Origin: Abditibacterium sp.
GTDB taxonomy: Bacteria; Armatimonadota; Abditibacteriia; Abditibacteriales; Abditibacteriaceae
Direction: 5' to 3'
DNA length: 64,000 bases
Assembly: GCA_965199495.1 (NCBI GenBank)
Contig: CBDASK010000003.1
Coordinates: 3,904,001-3,968,000 of the forward strand
The notes beneath the pieces are model-generated. The model was not told where the DNA came from and did not search any database. It saw only the letters and a program-made list of their open reading frames with translations. This document shows positions 1-64,000 of this stretch, piece after piece; positions within the stretch are counted from its first letter, which is position 1, and every line of letters begins with the position of its first letter. Made by a program: the position numbers and the translations under genes.

Positions 1-1
1 G

Positions 2-2233
2 CCGGTTCAATGGTTGCCCTACGCCGCGTTTTTGCCGTTCGAAGAAATGCGCGCCCGCATCGAGCCACTTATCGGCGATCCCGACCCTGATAATCGGAGC
101 GCGGCCTTGTCGGTTTTAATTCAATCGTTGCGTTATGATTTCAATCGCGCCGACGAAATTTTGAAACTGCTCGAAGCGCGCCGCAACGAGCAAGACCCCA
201 TTCGCGCGGCGATTTTTTTAGCATTGTCGCAACTGCCGTCCTCGCGCTGGAATGCGCTGCAGTTGGAAGCGGTCGCGCGCCTCATCCAATACGGTTTGGA
301 CGCGCGCGATTTATCGGCGACGACCGCCAGTTGGATGCAGCAATTCGTTGTTGGCGTTTTGCCGTTCGCGCCCGCTTGGGCCGCGAAACTTCTGGCATTA
401 TTGGTCAAAGAACGCGGGCAAATCTCGATTATGCGCCTCGAAGACCGCTTGAGTGACGCGCAAATGCAGGTCGTCGGCGCGGCGTTGTTGCCGGTTTTGC
501 GCGCCTGGCTCGACCGCGAGCGCAACCCGTTTACCAGCGCGTTTGCCGCGCTCGGTCGCCGTCTGCGTCATTGGGACGAAGGCGCCGCGTTGTTAATGCA
601 GGCCGCGAAAAATGGCCCGACTTACCTCGCGTCGAGCGCCGCCATCTTGTTGGCTAAACATCGCCGCGATGACTTCGCGAAGTTGGTTCCGCAACTGCTC
701 AAACTCGATAAGTCTTGGGGCACGCAAGCGCCGGTTTACAATTATGTTAGTCACAAAGCGCCCAATTTGCTGACGCAACCGATGCTGGGACGCGACAAAG
801 TCAGAGGCAAATTTTGGACGGGCGGCACGCGTTTCGTTTTACCGATTTATGATAAGTTCGCGCATTGGACGCCCGCGCAGCAACAAGATTTCGCGCTCAC
901 TTTGACCGAAGTAATTCGCGATGCGGGCCGCGACTTGCCCGCCGCGATTCGTTGCATCGGCACGCTCGCCAATTTGCCCGACATCGCGCCCAATGCGCTG
1001 ATTCAACTCGCTTCACTGGATAACGAAAAGCTGGCCCTCCGCGAAGCCGCATTGCGCAGCCTTTCGCATCTCGACGCGGGCGGCGGCGTGGCTGCTCTCA
1101 TCGAAGCCTTGGACGACGAACGCGCGCGCATCGCGATTTACGGATTGCGCCGCGCGCTCATCGAAATGCCCGCCGCGCGCGCCCTCGAAATTTTGCGCGA
1201 AGTGCCGCTCCAAAAAGTCACCGTCGCCAAAGAAGTCGTGCGACTTTTGGGCGATTTAAATTCGAGCGCCGCCTTCGATTGGCTGCTCGAACTGTCCGAG
1301 CGCGATTTGCATCGCGATGTGCGCGTCGCGATTGGGCGCGCGTTGTGGGAGCATTTGGACGACGCGCGCACCTGGCCGATTTTGCAAGACGCCGCGCGCT
1401 CTAACGATGCCGCCGTCGCGCAAATGGCCGCGCGCACGACGGCGCCGCGCCTAAGTCAAACCGCCAAAGCGCGATTGGCGGCGCTACTCGCTGAACTGAT
1501 GCGCTATCCCGAAGCGCGCGTGCGCCTGGAAGCGATGGCGAATCCGTCGCTCTCGCTATTGGAAACCAGGGGCGATTTGCGCGCGGGCTTGTTCGACTCT
1601 CTCGCATCCGAATTGCCCGACGAATATCGCGCCGCCGCCAACGCGATTTGCCAGAGCGCCGCCGCGCGCGATGCCGATTTAGCGGCCCAGGCGATTGCCC
1701 AACTGTTGCCGCGTCGCCGCGCTTTGAAAGAAGTGTTGGAAATGCTCGGTCACCAAATCACCTCGCGCCGCCATTTCGCCAATGTGACGCGCGCGATTTT
1801 GGATGAACTCGCGCGCGACCCTCTAACCACGCAAGCCACAATCGCGTTTGCCTACGCCGGATTATCGCGCGAAGATTGGGCGATTTGGATCGAAAACGCG
1901 CTCGATAATAGAACATTGCACGCCGACGCGCTGCATGCAGCCACGGCGGTGCTGTCGGACGAATCTAATGCCTCGCGTGATGGCGAATTGTTGAATCGTT
2001 GGCGCGATTCCAAAGCGCCCGAACTGCGCCGTCTGGCGCTGGCCAATTTAGTCGGCGCCGCGCAAAGCGGACGCGGCTGGGACGACGAACGATTGGCGCA
2101 ACTCGAACAGTTTCGCGCCGACGAATCGCTCTTGGTCGCCGCCGCCGCGCAATGGACTTTCGTGGGCGACGAAAATGTCGAAGACGATGATCCCGAAGTC
2201 ATGGAAAGCGATGACGATTTGGGATTGTTTTGA
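2..2233 (+). CDS. HEAT/ARM-repeat alpha-solenoid protein, 5'-truncated by the window edge
   Basis: Frame is open from position 2. Ala/Leu/Arg-rich helical repeats with HEAT-like motifs (DPDPDNRSAAL, LREAALRSL, HRDVRVAIGRAL, PEARVRLEA) and an acidic tail. Confidence 0.7.
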   Translation, partial: PVQWLPYAAFLPFEEMRARIEPLIGDPDPDNRSAALSVLIQSLRYDFNRADEILKLLEARRNEQDPIRAAIFLALSQLPSSRWNALQLEAVARLIQYGLDARDLSATTASWMQQFVVGVLPFAPAWAAKLLALLVKERGQISIMRLEDRLSDAQMQVVGAALLPVLRAWLDRERNPFTSAFAALGRRLRHWDEGAALLMQAAKNGPTYLASSAAILLAKHRRDDFAKLVPQLLKLDKSWGTQAPVYNYVSHKAPNLLTQPMLGRDKVRGKFWTGGTRFVLPIYDKFAHWTPAQQQDFALTLTEVIRDAGRDLPAAIRCIGTLANLPDIAPNALIQLASLDNEKLALREAALRSLSHLDAGGGVAALIEALDDERARIAIYGLRRALIEMPAARALEILREVPLQKVTVAKEVVRLLGDLNSSAAFDWLLELSERDLHRDVRVAIGRALWEHLDDARTWPILQDAARSNDAAVAQMAARTTAPRLSQTAKARLAALLAELMRYPEARVRLEAMANPSLSLLETRGDLRAGLFDSLASELPDEYRAAANAICQSAAARDADLAAQAIAQLLPRRRALKEVLEMLGHQITSRRHFANVTRAILDELARDPLTTQATIAFAYAGLSREDWAIWIENALDNRTLHADALHAATAVLSDESNASRDGELLNRWRDSKAPELRRLALANLVGAAQSGRGWDDERLAQLEQFRADESLLVAAAAQWTFVGDENVEDDDPEVMESDDDLGLF

Positions 2234-2329
2234 TGCTAACTTCGCTACTCGTAGAATTAAAATATGTTTTGACCTCCAGAAACCACCATTTTTAGTGATT
2301 TGCGTTTTACTTTTGCTGGAATATAAGCG

Positions 2330-3974
2330 ATGCTTTCACTCGTCTCTCCCCTCATGCGCACTTTGATTCAGGTTCATTTCTGGCTACTTTCTTTCGGCTA
2401 TTTCTGGATGAGCATTCCTTCATCGCAGTTCATTCGGGGCGTTATGACGTATGGCATTCCGGTGCTGTCGTTAATCGAGATCGTTCGCGAAGCGTGCTTA
2501 CTGTGGATATTTCCCAAATGGGCGCGCCGTTTGGAGGCTTTGGGACGGCATGAAAAAGCCCTTGCGCTGATGAGGCGTTCGGTGCGGGCATTCACGCCGC
2601 TAAGTGGCAGACATACGCCCTCCAAATTGCATCTTTACGCGATGGGCTTGATGTGCGAAAACGCCGGGCGTCACGGCGAGGCGAGCGAAATTTGGAGCGA
2701 AATCGCGAGCCAAAGCGGTCTGGCGACCGGGTTCGAGGCTGGCGTGCGCGGTCGTTTGGCCAACTCTCTGGAACAGGAGGGCGATTTACAAGGCGCCATC
2801 CGCCAACGCGACATCGCGCGGCAAAAGTTGGAACGAGCCACGAATGCCGGACGGGAAAATTGGTCGGTTTTACTGCAAAAAGGCAAAAGGGCGCGCGAAG
2901 CCAACGATTTTTCGCAGGCCAGCGCGTTTTTCCAACGCGCCTTCGATGATCCCAAACCCAGACTGACAGAGGCGCAACGTCCCGTCATTCAAATCGAGAT
3001 AGCCAGTCAATTAGCGGTGGCGACTCAACTCAACGGCGAATATGCGCGTGCCGCAAGCGCCGCGCGTCAGGTGGCTGCATTGGCCACGACGCCAGCGATG
3101 CGCGCGCAGGGCTGGCGCTTGTTGAGTAACGCTCTTTTGGCGCAGAACTCTTTGGACGAGGCGCTTGAGGCCACGCGCGCGGCGCTTGCGGAAAGTCAAA
3201 AGCTGGGCAACCAACAAATGGTGGCACACACCCGCGCACAATGCGCTCATCTGCTGCTGATGATGGGGCATATCGAGGCGGCGCTGCGAGAATGCGAAAT
3301 CGCCATCGCGTTGGAGCCGGATTCTGCACGCTTCGCGTTTCATGCGGCGGCCAATTGTCATTCTTTGCAGGGCAACTATGGGAGCGCGCGCGAATATATT
3401 GAACGCGCGCCAAATCAAAACTCATTCCTCGCCCGCCGATGCACGGTTGATGCGCGGATCGCTTGACATCGAAAATATGGCCATTGAAATCAACGCTGCC
3501 CAATATGAAGACCCTGCGCGCGCGCAGGTCGCGTGGGATTTGTTGCAACGCGCCAAACAGAATCTGGTCGGGTTCGAGCGGTTATCGCTCTGGCTACGCG
3601 CCGCCGAAGTCGCGATTCGGACGAATTTAGGCGACTTGGAAGGCGCGCGTGAAGAATGCGAAGCCATCGCGCAGCAACTTCAGCCCTATCACGATGACAC
3701 GGCCACACTCAGCGTGATTTGGACTTATTTAGCCCACACTTATGTGCAACTTGGCGATTGGAAAGAAGCGGCGCGTTGGGGGCAACGCTATTTAGATTCG
3801 CCCTTTATCCGTCCGGTCTACCGCGCCGATACTTTGTGTGAATTGGGCGCGTGTCAACACCATTTGGGCAACGAACAAGCGGCTCGCGCGTGTTGGCAGC
3901 AAGTCTTGGATTTAAATATTCCCATCGCCGCCACCCAGCGCGCCCGCGACTCTCTTGCGGGCACGACAGGTTAA
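2330..3974 (+). pseudogene. Membrane-anchored TPR protein split by a frameshift near 3401-3412
   Basis: ORFs 2330-3466 and 3342-3974 both carry TPR-like helices. Adding one CG to GAACGCGCGCCAAATC gives a continuous ERARQIKTHSS. The N-terminus is hydrophobic. Could be a sequencing error. Confidence 0.65.
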
Positions 3975-3993
3975 GCTCGACTTACGAGCAGCG

Positions 3994-4527
3994 TCAAACC
4001 AGACCGCTACAAAGTTGTGCGGTTGTATGACTCATTCCTTTTTTCCACTCGAAATTGGCGAAAAACTCGATGCGATTGCGTTCTAATTCCTGCACCGTCA
4101 AATAGCCGGGAAAATAACCCGTCGGCTCCAAACCAAAGCGCGCGAAGGTGCCGCAGATGTTTTTGGCGCGTCGCGTTGGGTAACAAATCGCCAGTGGTTG
4201 CTCCCAATTATGATGCGACAACAGTCGAATCGCCGCGAACAATTGCGACAGCGAAACTTTCCAAAATGGCGGATCGCAAATGATCACGCCAAACGTTTCA
4301 TCGCGCCAGAGCGGGCGATACAAATCGAATTGGGCGTAATTTTCGTCTTCGCTAAATCGTTCGTCGAAATCTAAAACGCGATGCGGGATGTTGCGTTGGC
4401 ACAAAACGCGACCGAGCATCGGCGCGCACAGGGCACACGGGTTGGCGAAACGAGCAGCCACGTCGGCCAGTTCGTCCAAAGTTTGAGCGTCCCAGAAATA
4501 TTGTTCCCATTCGTGGCGTTCGAGCAT
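3994..4527 (-). CDS. Putative methyltransferase, N6-adenineMlase (EEF1AKMT1/N6AMT2-like) family
   Basis: Motifs QYFWD-T, CAPM, LDFDERF, FDLYRP and ICDPPF resemble this family's motif order. The start was moved to ATG 4527 because the longer ORF begins inside the REP repeat. Confidence 0.6.
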   Translation of the reverse strand: MLERHEWEQYFWDAQTLDELADVAARFANPCALCAPMLGRVLCQRNIPHRVLDFDERFSEDENYAQFDLYRPLWRDETFGVIICDPPFWKVSLSQLFAAIRLLSHHNWEQPLAICYPTRRAKNICGTFARFGLEPTGYFPGYLTVQELERNRIEFFANFEWKKGMSHTTAQLCSGLV

Positions 4528-4573
4528 GATTGTAGGTCTTTCCTTAGAATTTGCCGTAAAATGACAATTTACT

Positions 4574-4676
4574 CTGTTCAGTTTTCCGTTCGTAGTCTCG
4601 CCGTAAGGCGAGTTCATAAGGCAAATATCTGAATAAACTCGCCTTACGGCGAGACTACGAACGGAAAACTGAACAG
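4574..4676. repeat. REPIN, left of RAYT (inverted pair of GTAG-TCTCGCCGTAAGGCGAG REPs)
   Basis: Perfect 41-bp inverted arms, 4574-4614 and 4636-4676. Each has GTAG followed by the hairpin CTCGCC-GTAA-GGCGAG. Confidence 0.9.
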
Positions 4677-4742
4677 GGAAAGTTGGACATTTCGCTCGCC
4701 TGAATTTAAATATTGTTGATCTGCGCTCAGATTGAAACGTAA

Positions 4743-5384
4743 GTGTCGGAAGAACGCGACTTTGTAGAGCGAAGCGGTTCCAATTCGTTTATGTATTCCT
4801 ACCGCAAATTATCGCTGGAACAGCAGCAAGAAGTTGTTGAGCAAAGGCGTTTGTGTAATTTTCCGTTGCACCAACCACCGCGTTCCGAATCGCTAACGGG
4901 ATTACATCTGCTAACTGCCGCTAATTTCGAGCATCAACACATAATGAGTTCTCAAACACGGCGCGAAGAGTGGGAAGATAAAATTTTGGCGCTTTTCGAT
5001 GATAACGCCGACTGGCAATTATTGGGTTGGTGCATTTTGCCAAACCATTATCATTTGGTGGCTCAAGTCAATTTAGATGTTTTTGCCGAAAAGATTGGAA
5101 GACTGCACAATGGAGTCTCGACTCAGTGGAATCGTGAAGACAAAATAGCGGGCAGGAAAGCCTGGTTCCGATTCGCCGAACGCGGCTTACGCAGCGAGCA
5201 ACATTCTGTTGTCGCGCTCAATTATGTGCATTTTAATGCTGTGAAACACGGTTACGTTTCCGATGCGCGTCAGTGGCCTACGTGCAGCATTCACGATTAT
5301 TTAGCACAATATGGCGCCAAAATCTTGAAGAGAAACTGGGTGAATTACCCTATCCTGGATTTTGGGAAAGGCTGGGATTGGTGA
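4743..5384 (+). mobile_element. REP-associated tyrosine transposase (RAYT, Y1 HUH family)
   Basis: HUH motif WCILPNHYHLV, catalytic Tyr in LNYVHFNAVKHG, and WPTCS. Flanked by REPINs on both sides. The true start may be ATG 4791. Confidence 0.85.
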
Positions 5385-5422
5385 ATTATCCTTAAAGTCC
5401 AAGTTCGCCCGCAATTGTATCT

Positions 5423-5512
5423 CGTTCGTAGTCTCGCCGTAAGGCGAGTTCATAAGGCAAATATCCGAATAAACTCGCCTTACGGCGAGACTACGAACGG
5501 AGGACTGAACAG
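5423..5512. repeat. REPIN, right of RAYT
   Basis: Same REP pair and nearly the same spacer (CATAAGGCAAATATCYGAATA) as 4574-4676. Confidence 0.9.
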
Positions 5513-5545
5513 ATAAAATTGTCACTTTTCAGCAGTTACAACAAT

Positions 5546-5578
5546 AAACGCCGCGCACCCTAAAAGTGCGCGGCGTTT
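5546..5578 (-). terminator. Probable intrinsic terminator downstream of gap
   Basis: Stem AAACGCCGCGCAC / GTGCGCGGCGTTT just after the gap stop. Confidence 0.6.
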
Positions 5579-5594
5579 CACCAATTAACCCAAT

Positions 5595-6608
5595 TTACAG
5601 ACCTTTGCTGGCCATGTAGTTGATCAAATCAGCCACGCGGTTGGAGTAGCCCCACTCGTTATCATACCAGCTCAACACTTTCAACATGTTGTCGCCCAAA
5701 ACCATCGTCGAAGGCGCGTCAATCACGCTGGAAAGCGGGTTGCCTTTGTAATCCACCGAAACCAACTCTTCCTGTTCGACGCCCAAAATGCCTTTCATCG
5801 CGCCATCGGCGGCGGCCTGAAACGCTTCGTTCATCGCCTGCGCGGTGACGGGTTTGGTGGTGTTGACGACCAAGTCCACAATCGAAACCGTCGGCGTCGG
5901 CACGCGCATCGAGCCGCCGTTGAGCTTGCCTTTGAGTTCGGGAATGACGAGGGAAATCGCTTTGGCGGCGCCGGTCGTCGTCGGGATGATCGACTGCGCG
6001 GCAGCGCGGCTGCGACGCAAATCCTCGTGAACCTGATCGGCGATGCGCTGATCGTTGGTATACGAGTGAATCGTGTTCATCAAACCATGTTCAATGCCAA
6101 AGGTATCCAAAATGACTTTCGCCATCGGCGCCAGACAGTTGGTGGTGCAGCTCGCATTCGAGACAACATTGTGTTTGCTCGGATCGTAAAGCTCGTTGTT
6201 GACGCCCATCACGAAAGTGGCGTCCTCGTTTTTGGCAGGAGCCGAAATCACGACTTTCTTGGCACCCGCTTCGATGTGCGCGGCGGCTTTGAGGGCGTCG
6301 GTGAAAAAGCCGGTGCTTTCGACGACGAAATCCACGCCGACATCGCCCCACGGAATCTGCGCCGGGTTGCGCTCGGCGAAAACGCGGACGTGCTCGCCGT
6401 CCACAATGAAGCCATTCTCTTCCAACTCGACTTTGTGCTTGAAGTGGCCGTAGTTCGAGTCGTGCTTGAGCAGATGCGCGTTGGTCTTGGGATCCGAAAG
6501 ATCGTTGATAGCCACGACATCAATGTCGTTGCCATAGCGCTCGGTCAGAGCGCGGAAAGTGATGCGGCCAATGCGACCGAAGCCGTTGATGCCTACTTTG
6601 ATTGCCAT
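5595..6608 (-). CDS. gap: Type I glyceraldehyde-3-phosphate dehydrogenase
   Basis: INGFGRIGR, active site [17 protein letters not shown]. Confidence 0.98.
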
Positions 6609-6762
6609 AATGTGTGTTCCTAAAAACCGTTACCACGATAAAGGCGCGGGCGGTGAAAAATCGGGTTTTTCGCGCGAAGTATAACAAATGATGATTTCAT
6701 CGGACGGCAAACCCACAATAAGTTACCGCGAATTTCGCAATCAATCGCCGATTCCCATCAAC

Positions 6763-6801
6763 AAAAAAGCCGCAGGAACTTCAAAAGTTCCTGCGGCTTT
6801 T
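6763..6801 (-). terminator. Intrinsic terminator after the ABC permease
   Basis: AAAAAAGCCGCAGGAACT-TCAAA-AGTTCCTGCGGCTTTT hairpin, giving a U-tract on the minus strand. Confidence 0.75.
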
Positions 6802-6823
6802 CTATTTCCACTTGAGGGCGAAA

Positions 6824-7852
6824 TTATTTTTTTGCGATGTCCACAACATCGGATTGTTGCGCGCCCATCACCGGAGTCAACGTGGCTGTTGCGCGTGGCT
6901 TGCGGTTCTTGAGCAGTTGATCCACCAAAACGCCGATGAGAATGACCGCGCCCATCACGGTGAAGTTGAGGCTCGACGGAATGCCCAACAGGTTGACCAG
7001 GTTTTGCAAAACCTGCAACAGTGCTGTGCCCAACAAAATGCCGATGACGCTGCCTTCACCGCCACGCAGCGAACAGCCGCCCAACACCGCTCCAGCGATA
7101 CCATACAACTCGTAGAAGTTGCCGTGCGTCGCGGGCGAAACCGAGTTGGTGTAGAACGCGATTAAAATGCCCGAAATCGCCGCCAGCAAACCGCCGATCA
7201 CATAAGTCATCGTGACCACGCGATTGGTGTTGATGCCGCTATAACGCGTGGCGGCCTCGTTGCGACCAACCGCATAAAGATAACGCCCGTAAACGCCGCG
7301 ATGCAAAAACAGCGCGACGATGGCCGCGATGATGATCATTAAAATGAACGATGTCGGCACGCCAAAGACTTTGCCCGTCATAAAGGCGCGCAAACCCTCG
7401 AAGCCTTCGGCTTGGCCAAAACCTTTGGTTTCGTCATTGGCGACGAAACGAGCCACGCCGCGATAGAACAGTAAGCCGCACAGCGTCACCACGAACGGTT
7501 GCAACTTGGCGCGCGTGATGAGCAGACCGTTAATCAAGCCGACGGCGACGCCCAAAATCAGAATCATCGCGATGGCGAGGGGCCAGGCGAATTTCTTTTC
7601 GGTCAGCATCATCGCCAGCAAAACGCCTTCGAGCGCGAACATCGAGCCGACGCTCAAATCAATGCCGCCGGTGATGATAATCAGGCCCGCGCCGATGGAA
7701 AAGATGCCATACATTCCAATCAGCAGCGCCAGATTGCTCAGGTTTTGCGGGAGCAAGAACGTGCGTCTCGGATCAATGACCGTTGTTACTACGCAAATGA
7801 GCAGTAGTAAAACGAAAATTCCAAACTCTTTTTTAGTAAAAATACTTTTCAT
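6824..7852 (-). CDS. Monosaccharide ABC transporter permease (RbsC-like)
   Basis: GGIDLSVGS, GRYLYAVGRN, YELYGIAGAVLGG and multiple TM helices. Confidence 0.92.
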   Translation of the reverse strand: MKSIFTKKEFGIFVLLLLICVVTTVIDPRRTFLLPQNLSNLALLIGMYGIFSIGAGLIIITGGIDLSVGSMFALEGVLLAMMLTEKKFAWPLAIAMILILGVAVGLINGLLITRAKLQPFVVTLCGLLFYRGVARFVANDETKGFGQAEGFEGLRAFMTGKVFGVPTSFILMIIIAAIVALFLHRGVYGRYLYAVGRNEAATRYSGINTNRVVTMTYVIGGLLAAISGILIAFYTNSVSPATHGNFYELYGIAGAVLGGCSLRGGEGSVIGILLGTALLQVLQNLVNLLGIPSSLNFTVMGAVILIGVLVDQLLKNRKPRATATLTPVMGAQQSDVVDIAKK

Positions 7853-7876
7853 GAGGAAAACAAAATTTAATAGTTC

Positions 7877-9403
7877 CTAAGCCGCGATGGCCTCGGTCGA
7901 GCGCGCCACGGCCAAGCGCATCACTTTTTCTTCGTCGGCCTCTTCGCGCGATAATGAGCCGGTGATCTGGCCTTCGCACATCACGATGATCCGATCCGAT
8001 ACGCTCAAAACTTCTTCCATATCGCTCGAAATCATCATCACGACCACGCCGCTTTGCGCCAAATTGCGCATGATTTTGTAAATTTCGGCTTTGGCGCCCA
8101 CGTCAATGCCGCGCGTCGGCTCATCGAAAATCAACATTCGCGGTTTGGACGAAAGCCACTTGCCCAGCACAACTTTCTGCTGGTTGCCGCCCGACAAATT
8201 GCCCGCGCGCGTCATCACGTCGGGCGTTTTGATGCCCAGCGATTCTTTTTGCTCCTGCGCGATGCGAGTTTCGCGCGCGGTGTTGACCAGTTGAAGCGGC
8301 CCGCCAACCGAATTGCGGCTCAGCATCGGCAAGGAGATGTTATCGCGAATCGGCCAATCGAGCAACAGGCCGGTCTCGCGGCGGTCTTCGGGCACCAGAT
8401 AAATGCCGTTATTAATTGCGGTTTGCGCCGAGCGAACGTGAATCGGTTCGCCGCCACCAATCGAAATTGTGCCTTCGAGACCCGGTTCAACGCCAAAGAG
8501 CGCCTGCGCGACTTCGCTGCGGCCCGCGCCGACCAATCCGGCGAAACCCAAAATTTCGCCGCGCCCGATGTCGAACGAGATTTTCTGCTTGGGATAGCGC
8601 GGTGTGCGCAGGTTGCGCACGTTGACGAAGCGATCCATGATGCCTTTGGTCGGCGCCGATTTTATCCGTTCCAAATCGCGCCCGACCATCAGCGAAACCA
8701 TGTTGTCGTGCGTGATTTTATCGCCCTCTAATTCGCCCGCGTTGGCGCCGTCGCGCAGAGCCACGACGCGGTCGGCGATCTGCGTGATTTCGCCCAGACG
8801 ATGCGAAATGTAAATCACCGAAACGCCCTCGGCGCGCAGTTCCTTAATGACGGCCAGCAGACGGTCGGTTTCCTGCAACGTCAAGCTCGAAGTCGGCTCG
8901 TCCATGATGACGACGCGCGCTTCCTGCGACAGCGCCTTGGCGATTTCGACCATCTGTTGTTGCGCCAACAGCAACTCCGATAAAGGCGTAGTCGAGCGAA
9001 AGTTGAGATGCAAACGATCCAGATATTTCTGCGAGTTCGCGTGAATTTTGCGTTTGTCAATCAGGTTGAGCGGCCCGCCAGTGCGCGGCTCGCGACCCAG
9101 ATAGATGTTGCCAGCCACGTCGATGTTATCGAGAACGTTGAGTTCCTGATGCACAAAACCGATGCCTTGATCAATCGAGTCATTGACGTTATTGATGACG
9201 ACTGGCTTTTCGTTCACGAAAATCTGGCCGCCGTCGGGCTGGTGAACGCCGCCCAACACCTTCATCAGCGTGGATTTTCCGGCGCCGTTTTCGCCGATAA
9301 TGGCGACGATTTCGCCCGCGCCAATCGAAAACGAAACGCCGCGCAGGGCGCGCACGCCGCCGAAATTTTTCTCGATATTCGCGACGCGTAAAAGAGGAGT
9401 CAT
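7877..9403 (-). CDS. Monosaccharide ABC transporter ATP-binding protein (RbsA-like)
   Basis: GENGAGKST, MDEPT, LSGGNQQKV, DEPTRGIDVGAK; two ABC domains. Confidence 0.95.
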   Translation of the reverse strand: MTPLLRVANIEKNFGGVRALRGVSFSIGAGEIVAIIGENGAGKSTLMKVLGGVHQPDGGQIFVNEKPVVINNVNDSIDQGIGFVHQELNVLDNIDVAGNIYLGREPRTGGPLNLIDKRKIHANSQKYLDRLHLNFRSTTPLSELLLAQQQMVEIAKALSQEARVVIMDEPTSSLTLQETDRLLAVIKELRAEGVSVIYISHRLGEITQIADRVVALRDGANAGELEGDKITHDNMVSLMVGRDLERIKSAPTKGIMDRFVNVRNLRTPRYPKQKISFDIGRGEILGFAGLVGAGRSEVAQALFGVEPGLEGTISIGGGEPIHVRSAQTAINNGIYLVPEDRRETGLLLDWPIRDNISLPMLSRNSVGGPLQLVNTARETRIAQEQKESLGIKTPDVMTRAGNLSGGNQQKVVLGKWLSSKPRMLIFDEPTRGIDVGAKAEIYKIMRNLAQSGVVVMMISSDMEEVLSVSDRIIVMCEGQITGSLSREEADEEKVMRLAVARSTEAIAA

Positions 9404-9477
9404 AGGATGTAAAGAGAAGTGTAGCTGGCCCGTGGCTCTATAATTGGGAAACCACGGGCCAAAGCCGCATAAAATTC

Positions 9478-10632
9478 CTAACGCGCCGAAAAACGGTAAA
9501 CCGTCGTCTGACGGTAAGTTTGTCCGGGACGCAGCGTTGTCGTCGGATACGCCGGATGGTTGGGCGAATCGGGATAGTGCTGCGCTTCCAACGCGAAGCC
9601 GCTACGCTTGGGATACAAACGCCCATATTTGCCATGCAGACCATCCAAGAAGTTACCGGTGTAAAGCTGCACGCCCGGTTCCGTCGTGTAAACGCGCAGT
9701 TCGCGCCCCGAAACTGGTTCGCGCACCGTCACGCCCAGTTTTAATTGACCGCTTTGATTGCGCAACACGAAGTTGTGATCGTAACCCGCGCCGTTTTTCA
9801 GTTGGGTGTTATCGTCGTTGATGCGCGCGCCAATGCGGTGGAAAGTGCGGAAATCGAACGGCGTTCCGGCCACGCGCGCCAATGGGCCAAGCGGAATCGA
9901 AGTCGGGTCAATCGGCGTATAGCGGTCAGCGTTGATTTTGACTTGATGATCCAAAATCGTTCCCAGACCGGCGCCGCGCAAGTTGAAATACGAGTGATTC
10001 GTCATGTTCAGAAGCGTGGGCGCGTCGGTGACGGCGCGATAATCAATGCGCAGTTCGTCGTCGTTTTGCCACGTATAACGCACGCGCACATTGACGTTGC
10101 CGGGATAGCTATTTTCACCCGCAGGCGAAAACAGCGTCAATTCCAGCGCCGGGCCGTTTTTGAGCATCATCGGCTTGGCGTTCCACAATTGTTTGTCGAA
10201 GCCCTTAATGCCGCCGTGCAGATGATTGACGCCGTTATTGACGGCCAATTTATAAGTTTTGCCATCGAGCGTGAAGCGGCCTTTGGCGATGCGATTGGCG
10301 TAGCGCCCGACGAGCGCGCCAAAATACGGACTTTTGTCCTCGTAACCTTTGAGCGTATCGAAGCCCAGAACGACGTCGCCGCGCACGCCATTTTTGTCGG
10401 GCACGCGGATCGCGGTCACGATGCCGCCGTAGTTGGTGATTTGCACCTGCGAGCCGCTCGCGTTGCGCAAGGTGTAAAGCGTGGCGACTTTGCCATCGGG
10501 CAACGCGCCAAAAGGCGCCTGAGTAATCGCGGCCTTTTCCATCATCGGCGCGGCATGGACGAATGAGGCGCCCAGTGCAGTGGCAGCCACGGCGACGGCG
10601 GGCATCGTGAATTTGGGGGAGAATCGAAGCAT
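9478..10632 (-). CDS. galM: Aldose 1-epimerase (mutarotase) with N-terminal signal peptide
   Basis: GRYANRI, HLHGG, TNHSYFNL, GYDHNF, EAQHYPDSPN. Signal-like AVAVAATALGASFVHA. Confidence 0.92.
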   Translation of the reverse strand: MLRFSPKFTMPAVAVAATALGASFVHAAPMMEKAAITQAPFGALPDGKVATLYTLRNASGSQVQITNYGGIVTAIRVPDKNGVRGDVVLGFDTLKGYEDKSPYFGALVGRYANRIAKGRFTLDGKTYKLAVNNGVNHLHGGIKGFDKQLWNAKPMMLKNGPALELTLFSPAGENSYPGNVNVRVRYTWQNDDELRIDYRAVTDAPTLLNMTNHSYFNLRGAGLGTILDHQVKINADRYTPIDPTSIPLGPLARVAGTPFDFRTFHRIGARINDDNTQLKNGAGYDHNFVLRNQSGQLKLGVTVREPVSGRELRVYTTEPGVQLYTGNFLDGLHGKYGRLYPKRSGFALEAQHYPDSPNHPAYPTTTLRPGQTYRQTTVYRFSAR

Positions 10633-10660
10633 AAATTGGGGGATTTGAAACCGAATCAGA

Positions 10661-10702
10661 GAAATTGCGGTTCAGCCGAAAAGGGGCTAAACCGCAATTT
10701 TC
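10661..10702 (-). terminator. Intergenic hairpin after the binding-protein gene (terminator or mRNA stabiliser)
   Basis: GAAATTGCGGTT...AACCGCAATTTTC stem. Confidence 0.45.
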
Positions 10703-10738
10703 AACACCGTTTTATCGAACGCGTTGTGTCGCGCAAAT

Positions 10739-11788
10739 TTAGTGACCGCGCAGTTTGTCCAGGTTGGCCTTAAACGCATCCACCGTATCTTTGGTGATGG
10801 CCTTGGTCGGCACAATGATGACGCCTGAAGCGGGCACGACCGATTTGTCGCCGTTGAGATATTTGTTCATGTTGATAATGGACAAATAGCCGAATTCGTA
10901 GGGCTGCTGGACGACGGTGGCGTCAATGGCGCCCGATTTTACGCCCGCGAGCGTGTCGGGTTCTTCGTCGAAACAGACGATTTTAACTTTTCCAACTTTA
11001 TTAGCCGATTTGACCGCCGTCAGAATCGCCGGGCCGTTGTAGCTCCATAATCCAACGCACGCGGCGAGGTCGGGATATTTCACGAGGGCGTCCGAAACGT
11101 TGGAGACAGCGCGACCCCGGTCGGCGCTGTCGGTGCGCACGTCCAGAATCTGAACCTTGGAGTCAGCGATGGCTTCTTTCAAGCCTTTATAACGGTCGGC
11201 GGCATTTTGCGCGTCAATTTCGCCGACGAAGACCATGACTTTGCCGCCGTTGGGCAACGCTTTTTTCAACAGCTCGCCCGCCTGTTTGCCCGCCGCCACG
11301 TTGTCGGTGCCGATGTAACAGGTGCGCTTGCTTTTGGGCGCATCCGAGTCCTGCGTGAAGACCAGCGCCTGACCTGCGGCCTTGTCGAGCAGGGCGGTCT
11401 CGTTGGCCGGGTCAACCGGCGAAATCGCGATGCCGTCAATATTCTTGGAAAGCAAGTCGTTGACGAGCTGCGTCTGTTCGGCGGCGGTGCCCTGACCGGG
11501 CAACTGCACCTCGACCGAAACATTGGGCAATTCGGCGTCGGCTTTCTCGACACCTTTGCGCGCCACCGTCCAGTAATCGGAAGAGTTGTTGGTGACAAAC
11601 GCCAATTTGAGCTGTTTGCCGCCCGTCGAACCGCTTGCCACGTTGCCGGTGGCTGCATCGAGCGGGCCAGTGGCCGTGGCCGAGTTGGAAGTATCAGCCG
11701 CAGGAGTGCAACCGGACAACAGGCCAGCGAGCAGAAGCGGAGTTGCCAGCGTCAGACGCGTCAACTGGGGAGAAAAAGAATTTTTCAT
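10739..11788 (-). CDS. Sugar ABC transporter substrate-binding lipoprotein
   Basis: Lipobox LLSGC. Peripla_BP motifs DGIAISP, YIGTDN, VVQQPYEFGY. Confidence 0.9.
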   Translation of the reverse strand: MKNSFSPQLTRLTLATPLLLAGLLSGCTPAADTSNSATATGPLDAATGNVASGSTGGKQLKLAFVTNNSSDYWTVARKGVEKADAELPNVSVEVQLPGQGTAAEQTQLVNDLLSKNIDGIAISPVDPANETALLDKAAGQALVFTQDSDAPKSKRTCYIGTDNVAAGKQAGELLKKALPNGGKVMVFVGEIDAQNAADRYKGLKEAIADSKVQILDVRTDSADRGRAVSNVSDALVKYPDLAACVGLWSYNGPAILTAVKSANKVGKVKIVCFDEEPDTLAGVKSGAIDATVVQQPYEFGYLSIINMNKYLNGDKSVVPASGVIIVPTKAITKDTVDAFKANLDKLRGH

Positions 11789-11933
11789 GGGAGTAGGATT
11801 TTATTATATGCGGACACTTATTGCAGCGAAATTTACGTTTTTCTGAGTTTGCTGCGCGAGAGGCACACGAAAAACAATTTTTTGATGAGGTTTTGCACCT
11901 ATTTTTCGGGGCGCAGCAACGTTTTTCTCTTGT

Positions 11934-14852
11934 TTACTTGCCCGCACTAATCGTCACCGCGCCGCTTTGCAACCCATCCGAACTCGCGCGCAATACAATC
12001 GGCCCACTCTCGCCTTTCTTGGCGCGCACGATGACCAACGCCAAGCCATTAAACGCGCGCCGCGAATGTGAGTGAAACGCGGTTAAATCGGTGGCATCGC
12101 CGTTGTCGGTTGCCACGATTTCGCCGGGGCCGCTGATGGTAAAGTTCAATTCGTTGTGCGAACGCGGCACCATCAATCCCTGCGCGTCGGCGACTTTGAC
12201 GGTGACAAACGATAAATCCTTACCATCGTTTTTGATTTTATCGCGGTCGGCGTTCATCGCGATACGAGCAGCCACGCCGGTTGTCTTCACGGTGTCGCTC
12301 GCCCACTGTTTGCCGTTTTTATAGGTCACGACGCGCAGTTCGCCCGGCTGATAAACCACGTCGTCCCAGCGCAAACGATATTGGAATTCGCCTTTTTTGC
12401 GGCGGCCCAGACTTTTGCCGTTGAGAAAGAGTTCGGCTTCGTCGCCCGATGTGTAAACAATCACCGGCGTGACCTGACCGATTCTGTCCGGCCAATTCCA
12501 GTGCGGCAGAATGTGCGCCATCGGAAAGTCGGGGCGCCAGTGCGCCTGATAAATATAGAAGCGGTCTTTGGGGAAACCGGCCAAATCCACGATGCCGAAA
12601 TACGAACTGCGGGAGGGACTTTTGATGCGGCCAAACTCGGCCAACTGCTTTTCGGCGCGGGTGCGCTCGGCGGGATCGGAATAGTTGAGCGCGTTGGTCG
12701 GGTCGGCACTATACGGCGTCGGCTCGCCCAGATAATCGAAGCCCGTCCACACGAACTCGCCCGCGACGGCGGGATTGCGGTCTTGCGCTTCAAATTCCTT
12801 GTCGGGCAACGAACCCCACGGCACGGCGTAGAGATCGTAGGAACTGACCTGAAAATCGACTTCGGAATCTTCGGCCTTGTTGGTGGCCGGGAAGAAATAC
12901 TCGCCGCGCGACGAAATCGCCGACGCGGTTTCGCTGCCGAAAAGCGGGATCGTCGGGTGATTTTTGAGAAAAGCGGGATAGTTCTGCGGCTTGTAGTTGA
13001 AACCGAAAATATCGGTCGTCTCTTCAAACCCGTTGTCCGCCGCCTGAAAATAGTTGTTGCCGCTGCCGACCGGGCGCGTTGCGTCTTCGGAATGAAAGAT
13101 GTCGGTCAGGCGCCGCGAGATCGCCGCGCCCGCCGTTGTGCCTTGTTCGGGCACTTCGTTGCCCGAACTCCACGCGATCACGCTCGGATGATTGCGGTCG
13201 CGCCTCACGTAAGCGCGAATGTCTTTTTCGGCCCACTTATCGAACAAAGTCGCGTAGCCAGTCGGTTTTTTGGGAATAGTCCAGGTATCGGAAAACTCGT
13301 CCAACACCAAAATCCCCATCTCGTCGCACAAATCCAACAGTTCGGGATCGGGCGGATTATGCGAAGTTCGCAGCGCGTTCACGCCCATACTTTGCAAAAT
13401 TTGCAGTTGCCGCTGCGCCGCGCGCCGGTTCCACGCCGAACCCAGCGCGCCCAGATCGTGGTGCATGCAAACGCCCTGAATTTGCACGACTTCGCCGTTG
13501 AGCAAAAAACCTTTATCGGCGACCCACGCGATGTCGCGCACGCCAAACGGCGTGCTATAACGATCCAAAACTTGCTTGCCGTCTTTGATTTGCGTCACGA
13601 GCGTATAGCGATACGGGTCTTTCAAATTCCACTTGCGCGCGCCAAAAAACATCAGCGCATTGCTAACGGTTTGCGAGGCGCCCGCTTTGAGCGAAACCGG
13701 CGAATCGGTTTGCGCGACGACTTTGAGATTGGCGTCCAGAACCGTCGAAACCAGCCGCACATCGCGCGCTTTGGCGCCCTCGTTTTGCAGCGTCGTCTTG
13801 ATGCCGATGCGCGCCGGGCCAGCCTTTTTGGTGTTGCCATCGCCCACGCTTTGCGCGTCAACCTGCGTGCCCCAGTGCGCGACGTGAACCGGATTTGTCA
13901 GCGTCAAATGAACGTCGCGATAAATGCCGCCGCCGGGATACCAACGCGCCGAATCGGGCAAATTATCCAGCCGAATCGCCAGTTTATTTGGCGCGCCGGG
14001 TTTGATAAACGGCGTTAAATCGAGCGCCCACGACGCGTAGCCATAAGGCCAGCCGCCGACGTATTGGCCGTTGCACCAGACGCGGGCGTTCGACATCGCG
14101 CCGTCCATTTCGAGCAAAACGCGCTTGTTCGCGTCGTTAGCAGCCACGGCGAAGGTCTTGCGATACCAACCGACACCCGACCACGGCAATTTGCCGGTTT
14201 CGCCGGGCAAATTAATATCGAAATCGCCTTCGATGCCCCAGTCGTGCGGCAAATCGAGCAGACGCCAACTGCTGTCGTCGTAGTTCGCGCCCGTCGCGGC
14301 GGATTCGATGGGCGCGCCGATTTGCACGCCGACATCGCCCATGATGCCGCCCGCGCCCGCCGTGTTCTCGACCAAAACCGCGATTTCGTTGGGCGCGTTG
14401 GGTTTCCACGCGATTCCAATCGGCGCCTCAAAAGGCGAACTCCAGCCTTCATTGGTGCGTATTTTCTGGCCGTTGAGGTAAACCGTGGCGTTATCGTCTA
14501 CGCTGGCAAAGTGCAACGATTTCGGCGTCGTGGCTGAGGGCGCCAGCGTCGCGCGAAACCAACCGAACCCTTTTTGGCCGTTGAAAACATCATCGCCCGT
14601 CGCGACCGTTTTCCACTCGGCCTCGGCGGTATCCGCGCGCAAATCCGCCCTATCGTTGCCGCTTTTGAAGCGCCAATTTTCGATTTTGTAGCCGGTGCCC
14701 AACGGTTTGGCATCGGAGAAATCGCCCAGATGAAAGCGCCAGTTGTCGTCGAAGTTCAAGCGCTGTCTTGAACTGTTTTGTGAATGCGCGCTGGTGGGAG
14801 TCAAAGCCGCGCAAGCCAAAGCCAACGCGAGCGAATTGTGGGACAGTCTCAT
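11934..14852 (-). CDS. Secreted GH2 beta-galactosidase-like glycoside hydrolase
   Basis: LPHDW, RWYPGGGIYR, GVCMHHDLG, RTSHNPP, RNHPSVIAWSSGNE, WTGFDYLGEPTPY. Signal peptide from ATG 14852. Confidence 0.92.
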   Translation of the reverse strand: MRLSHNSLALALACAALTPTSAHSQNSSRQRLNFDDNWRFHLGDFSDAKPLGTGYKIENWRFKSGNDRADLRADTAEAEWKTVATGDDVFNGQKGFGWFRATLAPSATTPKSLHFASVDDNATVYLNGQKIRTNEGWSSPFEAPIGIAWKPNAPNEIAVLVENTAGAGGIMGDVGVQIGAPIESAATGANYDDSSWRLLDLPHDWGIEGDFDINLPGETGKLPWSGVGWYRKTFAVAANDANKRVLLEMDGAMSNARVWCNGQYVGGWPYGYASWALDLTPFIKPGAPNKLAIRLDNLPDSARWYPGGGIYRDVHLTLTNPVHVAHWGTQVDAQSVGDGNTKKAGPARIGIKTTLQNEGAKARDVRLVSTVLDANLKVVAQTDSPVSLKAGASQTVSNALMFFGARKWNLKDPYRYTLVTQIKDGKQVLDRYSTPFGVRDIAWVADKGFLLNGEVVQIQGVCMHHDLGALGSAWNRRAAQRQLQILQSMGVNALRTSHNPPDPELLDLCDEMGILVLDEFSDTWTIPKKPTGYATLFDKWAEKDIRAYVRRDRNHPSVIAWSSGNEVPEQGTTAGAAISRRLTDIFHSEDATRPVGSGNNYFQAADNGFEETTDIFGFNYKPQNYPAFLKNHPTIPLFGSETASAISSRGEYFFPATNKAEDSEVDFQVSSYDLYAVPWGSLPDKEFEAQDRNPAVAGEFVWTGFDYLGEPTPYSADPTNALNYSDPAERTRAEKQLAEFGRIKSPSRSSYFGIVDLAGFPKDRFYIYQAHWRPDFPMAHILPHWNWPDRIGQVTPVIVYTSGDEAELFLNGKSLGRRKKGEFQYRLRWDDVVYQPGELRVVTYKNGKQWASDTVKTTGVAARIAMNADRDKIKNDGKDLSFVTVKVADAQGLMVPRSHNELNFTISGPGEIVATDNGDATDLTAFHSHSRRAFNGLALVIVRAKKGESGPIVLRASSDGLQSGAVTISAGK

Positions 14853-15053
14853 GGGAAATTGGGTGGGTAAGCCGTTGAACAAAGAAAACGGCGGGAGTCA
14901 AACAGTCGTCTGGCGAATACGTTCGCCGATGGCCACGGAGAGTTTAATCAACAGAAGGCCATGCGAGGGCGCTTGTCCGCGCAGACGGTCGCTCCCTATT
15001 GCATCTTGACAATCTAATCCGACAATAGAGATTCGTTGCAAATTTCAATGTTC

Positions 15054-15123
15054 GGCGGGGCTTGCGCTCTCTTCCAATCGGGACTCGCCTTCGCACCCGA
15101 TTGGAAGGGAGCGCAAGACCGGC
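15054..15123. repeat. Palindromic repeat (CTTCCAATC/GATTGGAAG family), copy 1
   Basis: Arms CTTGCGCTCTCTTCCAATCGGG / CCCGATTGGAAGGGAGCGCAAG. Related to 38690-38777. Confidence 0.75.
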
Positions 15124-15215
15124 AAACGTTGCGCTTGGCGCGCAACTGTCCGCCTATAAAGTAAATTATGTCCATGCCTCAATCAGGTAAATCCGCGTTC
15201 AAACACCTTTGAATT

Positions 15216-16712
15216 ATGATCAACCAACTCACCATCAACGCCGACCAGCCCGGCGCGGTTATTTCGCGCCACATTTACGGGCATTTCGCCGAACATTTGG
15301 GCCGTTGCATCTACGAGGGTTTCTGGGTCGGCGAAGACTCGGAGATTCCCAATACGCGCGGCATTCGCAACGATACCGTTGCGGCACTGCGCCAACTCAA
15401 TATTCCCAATCTGCGCTGGCCCGGTGGCTGCTTCGCCGACGAGTATCATTGGATGGACGGCATCGGCCCGCGCGCGAACCGTAAGACCATCGTGAATACG
15501 CATTGGGGCAACGTGATCGAGAACAATAGTTTCGGCACCCACGAGTTTTTCGATTTGTGCGAAATGCTGGGCGCGCAGCCGTATATTTGCGGCAACGTCG
15601 GATCGGGAACGGTGCAGGAGATGGCCGATTGGATCGAATATATCACCCATCCCGGCGGCTCGGCTATGGCCGATTTGCGCAAACAGAACGGGCGCGCCGA
15701 GCCGTGGAAACTGCCGTTTTTCGGCGTCGGCAACGAAAACTGGGGCTGCGGCGGTCATATGCGCCCCGAATTTTATGCCGACCAATATCGGCGCTACCAA
15801 ACTTATGTGCGACAACATGGCGACGAGAAAATCACCAAAATCGCGGGTGGCGCCAACTCCCACGACACGAACTGGACGGAAGTTTTAATGGAGCGCTCCG
15901 CCAATTACATGGACGGGCTTTCGCTGCACTATTACACCATCGCGGGCAACTGGGAAAACAAGGGCAGCGCCACGCAGTTCGACGAAACCGAGTATTTCGC
16001 GACGCTGCGCAATTGCCTGAAAACCGACGAGTTGGTGAGGCGCCACAGCACGATCATGGACAAAACCGACCCCGCGAAACGCATCGGCCTGATCGTGGAC
16101 GAGTGGGGCGCTTGGTGGAACGTCGAGCCGAACACCAATCCCGGATTCTTGTATCAGCAAAACAGCCAGCGCGATGCCCTTGTCGCCGGGCTGAGCCTCA
16201 ACATTTTCAACAGCCACGCCGACCGCGTCAAAATGGCCAACATCGCCCAGACCATCAACGTTTTGCAGGCGATGATTCTGACCGATGGCGCCCAAATGTT
16301 GTTGACGCCGACCTATCACGTTTTCGAGATGTATAAAGTGCATCAGGACGCGCGATTGTTGCCGCATTTTTTACAGTCCGCCGATTACAGCCACGGCGAC
16401 GCGACGGTTCCCGCGCTCAACGCTTCGGCCTCGCGCGACGCCGATGGGCGCGTTCATATTTCGCTGTGCCACACCGATCCGACGCGCGAAGCGACGTTGC
16501 AAATTGACGTGCGCGGCCTCGAAATAAGCGGCGCAACGGGCCGCGTTTTGAACGCTGAAACCCTGCAAAGTCACAACACTTTCGAGCAACCCGACGCGTT
16601 AAAGCCGCGCGCTTTGACCGAGGCACAGTTGCGACATAGAGGCGAGCGTCTGAACGTAATTTTGCCGCCCGCCTGCGTCGCGGTTCTGACGCTGGAAAGC
16701 CGAGGGCGTTAG
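15216..16712 (+). CDS. Alpha-L-arabinofuranosidase, GH51
   Basis: [53 protein letters not shown]. Confidence 0.95.
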
Positions 16713-16753
16713 TCGCCAACAGAGATAAATTCTGCTATATTGTTCGTTTATCC

Positions 16754-17776
16754 ATGAAAAATTCTTTTCAACGCCCCGCATTGCTGGGCTTAGCGCTGTG
16801 CGGCGCCGTCACGCTTTCGGCGCTGGCGGGCTGCAACCGCGAAAGCGCCACGACGGCTTCCAACCCTAACGCCACGCCCGGCGCCAAGCGTTATAAAATC
16901 GGTTTCGCCAACCTAACCGAAGATATTCCCTTTGCCGTGCGCGTGCGCGAGGGCATACAAAAAGCCGCCAAAGATGCGGGCAACGTGGATTTGGTCATCG
17001 CCGACAACAAGCTCGACGGCGCCACGGCCCTCGCCAACGCCGATAACTTCCTCACGCAGGGCGTGCAGGGCGTCATCGAATTTCAGACCGACGAAAAATT
17101 CGGCAAAAGCATCATGGATAAGATGAACGCGAAGAAAATTCCGGTCATCGCCATTGATATTCCGATGCCGGGCGCCACGTTTTTCGGCGTCGATAATCCG
17201 GTCGCGGGCAACATGGCGGGCAAAGGTCTGGGCGAGTGGATCAAGAAAAATTGGAACGGCAAAGTGGATAATTTGATTATGCTCGAACTGCCGCAAAGTG
17301 GCCCCGTGCCCGCCGCCCGCCTGAAAGGCGAGCGCGATGGTTTGGAAGGCATCGTTGGCAAAATTCCCGAAGACAAAGTCAAACATCTGGACTCGAAAAA
17401 CACGCTGGAAGAGGCGCGCAAGTTGGTTTCGGACACGCTGACAACTTTGCCGGGTGTCAACCATATCGCTATTGTTTGCATCAACGACGACACCGCGCAG
17501 GGCGCCATCGTCGCGGCGCAGGCGGCGGGGCGCAGCAAAGACATCGCCGTCGTGGCTATTGATGCCAGCGACCGGGGCCGCGAAGAGATTATGAAACCCA
17601 ACAGCCCGCAAATCGGCTCGACGGCTTCGTTTCCCGAAAAATATGGCGAAAAGCTGATTCCCGCGATGATCAAGGCCATTGACGGCGCGAAGTTGCCCGA
17701 AAAGTTTTATACGACGCACGCGTTCATCACCAAAGAGAATATGGCGCAGTATTATCCAGAGAGCGTTAAAAAATAG
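16754..17776 (+). CDS. Sugar ABC transporter substrate-binding lipoprotein
   Basis: Lipobox LAGC, IPVIAIDI, CINDDTAQG. Confidence 0.88.
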   Translation: MKNSFQRPALLGLALCGAVTLSALAGCNRESATTASNPNATPGAKRYKIGFANLTEDIPFAVRVREGIQKAAKDAGNVDLVIADNKLDGATALANADNFLTQGVQGVIEFQTDEKFGKSIMDKMNAKKIPVIAIDIPMPGATFFGVDNPVAGNMAGKGLGEWIKKNWNGKVDNLIMLELPQSGPVPAARLKGERDGLEGIVGKIPEDKVKHLDSKNTLEEARKLVSDTLTTLPGVNHIAIVCINDDTAQGAIVAAQAAGRSKDIAVVAIDASDRGREEIMKPNSPQIGSTASFPEKYGEKLIPAMIKAIDGAKLPEKFYTTHAFITKENMAQYYPESVKK

Positions 17777-17977
17777 TCGCCTGATTTTCTACGGCCACGC
17801 CGCAAGTCACGCCCTGTTGGGGCCGGACAGCATCCGCCAGTCAAAACTGCTAACCTTATCGTCGTATTCAAGCCGCCGTAGCGACCAAATCTATAACGTT
17901 ATGTATTAAAGGGTTGTGATGCGATAACGCGCGCTCCAAAAAAGGGCGACCGACAGTGACTTTGGGGGACTTTTCTT

Positions 17978-19471
17978 ATGAACCAAACTCCGCTTCTTTC
18001 GATGCGCGGCATCCGCAAAAGTTTTTCGGGTGTGGAAGTTTTGCATGGCGTTGATTTGACGCTCAATTCCGGCGAAGTGCTGGCTTTAATGGGCGAAAAC
18101 GGCGCGGGCAAGTCCACGTTGATGAAAATTCTCAATGGCGATTACACGCGCGACGGCGGCGAAATCGGAGTTGACGGGCAGATCGTCAACTTTGCTTCGC
18201 CGCGCGACGCCGAGGTCGCGGGCGTGCAGATGATTCATCAGGAATTGGCTTACGCGCCCGATCTGTCGGTCGCCGAAAATGTGTTGATGGGCCATCTGCC
18301 GCGCCGGGGCGGCTTCATGGTGGATTGGCCCGCCGCGCACGCAGCCACGGCGCAGGTGTTAAAGCGTCTCAAAGCTGATTTTAGTTCGCGCGACATCATG
18401 GGAAGTTTGAGCGTTGGGCAGCAACAGTTGGTCGAAATCGCCAAAGCGCTGTCGCGCGAGGCGCGCATTTTAGTCATGGACGAACCGACGGCGGCTTTAA
18501 CTTCGCGCGAAGTCAGTTTGCTTTTCGAGACGATTGCTGGTCTGCGCGCGCAGGGCGTGGGCATCGTTTATATTTCGCACCGCTTGGACGAAGTCGAGGA
18601 GATCGCTGACCGCGTGGCCGTCTTGCGCGACGGCGTGGCTGTGGGCGAGCAACCGATGAGCGCGGTTTCGCGCGCGCAAATCGTTCACATGATGGTCGGT
18701 CGCGAAGTCGAAAGCCACGCGAAGTCGCGCGGCGTGAACGAGCGCGAAATCGTGTTGCAGGTCGAAGGTTTGACGCGGCCCCATCGTTTCGAGGGCGTGA
18801 GTTTTTCCGTTCGTGCGGGCGAAATCGTCGGTTTATACGGACTTTTGGGCGCCGGACAAATGGACGTGATGCGCGCGTTGTTTGGTAGCCCCGCCGCCGC
18901 TGCGGGCGAAATTGTGATGAACGGGAATCGAGTTCGCGTGAACTCTGTGCCCGATGCGATTGGCGCGGGCATCGGTCTGGTTTCGGAAGATCGCAAGCGC
19001 GAAGGTTTGGTTTTGGGCATGAGCGTCTCGGACAATTTGACGCTGGGCAATTGGGATGTCGTGTCGAAAAACGGCATATTGAACCAGAAAGTTGAGATGG
19101 CTCGGACGGCGCACTGGACGCAACGCCTGGGCATTCGCGCGCGCGGGCCGTCGCAGCCCGTCGGCACGCTGAGCGGCGGCAACCAACAAAAAGTCGTTTT
19201 GGCGCGTTGGCTGGAGGCGGGCACTAAAGTGTTGCTGCTGGCCGAGCCGACGCGCGGCGTTGACGTGGGCGCACGCGCCGATATTTACGGCGTGTTGGAA
19301 GAACTGCGCGAGCAGGGCTTGGCCTTGGTAATGGTTTCGACCGACATGGAAGAAGTTTTGGCGCTGTCGGATCGGATTTTGGTGTTGGTACGCGGGCGCA
19401 TCGTGCGCGAGTTCGGGCGCGAAGAAGCGACGCAAGAACTGTTGCTGGCGAGCGCGGCGGGGCAGGAGTAG
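17978..19471 (+). CDS. Monosaccharide ABC transporter ATP-binding protein
   Basis: GENGAGKST, MDEPT, LSGGNQQKV, EPTRGVDVGA. Confidence 0.95.
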   Translation: MNQTPLLSMRGIRKSFSGVEVLHGVDLTLNSGEVLALMGENGAGKSTLMKILNGDYTRDGGEIGVDGQIVNFASPRDAEVAGVQMIHQELAYAPDLSVAENVLMGHLPRRGGFMVDWPAAHAATAQVLKRLKADFSSRDIMGSLSVGQQQLVEIAKALSREARILVMDEPTAALTSREVSLLFETIAGLRAQGVGIVYISHRLDEVEEIADRVAVLRDGVAVGEQPMSAVSRAQIVHMMVGREVESHAKSRGVNEREIVLQVEGLTRPHRFEGVSFSVRAGEIVGLYGLLGAGQMDVMRALFGSPAAAAGEIVMNGNRVRVNSVPDAIGAGIGLVSEDRKREGLVLGMSVSDNLTLGNWDVVSKNGILNQKVEMARTAHWTQRLGIRARGPSQPVGTLSGGNQQKVVLARWLEAGTKVLLLAEPTRGVDVGARADIYGVLEELREQGLALVMVSTDMEEVLALSDRILVLVRGRIVREFGREEATQELLLASAAGQE

Positions 19472-19489
19472 GGAATCGCAGTTCAATCT

Positions 19490-19588
19490 CCCGTAGAGAC
19501 GCCGATTTATCGCGTCTAAAACGTCAGAAATCCTGCGACGTTGATTTGCTTCAACGTTTTAGACGCGATAAATCGGCGTCTCTACGGG
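19490..19588. repeat. REPIN, GTAG-AGACGCCGATTTATCGCGTCT family
   Basis: About 35-bp perfect inverted arms beginning with CCCGTAG, each with an internal hairpin. Confidence 0.85.
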
Positions 19589-19616
19589 CAGGAGACTTTA
19601 AAACGCAACCAACAAA

Positions 19617-20618
19617 ATGGAACAAACTCCTTTAAATTCGACCACGCTCGAACCAGCCACGGCGCCTGCCAAGCGCGGTTTCGCGCGCTTCAATCTGGGC
19701 GATTCGCTCGGTCTCGTCGGCATTTATCTGCTGCTGTGTCTGGCCCTTTTCATCGCCACGCCTTACTTTTTGACTCTCAGCAACTTCTCCAATATTTTTC
19801 GCGATTCCGCCGTCATCGGCATCATTGCCATCGCGATGACCGCCGTCATTGTGTCGGGCGGTATTGATTTGTCGGTCGGTTCAGTTGTGGCATTAATTGG
19901 CGTCACCATCGCGCAACTTTCGAGCAAAATGCCGATGGGCGGCGCCGTGGCTGTTGCGCTGTTGGTGGGTGTCATCTTCGGTTTGTTCAATGGTTTCGCG
20001 GTCACGCGCGTTGGCATCAATCCGCTCATTGCGACATTGGGCACTTTGTCCATCGGGCGCGGGTTGGCGCTGATTTTTTCGGGCGGATTGTCGCAGTCCA
20101 TCAACTCCGATGGCTTCGCTTTTCTGGGGCAGGGCCGACCGCTGGGCATTCCGTTTCCCGTGATTATCATGCTGGCGCTGTTCGCTCTGGCCGCTTGGAT
20201 TATGCGTGCCACAGTTTTCGGGCGCTCGATTTATGCGATTGGCGGCAATCCGAACGCGTCGCGATTGGCGGGTTTGCCGGTTTCTAATCTGCAATTGTCG
20301 GTCTATCTGTTGTGCGCGCTGGGCGCGACATTGGGCGGATTGATTCAGGCGTCGCAGTTGGGCGCGGGCGCGCCCGCCGCCGCGCAGGGCATCGAACTGA
20401 GCGTTATCGCCGCCGTCATTCTGGGCGGCACATCTCTGAGCGGCGGCAAAGGCACGATTTTCGGCACACTTTTGGGCGTCTTGATTCTGGGCACGCTTAA
20501 CAATGGTTTGACGCTTTTGAGCGTCAGTTCCTATTATCAGGACGTGGCGCGCGGCGTGGTTTTGTTATTGGCGGTCGGACTGGATCAGTTGCGTTTGCGT
20601 CTGGCGGCGCGCGACTGA
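19617..20618 (+). CDS. Monosaccharide ABC transporter permease (RbsC-like)
   Basis: GGIDLSVGS, FGRSIYAIGGN, ELSVIAAVILGGTSLSGG. Confidence 0.93.
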   Translation: MEQTPLNSTTLEPATAPAKRGFARFNLGDSLGLVGIYLLLCLALFIATPYFLTLSNFSNIFRDSAVIGIIAIAMTAVIVSGGIDLSVGSVVALIGVTIAQLSSKMPMGGAVAVALLVGVIFGLFNGFAVTRVGINPLIATLGTLSIGRGLALIFSGGLSQSINSDGFAFLGQGRPLGIPFPVIIMLALFALAAWIMRATVFGRSIYAIGGNPNASRLAGLPVSNLQLSVYLLCALGATLGGLIQASQLGAGAPAAAQGIELSVIAAVILGGTSLSGGKGTIFGTLLGVLILGTLNNGLTLLSVSSYYQDVARGVVLLLAVGLDQLRLRLAARD

Positions 20619-20886
20619 TGTGCGTTGTCCGGCTTTCGCAGCCAATTTTTATTAATCGCGGGTCATCGAGCCACATTTCGTTTCTGGAAACCACGATACA
20701 AACCACGGCAGAGCAGACCAGTTACGCGCCGGTGATACCGTTGAAAGCTGACGTGCAGATTACCCGGCGGCAAAAATCGCCGGTTACTAAAGTTTATGAA
20801 GTGAAAGCCGGGCGCCAAGTTTTCGCGGTGGCAAGCGCGAAATAAGTTTTCACGCCGCGCGCAAATTCGTTAAGCTAAAATAACCT

Positions 20887-21783
20887 ATGACAGCTCCTCA
20901 CGCCCCCTTTGGGCCGCTGATTACCGCGATGGTCACGCCGTTCGATCCAAGCGGCGCCGTGGATTACAATCGCGCGCAAGAACTCGCGACTCGACTTTTA
21001 GCCAATGGTTCGTCCGGTCTGGTCGTCACCGGCACGACCGGCGAAAGCCCAACACTCTCGCCCGACGAAAAACTTGAACTCTATCGTCGCGTGAAAGAGG
21101 TCGCGGGCAACGCGCCTGTTATCGCCAATTCGGGTGACAACGAAACCGCGTTTTCCGTCGAATTCTCCAAACGTGCGCAAGACACCGGCGTTGACGCGCT
21201 TTTATTGGTTGTGCCGTATTATTCCAAGCCGTCGCAGGAAGGTTTGTATCGTCATTTCAAAACTATCGCCGAAGCCGTGGATTTGCCGTGTCTGCTTTAT
21301 AACGTGCCGGGCCGCACCGCGCGCAATATGAGCGCGGCCACGCAGGCGCGTTTGAGCGAGATTCCCAACATCGTCGGCACCAAAGAGGCGTCGGGCGACT
21401 TGGTGCAAATCGCCACTTTGCGCGCGCACACGCCGCCCGATTGGGCGATTTATTCGGGCGACGACCCGGCGATGCTGCCGATGATGCCGCTGGGCGCGTG
21501 CGGCTGCATTTCGGTGTTGGCTCATATCGCGGGGAGGGAATTTCGCGCGATGATTGACGCGTTCTGGGCGGGCGAAATGGACAAAGCGCGCGAATTGCAT
21601 TTGCGCTTGCTGCCGGTCATCGCGGCGTTGTTTCCAGTTGACACGCCTTCGCCCGCGCCGGTTAAGGCGGCGCTGGAGTTGCAAGGTTTCGGTTGCGGCG
21701 GCTTGCGTTTGCCTTTGGTTGAATGCGACGAAAGTGAGCGCGCGAGTTTGAAGCGCGTGATGGAAACGGCGGGCTTGCTGTAA
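20887..21783 (+). CDS. dapA: 4-hydroxy-tetrahydrodipicolinate synthase
   Basis: TAMVTPF, GTTGESPTL, PYYSKP, YNVPGRT, KEASG, YSGDD. Confidence 0.93.
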   Translation: MTAPHAPFGPLITAMVTPFDPSGAVDYNRAQELATRLLANGSSGLVVTGTTGESPTLSPDEKLELYRRVKEVAGNAPVIANSGDNETAFSVEFSKRAQDTGVDALLLVVPYYSKPSQEGLYRHFKTIAEAVDLPCLLYNVPGRTARNMSAATQARLSEIPNIVGTKEASGDLVQIATLRAHTPPDWAIYSGDDPAMLPMMPLGACGCISVLAHIAGREFRAMIDAFWAGEMDKARELHLRLLPVIAALFPVDTPSPAPVKAALELQGFGCGGLRLPLVECDESERASLKRVMETAGLL

Positions 21784-21799
21784 CTGTAACGACTCACCA

Positions 21800-21900
21800 A
21801 TCGTAGGGGCGGGGTCACCCCGCCCCAATTATTCGCCTCGAATCGTAATGTTCATTCCGCCACATTGACTTTTTGGGCGGGGTGACCCCGCCCCTACGAT
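21800..21900. repeat. REPIN, GTAG-GGGCGGGGTCACCCCGCCC family
   Basis: ATCGTAGGGGCGGGGTCACCCCGCCC and its reverse complement about 50 bp apart. Confidence 0.85.
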
Positions 21901-21918
21901 GAACAAGCCTATTACCAA

Positions 21919-22572
21919 ATGGACACAACCGAACTGCTCAACGCGCTCGCCGACGAAATCCGCATTTGCCCGCTCTGCCGTCTCGCGCAAACGCGCATTC
22001 ACGCCGTCCCCGGCGATGGCAATACCAAAGCGGAAATTATGTTTGTAGGCGAGGGGCCGGGCCAGCAGGAAGACGAGACTGGGCATCCGTTTGTCGGCAA
22101 GTCGGGTAAACTGCTGACAACTGAGTTACGCAAAATTGGAATTACGCGCGATCAGGTGTTCGTCACCAACATCGTGAAGTGTCGTCCGCCGGGCAATCGC
22201 AACCCGTTGGCCGACGAAATCGCCGCGTGCAACGATTGGCTGAGCGCGCAAATCGCTTTGGTCGAGCCAAAATTTATCGTGATCGTGGGTGGGCCGAGTT
22301 TGAACACGCTGGTTTCCAAAGATTTACGGATAACCAAAGCGCGTTCGCGCGTCTTTCGCAAAGAAGGCATTTTGTTCATTCCGATTTTGCATCCCGCCGC
22401 CGCCTTGCGCAGTCCCGATACGATGAAACTATTTCTCGAAGATTTAGCCAATCTGAAAGATTTGCTGGGCCGCGATATTGAGGAAAACGAAATCACCGAC
22501 ATCGTGGACAAGCCCGCCGCCAAAGCAGCCACGGCGAGCGAGGAAGAGGGCGGCACGCTCAGTTTGTTTTAG
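21919..22572 (+). CDS. Uracil-DNA glycosylase family 4 (Fe-S)
   Basis: CPLC, GEGPG-QED-G-PFVG, KCRPPGNRNP, HPAA. Confidence 0.92.
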   Translation: MDTTELLNALADEIRICPLCRLAQTRIHAVPGDGNTKAEIMFVGEGPGQQEDETGHPFVGKSGKLLTTELRKIGITRDQVFVTNIVKCRPPGNRNPLADEIAACNDWLSAQIALVEPKFIVIVGGPSLNTLVSKDLRITKARSRVFRKEGILFIPILHPAAALRSPDTMKLFLEDLANLKDLLGRDIEENEITDIVDKPAAKAATASEEEGGTLSLF

Positions 22573-22576
22573 AAAG

Positions 22577-23362
22577 ATGAAGAGTTCATTCGTATTGTTG
22601 GCGTTAATTGCCGCGCCGTGGCTGGTATCGGCGCACGCGCAAACCGCGCCAGTTCGCATCGCCAAAACGCCCGCCGAGCCGTTGCCGCAAGCTCAGGAAT
22701 TGTTCGATAATCTCTTGGCGCCCTACGAAGCGGCCAAAACGTTTCGCGGTCAATTCGATATTGCCATCAAAGCCCAAGAAAACGCGATTGCCGAAATTGG
22801 GTTGGAAACGCGGTTTCGTTACGACGACCAAAACAATTTGCGTGGGCAGTGGAGCCGCATGAAAGTCGTCGGACGCGCCAAGCCAAAACAGCAACAGACG
22901 TTTCTTTTTGTGGATGATGGACAAACTCAAAAAGTCGTGTTGGTCGAGCAAAAAGTTTGGTGGAATGTGAATCAACGCAATAACTCCGCCGCGTTCTTTT
23001 CGGTTGTCAAACCGTTGATTGATCAAGTGACGCAAGCCTTGGAGAACAACGAAGATTTTGTGCCCGTCGTGAGCCAGTCAACTGACAATGGACGCGCGGT
23101 TTTGGTTTTGAAGTCCGACAAAAGCAAGGTTTTTCGCGCCACCATTGACGCGCAAACGCGCGCGTTGCTGTCGCTCGCGGTGAAAGACAATCTAACGATT
23201 GACGCGACCAAACCCGTTTTTAACGGGCCAATGGCCGACGCCGATTTCGCGTGGGTTGCGCCCGCCGATTATCGTCAAGTCGCGCCCGGCGAAGTCGCGC
23301 CGCCCGCCTCATTGGGCATCACGATTCCGGGGTTGGACGGCGGAAATCAAGTGCCGAATTGA
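22577..23362 (+). CDS. Secreted LolA-like fold protein, paralog 1
   Basis: Signal peptide ending AHA, beta-rich body with V-DDG, IDAQT and C-terminal F-W-AP pattern typical of LolA-like families. Confidence 0.55.
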   Translation: MKSSFVLLALIAAPWLVSAHAQTAPVRIAKTPAEPLPQAQELFDNLLAPYEAAKTFRGQFDIAIKAQENAIAEIGLETRFRYDDQNNLRGQWSRMKVVGRAKPKQQQTFLFVDDGQTQKVVLVEQKVWWNVNQRNNSAAFFSVVKPLIDQVTQALENNEDFVPVVSQSTDNGRAVLVLKSDKSKVFRATIDAQTRALLSLAVKDNLTIDATKPVFNGPMADADFAWVAPADYRQVAPGEVAPPASLGITIPGLDGGNQVPN

Positions 23363-23376
23363 CGCGCGTTACTGCT

Positions 23377-24183
23377 ATGAAAAACATCAACATTATTCCT
23401 CTCGTTTTATCGGCACTCGTCGCGGCGCCGACGTTGGTTTCGGCGCAGACGGCGCCGGTTCGCATCGCGAAAGCGCCGCAAGAACCAATGCCCAAAGCGC
23501 AGGAGTTGTTCAATAATCTGTTCGCGCCTTATGCGGCGGCGAAGACGTTTAGCGGGAATTTCGATATTCTCATACGGGTCAATGAACAATCGCAGCCAAT
23601 TGAAGAGTATCGACTGCGGACGGCATTTCGCTTTGACGATAATGGCAACTTGGAGCGCCAAAATACGACGATGACGGTTGTGGGGCGTTCTGAACCTAAG
23701 GCGCGTCAAACCTTCCGATTTGTGGATGATGGGCGCACCAATACAGTTGTCTTTGTCGATCAGAAGTCGTGGGCGCATAAGGAGCCGCGCGATACTTCGC
23801 CTGCTCTCATCACTACGCTTAAGGCGGCTTTGGATGCATCGACGCTGGCTCTTCGTAATAGCCCCGGTTTCGTGCCCGTCATTTCCAGAGGTTTGGATGC
23901 GGGGCGTCCTGTTTGGATTCTGAAAGCGAAACGTAGCAACGCTGTGCGTATTGTGGTGGACGCGCAGACGCGTGCGCTTCGCTCTTTTGACATTTTGGAC
24001 GAAAATCAGAGAGTTTCGATTCGCGGTTCAGAACAAGTTTTCAACGAGCCGATTGCAGACGAGGCTTTCCTGTGGACGCCGCCCACCGATTTTAAAAATG
24101 TCGCAGCGGATGACATTCATTTGCCGCCGACTCTGGGCATCGTAGTCACTACGACTTCCGATGGAACAACATTAATCGACTAA
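23377..24183 (+). CDS. Secreted LolA-like fold protein, paralog 2
   Basis: Shares AQTAPVRIAK-P-EP-P-AQELF-NL-APY-AAKTF, FVDDG and DAQTRAL with the upstream gene. Confidence 0.55.
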   Translation: MKNINIIPLVLSALVAAPTLVSAQTAPVRIAKAPQEPMPKAQELFNNLFAPYAAAKTFSGNFDILIRVNEQSQPIEEYRLRTAFRFDDNGNLERQNTTMTVVGRSEPKARQTFRFVDDGRTNTVVFVDQKSWAHKEPRDTSPALITTLKAALDASTLALRNSPGFVPVISRGLDAGRPVWILKAKRSNAVRIVVDAQTRALRSFDILDENQRVSIRGSEQVFNEPIADEAFLWTPPTDFKNVAADDIHLPPTLGIVVTTTSDGTTLID

Positions 24184-24362
24184 AGATTTCGTCGGCCCAA
24201 GCCGCGCACTTTTGGCGCGGCTTTAATTGAGAAAACAACGGCTTTAATAACCGTTGACATTTTTAGCGCGCGAAACCGAGATTTAGTTCGCGCTCTGGAT
24301 AGAAATGCCCGAATTTGTCGGGTGTGAGAAAGCAAAAGTCTCGCTGAGACGACATACATAAC

Positions 24363-26024
24363 ATGAAAGACAAAATCAAAATCATTCCGCTTGGCGGGGT
24401 GGCCGAAATCGGCAAGAACATGATGGTTTACGAATACGACGAGAAAATTCTCATCGTGGACTGCGGAGTGATGTTTCCCGACGAAGAACATCCCGGCGTT
24501 GACCTCATCATCCCGGACTTTACCTATTTGCGTGAGAACCGCGACAAAATCGTCGGTATCTGCATCACGCACGGCCACGAAGATCACGTCGGCGCGATGG
24601 GTTATTTCGTTTCCGAATTCCCCGAAGTCAAGGTTTATTCGTCGCCGCTCACCCTCGGTATTATGATGGGCAAACTGCGCGAGGCGCCGGTCTCGCCCGA
24701 AGACGTGAAAACCCAACAGGTTTTGCCGGGCGACATCGTGCAAATCGGGCCGTTCAAAGTCGAATTCATGCGCGTTTCGCACTCGATTCCCGACGCCTGC
24801 GGTTTGGCGATTACGACCGAACTTGGCACGGTTGTGCAATCGGGCGACTTCAAATGGGACATGACGCCCGTTGACGGAAAACTGCCGATGCAGGGCCGCT
24901 TCGCCCAGCACGGCGACGAAGGCGTTCTGGCGCTTTTGAGCGACACCACCAACGCCGGACGCGCCGGAGTTTGCGAATCCGAATCGTCGGTTCGTCCAGC
25001 TCTCGAACGCATTTTCGCCGACGCGCCCGGTCGCATTTTCGTGGCGACTTTTGGCTCCAATATCCATCGCGTCCAGCAAATCCTCGACGTGGCTCATCTT
25101 TACGGGCGCACCGTCGCTTACACGGGCCGCTCGATGCTGACGATTTGCGGCGTCGCGACCGAACTGGGTTATCTCAAGCCGCCGGTTCCCGTCATTGATG
25201 TCGAGAAGATCGACGATTACGCCGACGAGAAAATCTGCGTTATCATGACCGGTTCGCAGGGCGAGCCGATGGCGGCGCTTTCCAAAATCGCGCGCGGCAA
25301 CAACCGGTTCATCTCGCTCAAAGAGAACGATATGGTCGTGTTTTCTTCGACGCCGATTCCCGGCAACGAAAGTTCGGTTTACAAAGTCGTCAACAATTTG
25401 TGTGTCGCGGGCGTTCACGTTCACCGTGCGCCGCACGATCACGTTCACGTTTCGGGTCACGGCAACGACGAAGATTTGCGGATTCTGCTCAACTTGACCA
25501 AGCCGAAATATGCCGTGCCCTATCACGGCGAACCGCGTCACGCTTTGGCCTACGCCGATTTGTGCGAGGCGATGGGTTATGACCGCAACAAAATTCCATT
25601 CTTGCAGGTCGGCGATGTTTTGGAAATCGGCAAAGATTCGATCAACATCACCGAGCAAGTTGCGGCGGGCGCGGTTCTGGTGGACGGTTTGACGATTGGC
25701 GATGTCGGCTATTCGGTGCTGCGCGACCGCAAGCATCTCAGCGAAGATGGCGTGGTCATCGCGACGCTGATTATGGACAAGAAAAAGGGCACCATTCTGG
25801 ACGGCCCCAACCTGACGCATCGCGGCTTTTTACACGCTCCGGCCAACACCGCGTTTTTGGACAGAGCCGAAGAGTTAGTTGAAGACAAGTTGGAGAAACT
25901 CAACGGCAAAGTCGGCGGCGACGTGGCTGGCGTTTCGCGCGTGGTGCGCGAAACGCTGAGTGACCATTTCTGGTCGCAAATGCGGAGACGTCCGTTGATT
26001 TTGCCGGTGATTATGGAAGTTTAG
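24363..26024 (+). CDS. rnj: Ribonuclease J
   Basis: PLGGVAEIGKN, THGHEDH, HSIPD, TGSQGEP, PIPGNE, HVSGH, PYHGE, RRPLILP. Confidence 0.97.
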   Translation: MKDKIKIIPLGGVAEIGKNMMVYEYDEKILIVDCGVMFPDEEHPGVDLIIPDFTYLRENRDKIVGICITHGHEDHVGAMGYFVSEFPEVKVYSSPLTLGIMMGKLREAPVSPEDVKTQQVLPGDIVQIGPFKVEFMRVSHSIPDACGLAITTELGTVVQSGDFKWDMTPVDGKLPMQGRFAQHGDEGVLALLSDTTNAGRAGVCESESSVRPALERIFADAPGRIFVATFGSNIHRVQQILDVAHLYGRTVAYTGRSMLTICGVATELGYLKPPVPVIDVEKIDDYADEKICVIMTGSQGEPMAALSKIARGNNRFISLKENDMVVFSSTPIPGNESSVYKVVNNLCVAGVHVHRAPHDHVHVSGHGNDEDLRILLNLTKPKYAVPYHGEPRHALAYADLCEAMGYDRNKIPFLQVGDVLEIGKDSINITEQVAAGAVLVDGLTIGDVGYSVLRDRKHLSEDGVVIATLIMDKKKGTILDGPNLTHRGFLHAPANTAFLDRAEELVEDKLEKLNGKVGGDVAGVSRVVRETLSDHFWSQMRRRPLILPVIMEV

Positions 26025-26038
26025 GTTCGACACATCAG

Positions 26039-26073
26039 AAAACGCCGCCCTTTTCGCGAGGGCGGCGTTTTTT
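26039..26073 (+). terminator. Intrinsic terminator after rnj
   Basis: AACGCCGCCCT-TTTCGCG-AGGGCGGCGTT followed by TTTT. Confidence 0.8.
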
Positions 26074-26143
26074 GTCGGTAACCGGAAATAACACAATTGC
26101 CAACGCCGCTTTAAACTCTCGTAAATGTTAAAATAATTCTCCT

Positions 26144-27043
26144 ATGATGACGCTCGATTCTGTTGCGCTCAGCGACAAGCAAGCCGAGATCGCCGAATTT
26201 TATGCGCGTAACGGCTATTACGTTTTAGCAGACGGCTTTTCTGCCGACGAAATTCAGGCGTTGCGCGACGAAACCGTGCGTATTTGCGCGGGCGAAGTCG
26301 GCGCCGTGGCTGGCGCCGACGGGCGACGGCTCGGCGAAACTGACGACGAACTGTTGCGCCGCTATTTGTGCATTCATTTTCCTCACAAAATTTCGCCGCT
26401 CATGTTTGACGCGCTTTCGCAACCGAATATGGTCGAGGCGCTGACGGCGATGATTGGGCCGAACGTGAAATGTATGCAATCCATGTTGTTCGTTAAAGCG
26501 GCGGGCAAGCCCGGTCAGGCGTGGCATCAGGACGAAGATTACATCCCGACGCGCGACCGCAGTTTGTGCGGCGCGTGGATCGCGATGGACGACGCAACAA
26601 TCGAAAATGGCTGTCTGTGGATAATTCCCGGCAGCCATAAACCCGGCATTTTGTGGCAACAGGAATGGCACGCCGACCGGCGCTTCGACTGTTCATGGGA
26701 AAGTGTGGATTTTCCCTATTCGGATGAAGACGCAATTCCCGTCGAAGTCAAAGCGGGCACCATCGTGTTTTTCAACGGTTACACGCTGCACCGCAGCTTG
26801 CCCAACGTCGCCAAGTCGGGTTATCGGCGCGCTCTGGTTAATCATTACATGAGCGCGCAGTCGTTTTTGCCGTGGTTTGGGCCGCGCGAGGGCGAAAACG
26901 TCATGGCCCAACTCGACATGCGCGACATCGTGATGGTCGCGGGCGCTGATCCTTATGCGAATCGGGGCGTCGAAGAGCGCACAACGCCGCATGTGCGCGC
27001 GGCAGGCGATGGCGGTTGTGGCACGAGCGAATACCAAGATTAG
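26144..27043 (+). CDS. Phytanoyl-CoA dioxygenase (PhyH) family Fe/2-oxoglutarate dioxygenase
   Basis: WHQD, ENGCLWIIPGSH, LHRSLPN...RRAL. Confidence 0.9.
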   Translation: MMTLDSVALSDKQAEIAEFYARNGYYVLADGFSADEIQALRDETVRICAGEVGAVAGADGRRLGETDDELLRRYLCIHFPHKISPLMFDALSQPNMVEALTAMIGPNVKCMQSMLFVKAAGKPGQAWHQDEDYIPTRDRSLCGAWIAMDDATIENGCLWIIPGSHKPGILWQQEWHADRRFDCSWESVDFPYSDEDAIPVEVKAGTIVFFNGYTLHRSLPNVAKSGYRRALVNHYMSAQSFLPWFGPREGENVMAQLDMRDIVMVAGADPYANRGVEERTTPHVRAAGDGGCGTSEYQD

Positions 27044-27060
27044 AGGGCACGATGAGAGAA

Positions 27061-27214
27061 GGGGAATATTTTCCACAAAAACGCAAAAACCACAAAGGGC
27101 ACAAAAAATTCAAAAATACTTGGTCGAACTTTCTTCGTTGGAAAATTGTTCTTTAAACCCTTTTGAATTTTTTGTGCCCTTTGTGGTTTTTGCGTTTTTG
27201 TGGAAAATTTCCCC
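27061..27214. repeat. Long inverted repeat with periodic CACAAA/CGCAAA units, copy 1
   Basis: Arm TTTTCCACAAAAACGCAAAAACCACAAAGGGCACAAAAAATTCAAAA is mirrored about 45 bp downstream. Lies between convergent genes. Confidence 0.85.
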
Positions 27215-27244
27215 CTCAATTTGCTATCTACAACGATGCGTCCG

Positions 27245-27868
27245 CTAACTTTGATCTTCCGGCGTGGCTGCTGTTGGGCGCGGCCCGAATAATTGCGCCA
27301 TCGGCAATTTTAAACCTGCAAATAATTCGGGCGCGAACTCGCCCTCATCGGACAAACTCGCCTCGAAACGATATTCGCCTTCGACCAAATGAAACGCCTG
27401 AAATATCCAGTATTCGGGGTCAATCGTCCAGTAATATTTGACGCCAATTTCGGCGTAGACATCGAACTTGTAAAATCGGTCGGTGTTCTGGCTCGACGGC
27501 GAAACGATTTCGACGACTAAATCGGGCACGGCGCGCAGATATTTGCCGTTCTCGCTTTCGACAACCGCTTCGTCGTTGGTCGCATAATAAATCAAATCGG
27601 GAATCAGCGTGCGATAATTATCGATTTTCAAGTCCACGGGTTGCGGATAAAGCAAACCGTGTCCGCCGCCATCAATCCAAGCTTCGAGAAATTTGAGCAG
27701 ACGGCGGTAAAGTTTCTGGTGGCGAAGTGTAGGTGAGGGCATAAGAATGGGAATTCCGTCGTGCAGTTCGCGCAGTTTGTCGTCGGGCAGGGCGGCGATT
27801 TCGTCATACGTCCATTTTCTCTGGCCGTTAGCAGCCACGGCGGGCGGATGGGGCAATTCGGCAATCAT
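27245..27868 (-). CDS. Uma2 family PD-(D/E)XK endonuclease-like protein
   Basis: EL-DG...PSP--HQ, IPDLIY, PDLVVEIVSPS, K---Y---GV-YYWTIDP. GAGGAG precedes ATG 27868. Confidence 0.88.
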   Translation of the reverse strand: MIAELPHPPAVAANGQRKWTYDEIAALPDDKLRELHDGIPILMPSPTLRHQKLYRRLLKFLEAWIDGGGHGLLYPQPVDLKIDNYRTLIPDLIYYATNDEAVVESENGKYLRAVPDLVVEIVSPSSQNTDRFYKFDVYAEIGVKYYWTIDPEYWIFQAFHLVEGEYRFEASLSDEGEFAPELFAGLKLPMAQLFGPRPTAATPEDQS

Positions 27869-27943
27869 GATTTGGTTCTCCTCTGTCTGAGAGTTTAATT
27901 CGTTGGCGCGCTTGGCCCCAAAACGGCAACTCCAACCGCGCTC

Positions 27944-28759
27944 ATGTCCCCTCTTCAAACCGGTCTGGTCACCGCCAAGTTCAACGAAAAAATCAAACTC
28001 GCCGATATCAATACGCGCTCGACGGGCGATTACAACGATAAAGACGAAGCCAAAAAGCACTCGGCAGAACTCGTCAAACGCATCGCCAAACTGCAACGCG
28101 CGCTGTTCGCCGAACAAAAGCAAGCGCTTTTAATCGTGCTGCAAGCCACCGATACCGGCGGCAAAGACGGCACGATTCGTCATTTATTAACCGGCGTCAA
28201 TCCGCAGGGCGTGCGCGTGACCGGTTTTGGCGTGCCGACGCCGCTCGAAGCGGCCCACGATTTTCTGTGGCGCGTGCATATCGCGGCGCCCGCGCACGGC
28301 ATGATCGGCGTGTGGAATCGCTCGCACTACGAAGATGTTTTGGTGGTGCGCGTCCACGATTTAGTGCCCGAAAAAGTCTGGAAAGCGCGCTACGAAGCCA
28401 TCAACAACTTCGAGAAAATGTTAAGCCAGAGCGGCACGAAAATCCTCAAGTTCTATCTGCATTTGTCCAAAGATGAACAAAAAGAACGCCTGCAATCTCG
28501 TTTGGACGAGCCGGACAAAAACTGGAAGTTCAAGCCCGCCGATTTAAAAGAACGCGAATCGTGGGACGAATATCAAGCGGCCTATCAAGATATGATCAAC
28601 AAATGCTCGACCGATTGGGCGCCGTGGCACATCGTGCCTGCCGATCGCAAATGGGCGCGCAACGTCGCCATCGCCGAGAAAGTCGTGCAAACGTTGGAAG
28701 CGATGAACCCGCAATATCCGACGGCGGATTTCGACGCGAGCAAAATTGAGATTGATTAG
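27944..28759 (+). CDS. ppk2: Polyphosphate kinase 2 family (class III-like)
   Basis: LQATDTGGKDG, HDFLWR, NRSHYEDVLV, KNWKF, APWHIVPADRKW. Confidence 0.92.
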   Translation: MSPLQTGLVTAKFNEKIKLADINTRSTGDYNDKDEAKKHSAELVKRIAKLQRALFAEQKQALLIVLQATDTGGKDGTIRHLLTGVNPQGVRVTGFGVPTPLEAAHDFLWRVHIAAPAHGMIGVWNRSHYEDVLVVRVHDLVPEKVWKARYEAINNFEKMLSQSGTKILKFYLHLSKDEQKERLQSRLDEPDKNWKFKPADLKERESWDEYQAAYQDMINKCSTDWAPWHIVPADRKWARNVAIAEKVVQTLEAMNPQYPTADFDASKIEID

Positions 28760-28764
28760 GCAGA

Positions 28765-28971
28765 GGTGCCAGCGAATAAATTCGCGGCTGGGGGGCTGAA
28801 GCCGGGCGTCCCCCTGCGGGGACGCGATTACATCTTGTCCGCGAAGGCGGACTTCCGGCTTTAGCCTCTCAGCCGCGAATTTATTCGCTGGCACCGGACG
28901 CAACTGCATCTTGTCCGCGCAGGCGGACTTCCGGCTTTAGCCTCTCAGCCGCGAATTTATTCGCTGGCACC
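28765..28971. repeat. Three-unit GCGAATAAATTCGC repeat cluster (one inverted unit plus two tandem 65-bp copies)
   Basis: 28831-28895 and 28907-28971 are near-identical direct repeats. The unit starting at 28765 is their inverted counterpart. Confidence 0.85.
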
Positions 28972-28990
28972 AACACGTCATACTTTACTT

Positions 28991-31900
28991 ATGTCGCAAT
29001 CCACCACTTTGCAAACGCCCGATGCCGACTTGCACATTAGAACCATTGATGGCGAGCCGACCACAGATGCCGAGATTTTGCCGCTGCAAAATGGTAAATT
29101 TCCCATTATCGGGTTGGGCGGTTCGGCGGGCGCTATCGAGCCGCTGCAAACCTTTTTTAGCAATATGCCGCCCAATCCCGGCATGGCGTTCGTGGTGATT
29201 ATGCACCTCTCGCCCGATTACGAAAGCAATCTCGATTCGATTTTGGCCAAGGTCACCAAAATGCCAGTGATTCAGGTCAACCAAAACCAGAAAATCGAAG
29301 CCAATCACGTTTACGTGATTCCGCCGACGCATTTGCTTTCGATGGAAGATACCCACATCGAGTTGGCGCAGTTGCAACGCGAAAACGGCAAGCGCGTCGC
29401 GGTTGACTTGTTCTTTCGCGCTCTGGCCGAATCGCAGGAAGCGCGCGCGATTTGTATCGTGTTATCGGGCACCGATTCCGATGGCTCGATTGGACTCAAG
29501 CGCGTCAAAGAGCGCGGCGGACTGACCATCGCGCAGGAACCCGACGAAGCGCAATACGACGAAATGCCGCGCAACGCCATCGAAACCGGCATGGTGGATT
29601 GGATTTTGCCGGTCGCGCAAATGCCCGCGCGTCTGCTCAAAATGTTGAGCAAAGAACCCTCGCTTCGGTTGCCGTCGGTGCATCCGCCGACCCAAGAAAG
29701 CGGAGGCGCCGACGCCGAAACCGCGTTGCGGCAAATTCTCGAATTTCTCGAAGCCAGCACCGGCCACAATTTTATTCATTACAAACGCGCCACGATTTTG
29801 CGGCGCCTCGCGCGCCGTTTGCAGGTCAACGGCTTGGAAGATTTGCCGTCGTATCTGGATTATATGCGCACCAACGCGGGCGAAAGCGTGGCGTTGTTGC
29901 AGGATTTGCTGATTAGCGTCACCAACTTTTTCCGCGATAAAACCGCGTTCGAGGCGCTCGAAATGATGTTGCCCTCGCTGTTGCGCGGCAAAAACGAGAA
30001 CGAGCAAATTCGGGTGTGGGTGTCCGGCTGCGCGACCGGCGAAGAAGCCTATTCGCTCGCGATGATTTTGGCCGAATACGTCGAGAATCACGCGCCCACG
30101 CTCAAAGTGCAGGTGTTTGCCACCGACATAGACACTGGCGCCATCGCCTTTGCGCGCGAGGGTTTGTATCCGACTTCGATTGTCGCCGACGTTTCGCCCG
30201 AACGATTGCGCCGCTTTTTCGTGCCCGAACAGGGCCGCTATCGCATTCGCAAAGACCTGCGCGAAACCGTGTTGTTCGCCGCGCACAACCTGCTGCGCGA
30301 CCCGCCGTTTTCGACGCTCGACTTGATTTCGTGCCGCAACCTGCTGATTTATTTCGGCAGCGAAGCGCAGGAACGCGTCTTCGATACTTTTCATTTCGCG
30401 CTGCGGCCCGGCGGCCATTTGATGTTGGGTTCGAGCGAAGCCGTCGGCGCTTCGCCGCTTTTTAGTCCCTTAGACAAACGCAACCGCATTTTCGAGCGCC
30501 GCGAAATGCCGCGCCCCGCGCTTCCGCTGCAAACTTTGCAAGTGCCAGCGTTGCCACGTCGCCGCAGCACGGCGATTTTGCCCGCGACTTTGCTGCCGCC
30601 CGCGACGCTTGGCGCCACGCCCGGCGACGCCGTGGCTGCACGCGCCGAGGTGCAGGAAGAACGCGGATTTTCTAATTTCGGCGAGCTGCATCTGCAACTT
30701 CTGGAAGAATACGCGCCGCCTTCGATTTTGGTCAACGAAGATTACGACATCGTTCATCTGTCCGACGGCGCCGGGCGATTTTTGCAGTGGGGCGGCGGCG
30801 AAGTCTCGATTAATCTGCTCAAAGTCGCGCCGCCCGAACTGCGTTTGGAACTGCAAACCGCGCTGTTTCAGGCGCTGCAAAGCGGCGAGCGCGTCGAAGT
30901 TCCGCAGTTGCCGGTGCGCACCGATGGCCAACTGCGTTCGGTTCGCCTGATGGTGCGCCCGCTCATGCGCGAGGGCGCGGGCCAGAGTTTTCTGCTGGTG
31001 ATTTTCGAGTTGCAAAGCGAAACGCCTCAACTCGCGCCCATCGCCGATGAGCCTGTCGCGCGCCGCCTCGAAACCGAGTTGCAGCACGTTCGCACCCAAC
31101 TCAAAGCGACTTCGCGGCAATACGAAGTTTCGACCGAAGAACTCAAAGCCTCCAACGAAGAGTTGCAGGCGATGAACGAAGAGTTGCGCAGCGCCACCGA
31201 AGAACTCGAAACCGGCAGGGAAGAGTTGCAATCGGTCAACGAAGAATTGATTACCGTCAACGCCGAGCTAAAACACAAAGTCGAGGAAGTCAGTCTGGCC
31301 AACAGCAACCTCAACAACTTGATGGCTTCGACCGAAATCGCCACGATTTTTCTGGATCGCGTGGGCCGCATCCGGCGCTACACGCCGCGCGCCATCGAAC
31401 TGTTTCACCTGATTCCGACCGACGTTGGCCGACCTCTGGCCGATTTGCGCCACAAATTTCGCTACGAAGATTGGGCCAGAGACGCGCAGAAAACCTTGGC
31501 CGATCTGTCGGTTATCGAACACGAAGTGCGCACGCAAGACGGCCAATGGTTTTTGTCGCGGATGCTGCCGTATCGCACCGTCGAAGACCACATTGATGGT
31601 GTGGTATTAACTTTCGTGGACATCACCGCGCGCAAGAACGCCGAGGAAGCCACGCGCTCCAGCGAAGAACGTTTTCGCCTGCTGGTCGGGGGCGTGCAGG
31701 ATTACGCGATTTTCCTGTTCGACGAAAACGGCACCATCACCAGTTGGAATTCGGGCGTCGAGCGCGTGTTGGGCTACCGACAATCGCAGTGGATCGGGCG
31801 CAACTGGAACATTTTGTTTCCGCCCGACGAGCGGTATAAATGCGCCGAAATTATGGAGCGGGCGCGCAATAACAACGGCGCGGTCAGCGAACGCTGGGAA

Positions 31901-33205
31901 TTGCGCGCCGACGGCTCGCAGTTTTGGGCGAGCAACGTCACCAACGCGCTTTTCGACGCCAACGACAATTTGCGCGGTTACGTGAAAATCGTGCGCGACA
32001 TGAGCGAGAGCCGCGAGGCCGAAGACCGTTTGCGCGCGGCCAACGAAGAATTAGAAAGCCGCGTCGCGCAGCGCACGGCGGAACTCGAAGAAATCAACGA
32101 CGCGCTCAACGCCGAAAACCTGGAGCGCCGGCAGGCCGAAGACGGACGTTTGGTTTTAGTGCGCCAGTTGGAAGGCGAATTAGATCGCCTGCAGCAGTTG
32201 TTGCAGGGCATTCCGGCGGGCGTGATTATCGCGCACTCCGACCGGCGCCCGCTTTTCGTCAACACGCGCGCGCGCCTGACTTTAGGCATGGCCGATGGCG
32301 TCGAATCCGACGAGGCCGTGCGGACGTGGCTGTATGAAGACGGCGGCCCGCTGGAGCGCGCGCTGGAAGGCGAAAACGTGACCAACGAAGAGCGCGAGTT
32401 CGCGCGCGACGACGAAAATCCGCTTTCGCTGAGCGTGAGCGCCGAGCCGATTCCCGACGCTTTGACGCCCGGCGAATCGCCGATTGCGGCGGCGATTGTG
32501 GCGTTTCAGGACACCACCGAGCGCAAGCGCGCCGAAGTCGCGCGCCAGCAACTGTTGCAGCGTTTGGTCGGCGCGCAGGAAGAAGAGCGCACGCGCATTT
32601 CGCGCGAACTGCACGACCAAATGGGCCAATCGCTGACCGCGCTTTTGATGGCGATTAACTCGATTATCGAGGGCAGTCCCAACGCATCTAACGTCGAAGA
32701 ACGGTTGGACAAACTGAAAGTTTCGGTCGAAGAATTAATGGATCAGGCGCATCTGTTGGCGTGGGAACTGCGTCCGCCCTCACTCGATAATCTGGGACTG
32801 CGCGCGGCGTTAGAGCAGTATTTGAACGAGTGGAGCCGCTCGACTGGCGTGCGCGCCGACTTCGCCAGTCGCGGTTTGAACAATCTGGAACGTTTGGATA
32901 AAGTCGTCGAAACCACGCTTTATCGCGTGGTGCAGGAGGCGCTCAACAACGTCAATCGCCACGCCGATGCCGAAATGGTGAGCGTTTTGTTGGAGCGCAT
33001 GGACGGCAACGTGACCGCGATTGTCGAAGACAACGGGCGCGGCTTCGATGTCGAAGCGATAATTTCGGGCAACTCGGAGCGTTTGGGTTTGGTCGGAATG
33101 CGCGAGCGCATCGAACTTGTCGGCGGCAGTTTGGCCATCGAATCGAGCGAAGGGCAGGGCACGACGGTTTATGCGCGCGTCGCGACGGGCAAGCGCGTGG
33201 AGTAG
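28991..33205 (+). CDS. CheB methylesterase-CheR methyltransferase-coiled coil-PAS-histidine kinase (HisKA_3) fusion
   Basis: GGSAGA, HLSP, DGSIGL (CheB). VTNFFRD, GCATGEEAYS, ISCRNLLIY (CheR). SNEELQ repeats, PAS domains, ISRELHDQMGQ, QEALNN, DNGRGF, GLVGMRER. Confidence 0.93.
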   Translation: MSQSTTLQTPDADLHIRTIDGEPTTDAEILPLQNGKFPIIGLGGSAGAIEPLQTFFSNMPPNPGMAFVVIMHLSPDYESNLDSILAKVTKMPVIQVNQNQKIEANHVYVIPPTHLLSMEDTHIELAQLQRENGKRVAVDLFFRALAESQEARAICIVLSGTDSDGSIGLKRVKERGGLTIAQEPDEAQYDEMPRNAIETGMVDWILPVAQMPARLLKMLSKEPSLRLPSVHPPTQESGGADAETALRQILEFLEASTGHNFIHYKRATILRRLARRLQVNGLEDLPSYLDYMRTNAGESVALLQDLLISVTNFFRDKTAFEALEMMLPSLLRGKNENEQIRVWVSGCATGEEAYSLAMILAEYVENHAPTLKVQVFATDIDTGAIAFAREGLYPTSIVADVSPERLRRFFVPEQGRYRIRKDLRETVLFAAHNLLRDPPFSTLDLISCRNLLIYFGSEAQERVFDTFHFALRPGGHLMLGSSEAVGASPLFSPLDKRNRIFERREMPRPALPLQTLQVPALPRRRSTAILPATLLPPATLGATPGDAVAARAEVQEERGFSNFGELHLQLLEEYAPPSILVNEDYDIVHLSDGAGRFLQWGGGEVSINLLKVAPPELRLELQTALFQALQSGERVEVPQLPVRTDGQLRSVRLMVRPLMREGAGQSFLLVIFELQSETPQLAPIADEPVARRLETELQHVRTQLKATSRQYEVSTEELKASNEELQAMNEELRSATEELETGREELQSVNEELITVNAELKHKVEEVSLANSNLNNLMASTEIATIFLDRVGRIRRYTPRAIELFHLIPTDVGRPLADLRHKFRYEDWARDAQKTLADLSVIEHEVRTQDGQWFLSRMLPYRTVEDHIDGVVLTFVDITARKNAEEATRSSEERFRLLVGGVQDYAIFLFDENGTITSWNSGVERVLGYRQSQWIGRNWNILFPPDERYKCAEIMERARNNNGAVSERWELRADGSQFWASNVTNALFDANDNLRGYVKIVRDMSESREAEDRLRAANEELESRVAQRTAELEEINDALNAENLERRQAEDGRLVLVRQLEGELDRLQQLLQGIPAGVIIAHSDRRPLFVNTRARLTLGMADGVESDEAVRTWLYEDGGPLERALEGENVTNEEREFARDDENPLSLSVSAEPIPDALTPGESPIAAAIVAFQDTTERKRAEVARQQLLQRLVGAQEEERTRISRELHDQMGQSLTALLMAINSIIEGSPNASNVEERLDKLKVSVEELMDQAHLLAWELRPPSLDNLGLRAALEQYLNEWSRSTGVRADFASRGLNNLERLDKVVETTLYRVVQEALNNVNRHADAEMVSVLLERMDGNVTAIVEDNGRGFDVEAIISGNSERLGLVGMRERIELVGGSLAIESSEGQGTTVYARVATGKRVE

Positions 33206-33434
33206 AAGTTTGGTTTTAAGGTGAGCGAATGTTATCTCTCGACCGGCCCCCTCCCCAGCCCTCCCCCGTGCCGGGAGAGGGGGCACTTCTGAGCAGGTTT
33301 ACTTTCGTTCAACTCACTTAAAAGAAAGTTGACAAAAACATTACTTTCCTGAGAGTGCCCCTCTCCCGGCACGGGGGAGGGCTGGGGAGGGGGCCGGTCG
33401 AGAGATAACATTCGCTCACCTTAAAACCAACTTT
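33206..33434. repeat. Long inverted repeat, CCCTCCCC...GGGAGAGGG family
   Basis: About 70-bp near-perfect arms that fill the whole intergenic space. Confidence 0.88.
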
Positions 33435-34691
33435 ATGTCCACAGACGACGCTTTATTAGAAGCCACTTCGCGTCAGGCTTTTACCTATTTCGAGCAATAC
33501 GCCAACCCGGAAAACGGCTTGATCGCCGATTCGTCGCGCGCTCATTCACCCGCGTCCATCGCCGCGACGGGCATGGCATTGTCGCTTTATCCAATCGCGG
33601 CCCAGCGCGGTTGGTGGCGACGCAGCCACGCCGCCGATGTGACGCTCAAGACGCTGCGGTTTTTCGCCAATTCCGCGTGTAACGAGAAGCCTGATGCGAC
33701 GGGAAATCGCGGGTTTTATTATCATTTTCTCGATATGCGTAGCGGGAAGCGCGCGGGAAAATGCGAATTGAGTTCGATTGACAGCGCGCTTTTACTCGCC
33801 GGATTTTTGACAGCGCGCGCTTATTTCGATTTGGATACGCCCGATGAACGCGAAATTCGCGAGCGTGCCACCGAATTATTTGCGCGCGCCGATTGGCCGT
33901 GGCTGCTTGATGCGGCGGGCGCGGTTGCACTGGGTTGGCGGCCCAAGCGCGGGTTTTTGCCTCACCAGTGGCGCGGCTACAACGAAGGTTTGTTGATTTC
34001 GATTTTGGGATTGGGTTCGCCGTCGCATCCGTTGCCCGACGAAAATTACGCGCAGTGGTGTTCGACTTACAAATGGAAGACGATTTACGGACACGAATTT
34101 TTGTATGCCGGGCCGTTGTTCATTCATCAATTTCCGCAAATGTGGCTCGATTTGCGCGGCGTGCAAGACGATTTCATGCGCGAAAAGGGCAGTGATTATT
34201 TCGAGAATAGTCGGCGTGCGACGTTTGTTCAGCGCGAATATGCGCGGCGTAATCCGCGCGGTTGGGATGGTTACAGCGCAGAGAACTGGGGCATTTCGGC
34301 GTCCGATGGGCCGGGGCCAGCGTTGCGCCAGCACAACGGAAAATCGCGCCGATTCGCTGGTTATGCCGCGCGCGGTGTGCCGTGGGGCAAAGACGACGGC
34401 ACGCTTTCGCCGTGGGCGGCGATTGCCAGTTTGCCGTTCGCTCCCGACATCGTGCTGCCGTTGATGCACCAAACGTCAGCGCGCCATCTCGATTTCGAGG
34501 CGACGCATAATCCGTCGTTCGACGATTGGATTTGTCCGATTCGATTGGGCATCAATCAGGCGCCGATGGTGGCGATGATCGAAAATTATCGCAGCGGTTT
34601 GTTATGGGATTTGCTGCGCGATTGCGACGTGATACAACGCGGTTTGGCGCGCGCGGGCTTTAGGAAAAACAGTTTCGATGGGCGCACTTGA
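33435..34691 (+). CDS. Putative glucoamylase / DUF3131 (GH144-like beta-1,2-glucanase) family protein
   Basis: F-YF---ANP-NGL--D, SIAATG, GFYYHF, SSIDSA, GYNE, GPLFIHQ, WGISASDGP, QAPMVAMIENYRSG. Confidence 0.8.
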   Translation: MSTDDALLEATSRQAFTYFEQYANPENGLIADSSRAHSPASIAATGMALSLYPIAAQRGWWRRSHAADVTLKTLRFFANSACNEKPDATGNRGFYYHFLDMRSGKRAGKCELSSIDSALLLAGFLTARAYFDLDTPDEREIRERATELFARADWPWLLDAAGAVALGWRPKRGFLPHQWRGYNEGLLISILGLGSPSHPLPDENYAQWCSTYKWKTIYGHEFLYAGPLFIHQFPQMWLDLRGVQDDFMREKGSDYFENSRRATFVQREYARRNPRGWDGYSAENWGISASDGPGPALRQHNGKSRRFAGYAARGVPWGKDDGTLSPWAAIASLPFAPDIVLPLMHQTSARHLDFEATHNPSFDDWICPIRLGINQAPMVAMIENYRSGLLWDLLRDCDVIQRGLARAGFRKNSFDGRT

Positions 34692-34798
34692 TGGCGAATG
34701 CGACTTCGTAGAATTCGCGCGGCGGAGCCTTTGACGCTTAAACTGAATTTGCGGGGAATTTATTCCCCGCAGTTAAATATTTAAGGAGAATTTCCGCT

Positions 34799-37435
34799 AT
34801 TTCCGAACTGACTTGCCGCGACATCCACGCGCACGCTTGCCCGCAAATTATCAAACCCGAATATGCGTTTTGCCCAATTTGCGGGCGCCCGACGGTTGGC
34901 GTGAGCGCCTCGCCATCGGCGGCGCAGGTCGTTTTGGCGCCCGGCCAGAACACGTTGAGTTTGCCGCTTCGCGTCGTTGGTCAGGCCAAAGTCGTGGTGC
35001 GCGCGCGCGTGGCTGCTGCCGAACCGGTGCGCTTTAAAACGCGCGAAGGCATTGACACAATATTCGATGGCAGCGCGCCCAAACCCGAAAACGCCGGGCC
35101 GCTCACCATCACTTTGCCGATGGTGTGGACAGACACGCAGAGGCCCTCGCTCGAAGTGCCCCGGCAAGTGCCGCTCCATTTGGAAACGCTCGACGGGCCG
35201 CCGCGCGATATTTTTAATGTCGAACCGGCCAACCGCGCGCGCGCTTGGGCGCCGCTGGTTTTGCAGGTCAGCTCGCCGCGCCCGGCGAAGTTGGAAATCG
35301 CGACCGAAATTTTATTGCTGAGCGGGCGCGAGCGAGAGCGCGAATTGGAATTGATCAACTCTGGCGATTCACCGCTGCAACTGCGTCCGCCTGTTGTGCC
35401 GGTTGGTTTTGAAATTAGCGCGCGCGATTCGGGCAACAGCGGCGAATGGACGCTATTGCCGGGCACGCGCAAAGTTTGGAATGTGCGCGCTTTAAGTCCC
35501 GCGCCCGCAGGAGCCACGGCGATGGCATTGCATAATCTGGTGGGCGTCGAGTTGGGAAAAATCACGATGCTCGTGCCCGCGCGTAGCGCCTTGGCGACGC
35601 GCACACGATATGTCATCGGCGTGGATTTCGGCACGTCGGGCACTTCGATTTATCAACGCGATGGCCGCGATGACAATCAGAAAGCGGTCGCATTATTAGA
35701 CGTTAAAGCGCGCGCGGGCGTGGACGATCCCAAACGATTTCCGACGGTGCTTTATGTCTCGTTCAAAAACGGGTTGGAAAGCGGCTTTTATATCGGTTAC
35801 GAAGCCTTGCAAAAACAACAGCAAAAAGAGGGCGATTCGCCCGGTTTGTTTGTGCGCGAAATCAAAAGTTTGCTGCGCACCGACGAAGAACCGTTCGCGT
35901 TGCAGTTCGGCCCCAACTATCGCGTGGATTTGCTGCTGCGGCGGTTTTTGCAAAAATTGCGCGAGCAAATCATCGAGCCGCAACTCGAAGGCGGCAGAGC
36001 GGCGAGCGTGGCGTGGAATTTTTCGCTGCCAGTTTTGGATTCGCACGCGGGCGGTTCACGCCAGTTGTTCGAGCGCCAGAAAAGCCGTTTGGAAAACGCG
36101 ATTCGCGACGCGGGCACCATCAAAACCGGCGACGAATTAGAATTTTTCACCGAGCCGTTTTGCGCGGCGGTTTATCTGTTATTGGGACACGGCAATTATC
36201 GCTATCCGCGCAATCGCGGGCCGCGCGATGGCGATTGGGCGTGCATTTTCGATTCGGGCGGCGGCACGACCGATGTCGTTTTGGGACGATTGCGCTTGGA
36301 AAATGGTCAGATGCGTTTCGAGGAAACGCGCGCGCTGGGCGGCTATCAAAAAGCGGGCGAAGAGAAAGTCACGACGTTTGGCGGCGAATTATTGACGCGC
36401 AAAACCGCGATTTATCTATCGGTCTGGCAACGGCCCGGCGACTCTCAGAATCGCGAAGATCGCTCTTATTCATTGGTCTTACACGAAGTCGCGCGGCTCA
36501 GTCGCCGAGGCGCGTTGGGCAATCGCGACGAGAGAACTGTCGCCGACGATTTGCGCACAGTCGCGGCCCTCGCGCCCGATAACGAAGAGATTTTCATGCA
36601 GCCCAAAGTCGTGCTGGACAAGAAAATCAAAACCAATCCGTGGGTCGAGTTTTACGATTTGTGGGAAGATGTCGAACGGTTCAAACGCCAGTTGGCTTCG
36701 GTCGCGTTGCCGGGCGCGACGGTGAATTTGCCGTTTCCCTCGCGCGAAAGCGATGACAAAACGTTTCCGGTTGCCATCGTGCGCCGCGAGTTCGATGAAG
36801 TCGTGGTTAATCGCCGCTTGGACGCGATGAGCGCGGCAATGCAAACGCAGATTTTTGGCGGCGAAGATGTCGCCGCGCCCGCCGAAGTGCGCTGGGTTTT
36901 TGGCGTGGGCGGCAATTGTCGCGTGCGGCGCGTGCAAGATTGGCTGGGCGAGTTTTTCCCCGACCGCAACAGCGTGCAAGATTTGACCGTGGTGAGCGGC
37001 GGTTTAGCCGACGAATCCGACCGCATGCTCGCCGTGGCTGGTGGCGCGGTGTGGGCGAATAAAGCCTCGCGCGACAATACTCTGCCCTATGCGATTCGCG
37101 TCGAAGGCGCGGGCGAAACGATTTTCGAGGCGCAGGCTTATGTGCCGCTGGGCGACATCGAGCCAATCGAGAAAATTTATCAGATGATTTACGGCCACCA
37201 AATCGAGTTGCGTTGTATCTTGAGCGGCGACATCGGCGGGCCAAATGGATCCGTTCCGTTCGAGGGCGCTGTCGGGCGCTTTACCCTCGCCAACCGCGAA
37301 ATGGACGCCAAAGCGCCCGCGCATGAAACGCCGATGCGCAACATCAGCGTGCGCATCGGTTTAGAAGGGCGCACGCTACGCGCGTGGAGCGATGAAGCGG
37401 GCGAAACGCGGGAAGTTTTCGCGTTTAGTTTTTGA
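34799..37435 (+). CDS. Hsp70/actin-fold ATPase with N-terminal Zn ribbon and Ig-like region; no canonical DnaK substrate-binding domain
   Basis: IGVDFGTSGT, FTEPFCAA, IFDSGGGTTDV, FGG, ERFKRQL, GVGGNCRV, AVAGGA. The frame is open upstream of GTG 34901 to 34742 and encodes C-x7-C...FCPICG, with AAGGAG 10 nt before ATT 34799. Confidence 0.8.
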   Translation: MSELTCRDIHAHACPQIIKPEYAFCPICGRPTVGVSASPSAAQVVLAPGQNTLSLPLRVVGQAKVVVRARVAAAEPVRFKTREGIDTIFDGSAPKPENAGPLTITLPMVWTDTQRPSLEVPRQVPLHLETLDGPPRDIFNVEPANRARAWAPLVLQVSSPRPAKLEIATEILLLSGRERERELELINSGDSPLQLRPPVVPVGFEISARDSGNSGEWTLLPGTRKVWNVRALSPAPAGATAMALHNLVGVELGKITMLVPARSALATRTRYVIGVDFGTSGTSIYQRDGRDDNQKAVALLDVKARAGVDDPKRFPTVLYVSFKNGLESGFYIGYEALQKQQQKEGDSPGLFVREIKSLLRTDEEPFALQFGPNYRVDLLLRRFLQKLREQIIEPQLEGGRAASVAWNFSLPVLDSHAGGSRQLFERQKSRLENAIRDAGTIKTGDELEFFTEPFCAAVYLLLGHGNYRYPRNRGPRDGDWACIFDSGGGTTDVVLGRLRLENGQMRFEETRALGGYQKAGEEKVTTFGGELLTRKTAIYLSVWQRPGDSQNREDRSYSLVLHEVARLSRRGALGNRDERTVADDLRTVAALAPDNEEIFMQPKVVLDKKIKTNPWVEFYDLWEDVERFKRQLASVALPGATVNLPFPSRESDDKTFPVAIVRREFDEVVVNRRLDAMSAAMQTQIFGGEDVAAPAEVRWVFGVGGNCRVRRVQDWLGEFFPDRNSVQDLTVVSGGLADESDRMLAVAGGAVWANKASRDNTLPYAIRVEGAGETIFEAQAYVPLGDIEPIEKIYQMIYGHQIELRCILSGDIGGPNGSVPFEGAVGRFTLANREMDAKAPAHETPMRNISVRIGLEGRTLRAWSDEAGETREVFAFSF

Positions 37436-37460
37436 GATTAATAAGGCTGTTTCTACAAAC

Positions 37461-37639
37461 AGAAGTGAAGCAATTGGCCCACATTGTCATTCTGAGCGCA
37501 GTGAGGCACGAACGAAGTCGAAGAATCCATAGGTCGCGCGTTGACTTGGCCTCGATTGTGTCCAGAGTTGTGGATTCTTCGACTTCGTTCGTGCCTCACT
37601 GCGCTCAGAATGACAATGTGGGCCAATTGCTTCACTTCT
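37461..37639. repeat. Long inverted repeat, TGTCATTCTGAGCG...CGAAGAATC family
   Basis: Perfect 69-bp arms. The two ORF translations on opposite strands are nearly identical for this reason. Confidence 0.92.
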
Positions 37640-37652
37640 AAAAACCAAAATT

Positions 37653-38663
37653 ATGCTGCCATCCACTCGCAAAGACCTCGAAGAACGCATCGAATCCGTG
37701 CAAAGCGGGCAAACCCAACTCGAAGCAAAATTGGACGCGTTGCCCGCGCGATTGACGGCGGCGATGCAAAACGAAACCGCGCACATCGGCCAATTATTGG
37801 AGGCACAGCAGAAGGGCGTGACTCAACAATTATCCGAAACCAAAGGCGAACTTTTGCAAGCGAATCAATCGGATAAAACCGAAATTTTGCAGGCGCTGGC
37901 CGACGTGGCTCTGCTTCAGCAAAAGCAATTCGCCGCGTTGCAGGCTGAGTTCGCTCAACAATTGGACAACGTAAATTCTCGCATTGAAAACTTCGAGATC
38001 GCGTGGCGCCAAAATATAAGCGCGCCGATTGATGATACGTCGGAGGAAGCGGTGCGCGCGTGGAGCGAGCAAATCGGCGCGCGCCTCAAGGCGTTCGGTG
38101 CAGCCACCGGCATGGCGCGCGCTTTCGCGTTACAATTGTTTCAAGAGTTGAAAGAACTCAAAACGCTCGATGCGCAGTTAAGCGAAAATCAACTGGATTT
38201 CGCCGATAATTTGGACGATTTGCAACGCGTCTTATTCGTCGAACGGGCGTTGCCGTGGACGTGTCTGACGCCGCATAACTCGACCGATGTGCAGCGGCGC
38301 GAACTGCGAATTTTGGAAACCGCCATCGCGCAATTGCGCTCCTATGAACAGGAACGCTTGCTGCAAATAGCGGGCATTCGCCCGCTCGAAATCGTGCCCG
38401 GTGGCACGCCGTTCGATGCGAGCGTTCATGAAAGCAACGAATTTCTCGAAGTTCCCACGCCCGACGAGAGCAAGCATAATTTGATTTTGTCGGTCGAAAA
38501 ACCGGGGTTTCAGCAGGTTTCGGATGCGAGCGCGCCGCAGTTATTGCGCCCGGCGCGCGTGCGGCGCTATGTGTTTCACCGGTCGGATAACACAGCGCCG
38601 GTTGTGGCGGAAATTGATGAAACGATGGACGAGGCGATGCCGCGCGTTTCGGGGCAGTTATGA
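37653..38663 (+). CDS. Coiled-coil protein with C-terminal GrpE-like domain
   Basis: Gln/Glu/Leu coiled coil, then GTPFDASVHES...ILSVEKPGF...LLRPARV, which matches the GrpE FDP--HEA / KGY / LRPA-V pattern. Confidence 0.72.
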   Translation: MLPSTRKDLEERIESVQSGQTQLEAKLDALPARLTAAMQNETAHIGQLLEAQQKGVTQQLSETKGELLQANQSDKTEILQALADVALLQQKQFAALQAEFAQQLDNVNSRIENFEIAWRQNISAPIDDTSEEAVRAWSEQIGARLKAFGAATGMARAFALQLFQELKELKTLDAQLSENQLDFADNLDDLQRVLFVERALPWTCLTPHNSTDVQRRELRILETAIAQLRSYEQERLLQIAGIRPLEIVPGGTPFDASVHESNEFLEVPTPDESKHNLILSVEKPGFQQVSDASAPQLLRPARVRRYVFHRSDNTAPVVAEIDETMDEAMPRVSGQL

Positions 38664-38689
38664 AATTAATCGCTTTGTATAAATCGCGA

Positions 38690-38777
38690 ACCAATTCAAG
38701 CGGGGCTGGCGCACCCTTCCAATCGGAATTTCTTCGCACCAAGATTGGAAGGGGGCGCCAGCCCCGCTTGAATTGGT
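38690..38777. repeat. Palindromic repeat (CTTCCAATC/GATTGGAAG family), copy 2
   Basis: Arms ACCAATTCAAGCGGGGCTGGCGCACCCTTCCAATC / GATTGGAAGGGGGCGCCAGCCCCGCTTGAATTGGT. Confidence 0.85.
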
Positions 38778-38826
38778 CTCGCCTCAAAACTGAGTTGTAT
38801 CAAACCTTTTGTCACATTAAATTTCC

Positions 38827-40395
38827 ATGATATGCAGTCAATGTAAACAGCGCAATTCGCCGCCCAACGCGCGGTTTTGCGTGGATTGTGGCTACGCTTT
38901 GTTGCAGCCGTGCCCTTATGCGTGCGGCCACGCGGTGTTGCCGGTGCGCGCCGATAATCCCGTCGCGCAGTGTCCGAGTTGCGCGCGATTCACGGTTTAT
39001 TGCCCGTCGTGTTTTCGGCTGGGCACGCTCGGCGAGCGCGCTTGCCCGACGCGGCGTTGCGCCATCGCGGGCGTGCAGATGCGCGAGCCGTTTGGGCATC
39101 ATAGTGGGCGCGCGGGTGGGGCGCCACTCGAATTGCGCTCACCGTGGCAAGGTGCGCGGCCCCATCTGCTCAAGCCCGACGTGCAGGTCAAAGCGACCGG
39201 GCAACGTTGCGGCGGCGTGGCTTCGCGCTATGGCCAGTTCGTGTGGTGGAAAGAGGACAAACTGTTTCTGTGGCCCGCGCCGACTCCGGGTAATTATTGG
39301 TCGTCGGAGAAACTGCGCACCGCGAGCGCGATTTATCCCCTATTTCGCGGCGGCATTTTTCCGCATCGTGAGGCGCTCTTGTTGGCGCATGGCAACGCTT
39401 ATTTGTTGGGCGATAAAACCGCGCTGCGCGTTCCGCTCGGCGCAACCGATGAATCCGCCCAAACGCTGGCGATGAGCGCGCGCGCCGAATTTAATTCGAC
39501 AAACGATGAATTGGACTGGGAAAACGTGAGTCGGGCGCCAGCAGCCACGGCGAACGATTGGCAAGCGCATCAAATCGAATGGCTGGCGCAAAATGAGACT
39601 TCGACGCGTTGGTTGGGATTGGGCGAAGTCGGCGGCCAACTCATCGGTGTAAGGGCGCGCGCTTCGGGCGCGTTGTTCGAGGGCGAGCGCTGGCAGTTGC
39701 CCGCCGAAATCACGCTCAACGACTGGCAAGATTTATTGGTGTGGAACGACGCGCCCGTTTTATTGTGCGAGCGCGCGTTGTGGTGCGAAACTGAGCGCGG
39801 CTGGGAAAAAATCTTCGAGTTGCCGAATTCGCCAGCCGAATTCTCATTGCGCGGCGCGATGGTCGCGGGCACGGATTTATGGTTTTGGGGCAGCGAAACC
39901 GGGCGTTTATGGGTCGAACGCCGCAGCGCCGATGGTTTGAGCGCGCGCGCTTCGATGCGTTTTGAGGCCGACGACCGCATTGATTCGATGCCGGTGGCTG
40001 ATGGCACGCGCATCACGTTTTTCGTGGCCGGATCGCGCAACGGCGTGGCGACGCTCGATGTGTTGCGCCCGCTCGACGATTCGCAATTCCAACAAATTCC
40101 CGCCGCCAGCATCGTGTTGTGGACGGGCGCAGCGCGGTTCGAGAAGACAGGCCAAAGTTGGCTCCTTTACGCGGTTGACGATGGCGAATTGATCAAATTG
40201 CAGATGATCGAGCAATCGCCCGCACCTTCACCGCCGCTCGAACTAACGCGATTCGCGCCGTTTCGCGACGCTTACGGTTCGTCCAAAGGCGCGACGTTGG
40301 CCGCGACCATCAGCGGCGATTGTTTGATGGTGGCGCTCTTTGGCACGATTCGCGGCGAGCCCATCGTGCGTTTATTGGGATTTTCGTGGGGATAG
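38827..40395 (+). CDS. Multi zinc-ribbon protein with Trp-rich, beta-rich (propeller-like) C-terminal region
   Basis: CSQC, FCVDCG, CPYAC, CPSC, CPSC and CPTRRC in the first 80 aa. Propeller assignment is an inference. Confidence 0.65.
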   Translation: MICSQCKQRNSPPNARFCVDCGYALLQPCPYACGHAVLPVRADNPVAQCPSCARFTVYCPSCFRLGTLGERACPTRRCAIAGVQMREPFGHHSGRAGGAPLELRSPWQGARPHLLKPDVQVKATGQRCGGVASRYGQFVWWKEDKLFLWPAPTPGNYWSSEKLRTASAIYPLFRGGIFPHREALLLAHGNAYLLGDKTALRVPLGATDESAQTLAMSARAEFNSTNDELDWENVSRAPAATANDWQAHQIEWLAQNETSTRWLGLGEVGGQLIGVRARASGALFEGERWQLPAEITLNDWQDLLVWNDAPVLLCERALWCETERGWEKIFELPNSPAEFSLRGAMVAGTDLWFWGSETGRLWVERRSADGLSARASMRFEADDRIDSMPVADGTRITFFVAGSRNGVATLDVLRPLDDSQFQQIPAASIVLWTGAARFEKTGQSWLLYAVDDGELIKLQMIEQSPAPSPPLELTRFAPFRDAYGSSKGATLAATISGDCLMVALFGTIRGEPIVRLLGFSWG

Positions 40396-40439
40396 TTGCG
40401 CGGATTTTGTGTGGATTATATGCGTAAGTTCTATTGGGC

Positions 40440-40464
40440 GCCTCACTGCGCTCAGAATGACAAT
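40440..40464. repeat. Solo half-copy of the TGTCATTCTGAGCG repeat
   Basis: GCCTCACTGCGCTCAGAATGACAAT is identical to part of the right arm of 37461-37639. Confidence 0.8.
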
Positions 40465-40585
40465 AGGAGCATTTTTCGGGCATGAAATTTCTCTGTGACT
40501 ACCACGACAATCGCGCGGATTTCGTCACCTCCGCCGCTCCGTTACGATAAAATAGAAAGCAGACTGGCTCAGGCCAAATTCACTT

Positions 40586-41899
40586 ATGACGAGGTTTTCC
40601 CGCTTGACGCCCCGAATTTCTTATCTGACGATTTTTCTGCTTTTATTGGTCACTTTGTGCGCGCCGCGCGTTCAAGCGCAACCCGCGCCCACCGCCAACG
40701 CGCCAATTTTGGCGGGCAGCAGCGATAGCGGCGAGTTAGAACAACGTCTGCTGTTTCGCGCGCGCAAAGCCCTGCGCGAAAGCGGCGACGCCAACGCCGA
40801 TAATCTGGGCGCGCCCAACGCCTACAACTGGATTATCTTGATGCAGGTGGCGCGCTACTCCGATTCCAACGTGCGCCTGACCAACATGAATCGCGGCGTG
40901 CAGCGCTTTCTCGAAGCGCTCGTGCAATCGCGTCAGGCGCAAACCGGCGGGCAAGTCAAAGATACCGTCAGCATTTTGCCCCACCATTTTTCGCTGTTGG
41001 GCGACCGTCAAGTTACGCCGCTCGCGTCTTATTTGAGCGATGTTTCCACTCTCAAACGCCGCGTGCCCGATTCGCCGCAAAACGATAATTATCAAGGCCA
41101 AAGCTGGCGCGACGGCCACGATTGGCGTAATGCCATGCAGCAAACTTTGGAATGGATGCCAACGGTGGATTTGGAGCCGCGCCACACGGTCGTCATCGTG
41201 CTGGATTGGAACGGTCTGGCGCAAGCGCCGATAACCCTCGCCAACGGCACCAAACCGGCGCAACCCGCGACCGATGCCGATTTGGTGCTACCGAGTAACG
41301 CCAAATTGTATCAGGCGTTTTCCGACGCGATGATCCAATCGGGTTTCGACCCGAAGAAGAATTTGGAAAACGTGCAGGTCGGCACGCTCGAATACAATTT
41401 GGCCGTGTTCGCGCCCAAAGATTTGGAGCCGCTGAACAACGCCGCCAAAGCGCCCGCGACAACAGCAGCCACGCCGACGCCCAAGCCCGCGAGTGGCGGC
41501 AGCGGCGGTTGGATTTTGCTGCCAATTTTGGCGGGATTGGGCGCCGTCGCGTTTTTCCTGATGCGTCCGGTCACTTTCCGTCTGGACGAATCTGAGACGC
41601 GTTCGGTGAGCGCATTGCCCGCCAAAACGCTGCCGATTCTGGGCGCGCGCACCGACGCCAAAGGCGCGCACTTTCGCGTGCCCAATGCCAACATTGATAC
41701 CGACCGGCCACTCGCGGTTTTCTCGACCGATTTCTCAAAGAAACTCAGTGTGCAAAACGGCGCGCTGAACGCGCGTAGCGTCGAGGGTTTCGACCCAACG
41801 CCCAACGGTTTGAAACTGCGCGGGCAAAAGGGCGAACTGGAATTAGTGGATTCCGCCACTAACCGCGTGGTAGGCACAATCAGCGTGCGCAAATTGTAG
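40586..41899 (+). CDS. Type I membrane protein: signal peptide, degenerate vWA-like exported domain, Pro/Thr linker, TM helix, cytoplasmic beta domain
   Basis: Signal ends VQA. Strand pattern WIILMQVARYS / DTVSILP / VVIVLDWNG fits vWA topology without an intact DxSxS. TM WILLPILAGLGAVAFFL. Confidence 0.5.
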   Translation: MTRFSRLTPRISYLTIFLLLLVTLCAPRVQAQPAPTANAPILAGSSDSGELEQRLLFRARKALRESGDANADNLGAPNAYNWIILMQVARYSDSNVRLTNMNRGVQRFLEALVQSRQAQTGGQVKDTVSILPHHFSLLGDRQVTPLASYLSDVSTLKRRVPDSPQNDNYQGQSWRDGHDWRNAMQQTLEWMPTVDLEPRHTVVIVLDWNGLAQAPITLANGTKPAQPATDADLVLPSNAKLYQAFSDAMIQSGFDPKKNLENVQVGTLEYNLAVFAPKDLEPLNNAAKAPATTAATPTPKPASGGSGGWILLPILAGLGAVAFFLMRPVTFRLDESETRSVSALPAKTLPILGARTDAKGAHFRVPNANIDTDRPLAVFSTDFSKKLSVQNGALNARSVEGFDPTPNGLKLRGQKGELELVDSATNRVVGTISVRKL

Positions 41900-41919
41900 T
41901 TCGTATTTTTCTCACGATT

Positions 41920-42426
41920 ATGTTTCTCCAACTTTCTCTGCGCCGCGCGCCGATTCTCGTCTGGCTTTTGACCTGCGTTTTGTCGCTTACGCTCACGTTT
42001 TGCGCGTTCGCGCAAGATGATGTCGCTCCGACTCCGACGATGACGCCCAATAACACGACGACCACAATTACCATTTCGCAAAGCGCGCCGCGCGTGGGCA
42101 CGCCTTCGTTTTTGGGCGCCGTTGATACCACTCTCCAAACGTGGAGTCGTTATTTTCGCGGTTACAGCCTTTATCTTCTCATCGCGATTGCCCTCGCGGC
42201 GGCGTATTTGACGGGGTTAATCATCTATCAAATTGCGTTTGGTCTGGGCAGTTTCGCGCCTAAAGCCGGATTGATTTCGGCGTGGTTTAGCGCGATCATT
42301 CTGCTATTTTTTGGGCTGATGATGTTGCCGCAAGGCTGGCCGTGGTGGTCGCCTTACGCGCTGATTTTCTTCGGGCTGGCGGCGACGGCGCTGGTTCTTT
42401 CTTCGTTTAGCAAAAAGGCGGTTTAG
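41920..42426 (+). CDS. Small membrane protein (signal peptide plus 3 TM helices)
   Basis: Signal ends AFA, Thr-rich linker, three hydrophobic segments. Confidence 0.7.
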   Translation: MFLQLSLRRAPILVWLLTCVLSLTLTFCAFAQDDVAPTPTMTPNNTTTTITISQSAPRVGTPSFLGAVDTTLQTWSRYFRGYSLYLLIAIALAAAYLTGLIIYQIAFGLGSFAPKAGLISAWFSAIILLFFGLMMLPQGWPWWSPYALIFFGLAATALVLSSFSKKAV

Positions 42427-42471
42427 ATTTGGATGCGATTTTATACCGCATTCTCAATTACCCAAAATCTC

Positions 42472-45400
42472 ATGGCACAACGCGCACTTATCATCGGTTT
42501 AGGCTCCACGGGCTACGACGTTTGCAATTACATCGCTCAACGCATTCAGTGGGAGCAGGGCGGCATGGAGCGCGTGCCGTGGCTCAAATTTCTCATCCTC
42601 GAAACCGAGCCGCCCGCTGGCATCGGCGAACTCGAACGCAACTACATTCACCTCACCATCGGCGGGCAAGGTTACGAAGGTCTCATCAATAATCCGGGGC
42701 GCTACAAAAGCCAGCTCGACTTGGAAAGTTGGTGGGACAAAGATGCGCTGTTGCAACTCGGCGATAAAGCCTTGACCAAAGGCGCGGGCAATATCCGCAT
42801 GGTCGGGCGTTTGGCGTTTCTGTTTCCGAGTCTGAGTTTGCAAATTCGCAACGCCATTCAAACGCGTTTGGATGGGTTGCAATCGCTGACGCCGCAACAG
42901 GCGCAAGCCGCACGTGGGCCGTTGCCCGACGGCTCCAATCCGGCGATTAATCTGGGTGACGAAACCATCGTTTATGTCGTCGGCACTTTGTGTGGCGGCA
43001 CCTGTTCGGGCGCCTTTATTGATCTGGGTTATCTGCTGCATTACGAGTTCGCTTCGACGGGTTACAAAATCCAACGGCGCGGCCTGTTCTCGATTCCCAA
43101 CATGGCCTACGAGGCGCTCTCCAATCAGCGTCGCCGCGCGAATGCTTTTGGCGCACTCAAAGAATTGAATCACTTCATGAGCGGCCACGAATACAGCGTG
43201 CAATATCCGTTTCACGCGGGGCGCCCCGAAAACCCGACGCGCTATTCGCCCTATGATACGACGTATTTGAGCCAGCCATCGGGCGGCGACGAAAACTCGT
43301 TCGAGAAAGTCAAAATCACCACGGCGCAGTTTCTTCATAACGATATTTTTAATTCGGTCGCCGCGCAAATCGGCGCCAAAACCGTGGACAGCGCGGCCTC
43401 AATGTTCGGCGGCGATAAGAACGGTTCGCCGGTCACGTTTTATTCGTTTGGCACCAGCGCCGTCGAAATTCCTGGTTATCTCATCGCTCAGGGTTGCTGC
43501 TACAAATTGGGCGTCGAGGCGTTGGACGAATTCGTCGCGCCGCGTCCCAACGCGCTGCAAGAGGCCGACGCGTTTCGCATCAAAACGCTGGGCGTTTCGA
43601 GCGAGATTATCGCTGGAAAATTGCTGCGCGATCCCGACGGCGACCCGACCGGCGAGGCGGGCGTGAACATTCCGTCGCGCTTAAAAGACCAAGTCGCGGG
43701 CGCCGTGGCTGGTGCGGCCAATGCGGGTGCGGGCGCCGCCGACGATTTGGCCGCCGCCGAAGAGCGCGTGGGCGCCGCATTTATGCCGCGCCGCGACGAT
43801 TCGCCCGCCGTCTCGGATAGCGCCGCCACCAACAATTTGCCGCCGCACATCATTCCGCGCCGTATCGAAGCCAACTCGCAGATTTTGCGCGGCAGCTATC
43901 AACGAGACTTGGATAGAGAAATCCAAATCGCTTTGCGCGATCCGGCGCGCGGGCCGGTCTGGTGCGAAACCGTTTTGGACGAAACCCAGAAGTATCTGGA
44001 AAACCGGCTCCAAGAATTGGGTTCTGGCACGCACGCCGACGATTTGGAAAAGGCCAACAAAAACACGAAGAACGCGTTAAACGCCGCGCGTTCGCGCGTC
44101 GAGGCGTGCGCGACCGATCCGTTTGTCGCGCTTTATTTCGGGCGCAAACGCGCCATCGAACGCGAATTGATGGCCTACGCCGAAGCGGCGAATTCGGCTT
44201 ATCGGCGCCGTTTGGAAGCGATGCTTTTGGCGCCCGAAAAAATGTTGTGCGAGGCGCTGCTGCCGCAAGTGAAAACGATGCGCGCCCAGATCACCGGCGC
44301 CAATGCCAACGATGACACCAGCGTGTTGTCGCAGGCGCGACAGTTGCGCGCGATTCTGGCCGACAAACTCGCCAAAGTCAGCGAAGCCACGCCGGTGATC
44401 AACGGGCGTTCGTTGTTCGAGCCGGGCCGCACCATTGACGGCAAATACGACGCGTTTTGGAGCGGGCGCGGCCCCGACAAACGCCACGAGGCGCGCTTCG
44501 GTTTCGTGAGCAATTGGAAAAAATTGCCGTCCGCCGATGCGACTTCGGGCCAGTTGACGCAACTCGGCTCTTATTTTACCGACGGCACGATGACCGTCGC
44601 GAGCGGCCAGAACCTGACGCGCCAACTGCGCGAAACCGCCGAAACTTTGGCGCGCAGTTATCGCCCGTTGTTTGCGCCATTGCTACGCGAATCCATTCTC
44701 AATCGCCCCGAAATCGGCGATCCGGTTTTGCTGCGCGATGTGCGCGACAAAAGCGCCGTGATGATCGGTTTGAATCGTCACAGCGGTTTGACGCAACTGA
44801 CCGGCAACAACGAAATCGATCTGGTCTTTTTCGAGGGCGCCAAAAACGCGTCGAACCAGCCCGATTCCAAGGCCAACGAATTGTATCAGGCGATGATGGC
44901 GCTCAAAACCAATGGTATCACCATGCGTTTCGAGGAAAGTCCGTCGCCCCAAGAACTGTTGTGCGTGCGCGTTTTGGGCGGGTTTTCGCTCGCGATGATC
45001 AACGGTTTTCAGCCGCCCGAACTGGAAGGCAACAATTTTCGCCAGTCGTTTGAAGTCGAGAATTCCGAGAAATTCAACGTCTATTCGCGCGTCGGCATCA
45101 AGTGGCAACCGTTTGACGGCGACCGCGACCAACGCGTCGAGTGGCGTCAGGGCTTGATTTTGACCGGGCTTTGTTTATCGCGCACCGGCAATATGGCCGA
45201 TTGTCTGGTCTTGCGCACTAATCAGGGTTATATGTATCGTCCGCCGCGTCCGCTTGGGCCGGGCCGCGACAAAGTTTTGCTGCCCTTCGATTTGCGCGAA
45301 GCCGCCAATGCTCTGCGCGAACATCCCGATTTTATGGCCTGTCTCGAAGACGACATCAAGCGTTTGCGCGTCGCCAAATCGGTGGACGAACTGGCGGTTT

Positions 45401-45837
45401 GTCTGGAATGGCTCTATGATAACAGCGAACAATTGGGCCTCAAACGCACCGAAAGCCGCTTTTCGCTGCGCTATGAAGACACCGAAGCCGAGGGCGATAC
45501 CAAATCGCAAATCGCGCAAAGCACAACCGAAAACGCCGCGCTGTTGCCAGTTTCGAGTGCCAAAGCGTTCGATTTAATCAAGAATTACTGGCGCAACGAC
45601 GCCGCGATTATCAATCGATTGGACGCGCGTTACAACCAAAATCATCTGCCCGCCGAGCAGCCAATTATTGCGCCATTCCCCGGCCAGATTCCGACGCCGG
45701 TTGTCGAATCGCCGGTTATTGAAGCTGTCGCATCGAACGTGGCGCCGTTTCCGGGGCAAACTCAAACAATAGCCACGCCGCCTGTGGCTGCTGTGCCACT
45801 CGCGCAAAACGCGCCAGATGATTTGGATTTTACTTAA
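42472..45837 (+). CDS. Tubulin-like (Tubulin_2 / FtsZ-like) protein with long helical C-terminus
   Basis: IIGLGSTG, GAGNIRMVGRLAF, VGTLCGGTCSGAFID, ANAFGALKELNHF, PYD--YL. Confidence 0.85.
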   Translation: MAQRALIIGLGSTGYDVCNYIAQRIQWEQGGMERVPWLKFLILETEPPAGIGELERNYIHLTIGGQGYEGLINNPGRYKSQLDLESWWDKDALLQLGDKALTKGAGNIRMVGRLAFLFPSLSLQIRNAIQTRLDGLQSLTPQQAQAARGPLPDGSNPAINLGDETIVYVVGTLCGGTCSGAFIDLGYLLHYEFASTGYKIQRRGLFSIPNMAYEALSNQRRRANAFGALKELNHFMSGHEYSVQYPFHAGRPENPTRYSPYDTTYLSQPSGGDENSFEKVKITTAQFLHNDIFNSVAAQIGAKTVDSAASMFGGDKNGSPVTFYSFGTSAVEIPGYLIAQGCCYKLGVEALDEFVAPRPNALQEADAFRIKTLGVSSEIIAGKLLRDPDGDPTGEAGVNIPSRLKDQVAGAVAGAANAGAGAADDLAAAEERVGAAFMPRRDDSPAVSDSAATNNLPPHIIPRRIEANSQILRGSYQRDLDREIQIALRDPARGPVWCETVLDETQKYLENRLQELGSGTHADDLEKANKNTKNALNAARSRVEACATDPFVALYFGRKRAIERELMAYAEAANSAYRRRLEAMLLAPEKMLCEALLPQVKTMRAQITGANANDDTSVLSQARQLRAILADKLAKVSEATPVINGRSLFEPGRTIDGKYDAFWSGRGPDKRHEARFGFVSNWKKLPSADATSGQLTQLGSYFTDGTMTVASGQNLTRQLRETAETLARSYRPLFAPLLRESILNRPEIGDPVLLRDVRDKSAVMIGLNRHSGLTQLTGNNEIDLVFFEGAKNASNQPDSKANELYQAMMALKTNGITMRFEESPSPQELLCVRVLGGFSLAMINGFQPPELEGNNFRQSFEVENSEKFNVYSRVGIKWQPFDGDRDQRVEWRQGLILTGLCLSRTGNMADCLVLRTNQGYMYRPPRPLGPGRDKVLLPFDLREAANALREHPDFMACLEDDIKRLRVAKSVDELAVCLEWLYDNSEQLGLKRTESRFSLRYEDTEAEGDTKSQIAQSTTENAALLPVSSAKAFDLIKNYWRNDAAIINRLDARYNQNHLPAEQPIIAPFPGQIPTPVVESPVIEAVASNVAPFPGQTQTIATPPVAAVPLAQNAPDDLDFT

Positions 45838-45842
45838 ACGAT

Positions 45843-45986
45843 GTGCGGGATAAAGATTAGCCACAAAGAGCGCAAAGGGTCACAAAGAAGCGGAAAGAAA
45901 TTAATTTGGAAAGACAAAATTATGAAATTTATTTCTGCTACTTTGTGACCCTTTGCGCTCTTTGTGGCTAATCTTTATCCCCGCAC
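45843..45986. repeat. Long inverted repeat with periodic CACAAAG/CGCAAAG units, copy 2
   Basis: GATAAAGATTAGCCACAAAGAGCGCAAAGGGTCACAAAG is mirrored. The right arm overlaps the pheT stop codon. Confidence 0.85.
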
Positions 45987-47993
45987 TTCCGCGCCCAGCC
46001 GTTTTTCTTCGGCGATAATATTCGCAATCAACTCCTCGATTTCGCTCTCGACCAATGTCCGTTCGGGCGCGCGGAATAGCATCGAAATCGCGACGGATTT
46101 GAAGCCTTCGGGAATGCCGACGCCGTTGTAAACGTCGAAAACGTGAACCTCGCGCAACAGTTCGCCGCCCGCGCGGCGCGCGGCGTCGGTCAAATTGGCG
46201 GCGGGAATATTGGCCGGGACAAGCAAGGCCAAATCGCGTTCGACGCCTGGAAATTTGGAAAACGGCTGATATTTGCGCACCAGTGAAACGTGACGCACGA
46301 GCGCATCGAAATCAATGCGCGCGATATAAACGCAGCCCGGCAAATCCCAATCGGCGGCGATTTGTGGATGAATTTCGCCGATTAATCCCATCTCTTCGCC
46401 GCCAATCGAAATTGAGGCGGCGCGGCCCGGATGCAACGACGGATTTTTGATCGGCGCCAGCATCGGCGAGGGCGCGCCGAACTCGCACAGCACGTTTTCG
46501 ACAATGGCCTTGAGCGCGTAAAAATCCACGGGCTCCTCGATTTTCTGCCAGTTGGCGCGCGCGGGTGCATCGCTTAATGCCATTGCGATGACGCGTTTTT
46601 CTTCGGCCAAACCATTGGCTCCGCCCGCGAAATAGATTTTGCCGATTTCAAACGCCCGCATACGACGGCCTTTGTTGCGTCGCAAAACATCGAGCATCGA
46701 AGGAATCAGCGATGTGCGCAGCATCGTGTAATCTTCCGACAACGGATTGCGCAATTTGACCGCGTTATCCGGCGAAATGCCCGCCATTTCGTGCGATTTT
46801 TCGTTCGATAAAGAATAGGTCGTGATTTCGGTCAGGCCGCAACGCAAGCACGCCGAACGCGCGCGGTCGCGCAATCGCGAAGGTAGCGCCCGCCCGGCGC
46901 CCGCCGTGCCGCCTTGGTGCAGCGTGACCGGCACGCGGTCGTAACCGTAAAGGCGCGCGACTTCTTCGATGAGGTCAATTTCGCGCTCGATGTCGCGGCG
47001 CCATGTCGGGATTTGCGCGGTCAACGTGCCTTCTTCTTGCGTGACTTTGAAACCCAATCGCTCCAAAAATTCGCGCTGTTTTTCGGGCGCGATTTTCAGT
47101 CCCAACACCGCATTCGCGCGCGCCACCCGCATCGAGACAGACGGCTCCAACATCGGCGCCGGATAGCGATCAATCGCGCCCTGCGCGACAACGCCACCCG
47201 CGATTTCGGCCAACAATTGCGCGGCGCGGTCGGCGGCGCGCTTGCAGCCGTTGGGGTCAACGTGCCGCTCGAAACGACGGCTGGCTTCGGTCGCCATGCC
47301 CAGCAAAAACGCGTTGCGCCGCACGCGTTGCGGCGCGAAATAGGCGCTTTCGATTAATACATTTGTCGTTGATTCGGTCACTTCCGAATCGGCGCCGCCC
47401 ATGACGCCCGCCACAGCCACGGCGCCGCCCTTGTCGCAAATCGCCAGCATTTCGGGCGACAGTTCGCGCTCGATTTCATCCAACGTCGTCAATTTCTCGT
47501 TCTCACGCGCGCGCCGCACCGTGATTTGCGCGCCACTAATTTTATCGAAATCGAAGCAGTGCAACGGCTGGCCCAATTCGAGCATCACGTAATTCGATAC
47601 GTCCACCACGTTGTTAATCGGGCGCACGCCGCACTCGCTCAAACGTTTTTGCATCCAATCGGGCGATGGGCCGACTTTCACGCCCTCGACCAAGCGCGCG
47701 ACATAGCGCGCGCAATCGGCGGGGTTTTCGATTTCGACCGTTAAACGCCCTTCGAGCATCGGGCCGGTTTCGCTCAGTTCAATATAAGGCGGGCGCACGC
47801 GAGCGCCCGTCATGGCGCCGATTTCGCGGGCGATGCCTAATGCGCTGAGCCAGTCGCCGCGATTGGAGGTGATTTCGAGTTCCAAATCGTCGCCCTCGCG
47901 CGACTCGACGTTGAGGCCCGCCATTAATAAGGCGTCATCTAAATTTTCGGGCAAAGCGACGTATTCGCCGAGCCAGTGGGTGGAAATTCTCAT
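45975..47993 (-). CDS. pheT: Phenylalanine--tRNA ligase beta subunit (short form lacking the B2 OB domain)
   Basis: TSNRGD-LS--GIARE, INNVVDVSNYVMLELGQPLH, REIDLIEEVARLYGY, LRTSL, RDLA, KSVA. Confidence 0.95.
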   Translation of the reverse strand: MRISTHWLGEYVALPENLDDALLMAGLNVESREGDDLELEITSNRGDWLSALGIAREIGAMTGARVRPPYIELSETGPMLEGRLTVEIENPADCARYVARLVEGVKVGPSPDWMQKRLSECGVRPINNVVDVSNYVMLELGQPLHCFDFDKISGAQITVRRARENEKLTTLDEIERELSPEMLAICDKGGAVAVAGVMGGADSEVTESTTNVLIESAYFAPQRVRRNAFLLGMATEASRRFERHVDPNGCKRAADRAAQLLAEIAGGVVAQGAIDRYPAPMLEPSVSMRVARANAVLGLKIAPEKQREFLERLGFKVTQEEGTLTAQIPTWRRDIEREIDLIEEVARLYGYDRVPVTLHQGGTAGAGRALPSRLRDRARSACLRCGLTEITTYSLSNEKSHEMAGISPDNAVKLRNPLSEDYTMLRTSLIPSMLDVLRRNKGRRMRAFEIGKIYFAGGANGLAEEKRVIAMALSDAPARANWQKIEEPVDFYALKAIVENVLCEFGAPSPMLAPIKNPSLHPGRAASISIGGEEMGLIGEIHPQIAADWDLPGCVYIARIDFDALVRHVSLVRKYQPFSKFPGVERDLALLVPANIPAANLTDAARRAGGELLREVHVFDVYNGVGIPEGFKSVAISMLFRAPERTLVESEIEELIANIIAEEKRLGAEVRG

Positions 47994-48015
47994 TTGTTGG
48001 GAAAATGGAAGTTAA

Positions 48016-48199
48016 AGGCGGGCGGACTCGCGCCCCCTCTGTCCTTCGGACATCTCCCCCTCCGCAAGGGGGAGAGGCGCTGTCACCTTTGACATCGCCG
48101 CTTTTTGCATGAAATTTCGAGCGAAAGATTGCGCCGCCCTCTCCCCCTTTCGGAGGGGGAGATGTCCGAAGGACAGAGGGGGTGCGAGTCCGCCCGCCT
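48016..48199. repeat. Long inverted repeat between pheS and pheT (CCCCCTCTGTCCTTCGGACATCTCCCCC family)
   Basis: About 60-bp arms with nested hairpins GTCC-TTCG-GAC and TCTCCCCCT...AGGGGGAGA. Confidence 0.88.
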
Positions 48200-48203
48200 C
48201 AAT

Positions 48204-49211
48204 CTAAAATTGTTCCAAAAAGCGCAGATCGTTTTCATAGAACAGGCGCAAATCGTCAATGCCGAACTTGATCATCGCCATGCGCTCGATGCCAAAACCA
48301 AACGCGAATCCAGTATATTTCTCGGCGTCAACGCCGACGTTTTCCAACACTTTTGGGTGAACCATGCCGCATCCGCCCAGCTCCAGCCACTTGCCGTTGA
48401 ACAAAACATCAAACTCGGCGCTTGGCTCGGTGAACGGAAAAAAGTGCGGGCGAAACCGCGTCTGCACGCCGCCACTTCCGGGCGCGGCCTCGAACAATTG
48501 CGTCAAAAACGTCGAAATCGTGCCTTTCAAATCGGCGAAAGTCACGTTTTCGTCCACGCACAAACCTTCGACTTGCTGGAACATCGCGCCGTGCGTGCGG
48601 TCAACCGCCTCGCGCCGATAAACCCGTCCGGGCGCGATGATCTTGAGCGGTGGCTGCTGCGATTCCATCACGCGAATCTGCACCGACGAAGTTTCCGTGC
48701 GCAATACCACATCGTCCGAAACATAAAGCGTATCGCGTTCGTAGCGCGTCGGATGGTCGGGGCCGATGCCCAAAGCATCGAAATTATAATAGACGTTCTC
48801 GACTTCCGGCCCCTCGACCACGCTAAAACCCAGATTGGAATAGATGCGAATAATATCGTCCATCGTCTGAGTAATCGGGTGGCGGCGCCCAAAGTTAATA
48901 TCGGGCGCCGGGAGCGTCACGTCAATAGTTTCGCTTTTCAAACGCGCATCCATTTCGGCGCGTTCGAGTTGCCCGGCGCGCTCGGTTAAAGTGGATTCCA
49001 AGCGGTCGCGCGTCTGATTGACCTGCTGGCCGACGCGTGGCCGCTCATCGGCGGGCAGGGCGCCCATGCCGCGTAGAATTTGGGTCAGCTCGCTCTTTTT
49101 GCCAAAAAACTGTTGGCGCGCCGCTTCGAGTTGCGCCGAATCGCTGGCGCCTTGCAGCGCGGACGAAGCGCGCGTTTCTAAATCGTGCAGTCGGTTTTCC
49201 AAATCGGACAT
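48204..49211 (-). CDS. pheS: Phenylalanine--tRNA ligase alpha subunit
   Basis: HPI, NFDAL, PGRVYR, FQQVEG, FPFTEPS, WLELGGCG, GFAFGFGIER. Confidence 0.97.
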   Translation of the reverse strand: MSDLENRLHDLETRASSALQGASDSAQLEAARQQFFGKKSELTQILRGMGALPADERPRVGQQVNQTRDRLESTLTERAGQLERAEMDARLKSETIDVTLPAPDINFGRRHPITQTMDDIIRIYSNLGFSVVEGPEVENVYYNFDALGIGPDHPTRYERDTLYVSDDVVLRTETSSVQIRVMESQQPPLKIIAPGRVYRREAVDRTHGAMFQQVEGLCVDENVTFADLKGTISTFLTQLFEAAPGSGGVQTRFRPHFFPFTEPSAEFDVLFNGKWLELGGCGMVHPKVLENVGVDAEKYTGFAFGFGIERMAMIKFGIDDLRLFYENDLRFLEQF

Positions 49212-49332
49212 AAGCGTTATCTTGGGACGCGTCCCAGTTTAACAGCGCCCCGCCCCGTCGCGAAAAATTTCACCTTTGGCTCCCGGATTCAGCCTTACGC
49301 GCCGGTCTCCCGGCGGCTTTACTGTCAATTCC

Positions 49333-49776
49333 ATGAAACACTTTTCGATTCGCCACGGCCTGTGGCTTGCTTTGCTGGGCGCGCCCGCCCTCGTTGCCGG
49401 TTGCGGCGGCGGCAACGGCGCCGTGGCTGTGCCCGCGATCCCGGTTTCCGTCCCGCCGTTCACGCTGCAAAACGGCCAGCGCGCGACCTTAAAATTCAAA
49501 ATTCGCGGCACCGCGCTCGACGGCACCATCGCCATCGCCGACGGTGCGCAGGTCGAACCGAATCCGCTGCGCCGCATCCCGCCGGGCACTTATCCATTTA
49601 ATGGCACCTTCACGCCACCGCGCGGCTACGAAATCGGCGGCACCTTTGGCGCGGTTGGCGATTTTACTGCGCGCGGCGATTTGCCGACGACTTCGCAAAC
49701 CGGCACTTATACCTTCGTTTTTCAAGGCCAAACGTTGAGCGGAACATTGCCAATCATCGCCAATCCCATCGGTTGA
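49333..49776 (+). CDS. Lipoprotein, domain A only
   Basis: Lipobox LVAGC-GGG, FTLQNGQ...GTFT-PRG...GTYT. Confidence 0.7.
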   Translation: MKHFSIRHGLWLALLGAPALVAGCGGGNGAVAVPAIPVSVPPFTLQNGQRATLKFKIRGTALDGTIAIADGAQVEPNPLRRIPPGTYPFNGTFTPPRGYEIGGTFGAVGDFTARGDLPTTSQTGTYTFVFQGQTLSGTLPIIANPIG

Positions 49777-49804
49777 AAACAACGCAAAAAAAATTTTTTA
49801 AATT

Positions 49805-49839
49805 AAAAGGCGCTTCTCTCAAAAGAGAAGCGCCTTTTT
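49805..49839 (+). terminator. Intrinsic terminator
   Basis: AAAAGGCGCTTCTCT-CAAA-AGAGAAGCGCCTTTTT. Confidence 0.8.
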
Positions 49840-50019
49840 GCGTAACTTTAAGGCCGAAATAGAGACAATCAGGCCAACTATTTCTATCGAAATAAATTGA
49901 CAATGTCGTTTTTGTCCGGTGATTTTGTATAAAACCTGTGTTTCATTAAGTTTTCTCTTATAGTAAGATTACTTTTGTCTTTTCGACAAATCGCTTGATA
50001 TTATGACTGAGAGAACATA

Positions 50020-51093
50020 ATGAACAACCCCATATCAAAGCGCCTCGCGCTCACCCTCGCGCTCAGCGGCGCCATTCTTCCCCTAACAATTGTCGGCTGC
50101 GGCGGCGGCAACGGCGGCTTGCTCGGCTCGCAAAAGCCCACAGCGACGCCCGCGCCGATTGACCTCGTGCCCAACAAGTTCACTTTGAGTAACGGCCAGA
50201 TCGTCACGCTCAAACTGACGCAGACGGGGGCGGCGCTCAAGGGCACCGCGCAGATCGCCAATGCGACGGCTCTGCCGAAATTGTCGAGCGGCGCGCAAAA
50301 CCTGTTGTCGGTGCAGATTCCGCCTGGCATTTTTCCCATCGAAGGCACTTTCACCGCGACGCGCGGCTTCGATTTGCGCGCGACCGACGGCAGTTTCAGC
50401 GTCAACGGCAATTTCGCCACGCCGACCTTGCCCGGCACTTACAATTTGACGCTGGCGAGCGGACAAACCGATTCGGGAGTTGTGCCCGCGACTGGCACGA
50501 CCAATCCCACACCCGCGCCGACGACGGTGCCAACGACGACGCCAACGACATCGCCGACCGTTGCGCCCACAGCGCCGCCGACGGGCGGGCCACTCAATGT
50601 GACGGCGGATCCCGCGCTGATTTTTAGCGATTTTTCGGCGAATTCCAACCTGTTGAATCGCTCGTCGCTCGCCAGCTTCGATAAATTCTCGACCGCCGAC
50701 AACGAGATTTTTAATTACACCGGCACCGCGACCTATCAGAGCGCGAAACTTCAAGGCACGCTCCAAGGGAATGGCACGGCAGGGCAGCGCACTATCGCCA
50801 TTGCCTTCAGTGGCGTAGCCAACATCCAGTCGGCAGGGGCTAATTTCAAAGTGGGCGATGTGCGCCAGTTCAACGTTTTTAATCAGATTCTCTATTCTGA
50901 GGGAGTTGACCGCAACAACAACATTTATAAGGCGAGTTCCGGCACGATGACAATCACCAAGTTAGGCGCCGACTCCCTGTCCATTGCCGTTGATGCGTTG
51001 ATGGTTCCCTACCTCGGCGATGGAGTCGGCTCGTTTCGCATCAAGGGCACGGTTAATGGCACCGGTTTGAAAGTCACCAACTTCACCAACTAA
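50020..51093 (+). CDS. Lipoprotein, domain A + Pro/Thr linker + domain B
   Basis: Lipobox IVGC-GGG, FTLSNGQ, PT-rich linker, YKASSGTMTIT...GSFRIKG. Confidence 0.75.
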   Translation: MNNPISKRLALTLALSGAILPLTIVGCGGGNGGLLGSQKPTATPAPIDLVPNKFTLSNGQIVTLKLTQTGAALKGTAQIANATALPKLSSGAQNLLSVQIPPGIFPIEGTFTATRGFDLRATDGSFSVNGNFATPTLPGTYNLTLASGQTDSGVVPATGTTNPTPAPTTVPTTTPTTSPTVAPTAPPTGGPLNVTADPALIFSDFSANSNLLNRSSLASFDKFSTADNEIFNYTGTATYQSAKLQGTLQGNGTAGQRTIAIAFSGVANIQSAGANFKVGDVRQFNVFNQILYSEGVDRNNNIYKASSGTMTITKLGADSLSIAVDALMVPYLGDGVGSFRIKGTVNGTGLKVTNFTN

Positions 51094-51099
51094 CCTCCC

Positions 51100-51720
51100 G
51101 TGAAACACAAACTCCTACTCACCCTCGCGCTTTCTGGCGCCGTCTTTCCCCTTACAATCGTCGGTTGCGGCGGCGGAGTGCTTAATCCACCCACGCCACA
51201 AGCCACCGCCACTCCGACAACAATGCCGACGATGCCGCCAACGATTACGGGCCAGCGATTTGTCGGGCCAATCACATCCGCGTCGGGCTTCAATGGCGAT
51301 GGTTCAGCGTTTGATTTCTCTGAACTGGCGTCGAGCAACTTCGATTTTTCCGGCAACAGTGGCGTCACGCCGACTTTCGATAACAACGCGCCCGCGACGC
51401 CTCGATAGGTGCAGTTCACGCTATTTTCGCCCACTTCGGGCACGGTGAAAATTGGGAGCTACGCTGTCAAAGCGCGACCCATCAACACGGCGCGCGAGGC
51501 TTCGGCGTTTTACAACGAAGGCGCGGCCAAAAGTTGGGAAGCGACTGGCGGCACCATCATCGTGGACAGCGTGAAGGGCGATATTTACAAATTTCGCTGG
51601 GTCGGCGTTACGATGGTCGCGGGGCGTCGCTTCGGCAGTTCGGATTCGCAGGGCACTTTCACCCTGAGCGGAAGCGGGCAGGGGCGCGTGGTGTGCCGCA
51701 CCCGCGCCGAATGTGGTTAA
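51100..51720 (+). pseudogene. Lipoprotein (domain B only) interrupted by an in-frame TAG at 51406-51408
   Basis: ORFs 51100-51408 and 51409-51720 are contiguous and in the same frame. The second half matches domain B of its paralogs. Confidence 0.7.
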
Positions 51721-51737
51721 AAATGGAGATGAAAATT

Positions 51738-52595
51738 ATGAAAATTAAATTCGCGCTCATACTGGCGCTCTCACTTGCCCTCGCGCCATTTGCGCAGGCC
51801 GCGCCCGCCGTCACGCTCGCCGACAAACAGTTGGTGAAAGATTTCCTCAGCGTCATCGCCAAAAGCGACGTTGAGGGCGCCAAAAAGCTGATCGCGCAGC
51901 CCAACTTCTCGCCGCAACTGTTCGAGCAATCCAAAGAACGTCAGGACAATCTGTTCGAGAAGGCGATTAGCCTGAAAGAACCGGCTATCGCGCGCTTGAT
52001 GATCGCCAGTCCGGCTTTCAAAAAAGAGACGTGGAACGCCAAAACCACCGCGCGCCCGCTCATTTACGCGACTTACGCCCCGGCGATGTTGCCGCTTTTG
52101 CAGGAAATGTCGAAGTTGCCGCACTTCGATCTGAATACACCTGGCGCCGATGGTGGCGAGTTTCCACTGCGCTTCGCCGCCGAAAACGATAACATGACCG
52201 CGCTCAAATGGTTGGTCGCGCGACCGAAAGTCAACGTCGCGGCGCGCAACCAGGACGGCGATAACGCCTTGTTTAGCGCGGGCGCCAAAGCGACGGTTTA
52301 TCTGTTGTCGCTCAAGAAGATCGACGTGAACCAGCGTAACAGCGAGAACAGGACGGCCCTTCACATGGCGGTTTGGGAAGGCGATAAAGCCCGCGTGCGC
52401 GCGCTATTGGCTGCGCCGACGATTAATCCGAATATTAAAGCCAAAGACGGCAACACGCCACTCGACATCGCGCTCTCGCAGGATGTCGACATGAGCGCGC
52501 TCTTCATGGCCAGCAAAAAAGTCAAGCCGACAGCGGCGCAACGCAAAACCTATAATCGCATCAAAGCCAACGGCATGGGCGGCGGCGCGGGTTAA
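51738..52595 (+). CDS. Secreted ankyrin-repeat protein 1
   Basis: Signal ends AQA. GDNALF, RTALHMA, GNTPLDIA. GGAG precedes ATG 51738. Confidence 0.8.
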   Translation: MKIKFALILALSLALAPFAQAAPAVTLADKQLVKDFLSVIAKSDVEGAKKLIAQPNFSPQLFEQSKERQDNLFEKAISLKEPAIARLMIASPAFKKETWNAKTTARPLIYATYAPAMLPLLQEMSKLPHFDLNTPGADGGEFPLRFAAENDNMTALKWLVARPKVNVAARNQDGDNALFSAGAKATVYLLSLKKIDVNQRNSENRTALHMAVWEGDKARVRALLAAPTINPNIKAKDGNTPLDIALSQDVDMSALFMASKKVKPTAAQRKTYNRIKANGMGGGAG

Positions 52596-52651
52596 GCGGG
52601 CTGGTATTTTGGAGGTTTGCCCAAACCGGCAACCCACGAGAAGATGAAGCC

Positions 52652-53488
52652 ATGAGACTCATTTTATTTATCGCCTTTCTGCTCGTGACAACCGCAGCCA
52701 CGGCGCCAGTGCGCGCCGATTATGGCGCTGATTACAAACTCATTCTCAAGCTCGAAACGGCGATGCGTAACAGCGATGTGCCCGCCGTCAAGACGCTGGT
52801 CGCCGCGCCTAATTTTCGTCCTCTGCTGGCCATCAACGCCGATTATCCGACGGTCTTCGAGCGCGCCCTAAGCAACGAACAACCCGAAATCGCGCGCGCC
52901 ATGATGAACAGTGCGGGCTGGAAACGCACGCGCTGGAACGCCCGCAATACGGCCATGCCACTGATTCACGCGGCTTCTTGGCCCAGTCTGTTCCCGATTC
53001 TGCGCGATTTATCGCGCCAGAAAGGATTCGATCTCAACACGCCCGGCGCGCCCGACGGCGAGTTCCCGTTGATTTTCGCCGCCCAAAAAGGCAATATGCC
53101 CGCTCTCAAATGGTTGATCAAACAGCCGCAAGTGCAACTCAACCGGCGCAACAACGCGGGCCAAAACGCGCTTTATGAAGCCGACGAAGAAGCGACCGAT
53201 TACTTGCTTTCGCTGCATCGCATGGACATCAACGCGCGCGACAAATTCGGCCAAACCGCCCTTCACAGCGCCGCAGGACTTCGGCAGTGGCGCAAAGTGC
53301 GTTCGCTTCTGGAAGCGCCCGGCATCGATCCCAACATCCGCGACAACAACCGCGTGCCGCGCACCGCGCTCGATTTCGCGCTTTCGCGCAACAGCTTTGA
53401 TGTCGTTGAGGCGCTGATGGAAAGCCCCAAAGTTCGGAGAACGCCCGCGCAAATCGCGCAATTCAAACGCATGGGCGGCGCGCTTTAA
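52652..53488 (+). CDS. Secreted ankyrin-repeat protein 2 (paralog of 1)
   Basis: Signal ends VRA. FDLNTPGA--GEFPL-FAA is shared with the upstream gene. GQTALHSAA. Confidence 0.82.
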   Translation: MRLILFIAFLLVTTAATAPVRADYGADYKLILKLETAMRNSDVPAVKTLVAAPNFRPLLAINADYPTVFERALSNEQPEIARAMMNSAGWKRTRWNARNTAMPLIHAASWPSLFPILRDLSRQKGFDLNTPGAPDGEFPLIFAAQKGNMPALKWLIKQPQVQLNRRNNAGQNALYEADEEATDYLLSLHRMDINARDKFGQTALHSAAGLRQWRKVRSLLEAPGIDPNIRDNNRVPRTALDFALSRNSFDVVEALMESPKVRRTPAQIAQFKRMGGAL

Positions 53489-53514
53489 AACCGCGCTACG
53501 CAAGCAAACCAAAC

Positions 53515-56500
53515 ATGAAAAAACTCATCATTCTCGCGCCCGCCTTGCTGCTCTGCGTCGGCGTGGCTGCTGTGTCGCCGATGCCGCTTGCGCTCGCCAA
53601 AGATGCGCCCGTCAAAAATTTCGACGCGAAATTAGATGCGCCGCTCATGGCGGCCATAGGCGCAGACAACGCGAGCGAAGTGCGTAATTTGTTGGCGCGC
53701 GGCGCCAATCCTAACGCGCACGCCACCGACTCAACCGGCGCGACCGCTCTGGGAAGCGCGGCGGCCAAGAACACTGAAATCGTGAAACTTCTGGTCGCAG
53801 CGGGCGCCGACTTGGAAAAAGGCAACGCTCTGGGGCAAACGGTGCTGCTGTTGATGGCATTGAATGATCGCACTGACAACATTATCTATCTGGTGCAAAG
53901 CGGCGCCAAAATAGAGAACGGCCAATATCAAGGTTTGACGCCATTAATGATCGCCGCCACCGCAGGCAAAACGGATTCAGTGCGCCGTTTGTTGCGTTTG
54001 GGCGCCAACGTCAACGCGCGCGATAACAACAATGCCACCGCGCTTATTTATGGTTCGGCCAAGACCATCGCAGGGCAGGGCAATCTCGAAGTCGTGAAGA
54101 TTTTGGTCGAAGCGGGCGCCGACTTGTTCGTTGTGTCCAAAAACGGCCTCGATGCTTTGGCGATGGCGAAGAAACATAATTTGAACGACATCGCCAGTTA
54201 TCTGGCGACCAAAACGAACCTTGATATCGAGCTTTACAACGCCGGTTTGAACTCTGCCAAAACCAACGGCAAGCCGCAAGATGATTGGCAAATCGCGCGC
54301 GACTTACTCGATAAAGGTGCCAAAGGCTATTTCACCGGTTCAGGTGACAGTGGTTACACCGCGTTAATTTGGTTTTCTTCTGATACCAAAAACTTTGATG
54401 AGACGACAGCCAAACGTTTAATCGCGGTTTCCGACCTTAACGTGCAAAACAAAAACGGCCAAACTGCTCTTCATGTGGCGGCGGCGTTTGGCAACGAAAA
54501 AATGGTGGCGTTGTTAATCGCGGCGGGCGCCAACTTATCAACGGTTGATAAATCTGGCAAAACGCCGCTCGGCGACGCGCAGAAATTCCCCGCCATCGCC
54601 ACGATGCTACGCAACGCGGGCGCGAAGAATGGGACTAACGCCGCGTCGTTGGATGAAGACCTTTATAACGCTCTTGTTGTTGTCTTCCAATCGCTCAATG
54701 CGGATAAAACCATCTCCGAATCGAGTTGGGCACCGGTTGAAAAGTTGTTGAACGCGGGCGCCAGTGGTCGTTTTACCTTTGAAGGCGTGACTGCGTTGAT
54801 TGTGCTCGCACAAATTGATGAAGGCGTCCCGCTCAAAGACGAGATGATCCAGACGCTCATCGCGCGCTCCGACATCAACGCGCAGGATGAGAAAGGCAAT
54901 ACGGCTCTGCTCCTCGCCGCAGATTATGACAATCGCAAGATAGTTGAACTGCTCATCGCGGCGGGCGCCGATTTGAGTCTGCGCAACAAAGATGGGGAAA
55001 CAGCGCGCGAGGTCGCTGAGTTTGCTGGTGACGCCACGCTCGAAACTTTCGACAAAGCCGTCGCCAACCGTCCCGCGACAAATGCGCCCGCCAAACCGAA
55101 CGTTACGGCGCCGGTTGCGCAAGCGGACAAAGACAAGGCGCTGTTTGAGTTGGTCACCAAAATCTTTGTCGCTGATTTTACGGGTGAAACCGTTCCTTCC
55201 GGCGATTGGGCGAACGTCGCAAGTCTGCTGAATGCGGGCGCTACGGGGCATTATGTCAGCGCGGGCAAAACCGCGTTGCTGAGGCTCGCGGGCTTTAAAA
55301 AAGTCCCGCTCCGCGACGAGGTGCTGGCAACGCTCATCGCGCGCTCCGATGTGAACGCGCAGGACGAAGACGGCAATACGGCGTTGATGCAGGCGGTGCT
55401 TTATAACAATCGCCAGATATTCGATCTGTTGATGGCAGCGGGCGCCGATGTCAATCTGCGCGATAGCGGTGGCCTCTCGGCGGGCGACATCGCCGATAAA
55501 ATGAAAAATCCGACTCTAAAAGATATTCTCGACAAAGCCGCTGCCAATCCCGCCAAAACTGTCGCGCCGCCGACAGCAGCCACGCCGCCCGCCGTAGCGA
55601 ATGGCAACGCCAACGCGCCCGCCAAAACGCCGGTTGCGAAAACCCCGGTTGCGGCCACGCGCGCGCGCCGCGCGATGTTCGCGGCCAATCGCGCGTTTGC
55701 GCCCGACGAATCGAGCCGCGCCATTGCCAATCGCGCGTTCAATCCCACTATCGGCGTGGACGAGGTGCGATTGGGCTGGGGCGTTCAAGACGACTGGGAC
55801 TTTAGCAAACCGTTGCCCACAAAAAGCGTGACCAACGTGAGAATGCCCAACGATTGGATGCACGAGCGCGAGCTGACGAACCGCGAAATTCGTCAGAATC
55901 CCGACGACATCGTGGCGCGGCTCAGTCGCGTGAGCACGGAGCCTTTCATCGTTCCGGTGATTATGAGTCCCGAAGACGCCGAGAAATTTGTCTTCGGCAC
56001 GAGCGGAGAACAGGCGAAGTTTCTTTGGTATCAATTCGAGGAACTGCTGAAGAAAGGGCCGGTGCCCGCGCGAACGATAATGCCGGTCGTCAAGGGATTG
56101 GGCGTTGACAAATACGCGCCCAACGCCGACGATTTGCGGCGCGGCGATAGCGCCGAAGCCAAACGCATCAGCGAACGCGTCAGCCATCTGAAGACGGCGC
56201 TCAAGCCGTTCGAGTCGGTCGAGGAGGTCTCGTCGCTCGCCAAAACGGTGGAGCGATTGTTGGACGGCAAAGTCGCGCTTGCCGAGTTTTATGCGGCGCC
56301 AACCGACGGCAAAAAGCGCTTTAACGCGCAGACCTATGCGGCGGGCGCCTCCCGATTCGCCGCGCAGACGCCCAATGCCGAGTTGGTTTCGCTGTTAGCC
56401 GTCGCCGCCAGCGTCGCGCTGGGTGATGTGACGCCCGCGCAATTGCCCGCGCGCGCGGCGGCGTTCAAAACCGCACATTACGCGGACGATTGCGCGAGCG

Positions 56501-57285
56501 TTTCGTTGTTTTTGAACGCAATCGGCGAAAAAGCGGCGGCCAAAACTTGGGCACAACTCGCGGTATCTGCGGGCGGCGACTCTCCAACGGTCTGGCTGGC
56601 GCACGCGAGAACTTTGCCCGCCAATAGTCGCGAACGTTTCGAGGCGCTGCAAAAATCCGCGATGCCGATGAATTGGCTCGACCGCGACAAAGCGGGCGCA
56701 CTAAATGATTGGGTGGCGAGCGCCGATACGTTTGGCACCGTCGAGCAACGGCGTCTGGCGCGCGAAGAGCTGTTGATGAGTCGCGGCACGCCGCGCGACT
56801 GGGCCGATTACGCCGAGTTCGAGCTGCAATCTGGCGAGTGGGCCAACGCCTACAACGCCAATCGCCTGATCGTGTTGTGGCAACCGCTCAAGCCGGTTCC
56901 GATGACGGCGGAGCAGCGAGGCAACGACAAAGTTGATCCGATTAAAAGCGCTGCTGTCGGCCTCAGTCCGCGCATTGACGCGCGCTTGAAGGGCGCGTTT
57001 TTGATGCTCAAGCTGGGCTATATCAAGGCGTCGAACGCCGAATATCGGCAGGCGATTTTCGAGGCGTTTCCCATAGACGGCGACGAGGATGAACGAGATT
57101 TGGGCGCTACGATTGACCGAGATTACGCGGCGACCTTTACGCTGCACCGCCGTTTGCTGCGCGCGCAACTCGCCAAGACTCCGGGCGATGCGAACTTGAA
57201 AGCGGCCTTAGACCGGTTAATCGCCTTAGAAGTTGACGGAGGCGAGCCGGAAGATTTCGTGATCACGCCGGGGCCAGTCGTGTAA
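53515..57285 (+). CDS. Large secreted ankyrin-repeat protein with C-terminal helical (TPR-like) domain
   Basis: Signal peptide, many G-TAL/TPL...GADVN repeats, three copies of an approximately 140-aa module, Pro/Ala linker and a helical C-terminal region. Confidence 0.85.
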   Translation: MKKLIILAPALLLCVGVAAVSPMPLALAKDAPVKNFDAKLDAPLMAAIGADNASEVRNLLARGANPNAHATDSTGATALGSAAAKNTEIVKLLVAAGADLEKGNALGQTVLLLMALNDRTDNIIYLVQSGAKIENGQYQGLTPLMIAATAGKTDSVRRLLRLGANVNARDNNNATALIYGSAKTIAGQGNLEVVKILVEAGADLFVVSKNGLDALAMAKKHNLNDIASYLATKTNLDIELYNAGLNSAKTNGKPQDDWQIARDLLDKGAKGYFTGSGDSGYTALIWFSSDTKNFDETTAKRLIAVSDLNVQNKNGQTALHVAAAFGNEKMVALLIAAGANLSTVDKSGKTPLGDAQKFPAIATMLRNAGAKNGTNAASLDEDLYNALVVVFQSLNADKTISESSWAPVEKLLNAGASGRFTFEGVTALIVLAQIDEGVPLKDEMIQTLIARSDINAQDEKGNTALLLAADYDNRKIVELLIAAGADLSLRNKDGETAREVAEFAGDATLETFDKAVANRPATNAPAKPNVTAPVAQADKDKALFELVTKIFVADFTGETVPSGDWANVASLLNAGATGHYVSAGKTALLRLAGFKKVPLRDEVLATLIARSDVNAQDEDGNTALMQAVLYNNRQIFDLLMAAGADVNLRDSGGLSAGDIADKMKNPTLKDILDKAAANPAKTVAPPTAATPPAVANGNANAPAKTPVAKTPVAATRARRAMFAANRAFAPDESSRAIANRAFNPTIGVDEVRLGWGVQDDWDFSKPLPTKSVTNVRMPNDWMHERELTNREIRQNPDDIVARLSRVSTEPFIVPVIMSPEDAEKFVFGTSGEQAKFLWYQFEELLKKGPVPARTIMPVVKGLGVDKYAPNADDLRRGDSAEAKRISERVSHLKTALKPFESVEEVSSLAKTVERLLDGKVALAEFYAAPTDGKKRFNAQTYAAGASRFAAQTPNAELVSLLAVAASVALGDVTPAQLPARAAAFKTAHYADDCASVSLFLNAIGEKAAAKTWAQLAVSAGGDSPTVWLAHARTLPANSRERFEALQKSAMPMNWLDRDKAGALNDWVASADTFGTVEQRRLAREELLMSRGTPRDWADYAEFELQSGEWANAYNANRLIVLWQPLKPVPMTAEQRGNDKVDPIKSAAVGLSPRIDARLKGAFLMLKLGYIKASNAEYRQAIFEAFPIDGDEDERDLGATIDRDYAATFTLHRRLLRAQLAKTPGDANLKAALDRLIALEVDGGEPEDFVITPGPVV

Positions 57286-57307
57286 TTGGGCCGCGCATGG
57301 ATTCGCA

Positions 57308-59605
57308 ATGCCTTTTTCAAACACCATGAACAAAATTATCATGCTCGCGCCCGCACTGTTGCTTGGCGCGACAGTCGCCCGCGCGCAACCCGCGCGCAAT
57401 CCGGCTAAAGCCAATGCTGTGGCGCCGAAGGTTACCGACCAAGACGAAGAACTTTATAGCGAAATTGACGAACTCTCCGCCAGCGATGATCCTCTGAACG
57501 CGGATTGGTCACGGGTGGAAGAGTTGCTGAACGCGGGGGCTAACGGGTATGCCACCTTTCAAGGCGCAACCGCGTTGATGTTAATGGCTTTTGTCGGCGA
57601 AGAAACCCCGCTCAAGGATTCAAGAATTCAGTTGCTTATCGCGCGCTCTGACATCAACGCGCAGAATAAACACGGCAGGACGGCACTGCATCAAGCCGCA
57701 TTTTACGGCGGTCTCAAGCTGATGAAAATGTTGATCGCGGCAGGCGCCGATCTCAATCTGCGCGATGAAGATGGCAAGACGGCGCGCGATCTGGCCAGCA
57801 AATATAAAATCACGCTGGAACAGTTTGATAAAGCCGTCGCCAACCGGCCCACAACCGCACCAGCCACGCCGCCCGCAACCGACAGACCCACGCGTCCCGT
57901 CCGCCCGCCGCGCGTGGCGGATGGCGTGGCTGCATCGCCTGCGCGGCCTCGTCCGCCCAGACGAGGCGACCGAATTGCCGCCGCTGGCGATGTGTTGGCC
58001 AGTCCTCCGTTTTTCACGCGCAACCGCGCGATTGTCAGCGGAATGAACGATCCGTCTTCGATGAAGGCGAACTATCTGCCGCTTTTTACAACTCAAGTGC
58101 AGATGCAGTTGGGCGTCGAGCCGTTTCCACCCAAAGAGGGCGAGCAGCGTTCGCTTTATTCGACGTTGCTCCCCAGTTACCATTCGTTTGCTCTGGCAGC
58201 GGCATCGCGCCAGTTCAAAGACGAACCCGAAAACAAAGTCGCGCTCGCCCAGCGCGCGGCGCAGTGGCCTCATACGTTTCGTATGGCGCTCAATTCCGAT
58301 TCGCTGGGAAAATTAGTGGAATTGGGCGCCATCAATCGCCAATACACCGAGCTGGATATGCGCGGCGTGATGGCAGGGCCGCTCACGCCCGAAATGTTTG
58401 GGCCGGTTTTGAGAGCCTTGCAAGTGGAAGATTACGCGCCTCATCCCGCGCAAATTCGCAGCGGGCGGGCCGCCGAAGTCAACGAGCGCATTAAGGCGCT
58501 CAAAGCGGCGCTCGTGGCGTTTACGCCCATCGTGCCCTCGGCCCAAGAAACAGTGATGGTTCTCGACGCCAAAGCCGCGATTTCGCGGTTGAGCGATGCG
58601 CCAGACGACGCCGACAATCGCGCCAATGCCGAAGCGTTCCTGGTGCGGGCGCGCGAATTTAGCGCGGCCAATTCCAATTCGCCGACCGTCGGTTTGATGG
58701 CGCTGGCGGTCGAGGCGGCGCTGGGGAAAATCCAGCTCACAGAGTTAAGCGCGCGCGCGACGACTTTCAACTCGCCCGGCTTCGCCGAAAATTGTGCGGG
58801 CATTTCGCTGTTTCTAAACGATCTAAACCAGAACGAGAAGGCCAAAATCTGGTGCCGCGCCTGGAATGCCGTGGCTGCTGCGAGCGCGGACGCGGCCAAC
58901 AGTCCGCATCTGATGCTGGCGCAGGCGCAGATGTTGGCGCCGAGCCGCGAACGTTTCGAGTTGCTGAAAAAGTGCGCCATCCCGTTCTCATTTGACGACC
59001 GCTACAAAAACCTGGCGGTCAGCCAGTTGGTCTCCGATGCCAGACAATTCGGCGATCGGGCGTGGCAACGCCGCGCGCTCGAAGAAGCGGTGATGAGCAT
59101 CGCCATGCCTTATACCTGGCAAGATTACGCGCAATTCGCGCTCGAAGATGGGCAGTGGGGCAACGCCTTCAACGCCAACCGTATCATCGTGGGGTGGCAA
59201 GAGCGAACGCCCGATTCACCGATTTCCGATGAGCAACGCGCCGCCGTCAGTCCGCTCGATCCATTGCCTGCCTCGGCGATTCGGCCCGTCATCAGCCGAC
59301 GGATGGACGCGCGGCTTAAAGGCGCGTTTTTGATGTTGAAATTGGGTTACTTCGAAGCCTCGCGCGCCGAATACGCGGGCGCCATCGGCGAATCTTTGCC
59401 CGAAGATGCGGCCCAAGAAAAGAAAGACAAAGCCGACACCATCGGCGCCGATTTCGAGACGACGTTTCTTTTGCACCGCCGCTTCTTGCGCGCCGAACTG
59501 GCCAAAACCCCCGACGACGCCGATTTGAAAGCCGCCCTGGATCGTCTGGTCGCGCTCAAAGTGGACGCCGCCCAACACGAGAAATGGGTGATGCCGATTC
59601 TGTAA
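57308..59605 (+). CDS. Secreted ankyrin protein, shorter paralog of 53515-57285
   Basis: One LIARSDINAQ module and a shared C-terminus (DARLKGAFLMLKLGY, KTP-DA-LKAALDRL). Confidence 0.82.
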   Translation: MPFSNTMNKIIMLAPALLLGATVARAQPARNPAKANAVAPKVTDQDEELYSEIDELSASDDPLNADWSRVEELLNAGANGYATFQGATALMLMAFVGEETPLKDSRIQLLIARSDINAQNKHGRTALHQAAFYGGLKLMKMLIAAGADLNLRDEDGKTARDLASKYKITLEQFDKAVANRPTTAPATPPATDRPTRPVRPPRVADGVAASPARPRPPRRGDRIAAAGDVLASPPFFTRNRAIVSGMNDPSSMKANYLPLFTTQVQMQLGVEPFPPKEGEQRSLYSTLLPSYHSFALAAASRQFKDEPENKVALAQRAAQWPHTFRMALNSDSLGKLVELGAINRQYTELDMRGVMAGPLTPEMFGPVLRALQVEDYAPHPAQIRSGRAAEVNERIKALKAALVAFTPIVPSAQETVMVLDAKAAISRLSDAPDDADNRANAEAFLVRAREFSAANSNSPTVGLMALAVEAALGKIQLTELSARATTFNSPGFAENCAGISLFLNDLNQNEKAKIWCRAWNAVAAASADAANSPHLMLAQAQMLAPSRERFELLKKCAIPFSFDDRYKNLAVSQLVSDARQFGDRAWQRRALEEAVMSIAMPYTWQDYAQFALEDGQWGNAFNANRIIVGWQERTPDSPISDEQRAAVSPLDPLPASAIRPVISRRMDARLKGAFLMLKLGYFEASRAEYAGAIGESLPEDAAQEKKDKADTIGADFETTFLLHRRFLRAELAKTPDDADLKAALDRLVALKVDAAQHEKWVMPIL

Positions 59606-59632
59606 GTTGAATCCCCGAACTCCCCAAATTTC

Positions 59633-60571
59633 ATGAAAAACCTCAAACTCACCGCGCCCATTCTGGCGCTCTCGCTCGCCGTGGCTGCATCAGCCTTCGC
59701 GCCCGTCGCATTCACGCCCGTCGCGTTCGCGCAAGATGACGAAACGCCCGCGCCCGTTCTGACGCCGACGCAAATCGCGTGGCAGAAAATTCTCAAAGAC
59801 AACGACATTGAGGCCGCCCGTCTCAAAGTCAAAGAACCCGGATTCGATCCGCTTTTGCCGTTGCCCTACGAATTCAGCCCGCTTTTGGGCGAAGTTTTGA
59901 GCGCCCACGAAACCGAAATCGCCGCGCTAATCATCGAAGCCGCGCCGACCGAGGCTTATCTTAGCAACGCCAATGCTCTGGGTTATCTGGGCCAAACCGA
60001 AAATTTGCCGGTTTTGAAAGTGTTGCTGGCCAAACCGAAATTTGATCCCAACCAATTACTCAGCGGCGACCCGTTGCTGTTCGCGGTTGTTCAGGCCAAA
60101 AACGTCGAGGGCGTTAAAGTGATGTTGGCCGACGCGCGTGTTGATGCGGGCGCGCGCGGCGAAAGCGACAAAACCGTATTATTCCCGCTCGCGGGCACGC
60201 ATTCGACCGAACTCGCGCAATTATTTTTAGCCGACAAACGCGTCGATCCCGCCGCCAAAACTACCGGCGAAAGCACCGCGCTCCACGAAGCCGCTGGCTC
60301 GAATGACGCCGAAATCGTGACCGCGCTTTTGGCCGACCCGCGCGTGGATGTCAACGCCGCCAACGACCGGGGCATTTCGCCGCTGATGGTCGCGGCGACT
60401 ACCAAACTCGATATGGTGCTTTTGCTGCTGCGCGATCCACGCGTCAAAATCGGCGCCGACGAAGTGCAACGCATCGGCGCGTTGGTGCAGCGCAACGAAG
60501 ACGACGCGGCGAACGCCGATGTTATCGCCGAAATCAAAAAGTTGGTCGCGGTGCGTTTCGCCAACAAATGA
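59633..60571 (+). CDS. Secreted ankyrin-repeat protein 5
   Basis: Signal ends AFA. TALHEAA, GISPLMVAA, LAD-RVD repeats. Confidence 0.8.
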   Translation: MKNLKLTAPILALSLAVAASAFAPVAFTPVAFAQDDETPAPVLTPTQIAWQKILKDNDIEAARLKVKEPGFDPLLPLPYEFSPLLGEVLSAHETEIAALIIEAAPTEAYLSNANALGYLGQTENLPVLKVLLAKPKFDPNQLLSGDPLLFAVVQAKNVEGVKVMLADARVDAGARGESDKTVLFPLAGTHSTELAQLFLADKRVDPAAKTTGESTALHEAAGSNDAEIVTALLADPRVDVNAANDRGISPLMVAATTKLDMVLLLLRDPRVKIGADEVQRIGALVQRNEDDAANADVIAEIKKLVAVRFANK

Positions 60572-60682
60572 AGTCCCGCGCGAAAATCAAATTCGTCACC
60601 GCGAAGTCTGACTTCGGCGAAATGAAGTAAGGTTCTGGCGGCGCGAGCGGGGGCGCGTAAGTCCAGCGAAAAGGAGAAAACT

Positions 60683-61246
60683 ATGGATATTTCAAATTGG
60701 ATGTGTTGGGAAGGCGGCGTTGATTTAGTCGCGCTGTCTGCCCCGAACTTGCCGATGCCAAACGTCATCGTGCATCTGGCGCGCATGGTTCACACGCCTC
60801 TCGATTCGACGCCTGCGGGCATCGTGATGTTGCCCGACTGGGGCGACGCATCTGCTCCGCCGCGCGTGCTGGGTTTTGTCGCGGGCGATGCTCAAATCGG
60901 CGCCTATTTTGGGCCGCATATCTTCGCCGATACGCCGTTCGAGAACGCGCCGGTTTTGGCCGCGCAGATTGAAATGACCATCGGCGACGATGCAGCCACG
61001 GCGCGCGTGCGCGTCGGCGGTTTCGACATCGAAGTGCGCATGAGCGAACTTTCGGCGCCCTACAAAGTTGACCGCAACGCGGGCGATGGCAACGATTTGC
61101 CGTTTTTCCAGCAGGGCGTCGAGCGTAGCGCTGGCCGTGTCGAGTTGAGCGTCAACGGTCAAGTCGTTCCGCTCACAATTCCATCCGTTGGCCTAACGGG
61201 TGGCCCCGCCGCCGTTGTGGCGCCATGCGGATTGTATGGGCGTTGA
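60683..61246 (+). CDS. Hypothetical protein
   Basis: AAGGAG before ATG and host-like codon usage. No recognised motif. Confidence 0.65.
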   Translation: MDISNWMCWEGGVDLVALSAPNLPMPNVIVHLARMVHTPLDSTPAGIVMLPDWGDASAPPRVLGFVAGDAQIGAYFGPHIFADTPFENAPVLAAQIEMTIGDDAATARVRVGGFDIEVRMSELSAPYKVDRNAGDGNDLPFFQQGVERSAGRVELSVNGQVVPLTIPSVGLTGGPAAVVAPCGLYGR

Positions 61247-61485
61247 TTTGTGAGCAGTAAACAGCCACTGAATTTACCATCCAATAGAATTCGGAGCGGA
61301 AGCGATGCGGAGAACTTAGGTTCGTCGTATCGCTTCCGAGCCTGATTCTATTTTGGTTTGAATCGGAATGAATTTGCTCTGGCGTTATCGCCGTTTTGGA
61401 ATATCATATCTTGAATAATGCTCACCGCCGATTGACAGCCACCGGCAAACAAGACCACACTACGCGCGGTTTTTCGGAATTGGAT

Positions 61486-62163
61486 ATGACGAAACGAAGC
61501 CCTTTTTACAGATCAGTCATCGCTCTGGCGAGCACGCTTGCTCCGGTTTTATTAGTGGGTTGCGGTGGCGGGAACTCTGGGCCATCGGTTCGCCCGACTC
61601 CGCTACCAACGAGTGTGCCCGGCGGCCCCTATCGTCTGCGCGGTGCGCTTGATTTTAGTGGCGCCGCGCCCGGTAGCCCATTCGACGCGGCGGCGCTCAC
61701 GGCCTTCGATGACCTGAGCGACGCGGGGTTTCTGCGCACGCTGACAACCGACGAGGGCGTGTTGCAGTTCGCGCGCTTTAGCGGCAAACGCAGCGCGTTT
61801 GGCCCAACGGCGCGCACGCTCAACGTCGGCATTGGCCTCACTTCCATCGAAGAGAACGAGCGCCCTTATGTGCCGTTTGTGGCGGGGCGGACTTTTGTGC
61901 TAAAGCCGCAGGAGATCAACCAATTTTACAATCTCTATGTGGATGGAGTGCGCATGGATTTGGGTGATGGCACGTTTTACCGCAGCGTGTCGGGGCAAAT
62001 CAAAGTTCTCGCCGTCGGCCCCGATTCGCTGACTTTGGGTTTGACGGGTGTGCGCATGGAAACTCTGCGCGCGGCTCACTTCGATAGTTTTCAGCTCGAT
62101 GGCACGCTCGCCGTCGGCGGGCTGTCGGTGTTTAGTCTGCGCACCCAAGCCGCGAAAAACTAA
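61486..62163 (+). CDS. Lipoprotein, domain B only
   Basis: Lipobox LVGC-GGG, YRSVSGQIKV...DSLTL...SFQLDGTL. Confidence 0.7.
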   Translation: MTKRSPFYRSVIALASTLAPVLLVGCGGGNSGPSVRPTPLPTSVPGGPYRLRGALDFSGAAPGSPFDAAALTAFDDLSDAGFLRTLTTDEGVLQFARFSGKRSAFGPTARTLNVGIGLTSIEENERPYVPFVAGRTFVLKPQEINQFYNLYVDGVRMDLGDGTFYRSVSGQIKVLAVGPDSLTLGLTGVRMETLRAAHFDSFQLDGTLAVGGLSVFSLRTQAAKN

Positions 62164-62184
62164 ATTTTGGCAGTCCTCAACTCT

Positions 62185-63105
62185 ATGTTTCCTTCTCGTT
62201 CTCTGCGGTTTTGCACTCTCGCCGCGATCCCGATTTTGTCTTTATCTTTGGCCAGTTGTGGCGGCGGTGGCTCTAATTTGCCTTCGCCTCTGCCAATCGC
62301 GACGCTGGCGCCGCCGCCGCGTTATGTTTCCCAAACGACCGAATCGTTCGATAACCAACAGTTCACGCTTGTAAATGGGCAAATTTTCACCTTTAATTTG
62401 CAAACCTACGCGGGCGAAACGCGGATTTCGGGATCGGGCACAATCGCTGGTTTCGGGCCACCCGGTTCGCCCCAACCAGGCCGACTCGGCTTCGAGGGAC
62501 AGCGCACCGGGCCGCGCGAGTTCGAGGCGCAGTTGGATGCCTCGCTTGGCTTTCTCAAGGCGCGACTGGCGACCGCGACTGATCCGGGTTCGTTCACTTA
62601 TTTAACGCGCGATAGCAGCGAAAGCGGCGTCATTGTGCCGACTGCACAGGCCCAGCCCACGCCAACTCCACCGCCGAGCGCACAAACCGCGCAGGTGCAG
62701 GTCACGATCAGCGCTTCGAGCGATTCCAACTATCGCCAGACGCCGTTAGACAATGGGGGCATCGAACGGACTTCGGCCACAACGCTGAGCGGTGGCCTCA
62801 CTGGAAGTACGAGTTCAACAGGCACTTCAACCTATTTAAGTTTCGACGATTTGCCTTTGCGCGTCGGCGCCCAGTTGAACGGTGCGACTGGGCGACCGAT
62901 TTACCTGTCGAACAGCGAATATCGCGGCGAAAACCGCAATTATCAGGCGCGTTCGGGCACAATCGAAGTCGTGGCTATCGAAGGCGATAAGGTTACAATT
63001 CGGTTCAATGACCTGATCTATGTGCCCGCGCCGCCGTTCAATTCGACGCCCAATCCGGCGACTGGCACCCTCAGGCTCAACGGCACCTTGACCGGACGAT
63101 TCTGA
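62185..63105 (+). CDS. Lipoprotein, domain A + linker + domain B
   Basis: Lipobox LASC-GGG, FTLVNGQ, YQARSGTIEV...GTLRLNGTL. Confidence 0.72.
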   Translation: MFPSRSLRFCTLAAIPILSLSLASCGGGGSNLPSPLPIATLAPPPRYVSQTTESFDNQQFTLVNGQIFTFNLQTYAGETRISGSGTIAGFGPPGSPQPGRLGFEGQRTGPREFEAQLDASLGFLKARLATATDPGSFTYLTRDSSESGVIVPTAQAQPTPTPPPSAQTAQVQVTISASSDSNYRQTPLDNGGIERTSATTLSGGLTGSTSSTGTSTYLSFDDLPLRVGAQLNGATGRPIYLSNSEYRGENRNYQARSGTIEVVAIEGDKVTIRFNDLIYVPAPPFNSTPNPATGTLRLNGTLTGRF

Positions 63106-63148
63106 TGTGCATGGAACAAAGCCACGCCGCCCGCAGTCCAAACGCGCG

Positions 63149-64000
63149 ATGAAACCCTTTTTTCTCTTCGTCGCGCCACTTTGTTTGGCTCCGCTCGCGC
63201 TTTCTTCAACTGCAATGGCCCAAAATAAAACCGAATTACCCCTCCAACAAGTCGTGTTATTTTCCAGCGGCGTCGGCTACTTTTCGCGCGCGGGCGAAAT
63301 TAACAACGACGCGGTTGTTGATCTGACGGTGCGCAAAGGCCAGCTCTCGGATTTGCTCAAATCGTTGGTTTTGTTCGACGAGAAAGGCACCGTCGCGCCG
63401 GTTTCTTATGGCATCGAGGATTATTTGGGCACGCGCGTTTTGGGCGACGATTTGAATTTGCCCGATAGCGCCACGCCGGGCGCGATTCTCAAAACGTTTC
63501 GCGGCGCGACGGTTGTTTTGTCGTTGCGCGGCGGCGGCAAAGTCGAAGGCCGCATCGCTTCGGTTTCGACGCGTCAAATTCTGGGCGATAAAGGCGCGAT
63601 TAGCGTCGAAGTCGCCAACGTCTTGACGGCCACTGGCCTTCGCAGCGTGGATTTAAGCGAGGTCGAATCGTTTCAATTCGCCGATGCCGCATTACAAGCG
63701 AAGTTCGTCGGCGCTTTGGAAAAGAGCGCCGGATTGCTAACGACGCAACTCGATGACGGCGCGCGCAGCGTGACTTTGCGGTTCAACGGCAAAGGCAAAC
63801 GCCGGGCGCGAGCGGGTTATTTGTTGGAAATGCCGGTCTGGAAAACCAGTTATCGTCTGGTTTTGGACGACGCCAAAAAGCCGTTTTTGCAGGGCTGGGC
63901 GATTGTCGAAAACCCGACCGACGCCGATTGGAAAGAGGTCAATTTGAGTTTGGTCGCCGGGCGCCCGATTTCGTTCATTCAGAATTTGGCGATCCCAATT
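63149..64000 (+). CDS. DUF4139-family secreted protein, 3'-truncated
   Basis: Manual translation: signal peptide, LPLQQVVLFSSGVGYF, DLLKSLVL, PVWKTSYRL, LQGWAIVEN--DW--V-LSLV-GRPISF. Confidence 0.8.
   Translation, partial: MKPFFLFVAPLCLAPLALSSTAMAQNKTELPLQQVVLFSSGVGYFSRAGEINNDAVVDLTVRKGQLSDLLKSLVLFDEKGTVAPVSYGIEDYLGTRVLGDDLNLPDSATPGAILKTFRGATVVLSLRGGGKVEGRIASVSTRQILGDKGAISVEVANVLTATGLRSVDLSEVESFQFADAALQAKFVGALEKSAGLLTTQLDDGARSVTLRFNGKGKRRARAGYLLEMPVWKTSYRLVLDDAKKPFLQGWAIVENPTDADWKEVNLSLVAGRPISFIQNLAIPI

Follow-up and report, generated by a model that had tools for sequence, protein, structure and literature searches.

Main

Why does one octamer, CAGCCACG, recur so densely in a 64-kb window of an Abditibacterium genome (G000; the window is the whole stretch of DNA analysed), and what reads it? 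Two proteobacterial families are established users of sequence-specific uptake tags, and to our knowledge another abundant word, cyanobacterial HIP1, has gone without explanation for thirty years. An earlier note on this DNA had counted about 21 and about 20 copies on the two strands and proposed an uptake-like sequence. Its counts were exact (41 copies, 21 on the plus and 20 on the minus strand), and each coordinate that it gave was correct (Table 1).

Table 1 Copies of CAGCCACG in the window, with the gene or open reading frame that holds each
Position	Strand	Location
1087..1094	-	ORF 14-2233
1938..1945	+	ORF 14-2233
4455..4462	+	ORF 3994-4617(-)
5630..5637	+	GAPDH gene
6881..6888	-	sugar ABC permease gene
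9112..9119	+	sugar ABC ATPase gene
10584..10591	+	5' part of aldose epimerase ORF
12269..12276	+	beta-galactosidase gene
14141..14148	+	beta-galactosidase gene
14529..14536	-	beta-galactosidase gene
16211..16218	+	arabinofuranosidase-like gene
16388..16395	+	arabinofuranosidase-like gene of 16211 copy; rare close same-orientation pair
18342..18349	+	sugar ABC ATPase gene
18634..18641	-	sugar ABC ATPase gene
19654..19661	+	sugar ABC permease gene
19946..19953	-	sugar ABC permease gene
22526..22533	+	uracil-DNA glycosylase gene
22617..22624	-	gene 22577-23362
25922..25929	-	gene 24363-26024
26305..26312	-	dioxygenase-like gene 26144-27043
27263..27270	-	gene 27245-27868(-)
27832..27839	+	gene 27245-27868(-)
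30631..30638	-	CheB/CheR/PAS kinase gene
32325..32332	-	CheB/CheR/PAS kinase gene
33623..33630	+	gene 33435-34691
33898..33905	-	gene 33435-34691
35008..35015	-	gene 34901-37435
37033..37040	-	gene 34901-37435
39542..39549	+	gene 39079-40395
41466..41473	+	gene 40586-41899
43704..43711	-	gene 42472-45837
47414..47421	+	pheT
49422..49429	-	gene 49333-49776
52695..52702	+	ankyrin-like repeat gene 52652-53488
53562..53569	-	ankyrin-like repeat gene 53515-57285
55577..55584	+	ankyrin-like repeat gene 53515-57285
57861..57868	+	gene 57326-59605
57925..57932	-	gene 57326-59605; 64 bases from opposite copy
58870..58877	-	gene 57326-59605
59680..59687	-	gene 59633-60571
60993..61000	+	gene 60701-61246

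Results

Chance predicts far fewer copies in the window: a mean of 2.25 and a maximum of 6 in 100 dinucleotide shuffles, and 3.3 under an order-3 Markov model. Window GC is 56.8%, not near 59% as first estimated. The extended consensus proposed earlier, GCAGCCACG(G/C)CG, is matched by 18 of the 41 copies and the looser CAGCCACG(G/C/T)CG by 33; the core is AGCCAC and the best form (a/t)gCAGCCACG(G/C/T)CG.

On the G000 chromosome there are about 3,000 copies (3,083, or 0.65 per kb), 10.7-fold over a codon-preserving shuffle. The earlier note had held that the enrichment might vanish under such a null; it persists, with 2,791 coding copies against 261 ± 10 when synonymous codons are shuffled and 668 when the null is dicodon-conditional, both resting on gene calls made within this analysis. 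All six reading frames are enriched, 3- to 23-fold. Genome-wide, alanine codons are dominated by GCG (52%) and GCC (33%) over GCT (10%) and GCA (5.5%), as had been claimed. The tripeptides VAA (1.39 per 1,000 residues) and AAT (1.08) are in small excess over genomes without CAGCCACG, and the ranges overlap (0.82–1.32 and 0.60–0.99, respectively). A codon or peptide artefact is ruled out as the source by the codon, dicodon and synonymous-opportunity nulls, and it is the DNA letters of CAGCCACG themselves that are maintained genome-wide. Intergenic density is lowered (0.32 versus 0.73 per kb), and a hand-picked set of 22 genes for maintenance, competence and polymerases holds 0.92 copies per kb versus 0.73, from 48 copies only.

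The word is non-palindromic and free of strand bias, unlike Chi, KOPS or HIP1, much as first described: chromosomal strand totals are 1,558 and 1,525, and 1,492 copies are leading versus 1,591 lagging (48% versus 52%, p = 0.08). The replichores are clearly polarised, given that a KOPS-like control word splits 297:82 and flips orientation at about 2.03 Mb, close to dnaA, and again at about 4.35 Mb, but no such flip is seen for CAGCCACG, which rules out a replichore-polar motif of the KOPS type.

Spacing of CAGCCACG is more even than random, and the evenness sits within each orientation. Same-orientation copies in G000 mutually exclude one another over approximately 1 kb, at 0.32 of expectation (391 pairs versus 875 ± 31 under a synonymous-opportunity null), whereas opposite-orientation pairs stand at 0.95 (832 versus 842 ± 30). 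The spacing is such that one copy per strand per 1–1.5 kb would suffice, the strands being counted separately. This orientation-specific spacing is a new observation, overlooked in the first reading. In a screen of 1,542 abundant 8-mers the median of 1.25 denotes clustering, each of the ten words with the strongest self-exclusion overlaps CAGCCACG and no unrelated word shows same-orientation exclusion, which rules out a general tendency to avoid direct repeats at short distance. Three first-base variants and CAGCCACC, enriched 2.3- to 3.3-fold, show the same exclusion pattern as CAGCCACG; 15 of 18 one-off variants of the core lie below 1.0 (range 0.14–1.28). The orientation-specific exclusion recurs in G004 and in the single copies of G017. 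Of five USS-rich control genomes, four gave a weaker same-orientation exclusion, two of these four apparently being closely related (pooled 0.52 versus 0.85); in the fifth the asymmetry is not significant (p = 0.13).

Among four toy models, per-strand saturation alone reproduces the observed exclusion; a double-strand receptor satisfied by one copy is predicted to give exclusion in both orientations. Same-orientation exclusion occurs without opposite-orientation exclusion, and therefore some reader needs one copy per strand. The spacing speaks against a simple surface receptor for double-stranded DNA being the complete account. Known uptake receptors bind double-stranded DNA, and uptake by H. 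influenzae is unaffected by orientation, according to one report (PMC1939737).

It is hardly credible that CAGCCACG is a by-product of mutational bias, codon or peptide preference, direct-repeat avoidance or the spread of REP or terminator elements, and this explanation is already largely refuted: it has to contend with the survival of the codon, dicodon and synonymous-opportunity nulls, with the ten words at the top of the exclusion screen and with the placement of 2,791 of the 3,083 G000 copies within genes, in unrelated flanks. What speaks for it comes mainly from relatives. About half of the copies in G004 are intergenic, within longer inverted repeats, and most copies in G017 are hairpin arms (296 of 415 sampled copies in inverted pairs), these pairs being the top-scoring terminator-like hairpins in the single 20-kb locus scanned. 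Hairpin or intergenic placement is seen in G014 as well as G004, and the window holds a REP-associated transposase-like gene.

The earlier note suggested looking for depletion in acquired DNA and for competence genes, and both were found. The plasmid (2 copies in 24.7 kb, 0.08 per kb) and the phage (6 in 64.6 kb, 0.09 per kb) carry the word at background level, and a 141-kb island has 0.24 per kb versus 0.65 on the chromosome. Viral contigs yielded no relatives of a protein of this phage and no dense carrier of the 14-base pattern (54 extra copies in 673 kb, from 80 of at least 119 loci). In an ortholog comparison with a word-free congener covering 131 genes, CAGCCACG originates by point substitution, with positional turnover: amino-acid identity to word-free congeners is 46% at motif codons and 60% in the flanks, and 2 of 94 sites are kept.

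Dense carriers of CAGCCACG number 3 among 301 Armatimonadota genomes and form one clade of soil bacteria. Seven further Abditibacteriaceae genomes bear other words, which brings the total to five words, carried by 10 of the 27 family genomes, and the other 17 are word-free as far as sampled; a gapped-motif search in samples of 15 of these found no dispersed word, and a repeat in G001 was merely local. Six genomes (G014, G018, G020, G022, G024 and G042) have palindromic words of 8–12 bases with an AGTACT core, at 0.7–1.2 per kb, both genic and intergenic; GTAC, TCGA or TGCA cores are held by the palindromic dialects.

In G000, comEC, comEA and dprA are intact by Pfam, and so is a pilus operon with pilB/T/C/D-like genes and minor pilins recognised by sequence motifs. 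Competence, mutS and pilin genes do not discriminate word-bearers, because word-free kin have them too: comEC is present in 24 of 24 family genomes searched, mutS-type genes in 26 of 26, comEA and dprA in the single word-free genome examined and minor-pilin orthologues in both of two. A ComEC alignment is unpersuasive, with only two columns separating word-bearing from word-free genomes, and no extra domain is obvious in ComEA.

Chi of RecBCD/AddAB is short and asymmetric, read in a single orientation, and a self marker rare on foreign DNA, and in this CAGCCACG is alike. It differs from Chi in its lack of leading-strand skew, in strong short-range self-exclusion and in that none of the 10 word-bearing family genomes gave an orthologue to an AddA query. 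The lack of AddAB matches there makes canonical Chi unlikely, and on this and the near-equal leading/lagging split it was rejected. A wider version, an intracellular polar repair signal at which a nuclease-helicase other than AddAB/RecBCD would halt degradation on meeting the first properly oriented copy, we consider unlikely. Two-ended random breaks from desiccation or radiation would need each orientation independently, giving no skew and per-strand tiling, and a polar reader predicts per-strand exclusion. CAGCCACG emerges on an AddAB-less branch (AddA in 10 of 10 word-free but 0 of 3 word-bearing congeners), although this contrast is a single evolutionary event and seven word-free genomes from other genera are likewise without AddA. 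One candidate reader is a Dna2-like nuclease-helicase (G000 C3:4111365-4115630), whose gene is present in all three CAGCCACG genomes (in one as an 83-residue match only) and in none of 10 word-free congeners; however, searches of the six palindrome genomes did not recover it, and word-free G016 has it. G000 yielded a single UvrD-family match and no RecB/AddA/AdnAB-type helicase, and its phage has not gained CAGCCACG. For Chi-type enzymes an exclusion range of approximately 1 kb would be short, which counts against such a signal. In its favour, a cyanobacterial study reports that unmethylated HIP1 increases recombination independently of addAB (bioRxiv 2024.09.10.611283).

The earlier note also named methylation and nucleoid protein binding as possible functions, and neither gained support. 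A methylation mark, on one strand if the word is asymmetric and on both if palindromic, that steers mismatch repair or licenses uptake is improbable. Campylobacter RAATTY is a demonstrated mark of this type, and HIP1 a proposed one. Every daughter duplex would need its own-orientation site within approximately 1 kb, which predicts per-strand tiling at that scale, and mismatch repair in E. coli declines near 1,000 bases, as stated in one paper (PMC4390886). G000 has mutS, mutL and many methylases, and the GTAC, TCGA and TGCA palindrome cores are counted in favour of this explanation. However, no methylase was found to track the words. The one conserved solitary methylase, of the beta class, was rejected as the writer: 21 of 26 relatives carry it, word-free genomes among them, and it was not found in G004. 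G014 gave no C5 or D12 methylase match, and no single family was common to the five word-bearing genomes among which the methylases, those shared by the three CAGCCACG genomes alone included, were compared. Nor is synonymous divergence lower near sites: by signed distance it is flat against both G004 and G011, with no halo.

Replication restart or gap filling might instead call for a strand-specific site of the primosome-assembly type, used for loading or priming and needed per strand every 1–2 kb. Such a site would also be read in a polar manner, and the length of Okazaki fragments is similar to the exclusion range. We regard this explanation as very improbable, given the missing leading/lagging skew on polarised replichores, the word-free state of most sampled family genomes, the wholesale sequence change between genera and a plasmid and phage that manage without CAGCCACG.

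Discussion

Taken on sequence evidence, CAGCCACG is somewhat more probably than otherwise a self-DNA signal particular to this lineage, similar in kind to uptake sequences, linked with natural transformation and read strand-specifically. The type IV pilus, ComEA and ComEC would import DNA, of which a single strand would enter the cell. A sequence-specific step on that strand (its selection, its shielding from degradation, or DprA/RecA loading) may then favour word-bearing strands, which would recombine more often, so that new copies spread where that strand has none near. The palindromic words and inverted pairs of relatives would cover both strands simultaneously.

The likeness to uptake sequences drawn in the earlier note stands for most testable genomic hallmarks, but not for the depleted intergenic copies, and the tripeptide excess is modest in G000. 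Pasteurellaceae USS and Neisseriaceae DUS, as described in the literature (PMC2817400, PMC3630211, PMC1852404, PMC7811141), share with CAGCCACG thousands of short, asymmetric, strand-equal copies, even spacing, use of all usable frames, origin by substitution, scarcity in mobile DNA, family dialects and inverted hairpin pairs, the last here in relatives of G000. In contrast, G000 belongs to another phylum, its word is unrelated in sequence and favours coding sites over intergenic ones, some family dialects are perfect palindromes and exclusion between G000 copies is confined almost entirely to the same strand. Where those systems have ComP or the predicted ComN as receptor, G000 has minor-pilin-like genes. 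The cyanobacterial HIPs resemble the six palindrome genomes in their abundant palindromes, and HIP1 has ties to transformation, according to four sources (PMC4390886, PMC5861425, PMC13756078, bioRxiv 2024.09.10.611283); CAGCCACG differs in being non-palindromic, and no cognate methylase was found to track any of the Abditibacteriaceae words, one methylase having been profiled family-wide and the others compared in five genomes. Uptake sequences, HIP palindromes and Abditibacteriaceae words might form one signal class, read single-stranded after entry or at broken ends, with several origins or changes between asymmetric and palindromic forms in AddAB-less lineages of this family, a suggestion that we find doubtful.

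If such a class exists, per-strand tiling in Pasteurellaceae USS would point to a strand-specific step that has gone unrecognised in classical transformation. The weaker exclusion in USS yields a definite prediction in a system already studied in depth. The spacing rule gives an inexpensive and widely applicable check on how over-represented words are read, the coexistence of asymmetric words, palindromes and word-free genomes within one family offers a natural comparison for locating the reader, and the words may be required for transforming Armatimonadota, a poorly tractable phylum. Close inverted pairs of CAGCCACG are found in G000 itself, where they number 86, with 32 expected in all, and 17 of the 86 are intergenic.

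Abundance and origin of the word

The enrichment of CAGCCACG in the Abditibacterium genome that carries the window (G000) is real, selected and lineage-specific. The copy numbers in the earlier note proved exact: the window holds 21 copies on the plus strand and 20 on the minus strand, all 41 within open frames, and dinucleotide shuffles give 2.25. Named PheS proteins nearest to that of the window mostly bear the labels Abditibacterium or Abditibacteriaceae (full-length hits, 63-91% identity). The window sits on the 4.72-Mb main contig (C3), and the chromosome has 1,558 (+) and 1,525 (-) copies (0.65/kb), with CAGCCACG ranking first among over-represented 8-mers under an order-3 Markov model. 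Based on our own gene calls (3,633 genes, 81% coding), the enrichment also persists under the codon-preserving null that the note had named as its critical test, with 2,791 coding copies observed, where within-gene shuffles of synonymous codons leave 261 +/- 10 and a dicodon null predicts 668. The word is enriched 3- to 23-fold in all six reading frames, occupies 26-54% of the places at which it could be silently written, and is found at 0.73/kb in coding and 0.32/kb in intergenic DNA; the excess of word-encoded tripeptides over relatives is modest. That the word is a by-product is hardly credible. The lack of strand bias described for the window extends to the replichores, between which CAGCCACG splits 1,492:1,591 (no significant bias, p = 0.08). 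These replichores are real, given that a control word, which we take to be KOPS-like, switches orientation at two places, one close to dnaA and the other around 4.35 Mb (297:82). GC skew on C3 is weak, although KOPS-like words are clearly polarised.

The core of the word is AGCCAC; of the 18 variants that differ from it at one position, 15 fall under expectation in G000. Three first-base variants of CAGCCACG and CAGCCACC are 2.3- to 3.3-fold enriched, and an N-CG directly after the word lifts its enrichment to 38-fold. Word sites in orthologous genes align mostly gap-free. In 131 genes compared with word-free congeners, 2 of 94 aligned sites are retained (8 further sites are unaligned), and amino-acid identity is 46% at motif codons versus 60% in flanks. 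Retention of G000 sites is 13 of 17 in the relative G011 (random 8-mers, 42%) and 42 of 169 in the relative G004 (random, 27%); G004 has a word density similar to that of G000, hence single sites turn over while density is maintained.

The word is sparse on mobile elements. There are 2 copies in 24.7 kb on contig C1, which is a plasmid (RepA, MobA, coupling protein, ArdC), 6 in 64.6 kb on C2, which is a phage (portal, S49 protease, tape measure), and 0.24/kb on a 141-kb island. The putative capsid protein of the phage had no relative in a scan of viral contigs.

Words in related genomes

Among 301 genomes of the phylum, only G000, G004 and G011 carry thousands of CAGCCACG copies, and a quick ComEC tree (22 rows, leaving out 7 family genomes) places them as one clade nested within congeners that lack the word. 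Six of the 27 family genomes have 2,813-4,733 copies of AGTACT; the other 21 have 1-285. Samples gave the words GCAAGTACTTGC in G014, CAAAGTACTTTG in G018 (two sites seen), TCGAGTACTCGA in G020, G024 and G042, GAGTACTC in G022 and the asymmetric TCGACCGTACT in G017. Seventeen family genomes were scored word-free from whole-genome counts of two words plus 4-96 kb samples, a score that a weak word could escape; for G041 the AGTACT and CAGCCACG counts came from separate scans. Of 415 copies in G017, 296 belong to inverted pairs, several of which carry A- and T-tails; 26 of 139 in G014 lie at hairpin centres (at least 10 extra pairs), and half of those in G004 are intergenic, inside longer inverted repeats.

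Two assemblies call for comment. One contig of G005 (C98) has 9 of that genome's 18 AGTACT sites and may either derive from a relative with a palindromic word or reflect a binning error. G011 is likely a mixed bin, with a PheS segment 100% identical to that of the window on C45 and an 88% copy on C33.

Same-orientation exclusion

Adjacent copies in G000 tend to alternate (1,940 opposite versus 1,142 same orientation). Pairs 30-600 bases apart reach 0.32 of expectation in the same orientation and 0.95 in opposite orientation, the deficit having a decay length of ~750 bases; 87 sites have a same-orientation neighbour 100-400 bases on and 264 an opposite one. The deficit remains after shuffling orientation labels (471 same-orientation pairs versus 723 +/- 18) and under a null redrawing sites among silent opportunities (same, 391 versus 875 +/- 31; opposite, 832 versus 842 +/- 30). 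Abundant G000 8-mers, 1,542 in all, have a median same-orientation ratio of 1.25, and each of the ten with the lowest ratios overlaps CAGCCACG. Perfect copies also exclude the enriched variants, apart from CAGCCACA, but solely on their own strand. Illustrative toy models, run once apiece, gave 0.58/0.53/0.46 for a double-strand receptor, 0.70/0.44/1.19 for one-sided import, 1.0/0.93/1.12 for additive action and 0.35/0.92/1.14 for per-strand saturation. Together with the same-strand exclusion, these models suggest that the reader of the word is polar or single-strand specific. A role as a priming site seems very unlikely.

Unpaired copies in two relatives show this spacing too, on small numbers: they gave, for G004, 11 same-orientation pairs versus 23 expected and 20 opposite versus 22 at 100-700 bases (17 versus 35 and 23 versus 34 at 100-1,000 bases) and, for the different word of G017, 3 versus 11 and 13 versus 10. 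Palindromic words exclude themselves in G020 (0.21 and 0.47, <500 bases) and G014 (0.73, 0.45 and 0.66, <1 kb).

As a control, more than 1,200 H. influenzae USS cores per genome were found in 8 of 201 genomes of an unrelated order; we infer these 8 to be Pasteurellaceae. In the five tested, neighbours 100-400 bases on numbered 81, 112, 84, 76 and 565 in the same and 126, 171, 147, 131 and 618 in opposite orientation, significant in four (p 0.002 to 4e-5), two of which appear closely related, with p = 0.13 in the densest genome. A proven uptake signal thus has a weaker form of the spacing rule. We found no earlier report of same-orientation exclusion in USS in the literature searched, although older USS/DUS studies may bear on it. 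Section 13 of PMC1852404 deals with close pairs alone, and PMC12061091 refers to a strand preference that single-stranded DUS show in gonococci.

Candidate machinery and interpretation

The earlier note likened the word to DUS and USS. The likeness stands for most genomic features tested, but membership of the word in that class is unproven. We lean slightly towards a natural-transformation self tag, which would be read at a step where only one strand is seen and whose copies would spread via biased recombination. The competence genes that the note proposed to look for are present in G000: comEC, with its DUF4131, Competence and lactamase domains, is intact, as are comEA and dprA. Sequence motifs also point to an operon of the pilB-pilT-pilC-pilD type that includes six genes which are pilin-like or associated; competence and pilus genes likewise occur in word-free kin, where tested.

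AddA was found in all 10 word-free congeners, in none of the 10 word-bearing genomes and in none of the 7 word-free genomes from other genera; a single UvrD-family helicase is present in G000. That the word is a polar repair signal of cells lacking AddAB is unlikely. The family search found a Dna2-like nuclease-helicase in G000, G004, G011 (fragment), G017 and G016 (a word-free genome) and in none of the other 22; it could possibly substitute in end resection in congeners without AddAB. The word as a methyl mark is improbable. A solitary beta-class methylase was rejected as its writer because the enzyme is family-wide and its distribution does not follow the word.

Coordinates of features in G000
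Feature	Location	Observation
REP-associated tyrosine transposase-like gene	window 4743-5384	67.5 bits, under cut-off of 80
Two near-identical long hairpin repeats flanking this gene	window 4575-5515	without the word; one 25-base arm present 4 times genome-wide, each time in this stretch
Series of ankyrin-like repeat genes	window 50020-60571	family matches all under cut-off
Solitary beta-class DNA methylase (L173)	C3:1807695-1808468	~60% identity in 21 of 26 relatives
PD-(D/E)XK nuclease with Dna2/Upf1-type helicase	C3:4111365-4115630	1,421 residues
16S primer word	C3, 1.861 Mb (+)	
23S word	C3, 1.815 Mb (-)	

No paper on CAGCCACG-type words in this lineage was found in the main texts searched (supplementary oligomer tables could list such words), and as far as searched the system is undescribed.

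C3 also avoids many palindromes to an extreme degree, including CTAG, GTAC, CGGCCG, CCGCGG, CTCGAG, TTCGAA and GCCGGC, and has an MjaI-family restriction-modification pair immediately after mutS; GTAC, which G000 avoids, forms the core of the palindromic words of relatives. The 16S and 23S word positions suggest that the rRNA genes are unlinked. Other C3 repeats, GTAGAGACACCGA (153 copies), GGGTCTTGTGAG (131) and GACGCGATAAATCGGCGTC (76), are probably REP-like families.

Follow-up and report, generated by a model that had tools for sequence, protein, structure and literature searches.

An FtsZl1-type tubulin operon of Abditibacterium with Hsp70-like and GrpE-like genes

In the sections considered here of Makarova and Koonin (2010; PMC2875224), operons encoding the tubulin FtsZl1 with vWA and OmpA proteins are predicted to act in membrane remodelling, with a Deinococcus type represented by DR_0540-DR_0534 and Deide_2p00760-00810. 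The part of the table considered lists one DnaK neighbour and one GrpE neighbour, both in separate operons. Although the FtsZl1 tubulins were already described in 2010, the literature searched reports no function for them. Related neighbourhoods with tubulin/vWA and with Hsp70/GrpE genes were classed as predicted conflict systems by Kaur et al. (2020; PMC7159879); in the excerpts considered, tubulin and Hsp70/GrpE are themes that do not overlap, and they come from firmicutes and actinobacteria. For the defence system Zorya, the passages considered describe that the transmembrane aspartate and the ZorA tail relay an envelope perturbation to cytosolic partners (PMC11946911).

The window analysed here, a stretch of 64,000 nucleotides from the Abditibacterium sp. 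genome G000, contains a cluster of six genes (g1 to g6), which was compared with the cassettes of the relatives G134, G072 and G237.

The six genes and their products

The cluster consists of the following features.

g1, 34799..37435, + strand: Zn ribbon, two Ig-like beta domains, Hsp70 ATPase domain, SBD-beta-like domain
Gap g1-g2, 37436..37652, no strand: genome-wide palindromic repeat outside the system (151 rows when the genome is searched by blastn, the query itself among them)
g2, 37653..38663, + strand: coiled coil and GrpE-like head; predicted nucleotide-exchange factor
Gap g2-g3, 38664..38826, no strand: second genome-wide repeat (112 blastn rows)
g3, 38827..40395, + strand: 12-Cys Zn-ribbon array (residues 3-78) and beta-propeller; predicted adaptor
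g4, 40586..41899, + strand: predicted signal peptide, degenerate and probably vWA-like exported domain, Pro/Thr linker, TM helix 305-323, cytoplasmic beta domain of about 110 aa
g5, 41920..42426, + strand: signal-like segment and 3 TM helices by hydropathy; optional in relatives
g6, 42472..45837, + strand: FtsZl1/Tubulin_2 GTPase domain, long helical region, C-terminal domain
Gap 3' of g6, 45838..45974, no strand: filled with repeats; slot of the ZorA-like/ZorB-like genes in relatives, no remnant detected

Six co-oriented genes between unrelated neighbours had been described in the first-pass annotation, and the ORFs were confirmed. On one side the cluster is flanked by a glucoamylase-like gene (Pfam Glycoamylase) and on the other by convergent pheT/pheS-like genes, which were named from a reading of the sequence. 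The gap between g1 and g2 measures 58 bp in G134 and 7 bp in G072, and the gap between g2 and g3 measures 41 and 4 bp, respectively. Scans for promoters and terminators remained at chance level (4 vs 5.3 and 28 vs 26.2). A single DNA read run, which may be the source sample, covered all 30 bins and showed no alternative letters. When the six proteins were searched with PADLOC and NCBIfam, only weak coiled-coil matches were obtained; those of g2 to ZorA/JetC (E 0.01-0.1) were rejected as coiled-coil noise.

The Hsp70 fold assigned earlier to g1 was recovered by three approaches. Pfam HSP70 matched with E 4.4e-5, the AF2 model (pLDDT 77) had its best Foldseek matches to DnaK/BiP (E 1e-18), and hhalign aligned g1 to residues 1-481 of the DnaK of the same genome with a probability of 99.75. 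An actin-fold ATPase with the Hsp70 catalytic motifs is followed by the SBD-beta-like domain, and the residues D276/G278/T279, E452, D485-T490, K629 and G704/G705 were invariant in 23 of 23 rows. The Ig-like character of the N-terminus is suggested by the all-beta model and by a Pfam ASH match in one relative. Since no ATG, GTG or TTG precedes the conserved Zn ribbon, a plausible start is the ATT at 34799 with AAGGAG 10 nt ahead, the alternative being the CTG at 34808 where the homologues start. Hsp70 proteins typically have a hydrophobic interdomain linker, a helical lid and a J-protein partner. In g1 the linker is short and not hydrophobic and the helical lid is absent, and a domain search found no DnaJ or J-domain gene at the locus or at the loci of relatives. 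For these reasons g1 is likely a specialised assembly factor and not a general chaperone, and it is likely aimed by the Zn ribbons or the propeller. Firmicute Hsp70-like matches (L155-L184) were dropped, as no other component of the cluster was matched there, and the two loci scanned adjoin VgrG-like genes.

For g2, the GrpE-like assignment was upheld through relatives and profiles; the window protein itself has no Pfam GrpE match, whereas 8 of 15 aligned members do. The g2 profile matched GrpE in the PDB at 4e-5, and hhalign to the GrpE of the same genome gave a probability of 97 (E 1e-10). A long helix with the beta-head motif was found, and g2 is predicted to be the exchange factor of g1. 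The six Cys pairs seen before in g3 were verified as 12 conserved Cys residues (Pfam DZR, 0.0017), and a beta-propeller that had not been named was added. The AF2 model of g3 (pLDDT 66) is all-beta and its best Foldseek matches were mostly propellers (DDB1, BamB, Fbw7; E about 1e-6). A sequence search of the PDB gave nothing significant for g3, and the ESM Atlas gave only unnamed clusters below 0.9.

The membrane proteins g4 and g5 were analysed by hydropathy, by which their TM helices and signal segments were called. The exported domain of g4 had been annotated as vWA-like, which we consider probable. vWA clusters in the ESM Atlas scored 0.92-0.93 and a profile linked g4 to a Pfam VWA_2 family at 4e-8, but the MIDAS motif DxSxS is missing, 0 of 34 g4 members matched a Pfam vWA model and hhalign reached 29%. 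Weaker Atlas matches (0.85-0.87) suggest a vWA-FHA-kinase architecture, for which Pfam gave no FHA support in the g4 tail. A PDB sequence search with g4 found nothing significant, and fn3 matched once, in 1 of 34 g4 relatives. The three TM helices reported for g5 were recovered together with the signal-like segment. In 24 of 62 rows the slot is taken by a small multi-TM gene, but a sequence link to g5 was seen only in 3 family-level relatives.

g6 was readily recognised by Pfam Tubulin_2 (E 3.8e-46), as annotated, and its length of 1121 aa is correct because the homologues begin at MAQRA. The T1 (GLGSTG), T3 (GAGNIRMVGR) and T4 (GTLCGGTCSG) loops are conserved in 44 rows. The best plasmid match was Deide_2p00780 (E 1e-38 by tblastn and 1.7e-224 in the profile search), and the FtsZl1 member of a Nostoc plasmid was also found. 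In place of the terminal Zn ribbon, which is present in nearly all tubulin rows, g6 has a Pro/Ala-rich tail ending in DLDFT. A link of this ribbon to the Hsp70 module was discarded as a pattern artefact, since nearly all rows have the ribbon.

Distribution of the cluster and loss of the stator

The same gene order recurs patchily across Armatimonadota and, identically, in held-out metagenome contigs, so the cluster is beyond chance and the genes do co-occur in other genomes. In the family, the tubulin, the Hsp70-like gene and g3 were each found in 4 of 27 genomes, and these were the identical four. Among 401 genomes of the phylum, 34 of the 35 with g3 also had the tubulin. In Deinococcus loci with long flanks, a core of g4, tubulin and stator was present without Hsp70, GrpE and g3.

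The stator of the relatives is ZorA/ZorB-like and was observed in 12 of 23 informative full loci and in 44 of 80 metagenome loci. It consists of a 3-TM MotA protein with a long helical tail and a MotB/OmpA partner, which matched the PADLOC ZorA and ZorB models down to 1e-13 and 6e-20. The TM Asp was kept in 22 of 22 rows and the G-x-x-G-T motif in at least 90% of 30 rows. Pairs of the MotA/B type power non-defence machines as well.

In G000 no ZorA/ZorB-like stator was detected at the locus or genome-wide; only ordinary ExbB/TolQ/MotA-type and OmpA-domain matches were obtained. The absence also rests on a six-frame search, as the DO-GTPase2 search of the own genome had overlooked a gene that hmmscan caught. 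G134 likewise has no stator. In the tree, forms lacking the motor are spread over at least five branches, among them that of G000; the stator was lost in this lineage and in at least four others. The six genes therefore work without a stator, and since it is dispensable, g4 is more likely the primary trigger. Three natural versions exist: the core with the stator in Deinococcus, the six genes of the window, and eight genes.

Possible functions

We propose, tentatively and with a probability of roughly 0.45, that the six genes are an FtsZl1-type operon in which a receptor triggers tubulin assembly and a private Hsp70 resets it, in envelope surveillance or conflict. The exported domain of g4, together with the 3-TM protein g5, would detect changes beyond the membrane, upon which the tubulin g6 would assemble beneath it in a GTP-dependent manner. 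The Hsp70 g1, the predicted exchange factor g2 and the predicted adaptor g3 could hold or reset this assembly. In the relatives, the ZorAB-like stator would likely add a second, cell-wall-anchored input or force. A dedicated machine had already been suggested in the first-pass annotation; of this, the co-inherited module and the domain calls stand, whereas the topology, the sensor and its trigger, the physical contacts, polymerisation and the function are what we infer. A surveillance or conflict role is suggested by the patchy co-inheritance, the chromosomal neighbourhoods, which differ between G000/G134, G072 and G237, the stator features, the classing by Kaur et al. and the fast evolution of g2, g3 and g5 (about 3 times that of pheT).

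Against this role, neither the six genes nor their recurring neighbours showed a recognisable nuclease, toxin or other effector domain, the GC content equals that of the flanks, and no copies were found in phage records or viral contigs. The flanks are mostly housekeeping: with PADLOC at 1e-10, 11 of 102 flank proteins matched, a number that has no control set, and this survey found no defence island; a clear defence system lies near the cassette only in G072. In addition, Zorya needs its motor, which was repeatedly lost here, and the vWA call is weak, with no MIDAS. The lack of an effector domain, the housekeeping flanks, the host-like GC and the missing viral copies agree with a membrane-remodelling, vesicle or surface-structure machine that has no conflict role, in which Hsp70 and GrpE would be assembly chaperones and the stator an optional energiser. 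So do the 2010 proposal for FtsZl1 operons, within the sections considered (PMC2875224), the tubulin tree, which follows kinship within the family, and the spread of the tubulin family (144 of 401 phylum genomes and 24 of 24 in one family). However, of 13 genomes in the genus just 3 have the cluster, it shifts between neighbourhoods, its partners (stator, kinases, trypsins) are swapped freely across loci, and no phenotype was published in the literature searched. We consider this explanation somewhat unlikely.

A bolder form of the receptor-triggered reading is a little more doubtful still. Here a tubulin polymer, nucleated by a surface vWA receptor, would act as the effector by walling off or sealing the site of invasion, and a dedicated J-independent Hsp70/GrpE cycle would set the threshold and reset the system. 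The versions with a motor would then make up a Zorya-like class that has gone unrecognised and in which the stator calls in a cytoskeleton, not a nuclease, and the window would be a natural experiment in which the receptor alone can fire.

A module for envelope-stress signalling and protein quality control, with Hsp70/GrpE as the output that acts on damaged membrane-associated proteins and the tubulin only as a scaffold, appears quite improbable. The catalytic residues and the SBD-beta-like domain retained by g1, the weaker Atlas matches of g4 to vWA-FHA-kinase proteins and the kinase neighbours in Deinococcus loci fit such a role, but the Deinococcus core dispenses with the chaperones, whereas g3 is hardly ever seen apart from the tubulin. 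The chaperones look like an add-on, and g1 has neither the lid nor the canonical linker. A last possibility, that the six genes are what is left of the eight-gene system, decaying and without function after it lost the stator, is largely refuted. The lost stator and tubulin Zn ribbon, the repeat-filled gaps, the non-AUG start of g1 and an internal TAG in the G072 tubulin gene would fit such decay, but between G000 and G134, both stator-less, every one of the six genes is intact, with purifying selection indicated by dN/dS 0.075-0.229 at dS 0.35-0.52, and motorless forms are found on at least five branches.

Taken together, the analysis ties the FtsZl1 tubulins to a Zorya-like stator, shown to be dispensable, and to a dedicated Hsp70/GrpE module. 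The three natural versions make the function directly testable, and the Deinococcus version is genetically tractable. If the receptor-triggered reading is true, bacteria would here have a eukaryote-like design, in which a membrane receptor acts upstream of a tubulin polymer that is regulated by a dedicated lidless Hsp70.

Comparison with described systems

Among the closest described systems are the FtsZl1 operons. Deide_2p00760 (E 1.6e-66 for g4) and Deide_2p00780 are the homologues of g4 and g6, and the stator of the relatives has its homologues in 00790 and 00800, with E values of 1e-35 to 1e-224 from profiles built without Deinococcota rows. The order is as in the window core, with a small TM gene between. 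At its N-terminus g6 carries the divergent FtsZ-like GTPase domain of FtsZl1 proteins, including the T1 and T4 loops, and it is homologous to named members. FtsZl1 proteins have about 1100 aa, a central coiled coil and no FtsZ_C/Tubulin_C; g6 is of this length and gave no Pfam match to these C-terminal domains. The adjacent vWA proteins of FtsZl1 operons mostly have an intact DxSxS, which is missing in the vWA-like g4. The OmpA/MotB-family neighbour, optional and found in several FtsZl1 genomes, is present in relatives but not in G000. The window also has no Deinococcus-type MotA/OmpA pair, LRV gene or kinase genes, and adds in front the Zn-ribbon/Ig Hsp70, the GrpE-like gene and the Zn-ribbon propeller.

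With the GAP1-N2 DO-GTPase systems, as far as the excerpts considered describe them, the window shares a tubulin with a putative coiled coil, a probably vWA-like extracellular domain with TM helices, Hsp70 with GrpE, and Zn ribbons; unlike there, the tubulin and Hsp70/GrpE themes form one operon. No DO-GTPase, GAP1 or FNIII gene was found at the locus and no fn3 in the six proteins (Pfam); a separate GAP1/DO-GTPase pair of G000 lies 3.5 Mb from the cluster. With Zorya, in the passages considered, the relatives' stator shares the ZorA layout (3 TM and long helical tail) and the ZorB layout (TM Asp and peptidoglycan-binding domain). Zorya, whose anti-phage activity depends on the proton motive force, uses ZorC/D or ZorE, whereas the partners here are tubulin and Hsp70; PADLOC matched no ZorC/D, ZorE or ZorF/G in the six genes or the 102 flank proteins, and the pair ZorA and ZorB is missing from G000, with look-alikes in relatives. 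The cluster is thus a member of neither Zorya nor the DO-GTPase systems. With DnaK/GrpE/DnaJ it shares the Hsp70 ATPase motifs, the SBD-beta-like domain and the GrpE head, but g1 differs from DnaK in its N-terminal Zn ribbon and Ig-like domains, the missing lid and a linker about 10 residues shorter; canonical DnaK and GrpE are encoded elsewhere in G000.

In the literature searched, which lay mostly outside the subscription journals, no paper on the combination of tubulin, Hsp70/GrpE and propeller was found. The exact combination had not been recognised as a characterised system in the first-pass annotation. In conclusion, the core of vWA-like membrane protein, small TM protein and tubulin is the Deinococcus-type FtsZl1 operon tabulated in 2010, and the front module of lidless Zn-ribbon/Ig/Hsp70 protein, GrpE-like factor and Zn-ribbon beta-propeller is new relative to print.

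Gene products of the cluster

The six ORFs are present as one copy per gene in the window's genome, G000 (4.8 Mb, 95% complete). Their GC content of 0.53-0.62 is comparable to that of the flanks, and the closest named relative of the tubulin g6 is an Abditibacteriales record with 94% identity.

28991-33205, upstream: 1404-aa CheB/CheR-PAS-histidine kinase hybrid, read from the sequence; the upstream gene in the relative G134 differs
34790-34810: probable ATT or CTG start of g1
34799-45837, + strand: ORFs g1 to g6
37436-37652, 38664-38826, 45838-45974: intergenic gaps with at least three palindromic repeat families, two of them with more than 100 blastn rows each in G000; read depth peaks at repeat-bearing gaps

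The first three intergenic gaps (217, 163 and 190 bp) seemed long for an operon. However, the first two are occupied by repeats (151 and 112 blastn rows across G000), the third contains a short fragment of one such repeat, and the same gaps measure 58, 41 and 76 bp in G134 and 7, 4 and 24 bp in the relative G072.

The first standard start codon of g1 is at 34901. A start there removes Cys residues that at least 90% of the 23 aligned rows share, so that g1 requires a non-AUG start. G134 has an ATG at the corresponding position, just one base behind a Shine-Dalgarno-like motif. The Hsp70 fold proposed by the first-pass annotation was recovered by Foldseek (DnaK-like, E 1e-18, about 650 columns) from a predicted structure with pLDDT 77. 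g1 aligned with residues 1-481 of G000's own DnaK (probability 99.75) up to the start of the lid; its interdomain linker is polar and about 10 residues shorter. The phosphate-1, catalytic Glu, phosphate-2 and adenosine motifs were invariant in all 23 rows, among them that of a more canonical Hsp70, and from these motifs g1 is predicted to be an ATPase. Pfam GrpE did not match g2 itself but matched 8 of 15 aligned relatives, and the g2 profile matched a solved GrpE structure (4e-5) and G000's own GrpE (97% probability), in agreement with its GrpE-like assignment. The six Cys pairs of g3 form a 12-Cys Zn-ribbon array joined to a beta-propeller, as judged from a predicted structure with pLDDT 66 and its Foldseek matches (E about 1e-6). 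Two more short DnaK paralogues lie at G000:C3:768494-770071 and 1495002-1497525, one adjoining a GrpE-like gene.

g4 has a signal-like N-terminus and a single TM. Its vWA-like nature is only probable: ESM Atlas gave 0.92-0.93 and a profile link 4e-8, whereas Pfam vWA matched 0 of 34 family members, the DxSxS motif is absent and hhalign gave 29%. g5 has three TM helices, as read at first. g6 is a Tubulin_2 protein (Pfam E 3.8e-46) with conserved T1, T3 and T4 loops. Nearly all its relatives end in a Zn ribbon; in G000, G134 and G072 its place is taken by a tail rich in Pro and Ala that terminates in D-F-T, a layout that may resemble the linker plus docking peptide of FtsZ. In the motor-bearing G072, codon 903 of the tubulin gene (L085, G072:C1:2558216-2561437) is a single in-frame TAG, either a break, an assembly error or a readthrough site.

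Conservation and the optional stator

The tubulin profile matched 144 of 401 phylum genomes and the g3 profile 35, of which 34 are tubulin-positive. Tubulin, g1 and g3 each occurred in the identical four of 27 family genomes, and in 3 of 13 genomes of the genus. The grouping suspected from the window recurs: the order Hsp70, GrpE-like, g3, g4, (small TM), tubulin was found in Fimbriimonadales and Chthonomonadales records. Since the profiles were trained on many of the same loci, metagenome loci were checked (the best 80 of 141). Among the 40 closest of these, g4 lies upstream in 33 (6 of the other 7 have less than 820 bp of upstream sequence), g3 is present in 14 and all five genes in 7. Four of the seven (L198, L200/L201, L209, L233) are distinct, with a tubulin less than 70% identical to any training row. 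Different tubulin-Hsp70 arrangements occur outside the window's clade (L079, L082, L083, L121, L135, L145, L257, L263); in some of them trypsin-like genes separate tubulin from Hsp70, and in some GrpE or MotA is present. Firmicute Hsp70-fold proteins (L156, L170) adjoin PP2C, TPR and VgrG-like genes.

The usual extra genes in relatives encode a MotA/ExbB protein of ~580 aa, which has 3 TM helices and a long helical tail, and a ~230-aa MotB/OmpA protein. This stator pair matches the PADLOC ZorA and ZorB models, and its TM Asp is invariant (22/22 rows). Strong ZorA-like matches (E no higher than 1.6e-30, the next only at 1e-19) were found in 23 of 401 genomes, about two thirds of them training rows; every one is tubulin-positive, and 16 of the 35 g3-positive genomes have such a match. 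Another 118 genomes matched at 1e-8, mostly with short ordinary ExbB/TolQ-type frames. Among 26 non-redundant full loci the stator was present in 12, and absent in 11 (each with at least 1.7 kb of downstream sequence), the other 3 loci being cut; it was present in 44 of the best 80 metagenome loci. The pair lies on the opposite strand in L073, L152, L200, L201 and L209, and upstream on the same strand in L038 and L233. Neither a ZorA-like nor a ZorB-like orthologue was found in G000. In a 38-row tubulin tree with four long branches and some open deep nodes, at least five branches carry motorless rows, and G000 and G134 nest inside motor-bearing family members with starred support. The simplest reading is that the stator was lost in the G000/G134 lineage. 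The Deinococcus loci are the opposite case, with core (g4, small TM gene, tubulin) and stator but without g1-g3.

Between G000 and G134, dN/dS was 0.136 (g1), 0.207 (g2), 0.189 (g3), 0.102 (g4), 0.229 (g5) and 0.075 (g6), and 0.073 for pheT. With dS at 0.35-0.52, the low ratios and the lack of stops in g1-g6 indicate that the six-gene form is under selection.

Proposed role

Beyond the folds, motifs, co-inheritance, selection and optional stator established here, g4 and g5 would form an envelope receptor, g6 would assemble on their cytoplasmic face, and g1, g2 and g3 would together serve as a factor dedicated to assembly or reset. Surveillance or conflict is the tentatively favoured role (probability about 0.45) because the distribution is patchy, the cassette relocates, the adaptors evolve faster and relatives carry a Zorya-type stator, which in Zorya passes envelope perturbation on through its tail (PMC11946911). 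Related neighbourhoods are also classed as predicted conflict systems in PMC7159879. The downstream neighbour is common to G000 and G134 only, and the flanking genes of the G072 and G237 cassettes map to other places in G000. Against this role, no effector domain was recognised, loci without the stator are followed by housekeeping or unassigned genes, no copy was found in phage records or viral contigs, and the 9 matching plasmid records are all large replicons. PADLOC matched 11 of 102 flank proteins at 1e-10 (raw count; the 102 comprise 93 of the 137 listed and another 9 taken from the window), mostly partially and to common folds; the sole real defence neighbour is CRISPR-Cas in G072, a type I-B cluster about 3 kb beyond the cassette (L085).

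A membrane-remodelling machine is a less probable role than surveillance or conflict, and a stress-signalling module is quite unlikely. That the cluster is a decayed remnant is very improbable, given the selection on its six-gene form.

Relation to known systems

The best plasmid match of g6 was Deide_2p00780, which supplement 5 of PMC2875224 enters as FtsZl1 in an operon with products of 421, 108, 1070, 411 (MotA) and 200 (OmpA) aa. Profiles built without Deinococcota rows recovered four proteins of this operon at 1e-35 or better; the core and its MotA/OmpA link were therefore already tabulated in 2010. By size and position, ZorA-like and ZorB-like genes following distant tubulins (22-30% identity) at L246-L276 may be the 'B7' and COG1360 genes of that table. 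Our literature searches found no description of, or experiment on, the full combination. The first-pass view of it as uncharacterised stands, and the cluster is real, conserved and selected. PMC9871819, in the part available, merely equates Tubulin_2 with these FtsZ-like proteins.

A GAP1-N2 and DO-GTPase2 pair lies apart from the cluster at G000:C3:421592-433924 (L194), with radical-SAM-like, double AAA ATPase, degenerate Hsp70-like and coiled-coil genes. The locus sits within an apparent integrative element, judged by eye from ParB-like, DUF932-like and serine recombinase-like genes. Beyond it, at 441456-444850, is a ThiF-like/MBL-hydrolase pair.

In the systems of PMC7159879, tubulin and Hsp70/GrpE are separate themes and require DO-GTPase and GAP1, whereas the locus of the six genes has neither. 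The cluster belongs to the FtsZl1 operons, and new to these are the Hsp70/GrpE/propeller module and the dispensable stator. The 2010 table, in its available part, contains the MotA/OmpA pair but does not present it as a tailed Zorya-like stator. The motor-bearing clusters of relatives would work partly like Zorya, but the cluster is not a Zorya member.
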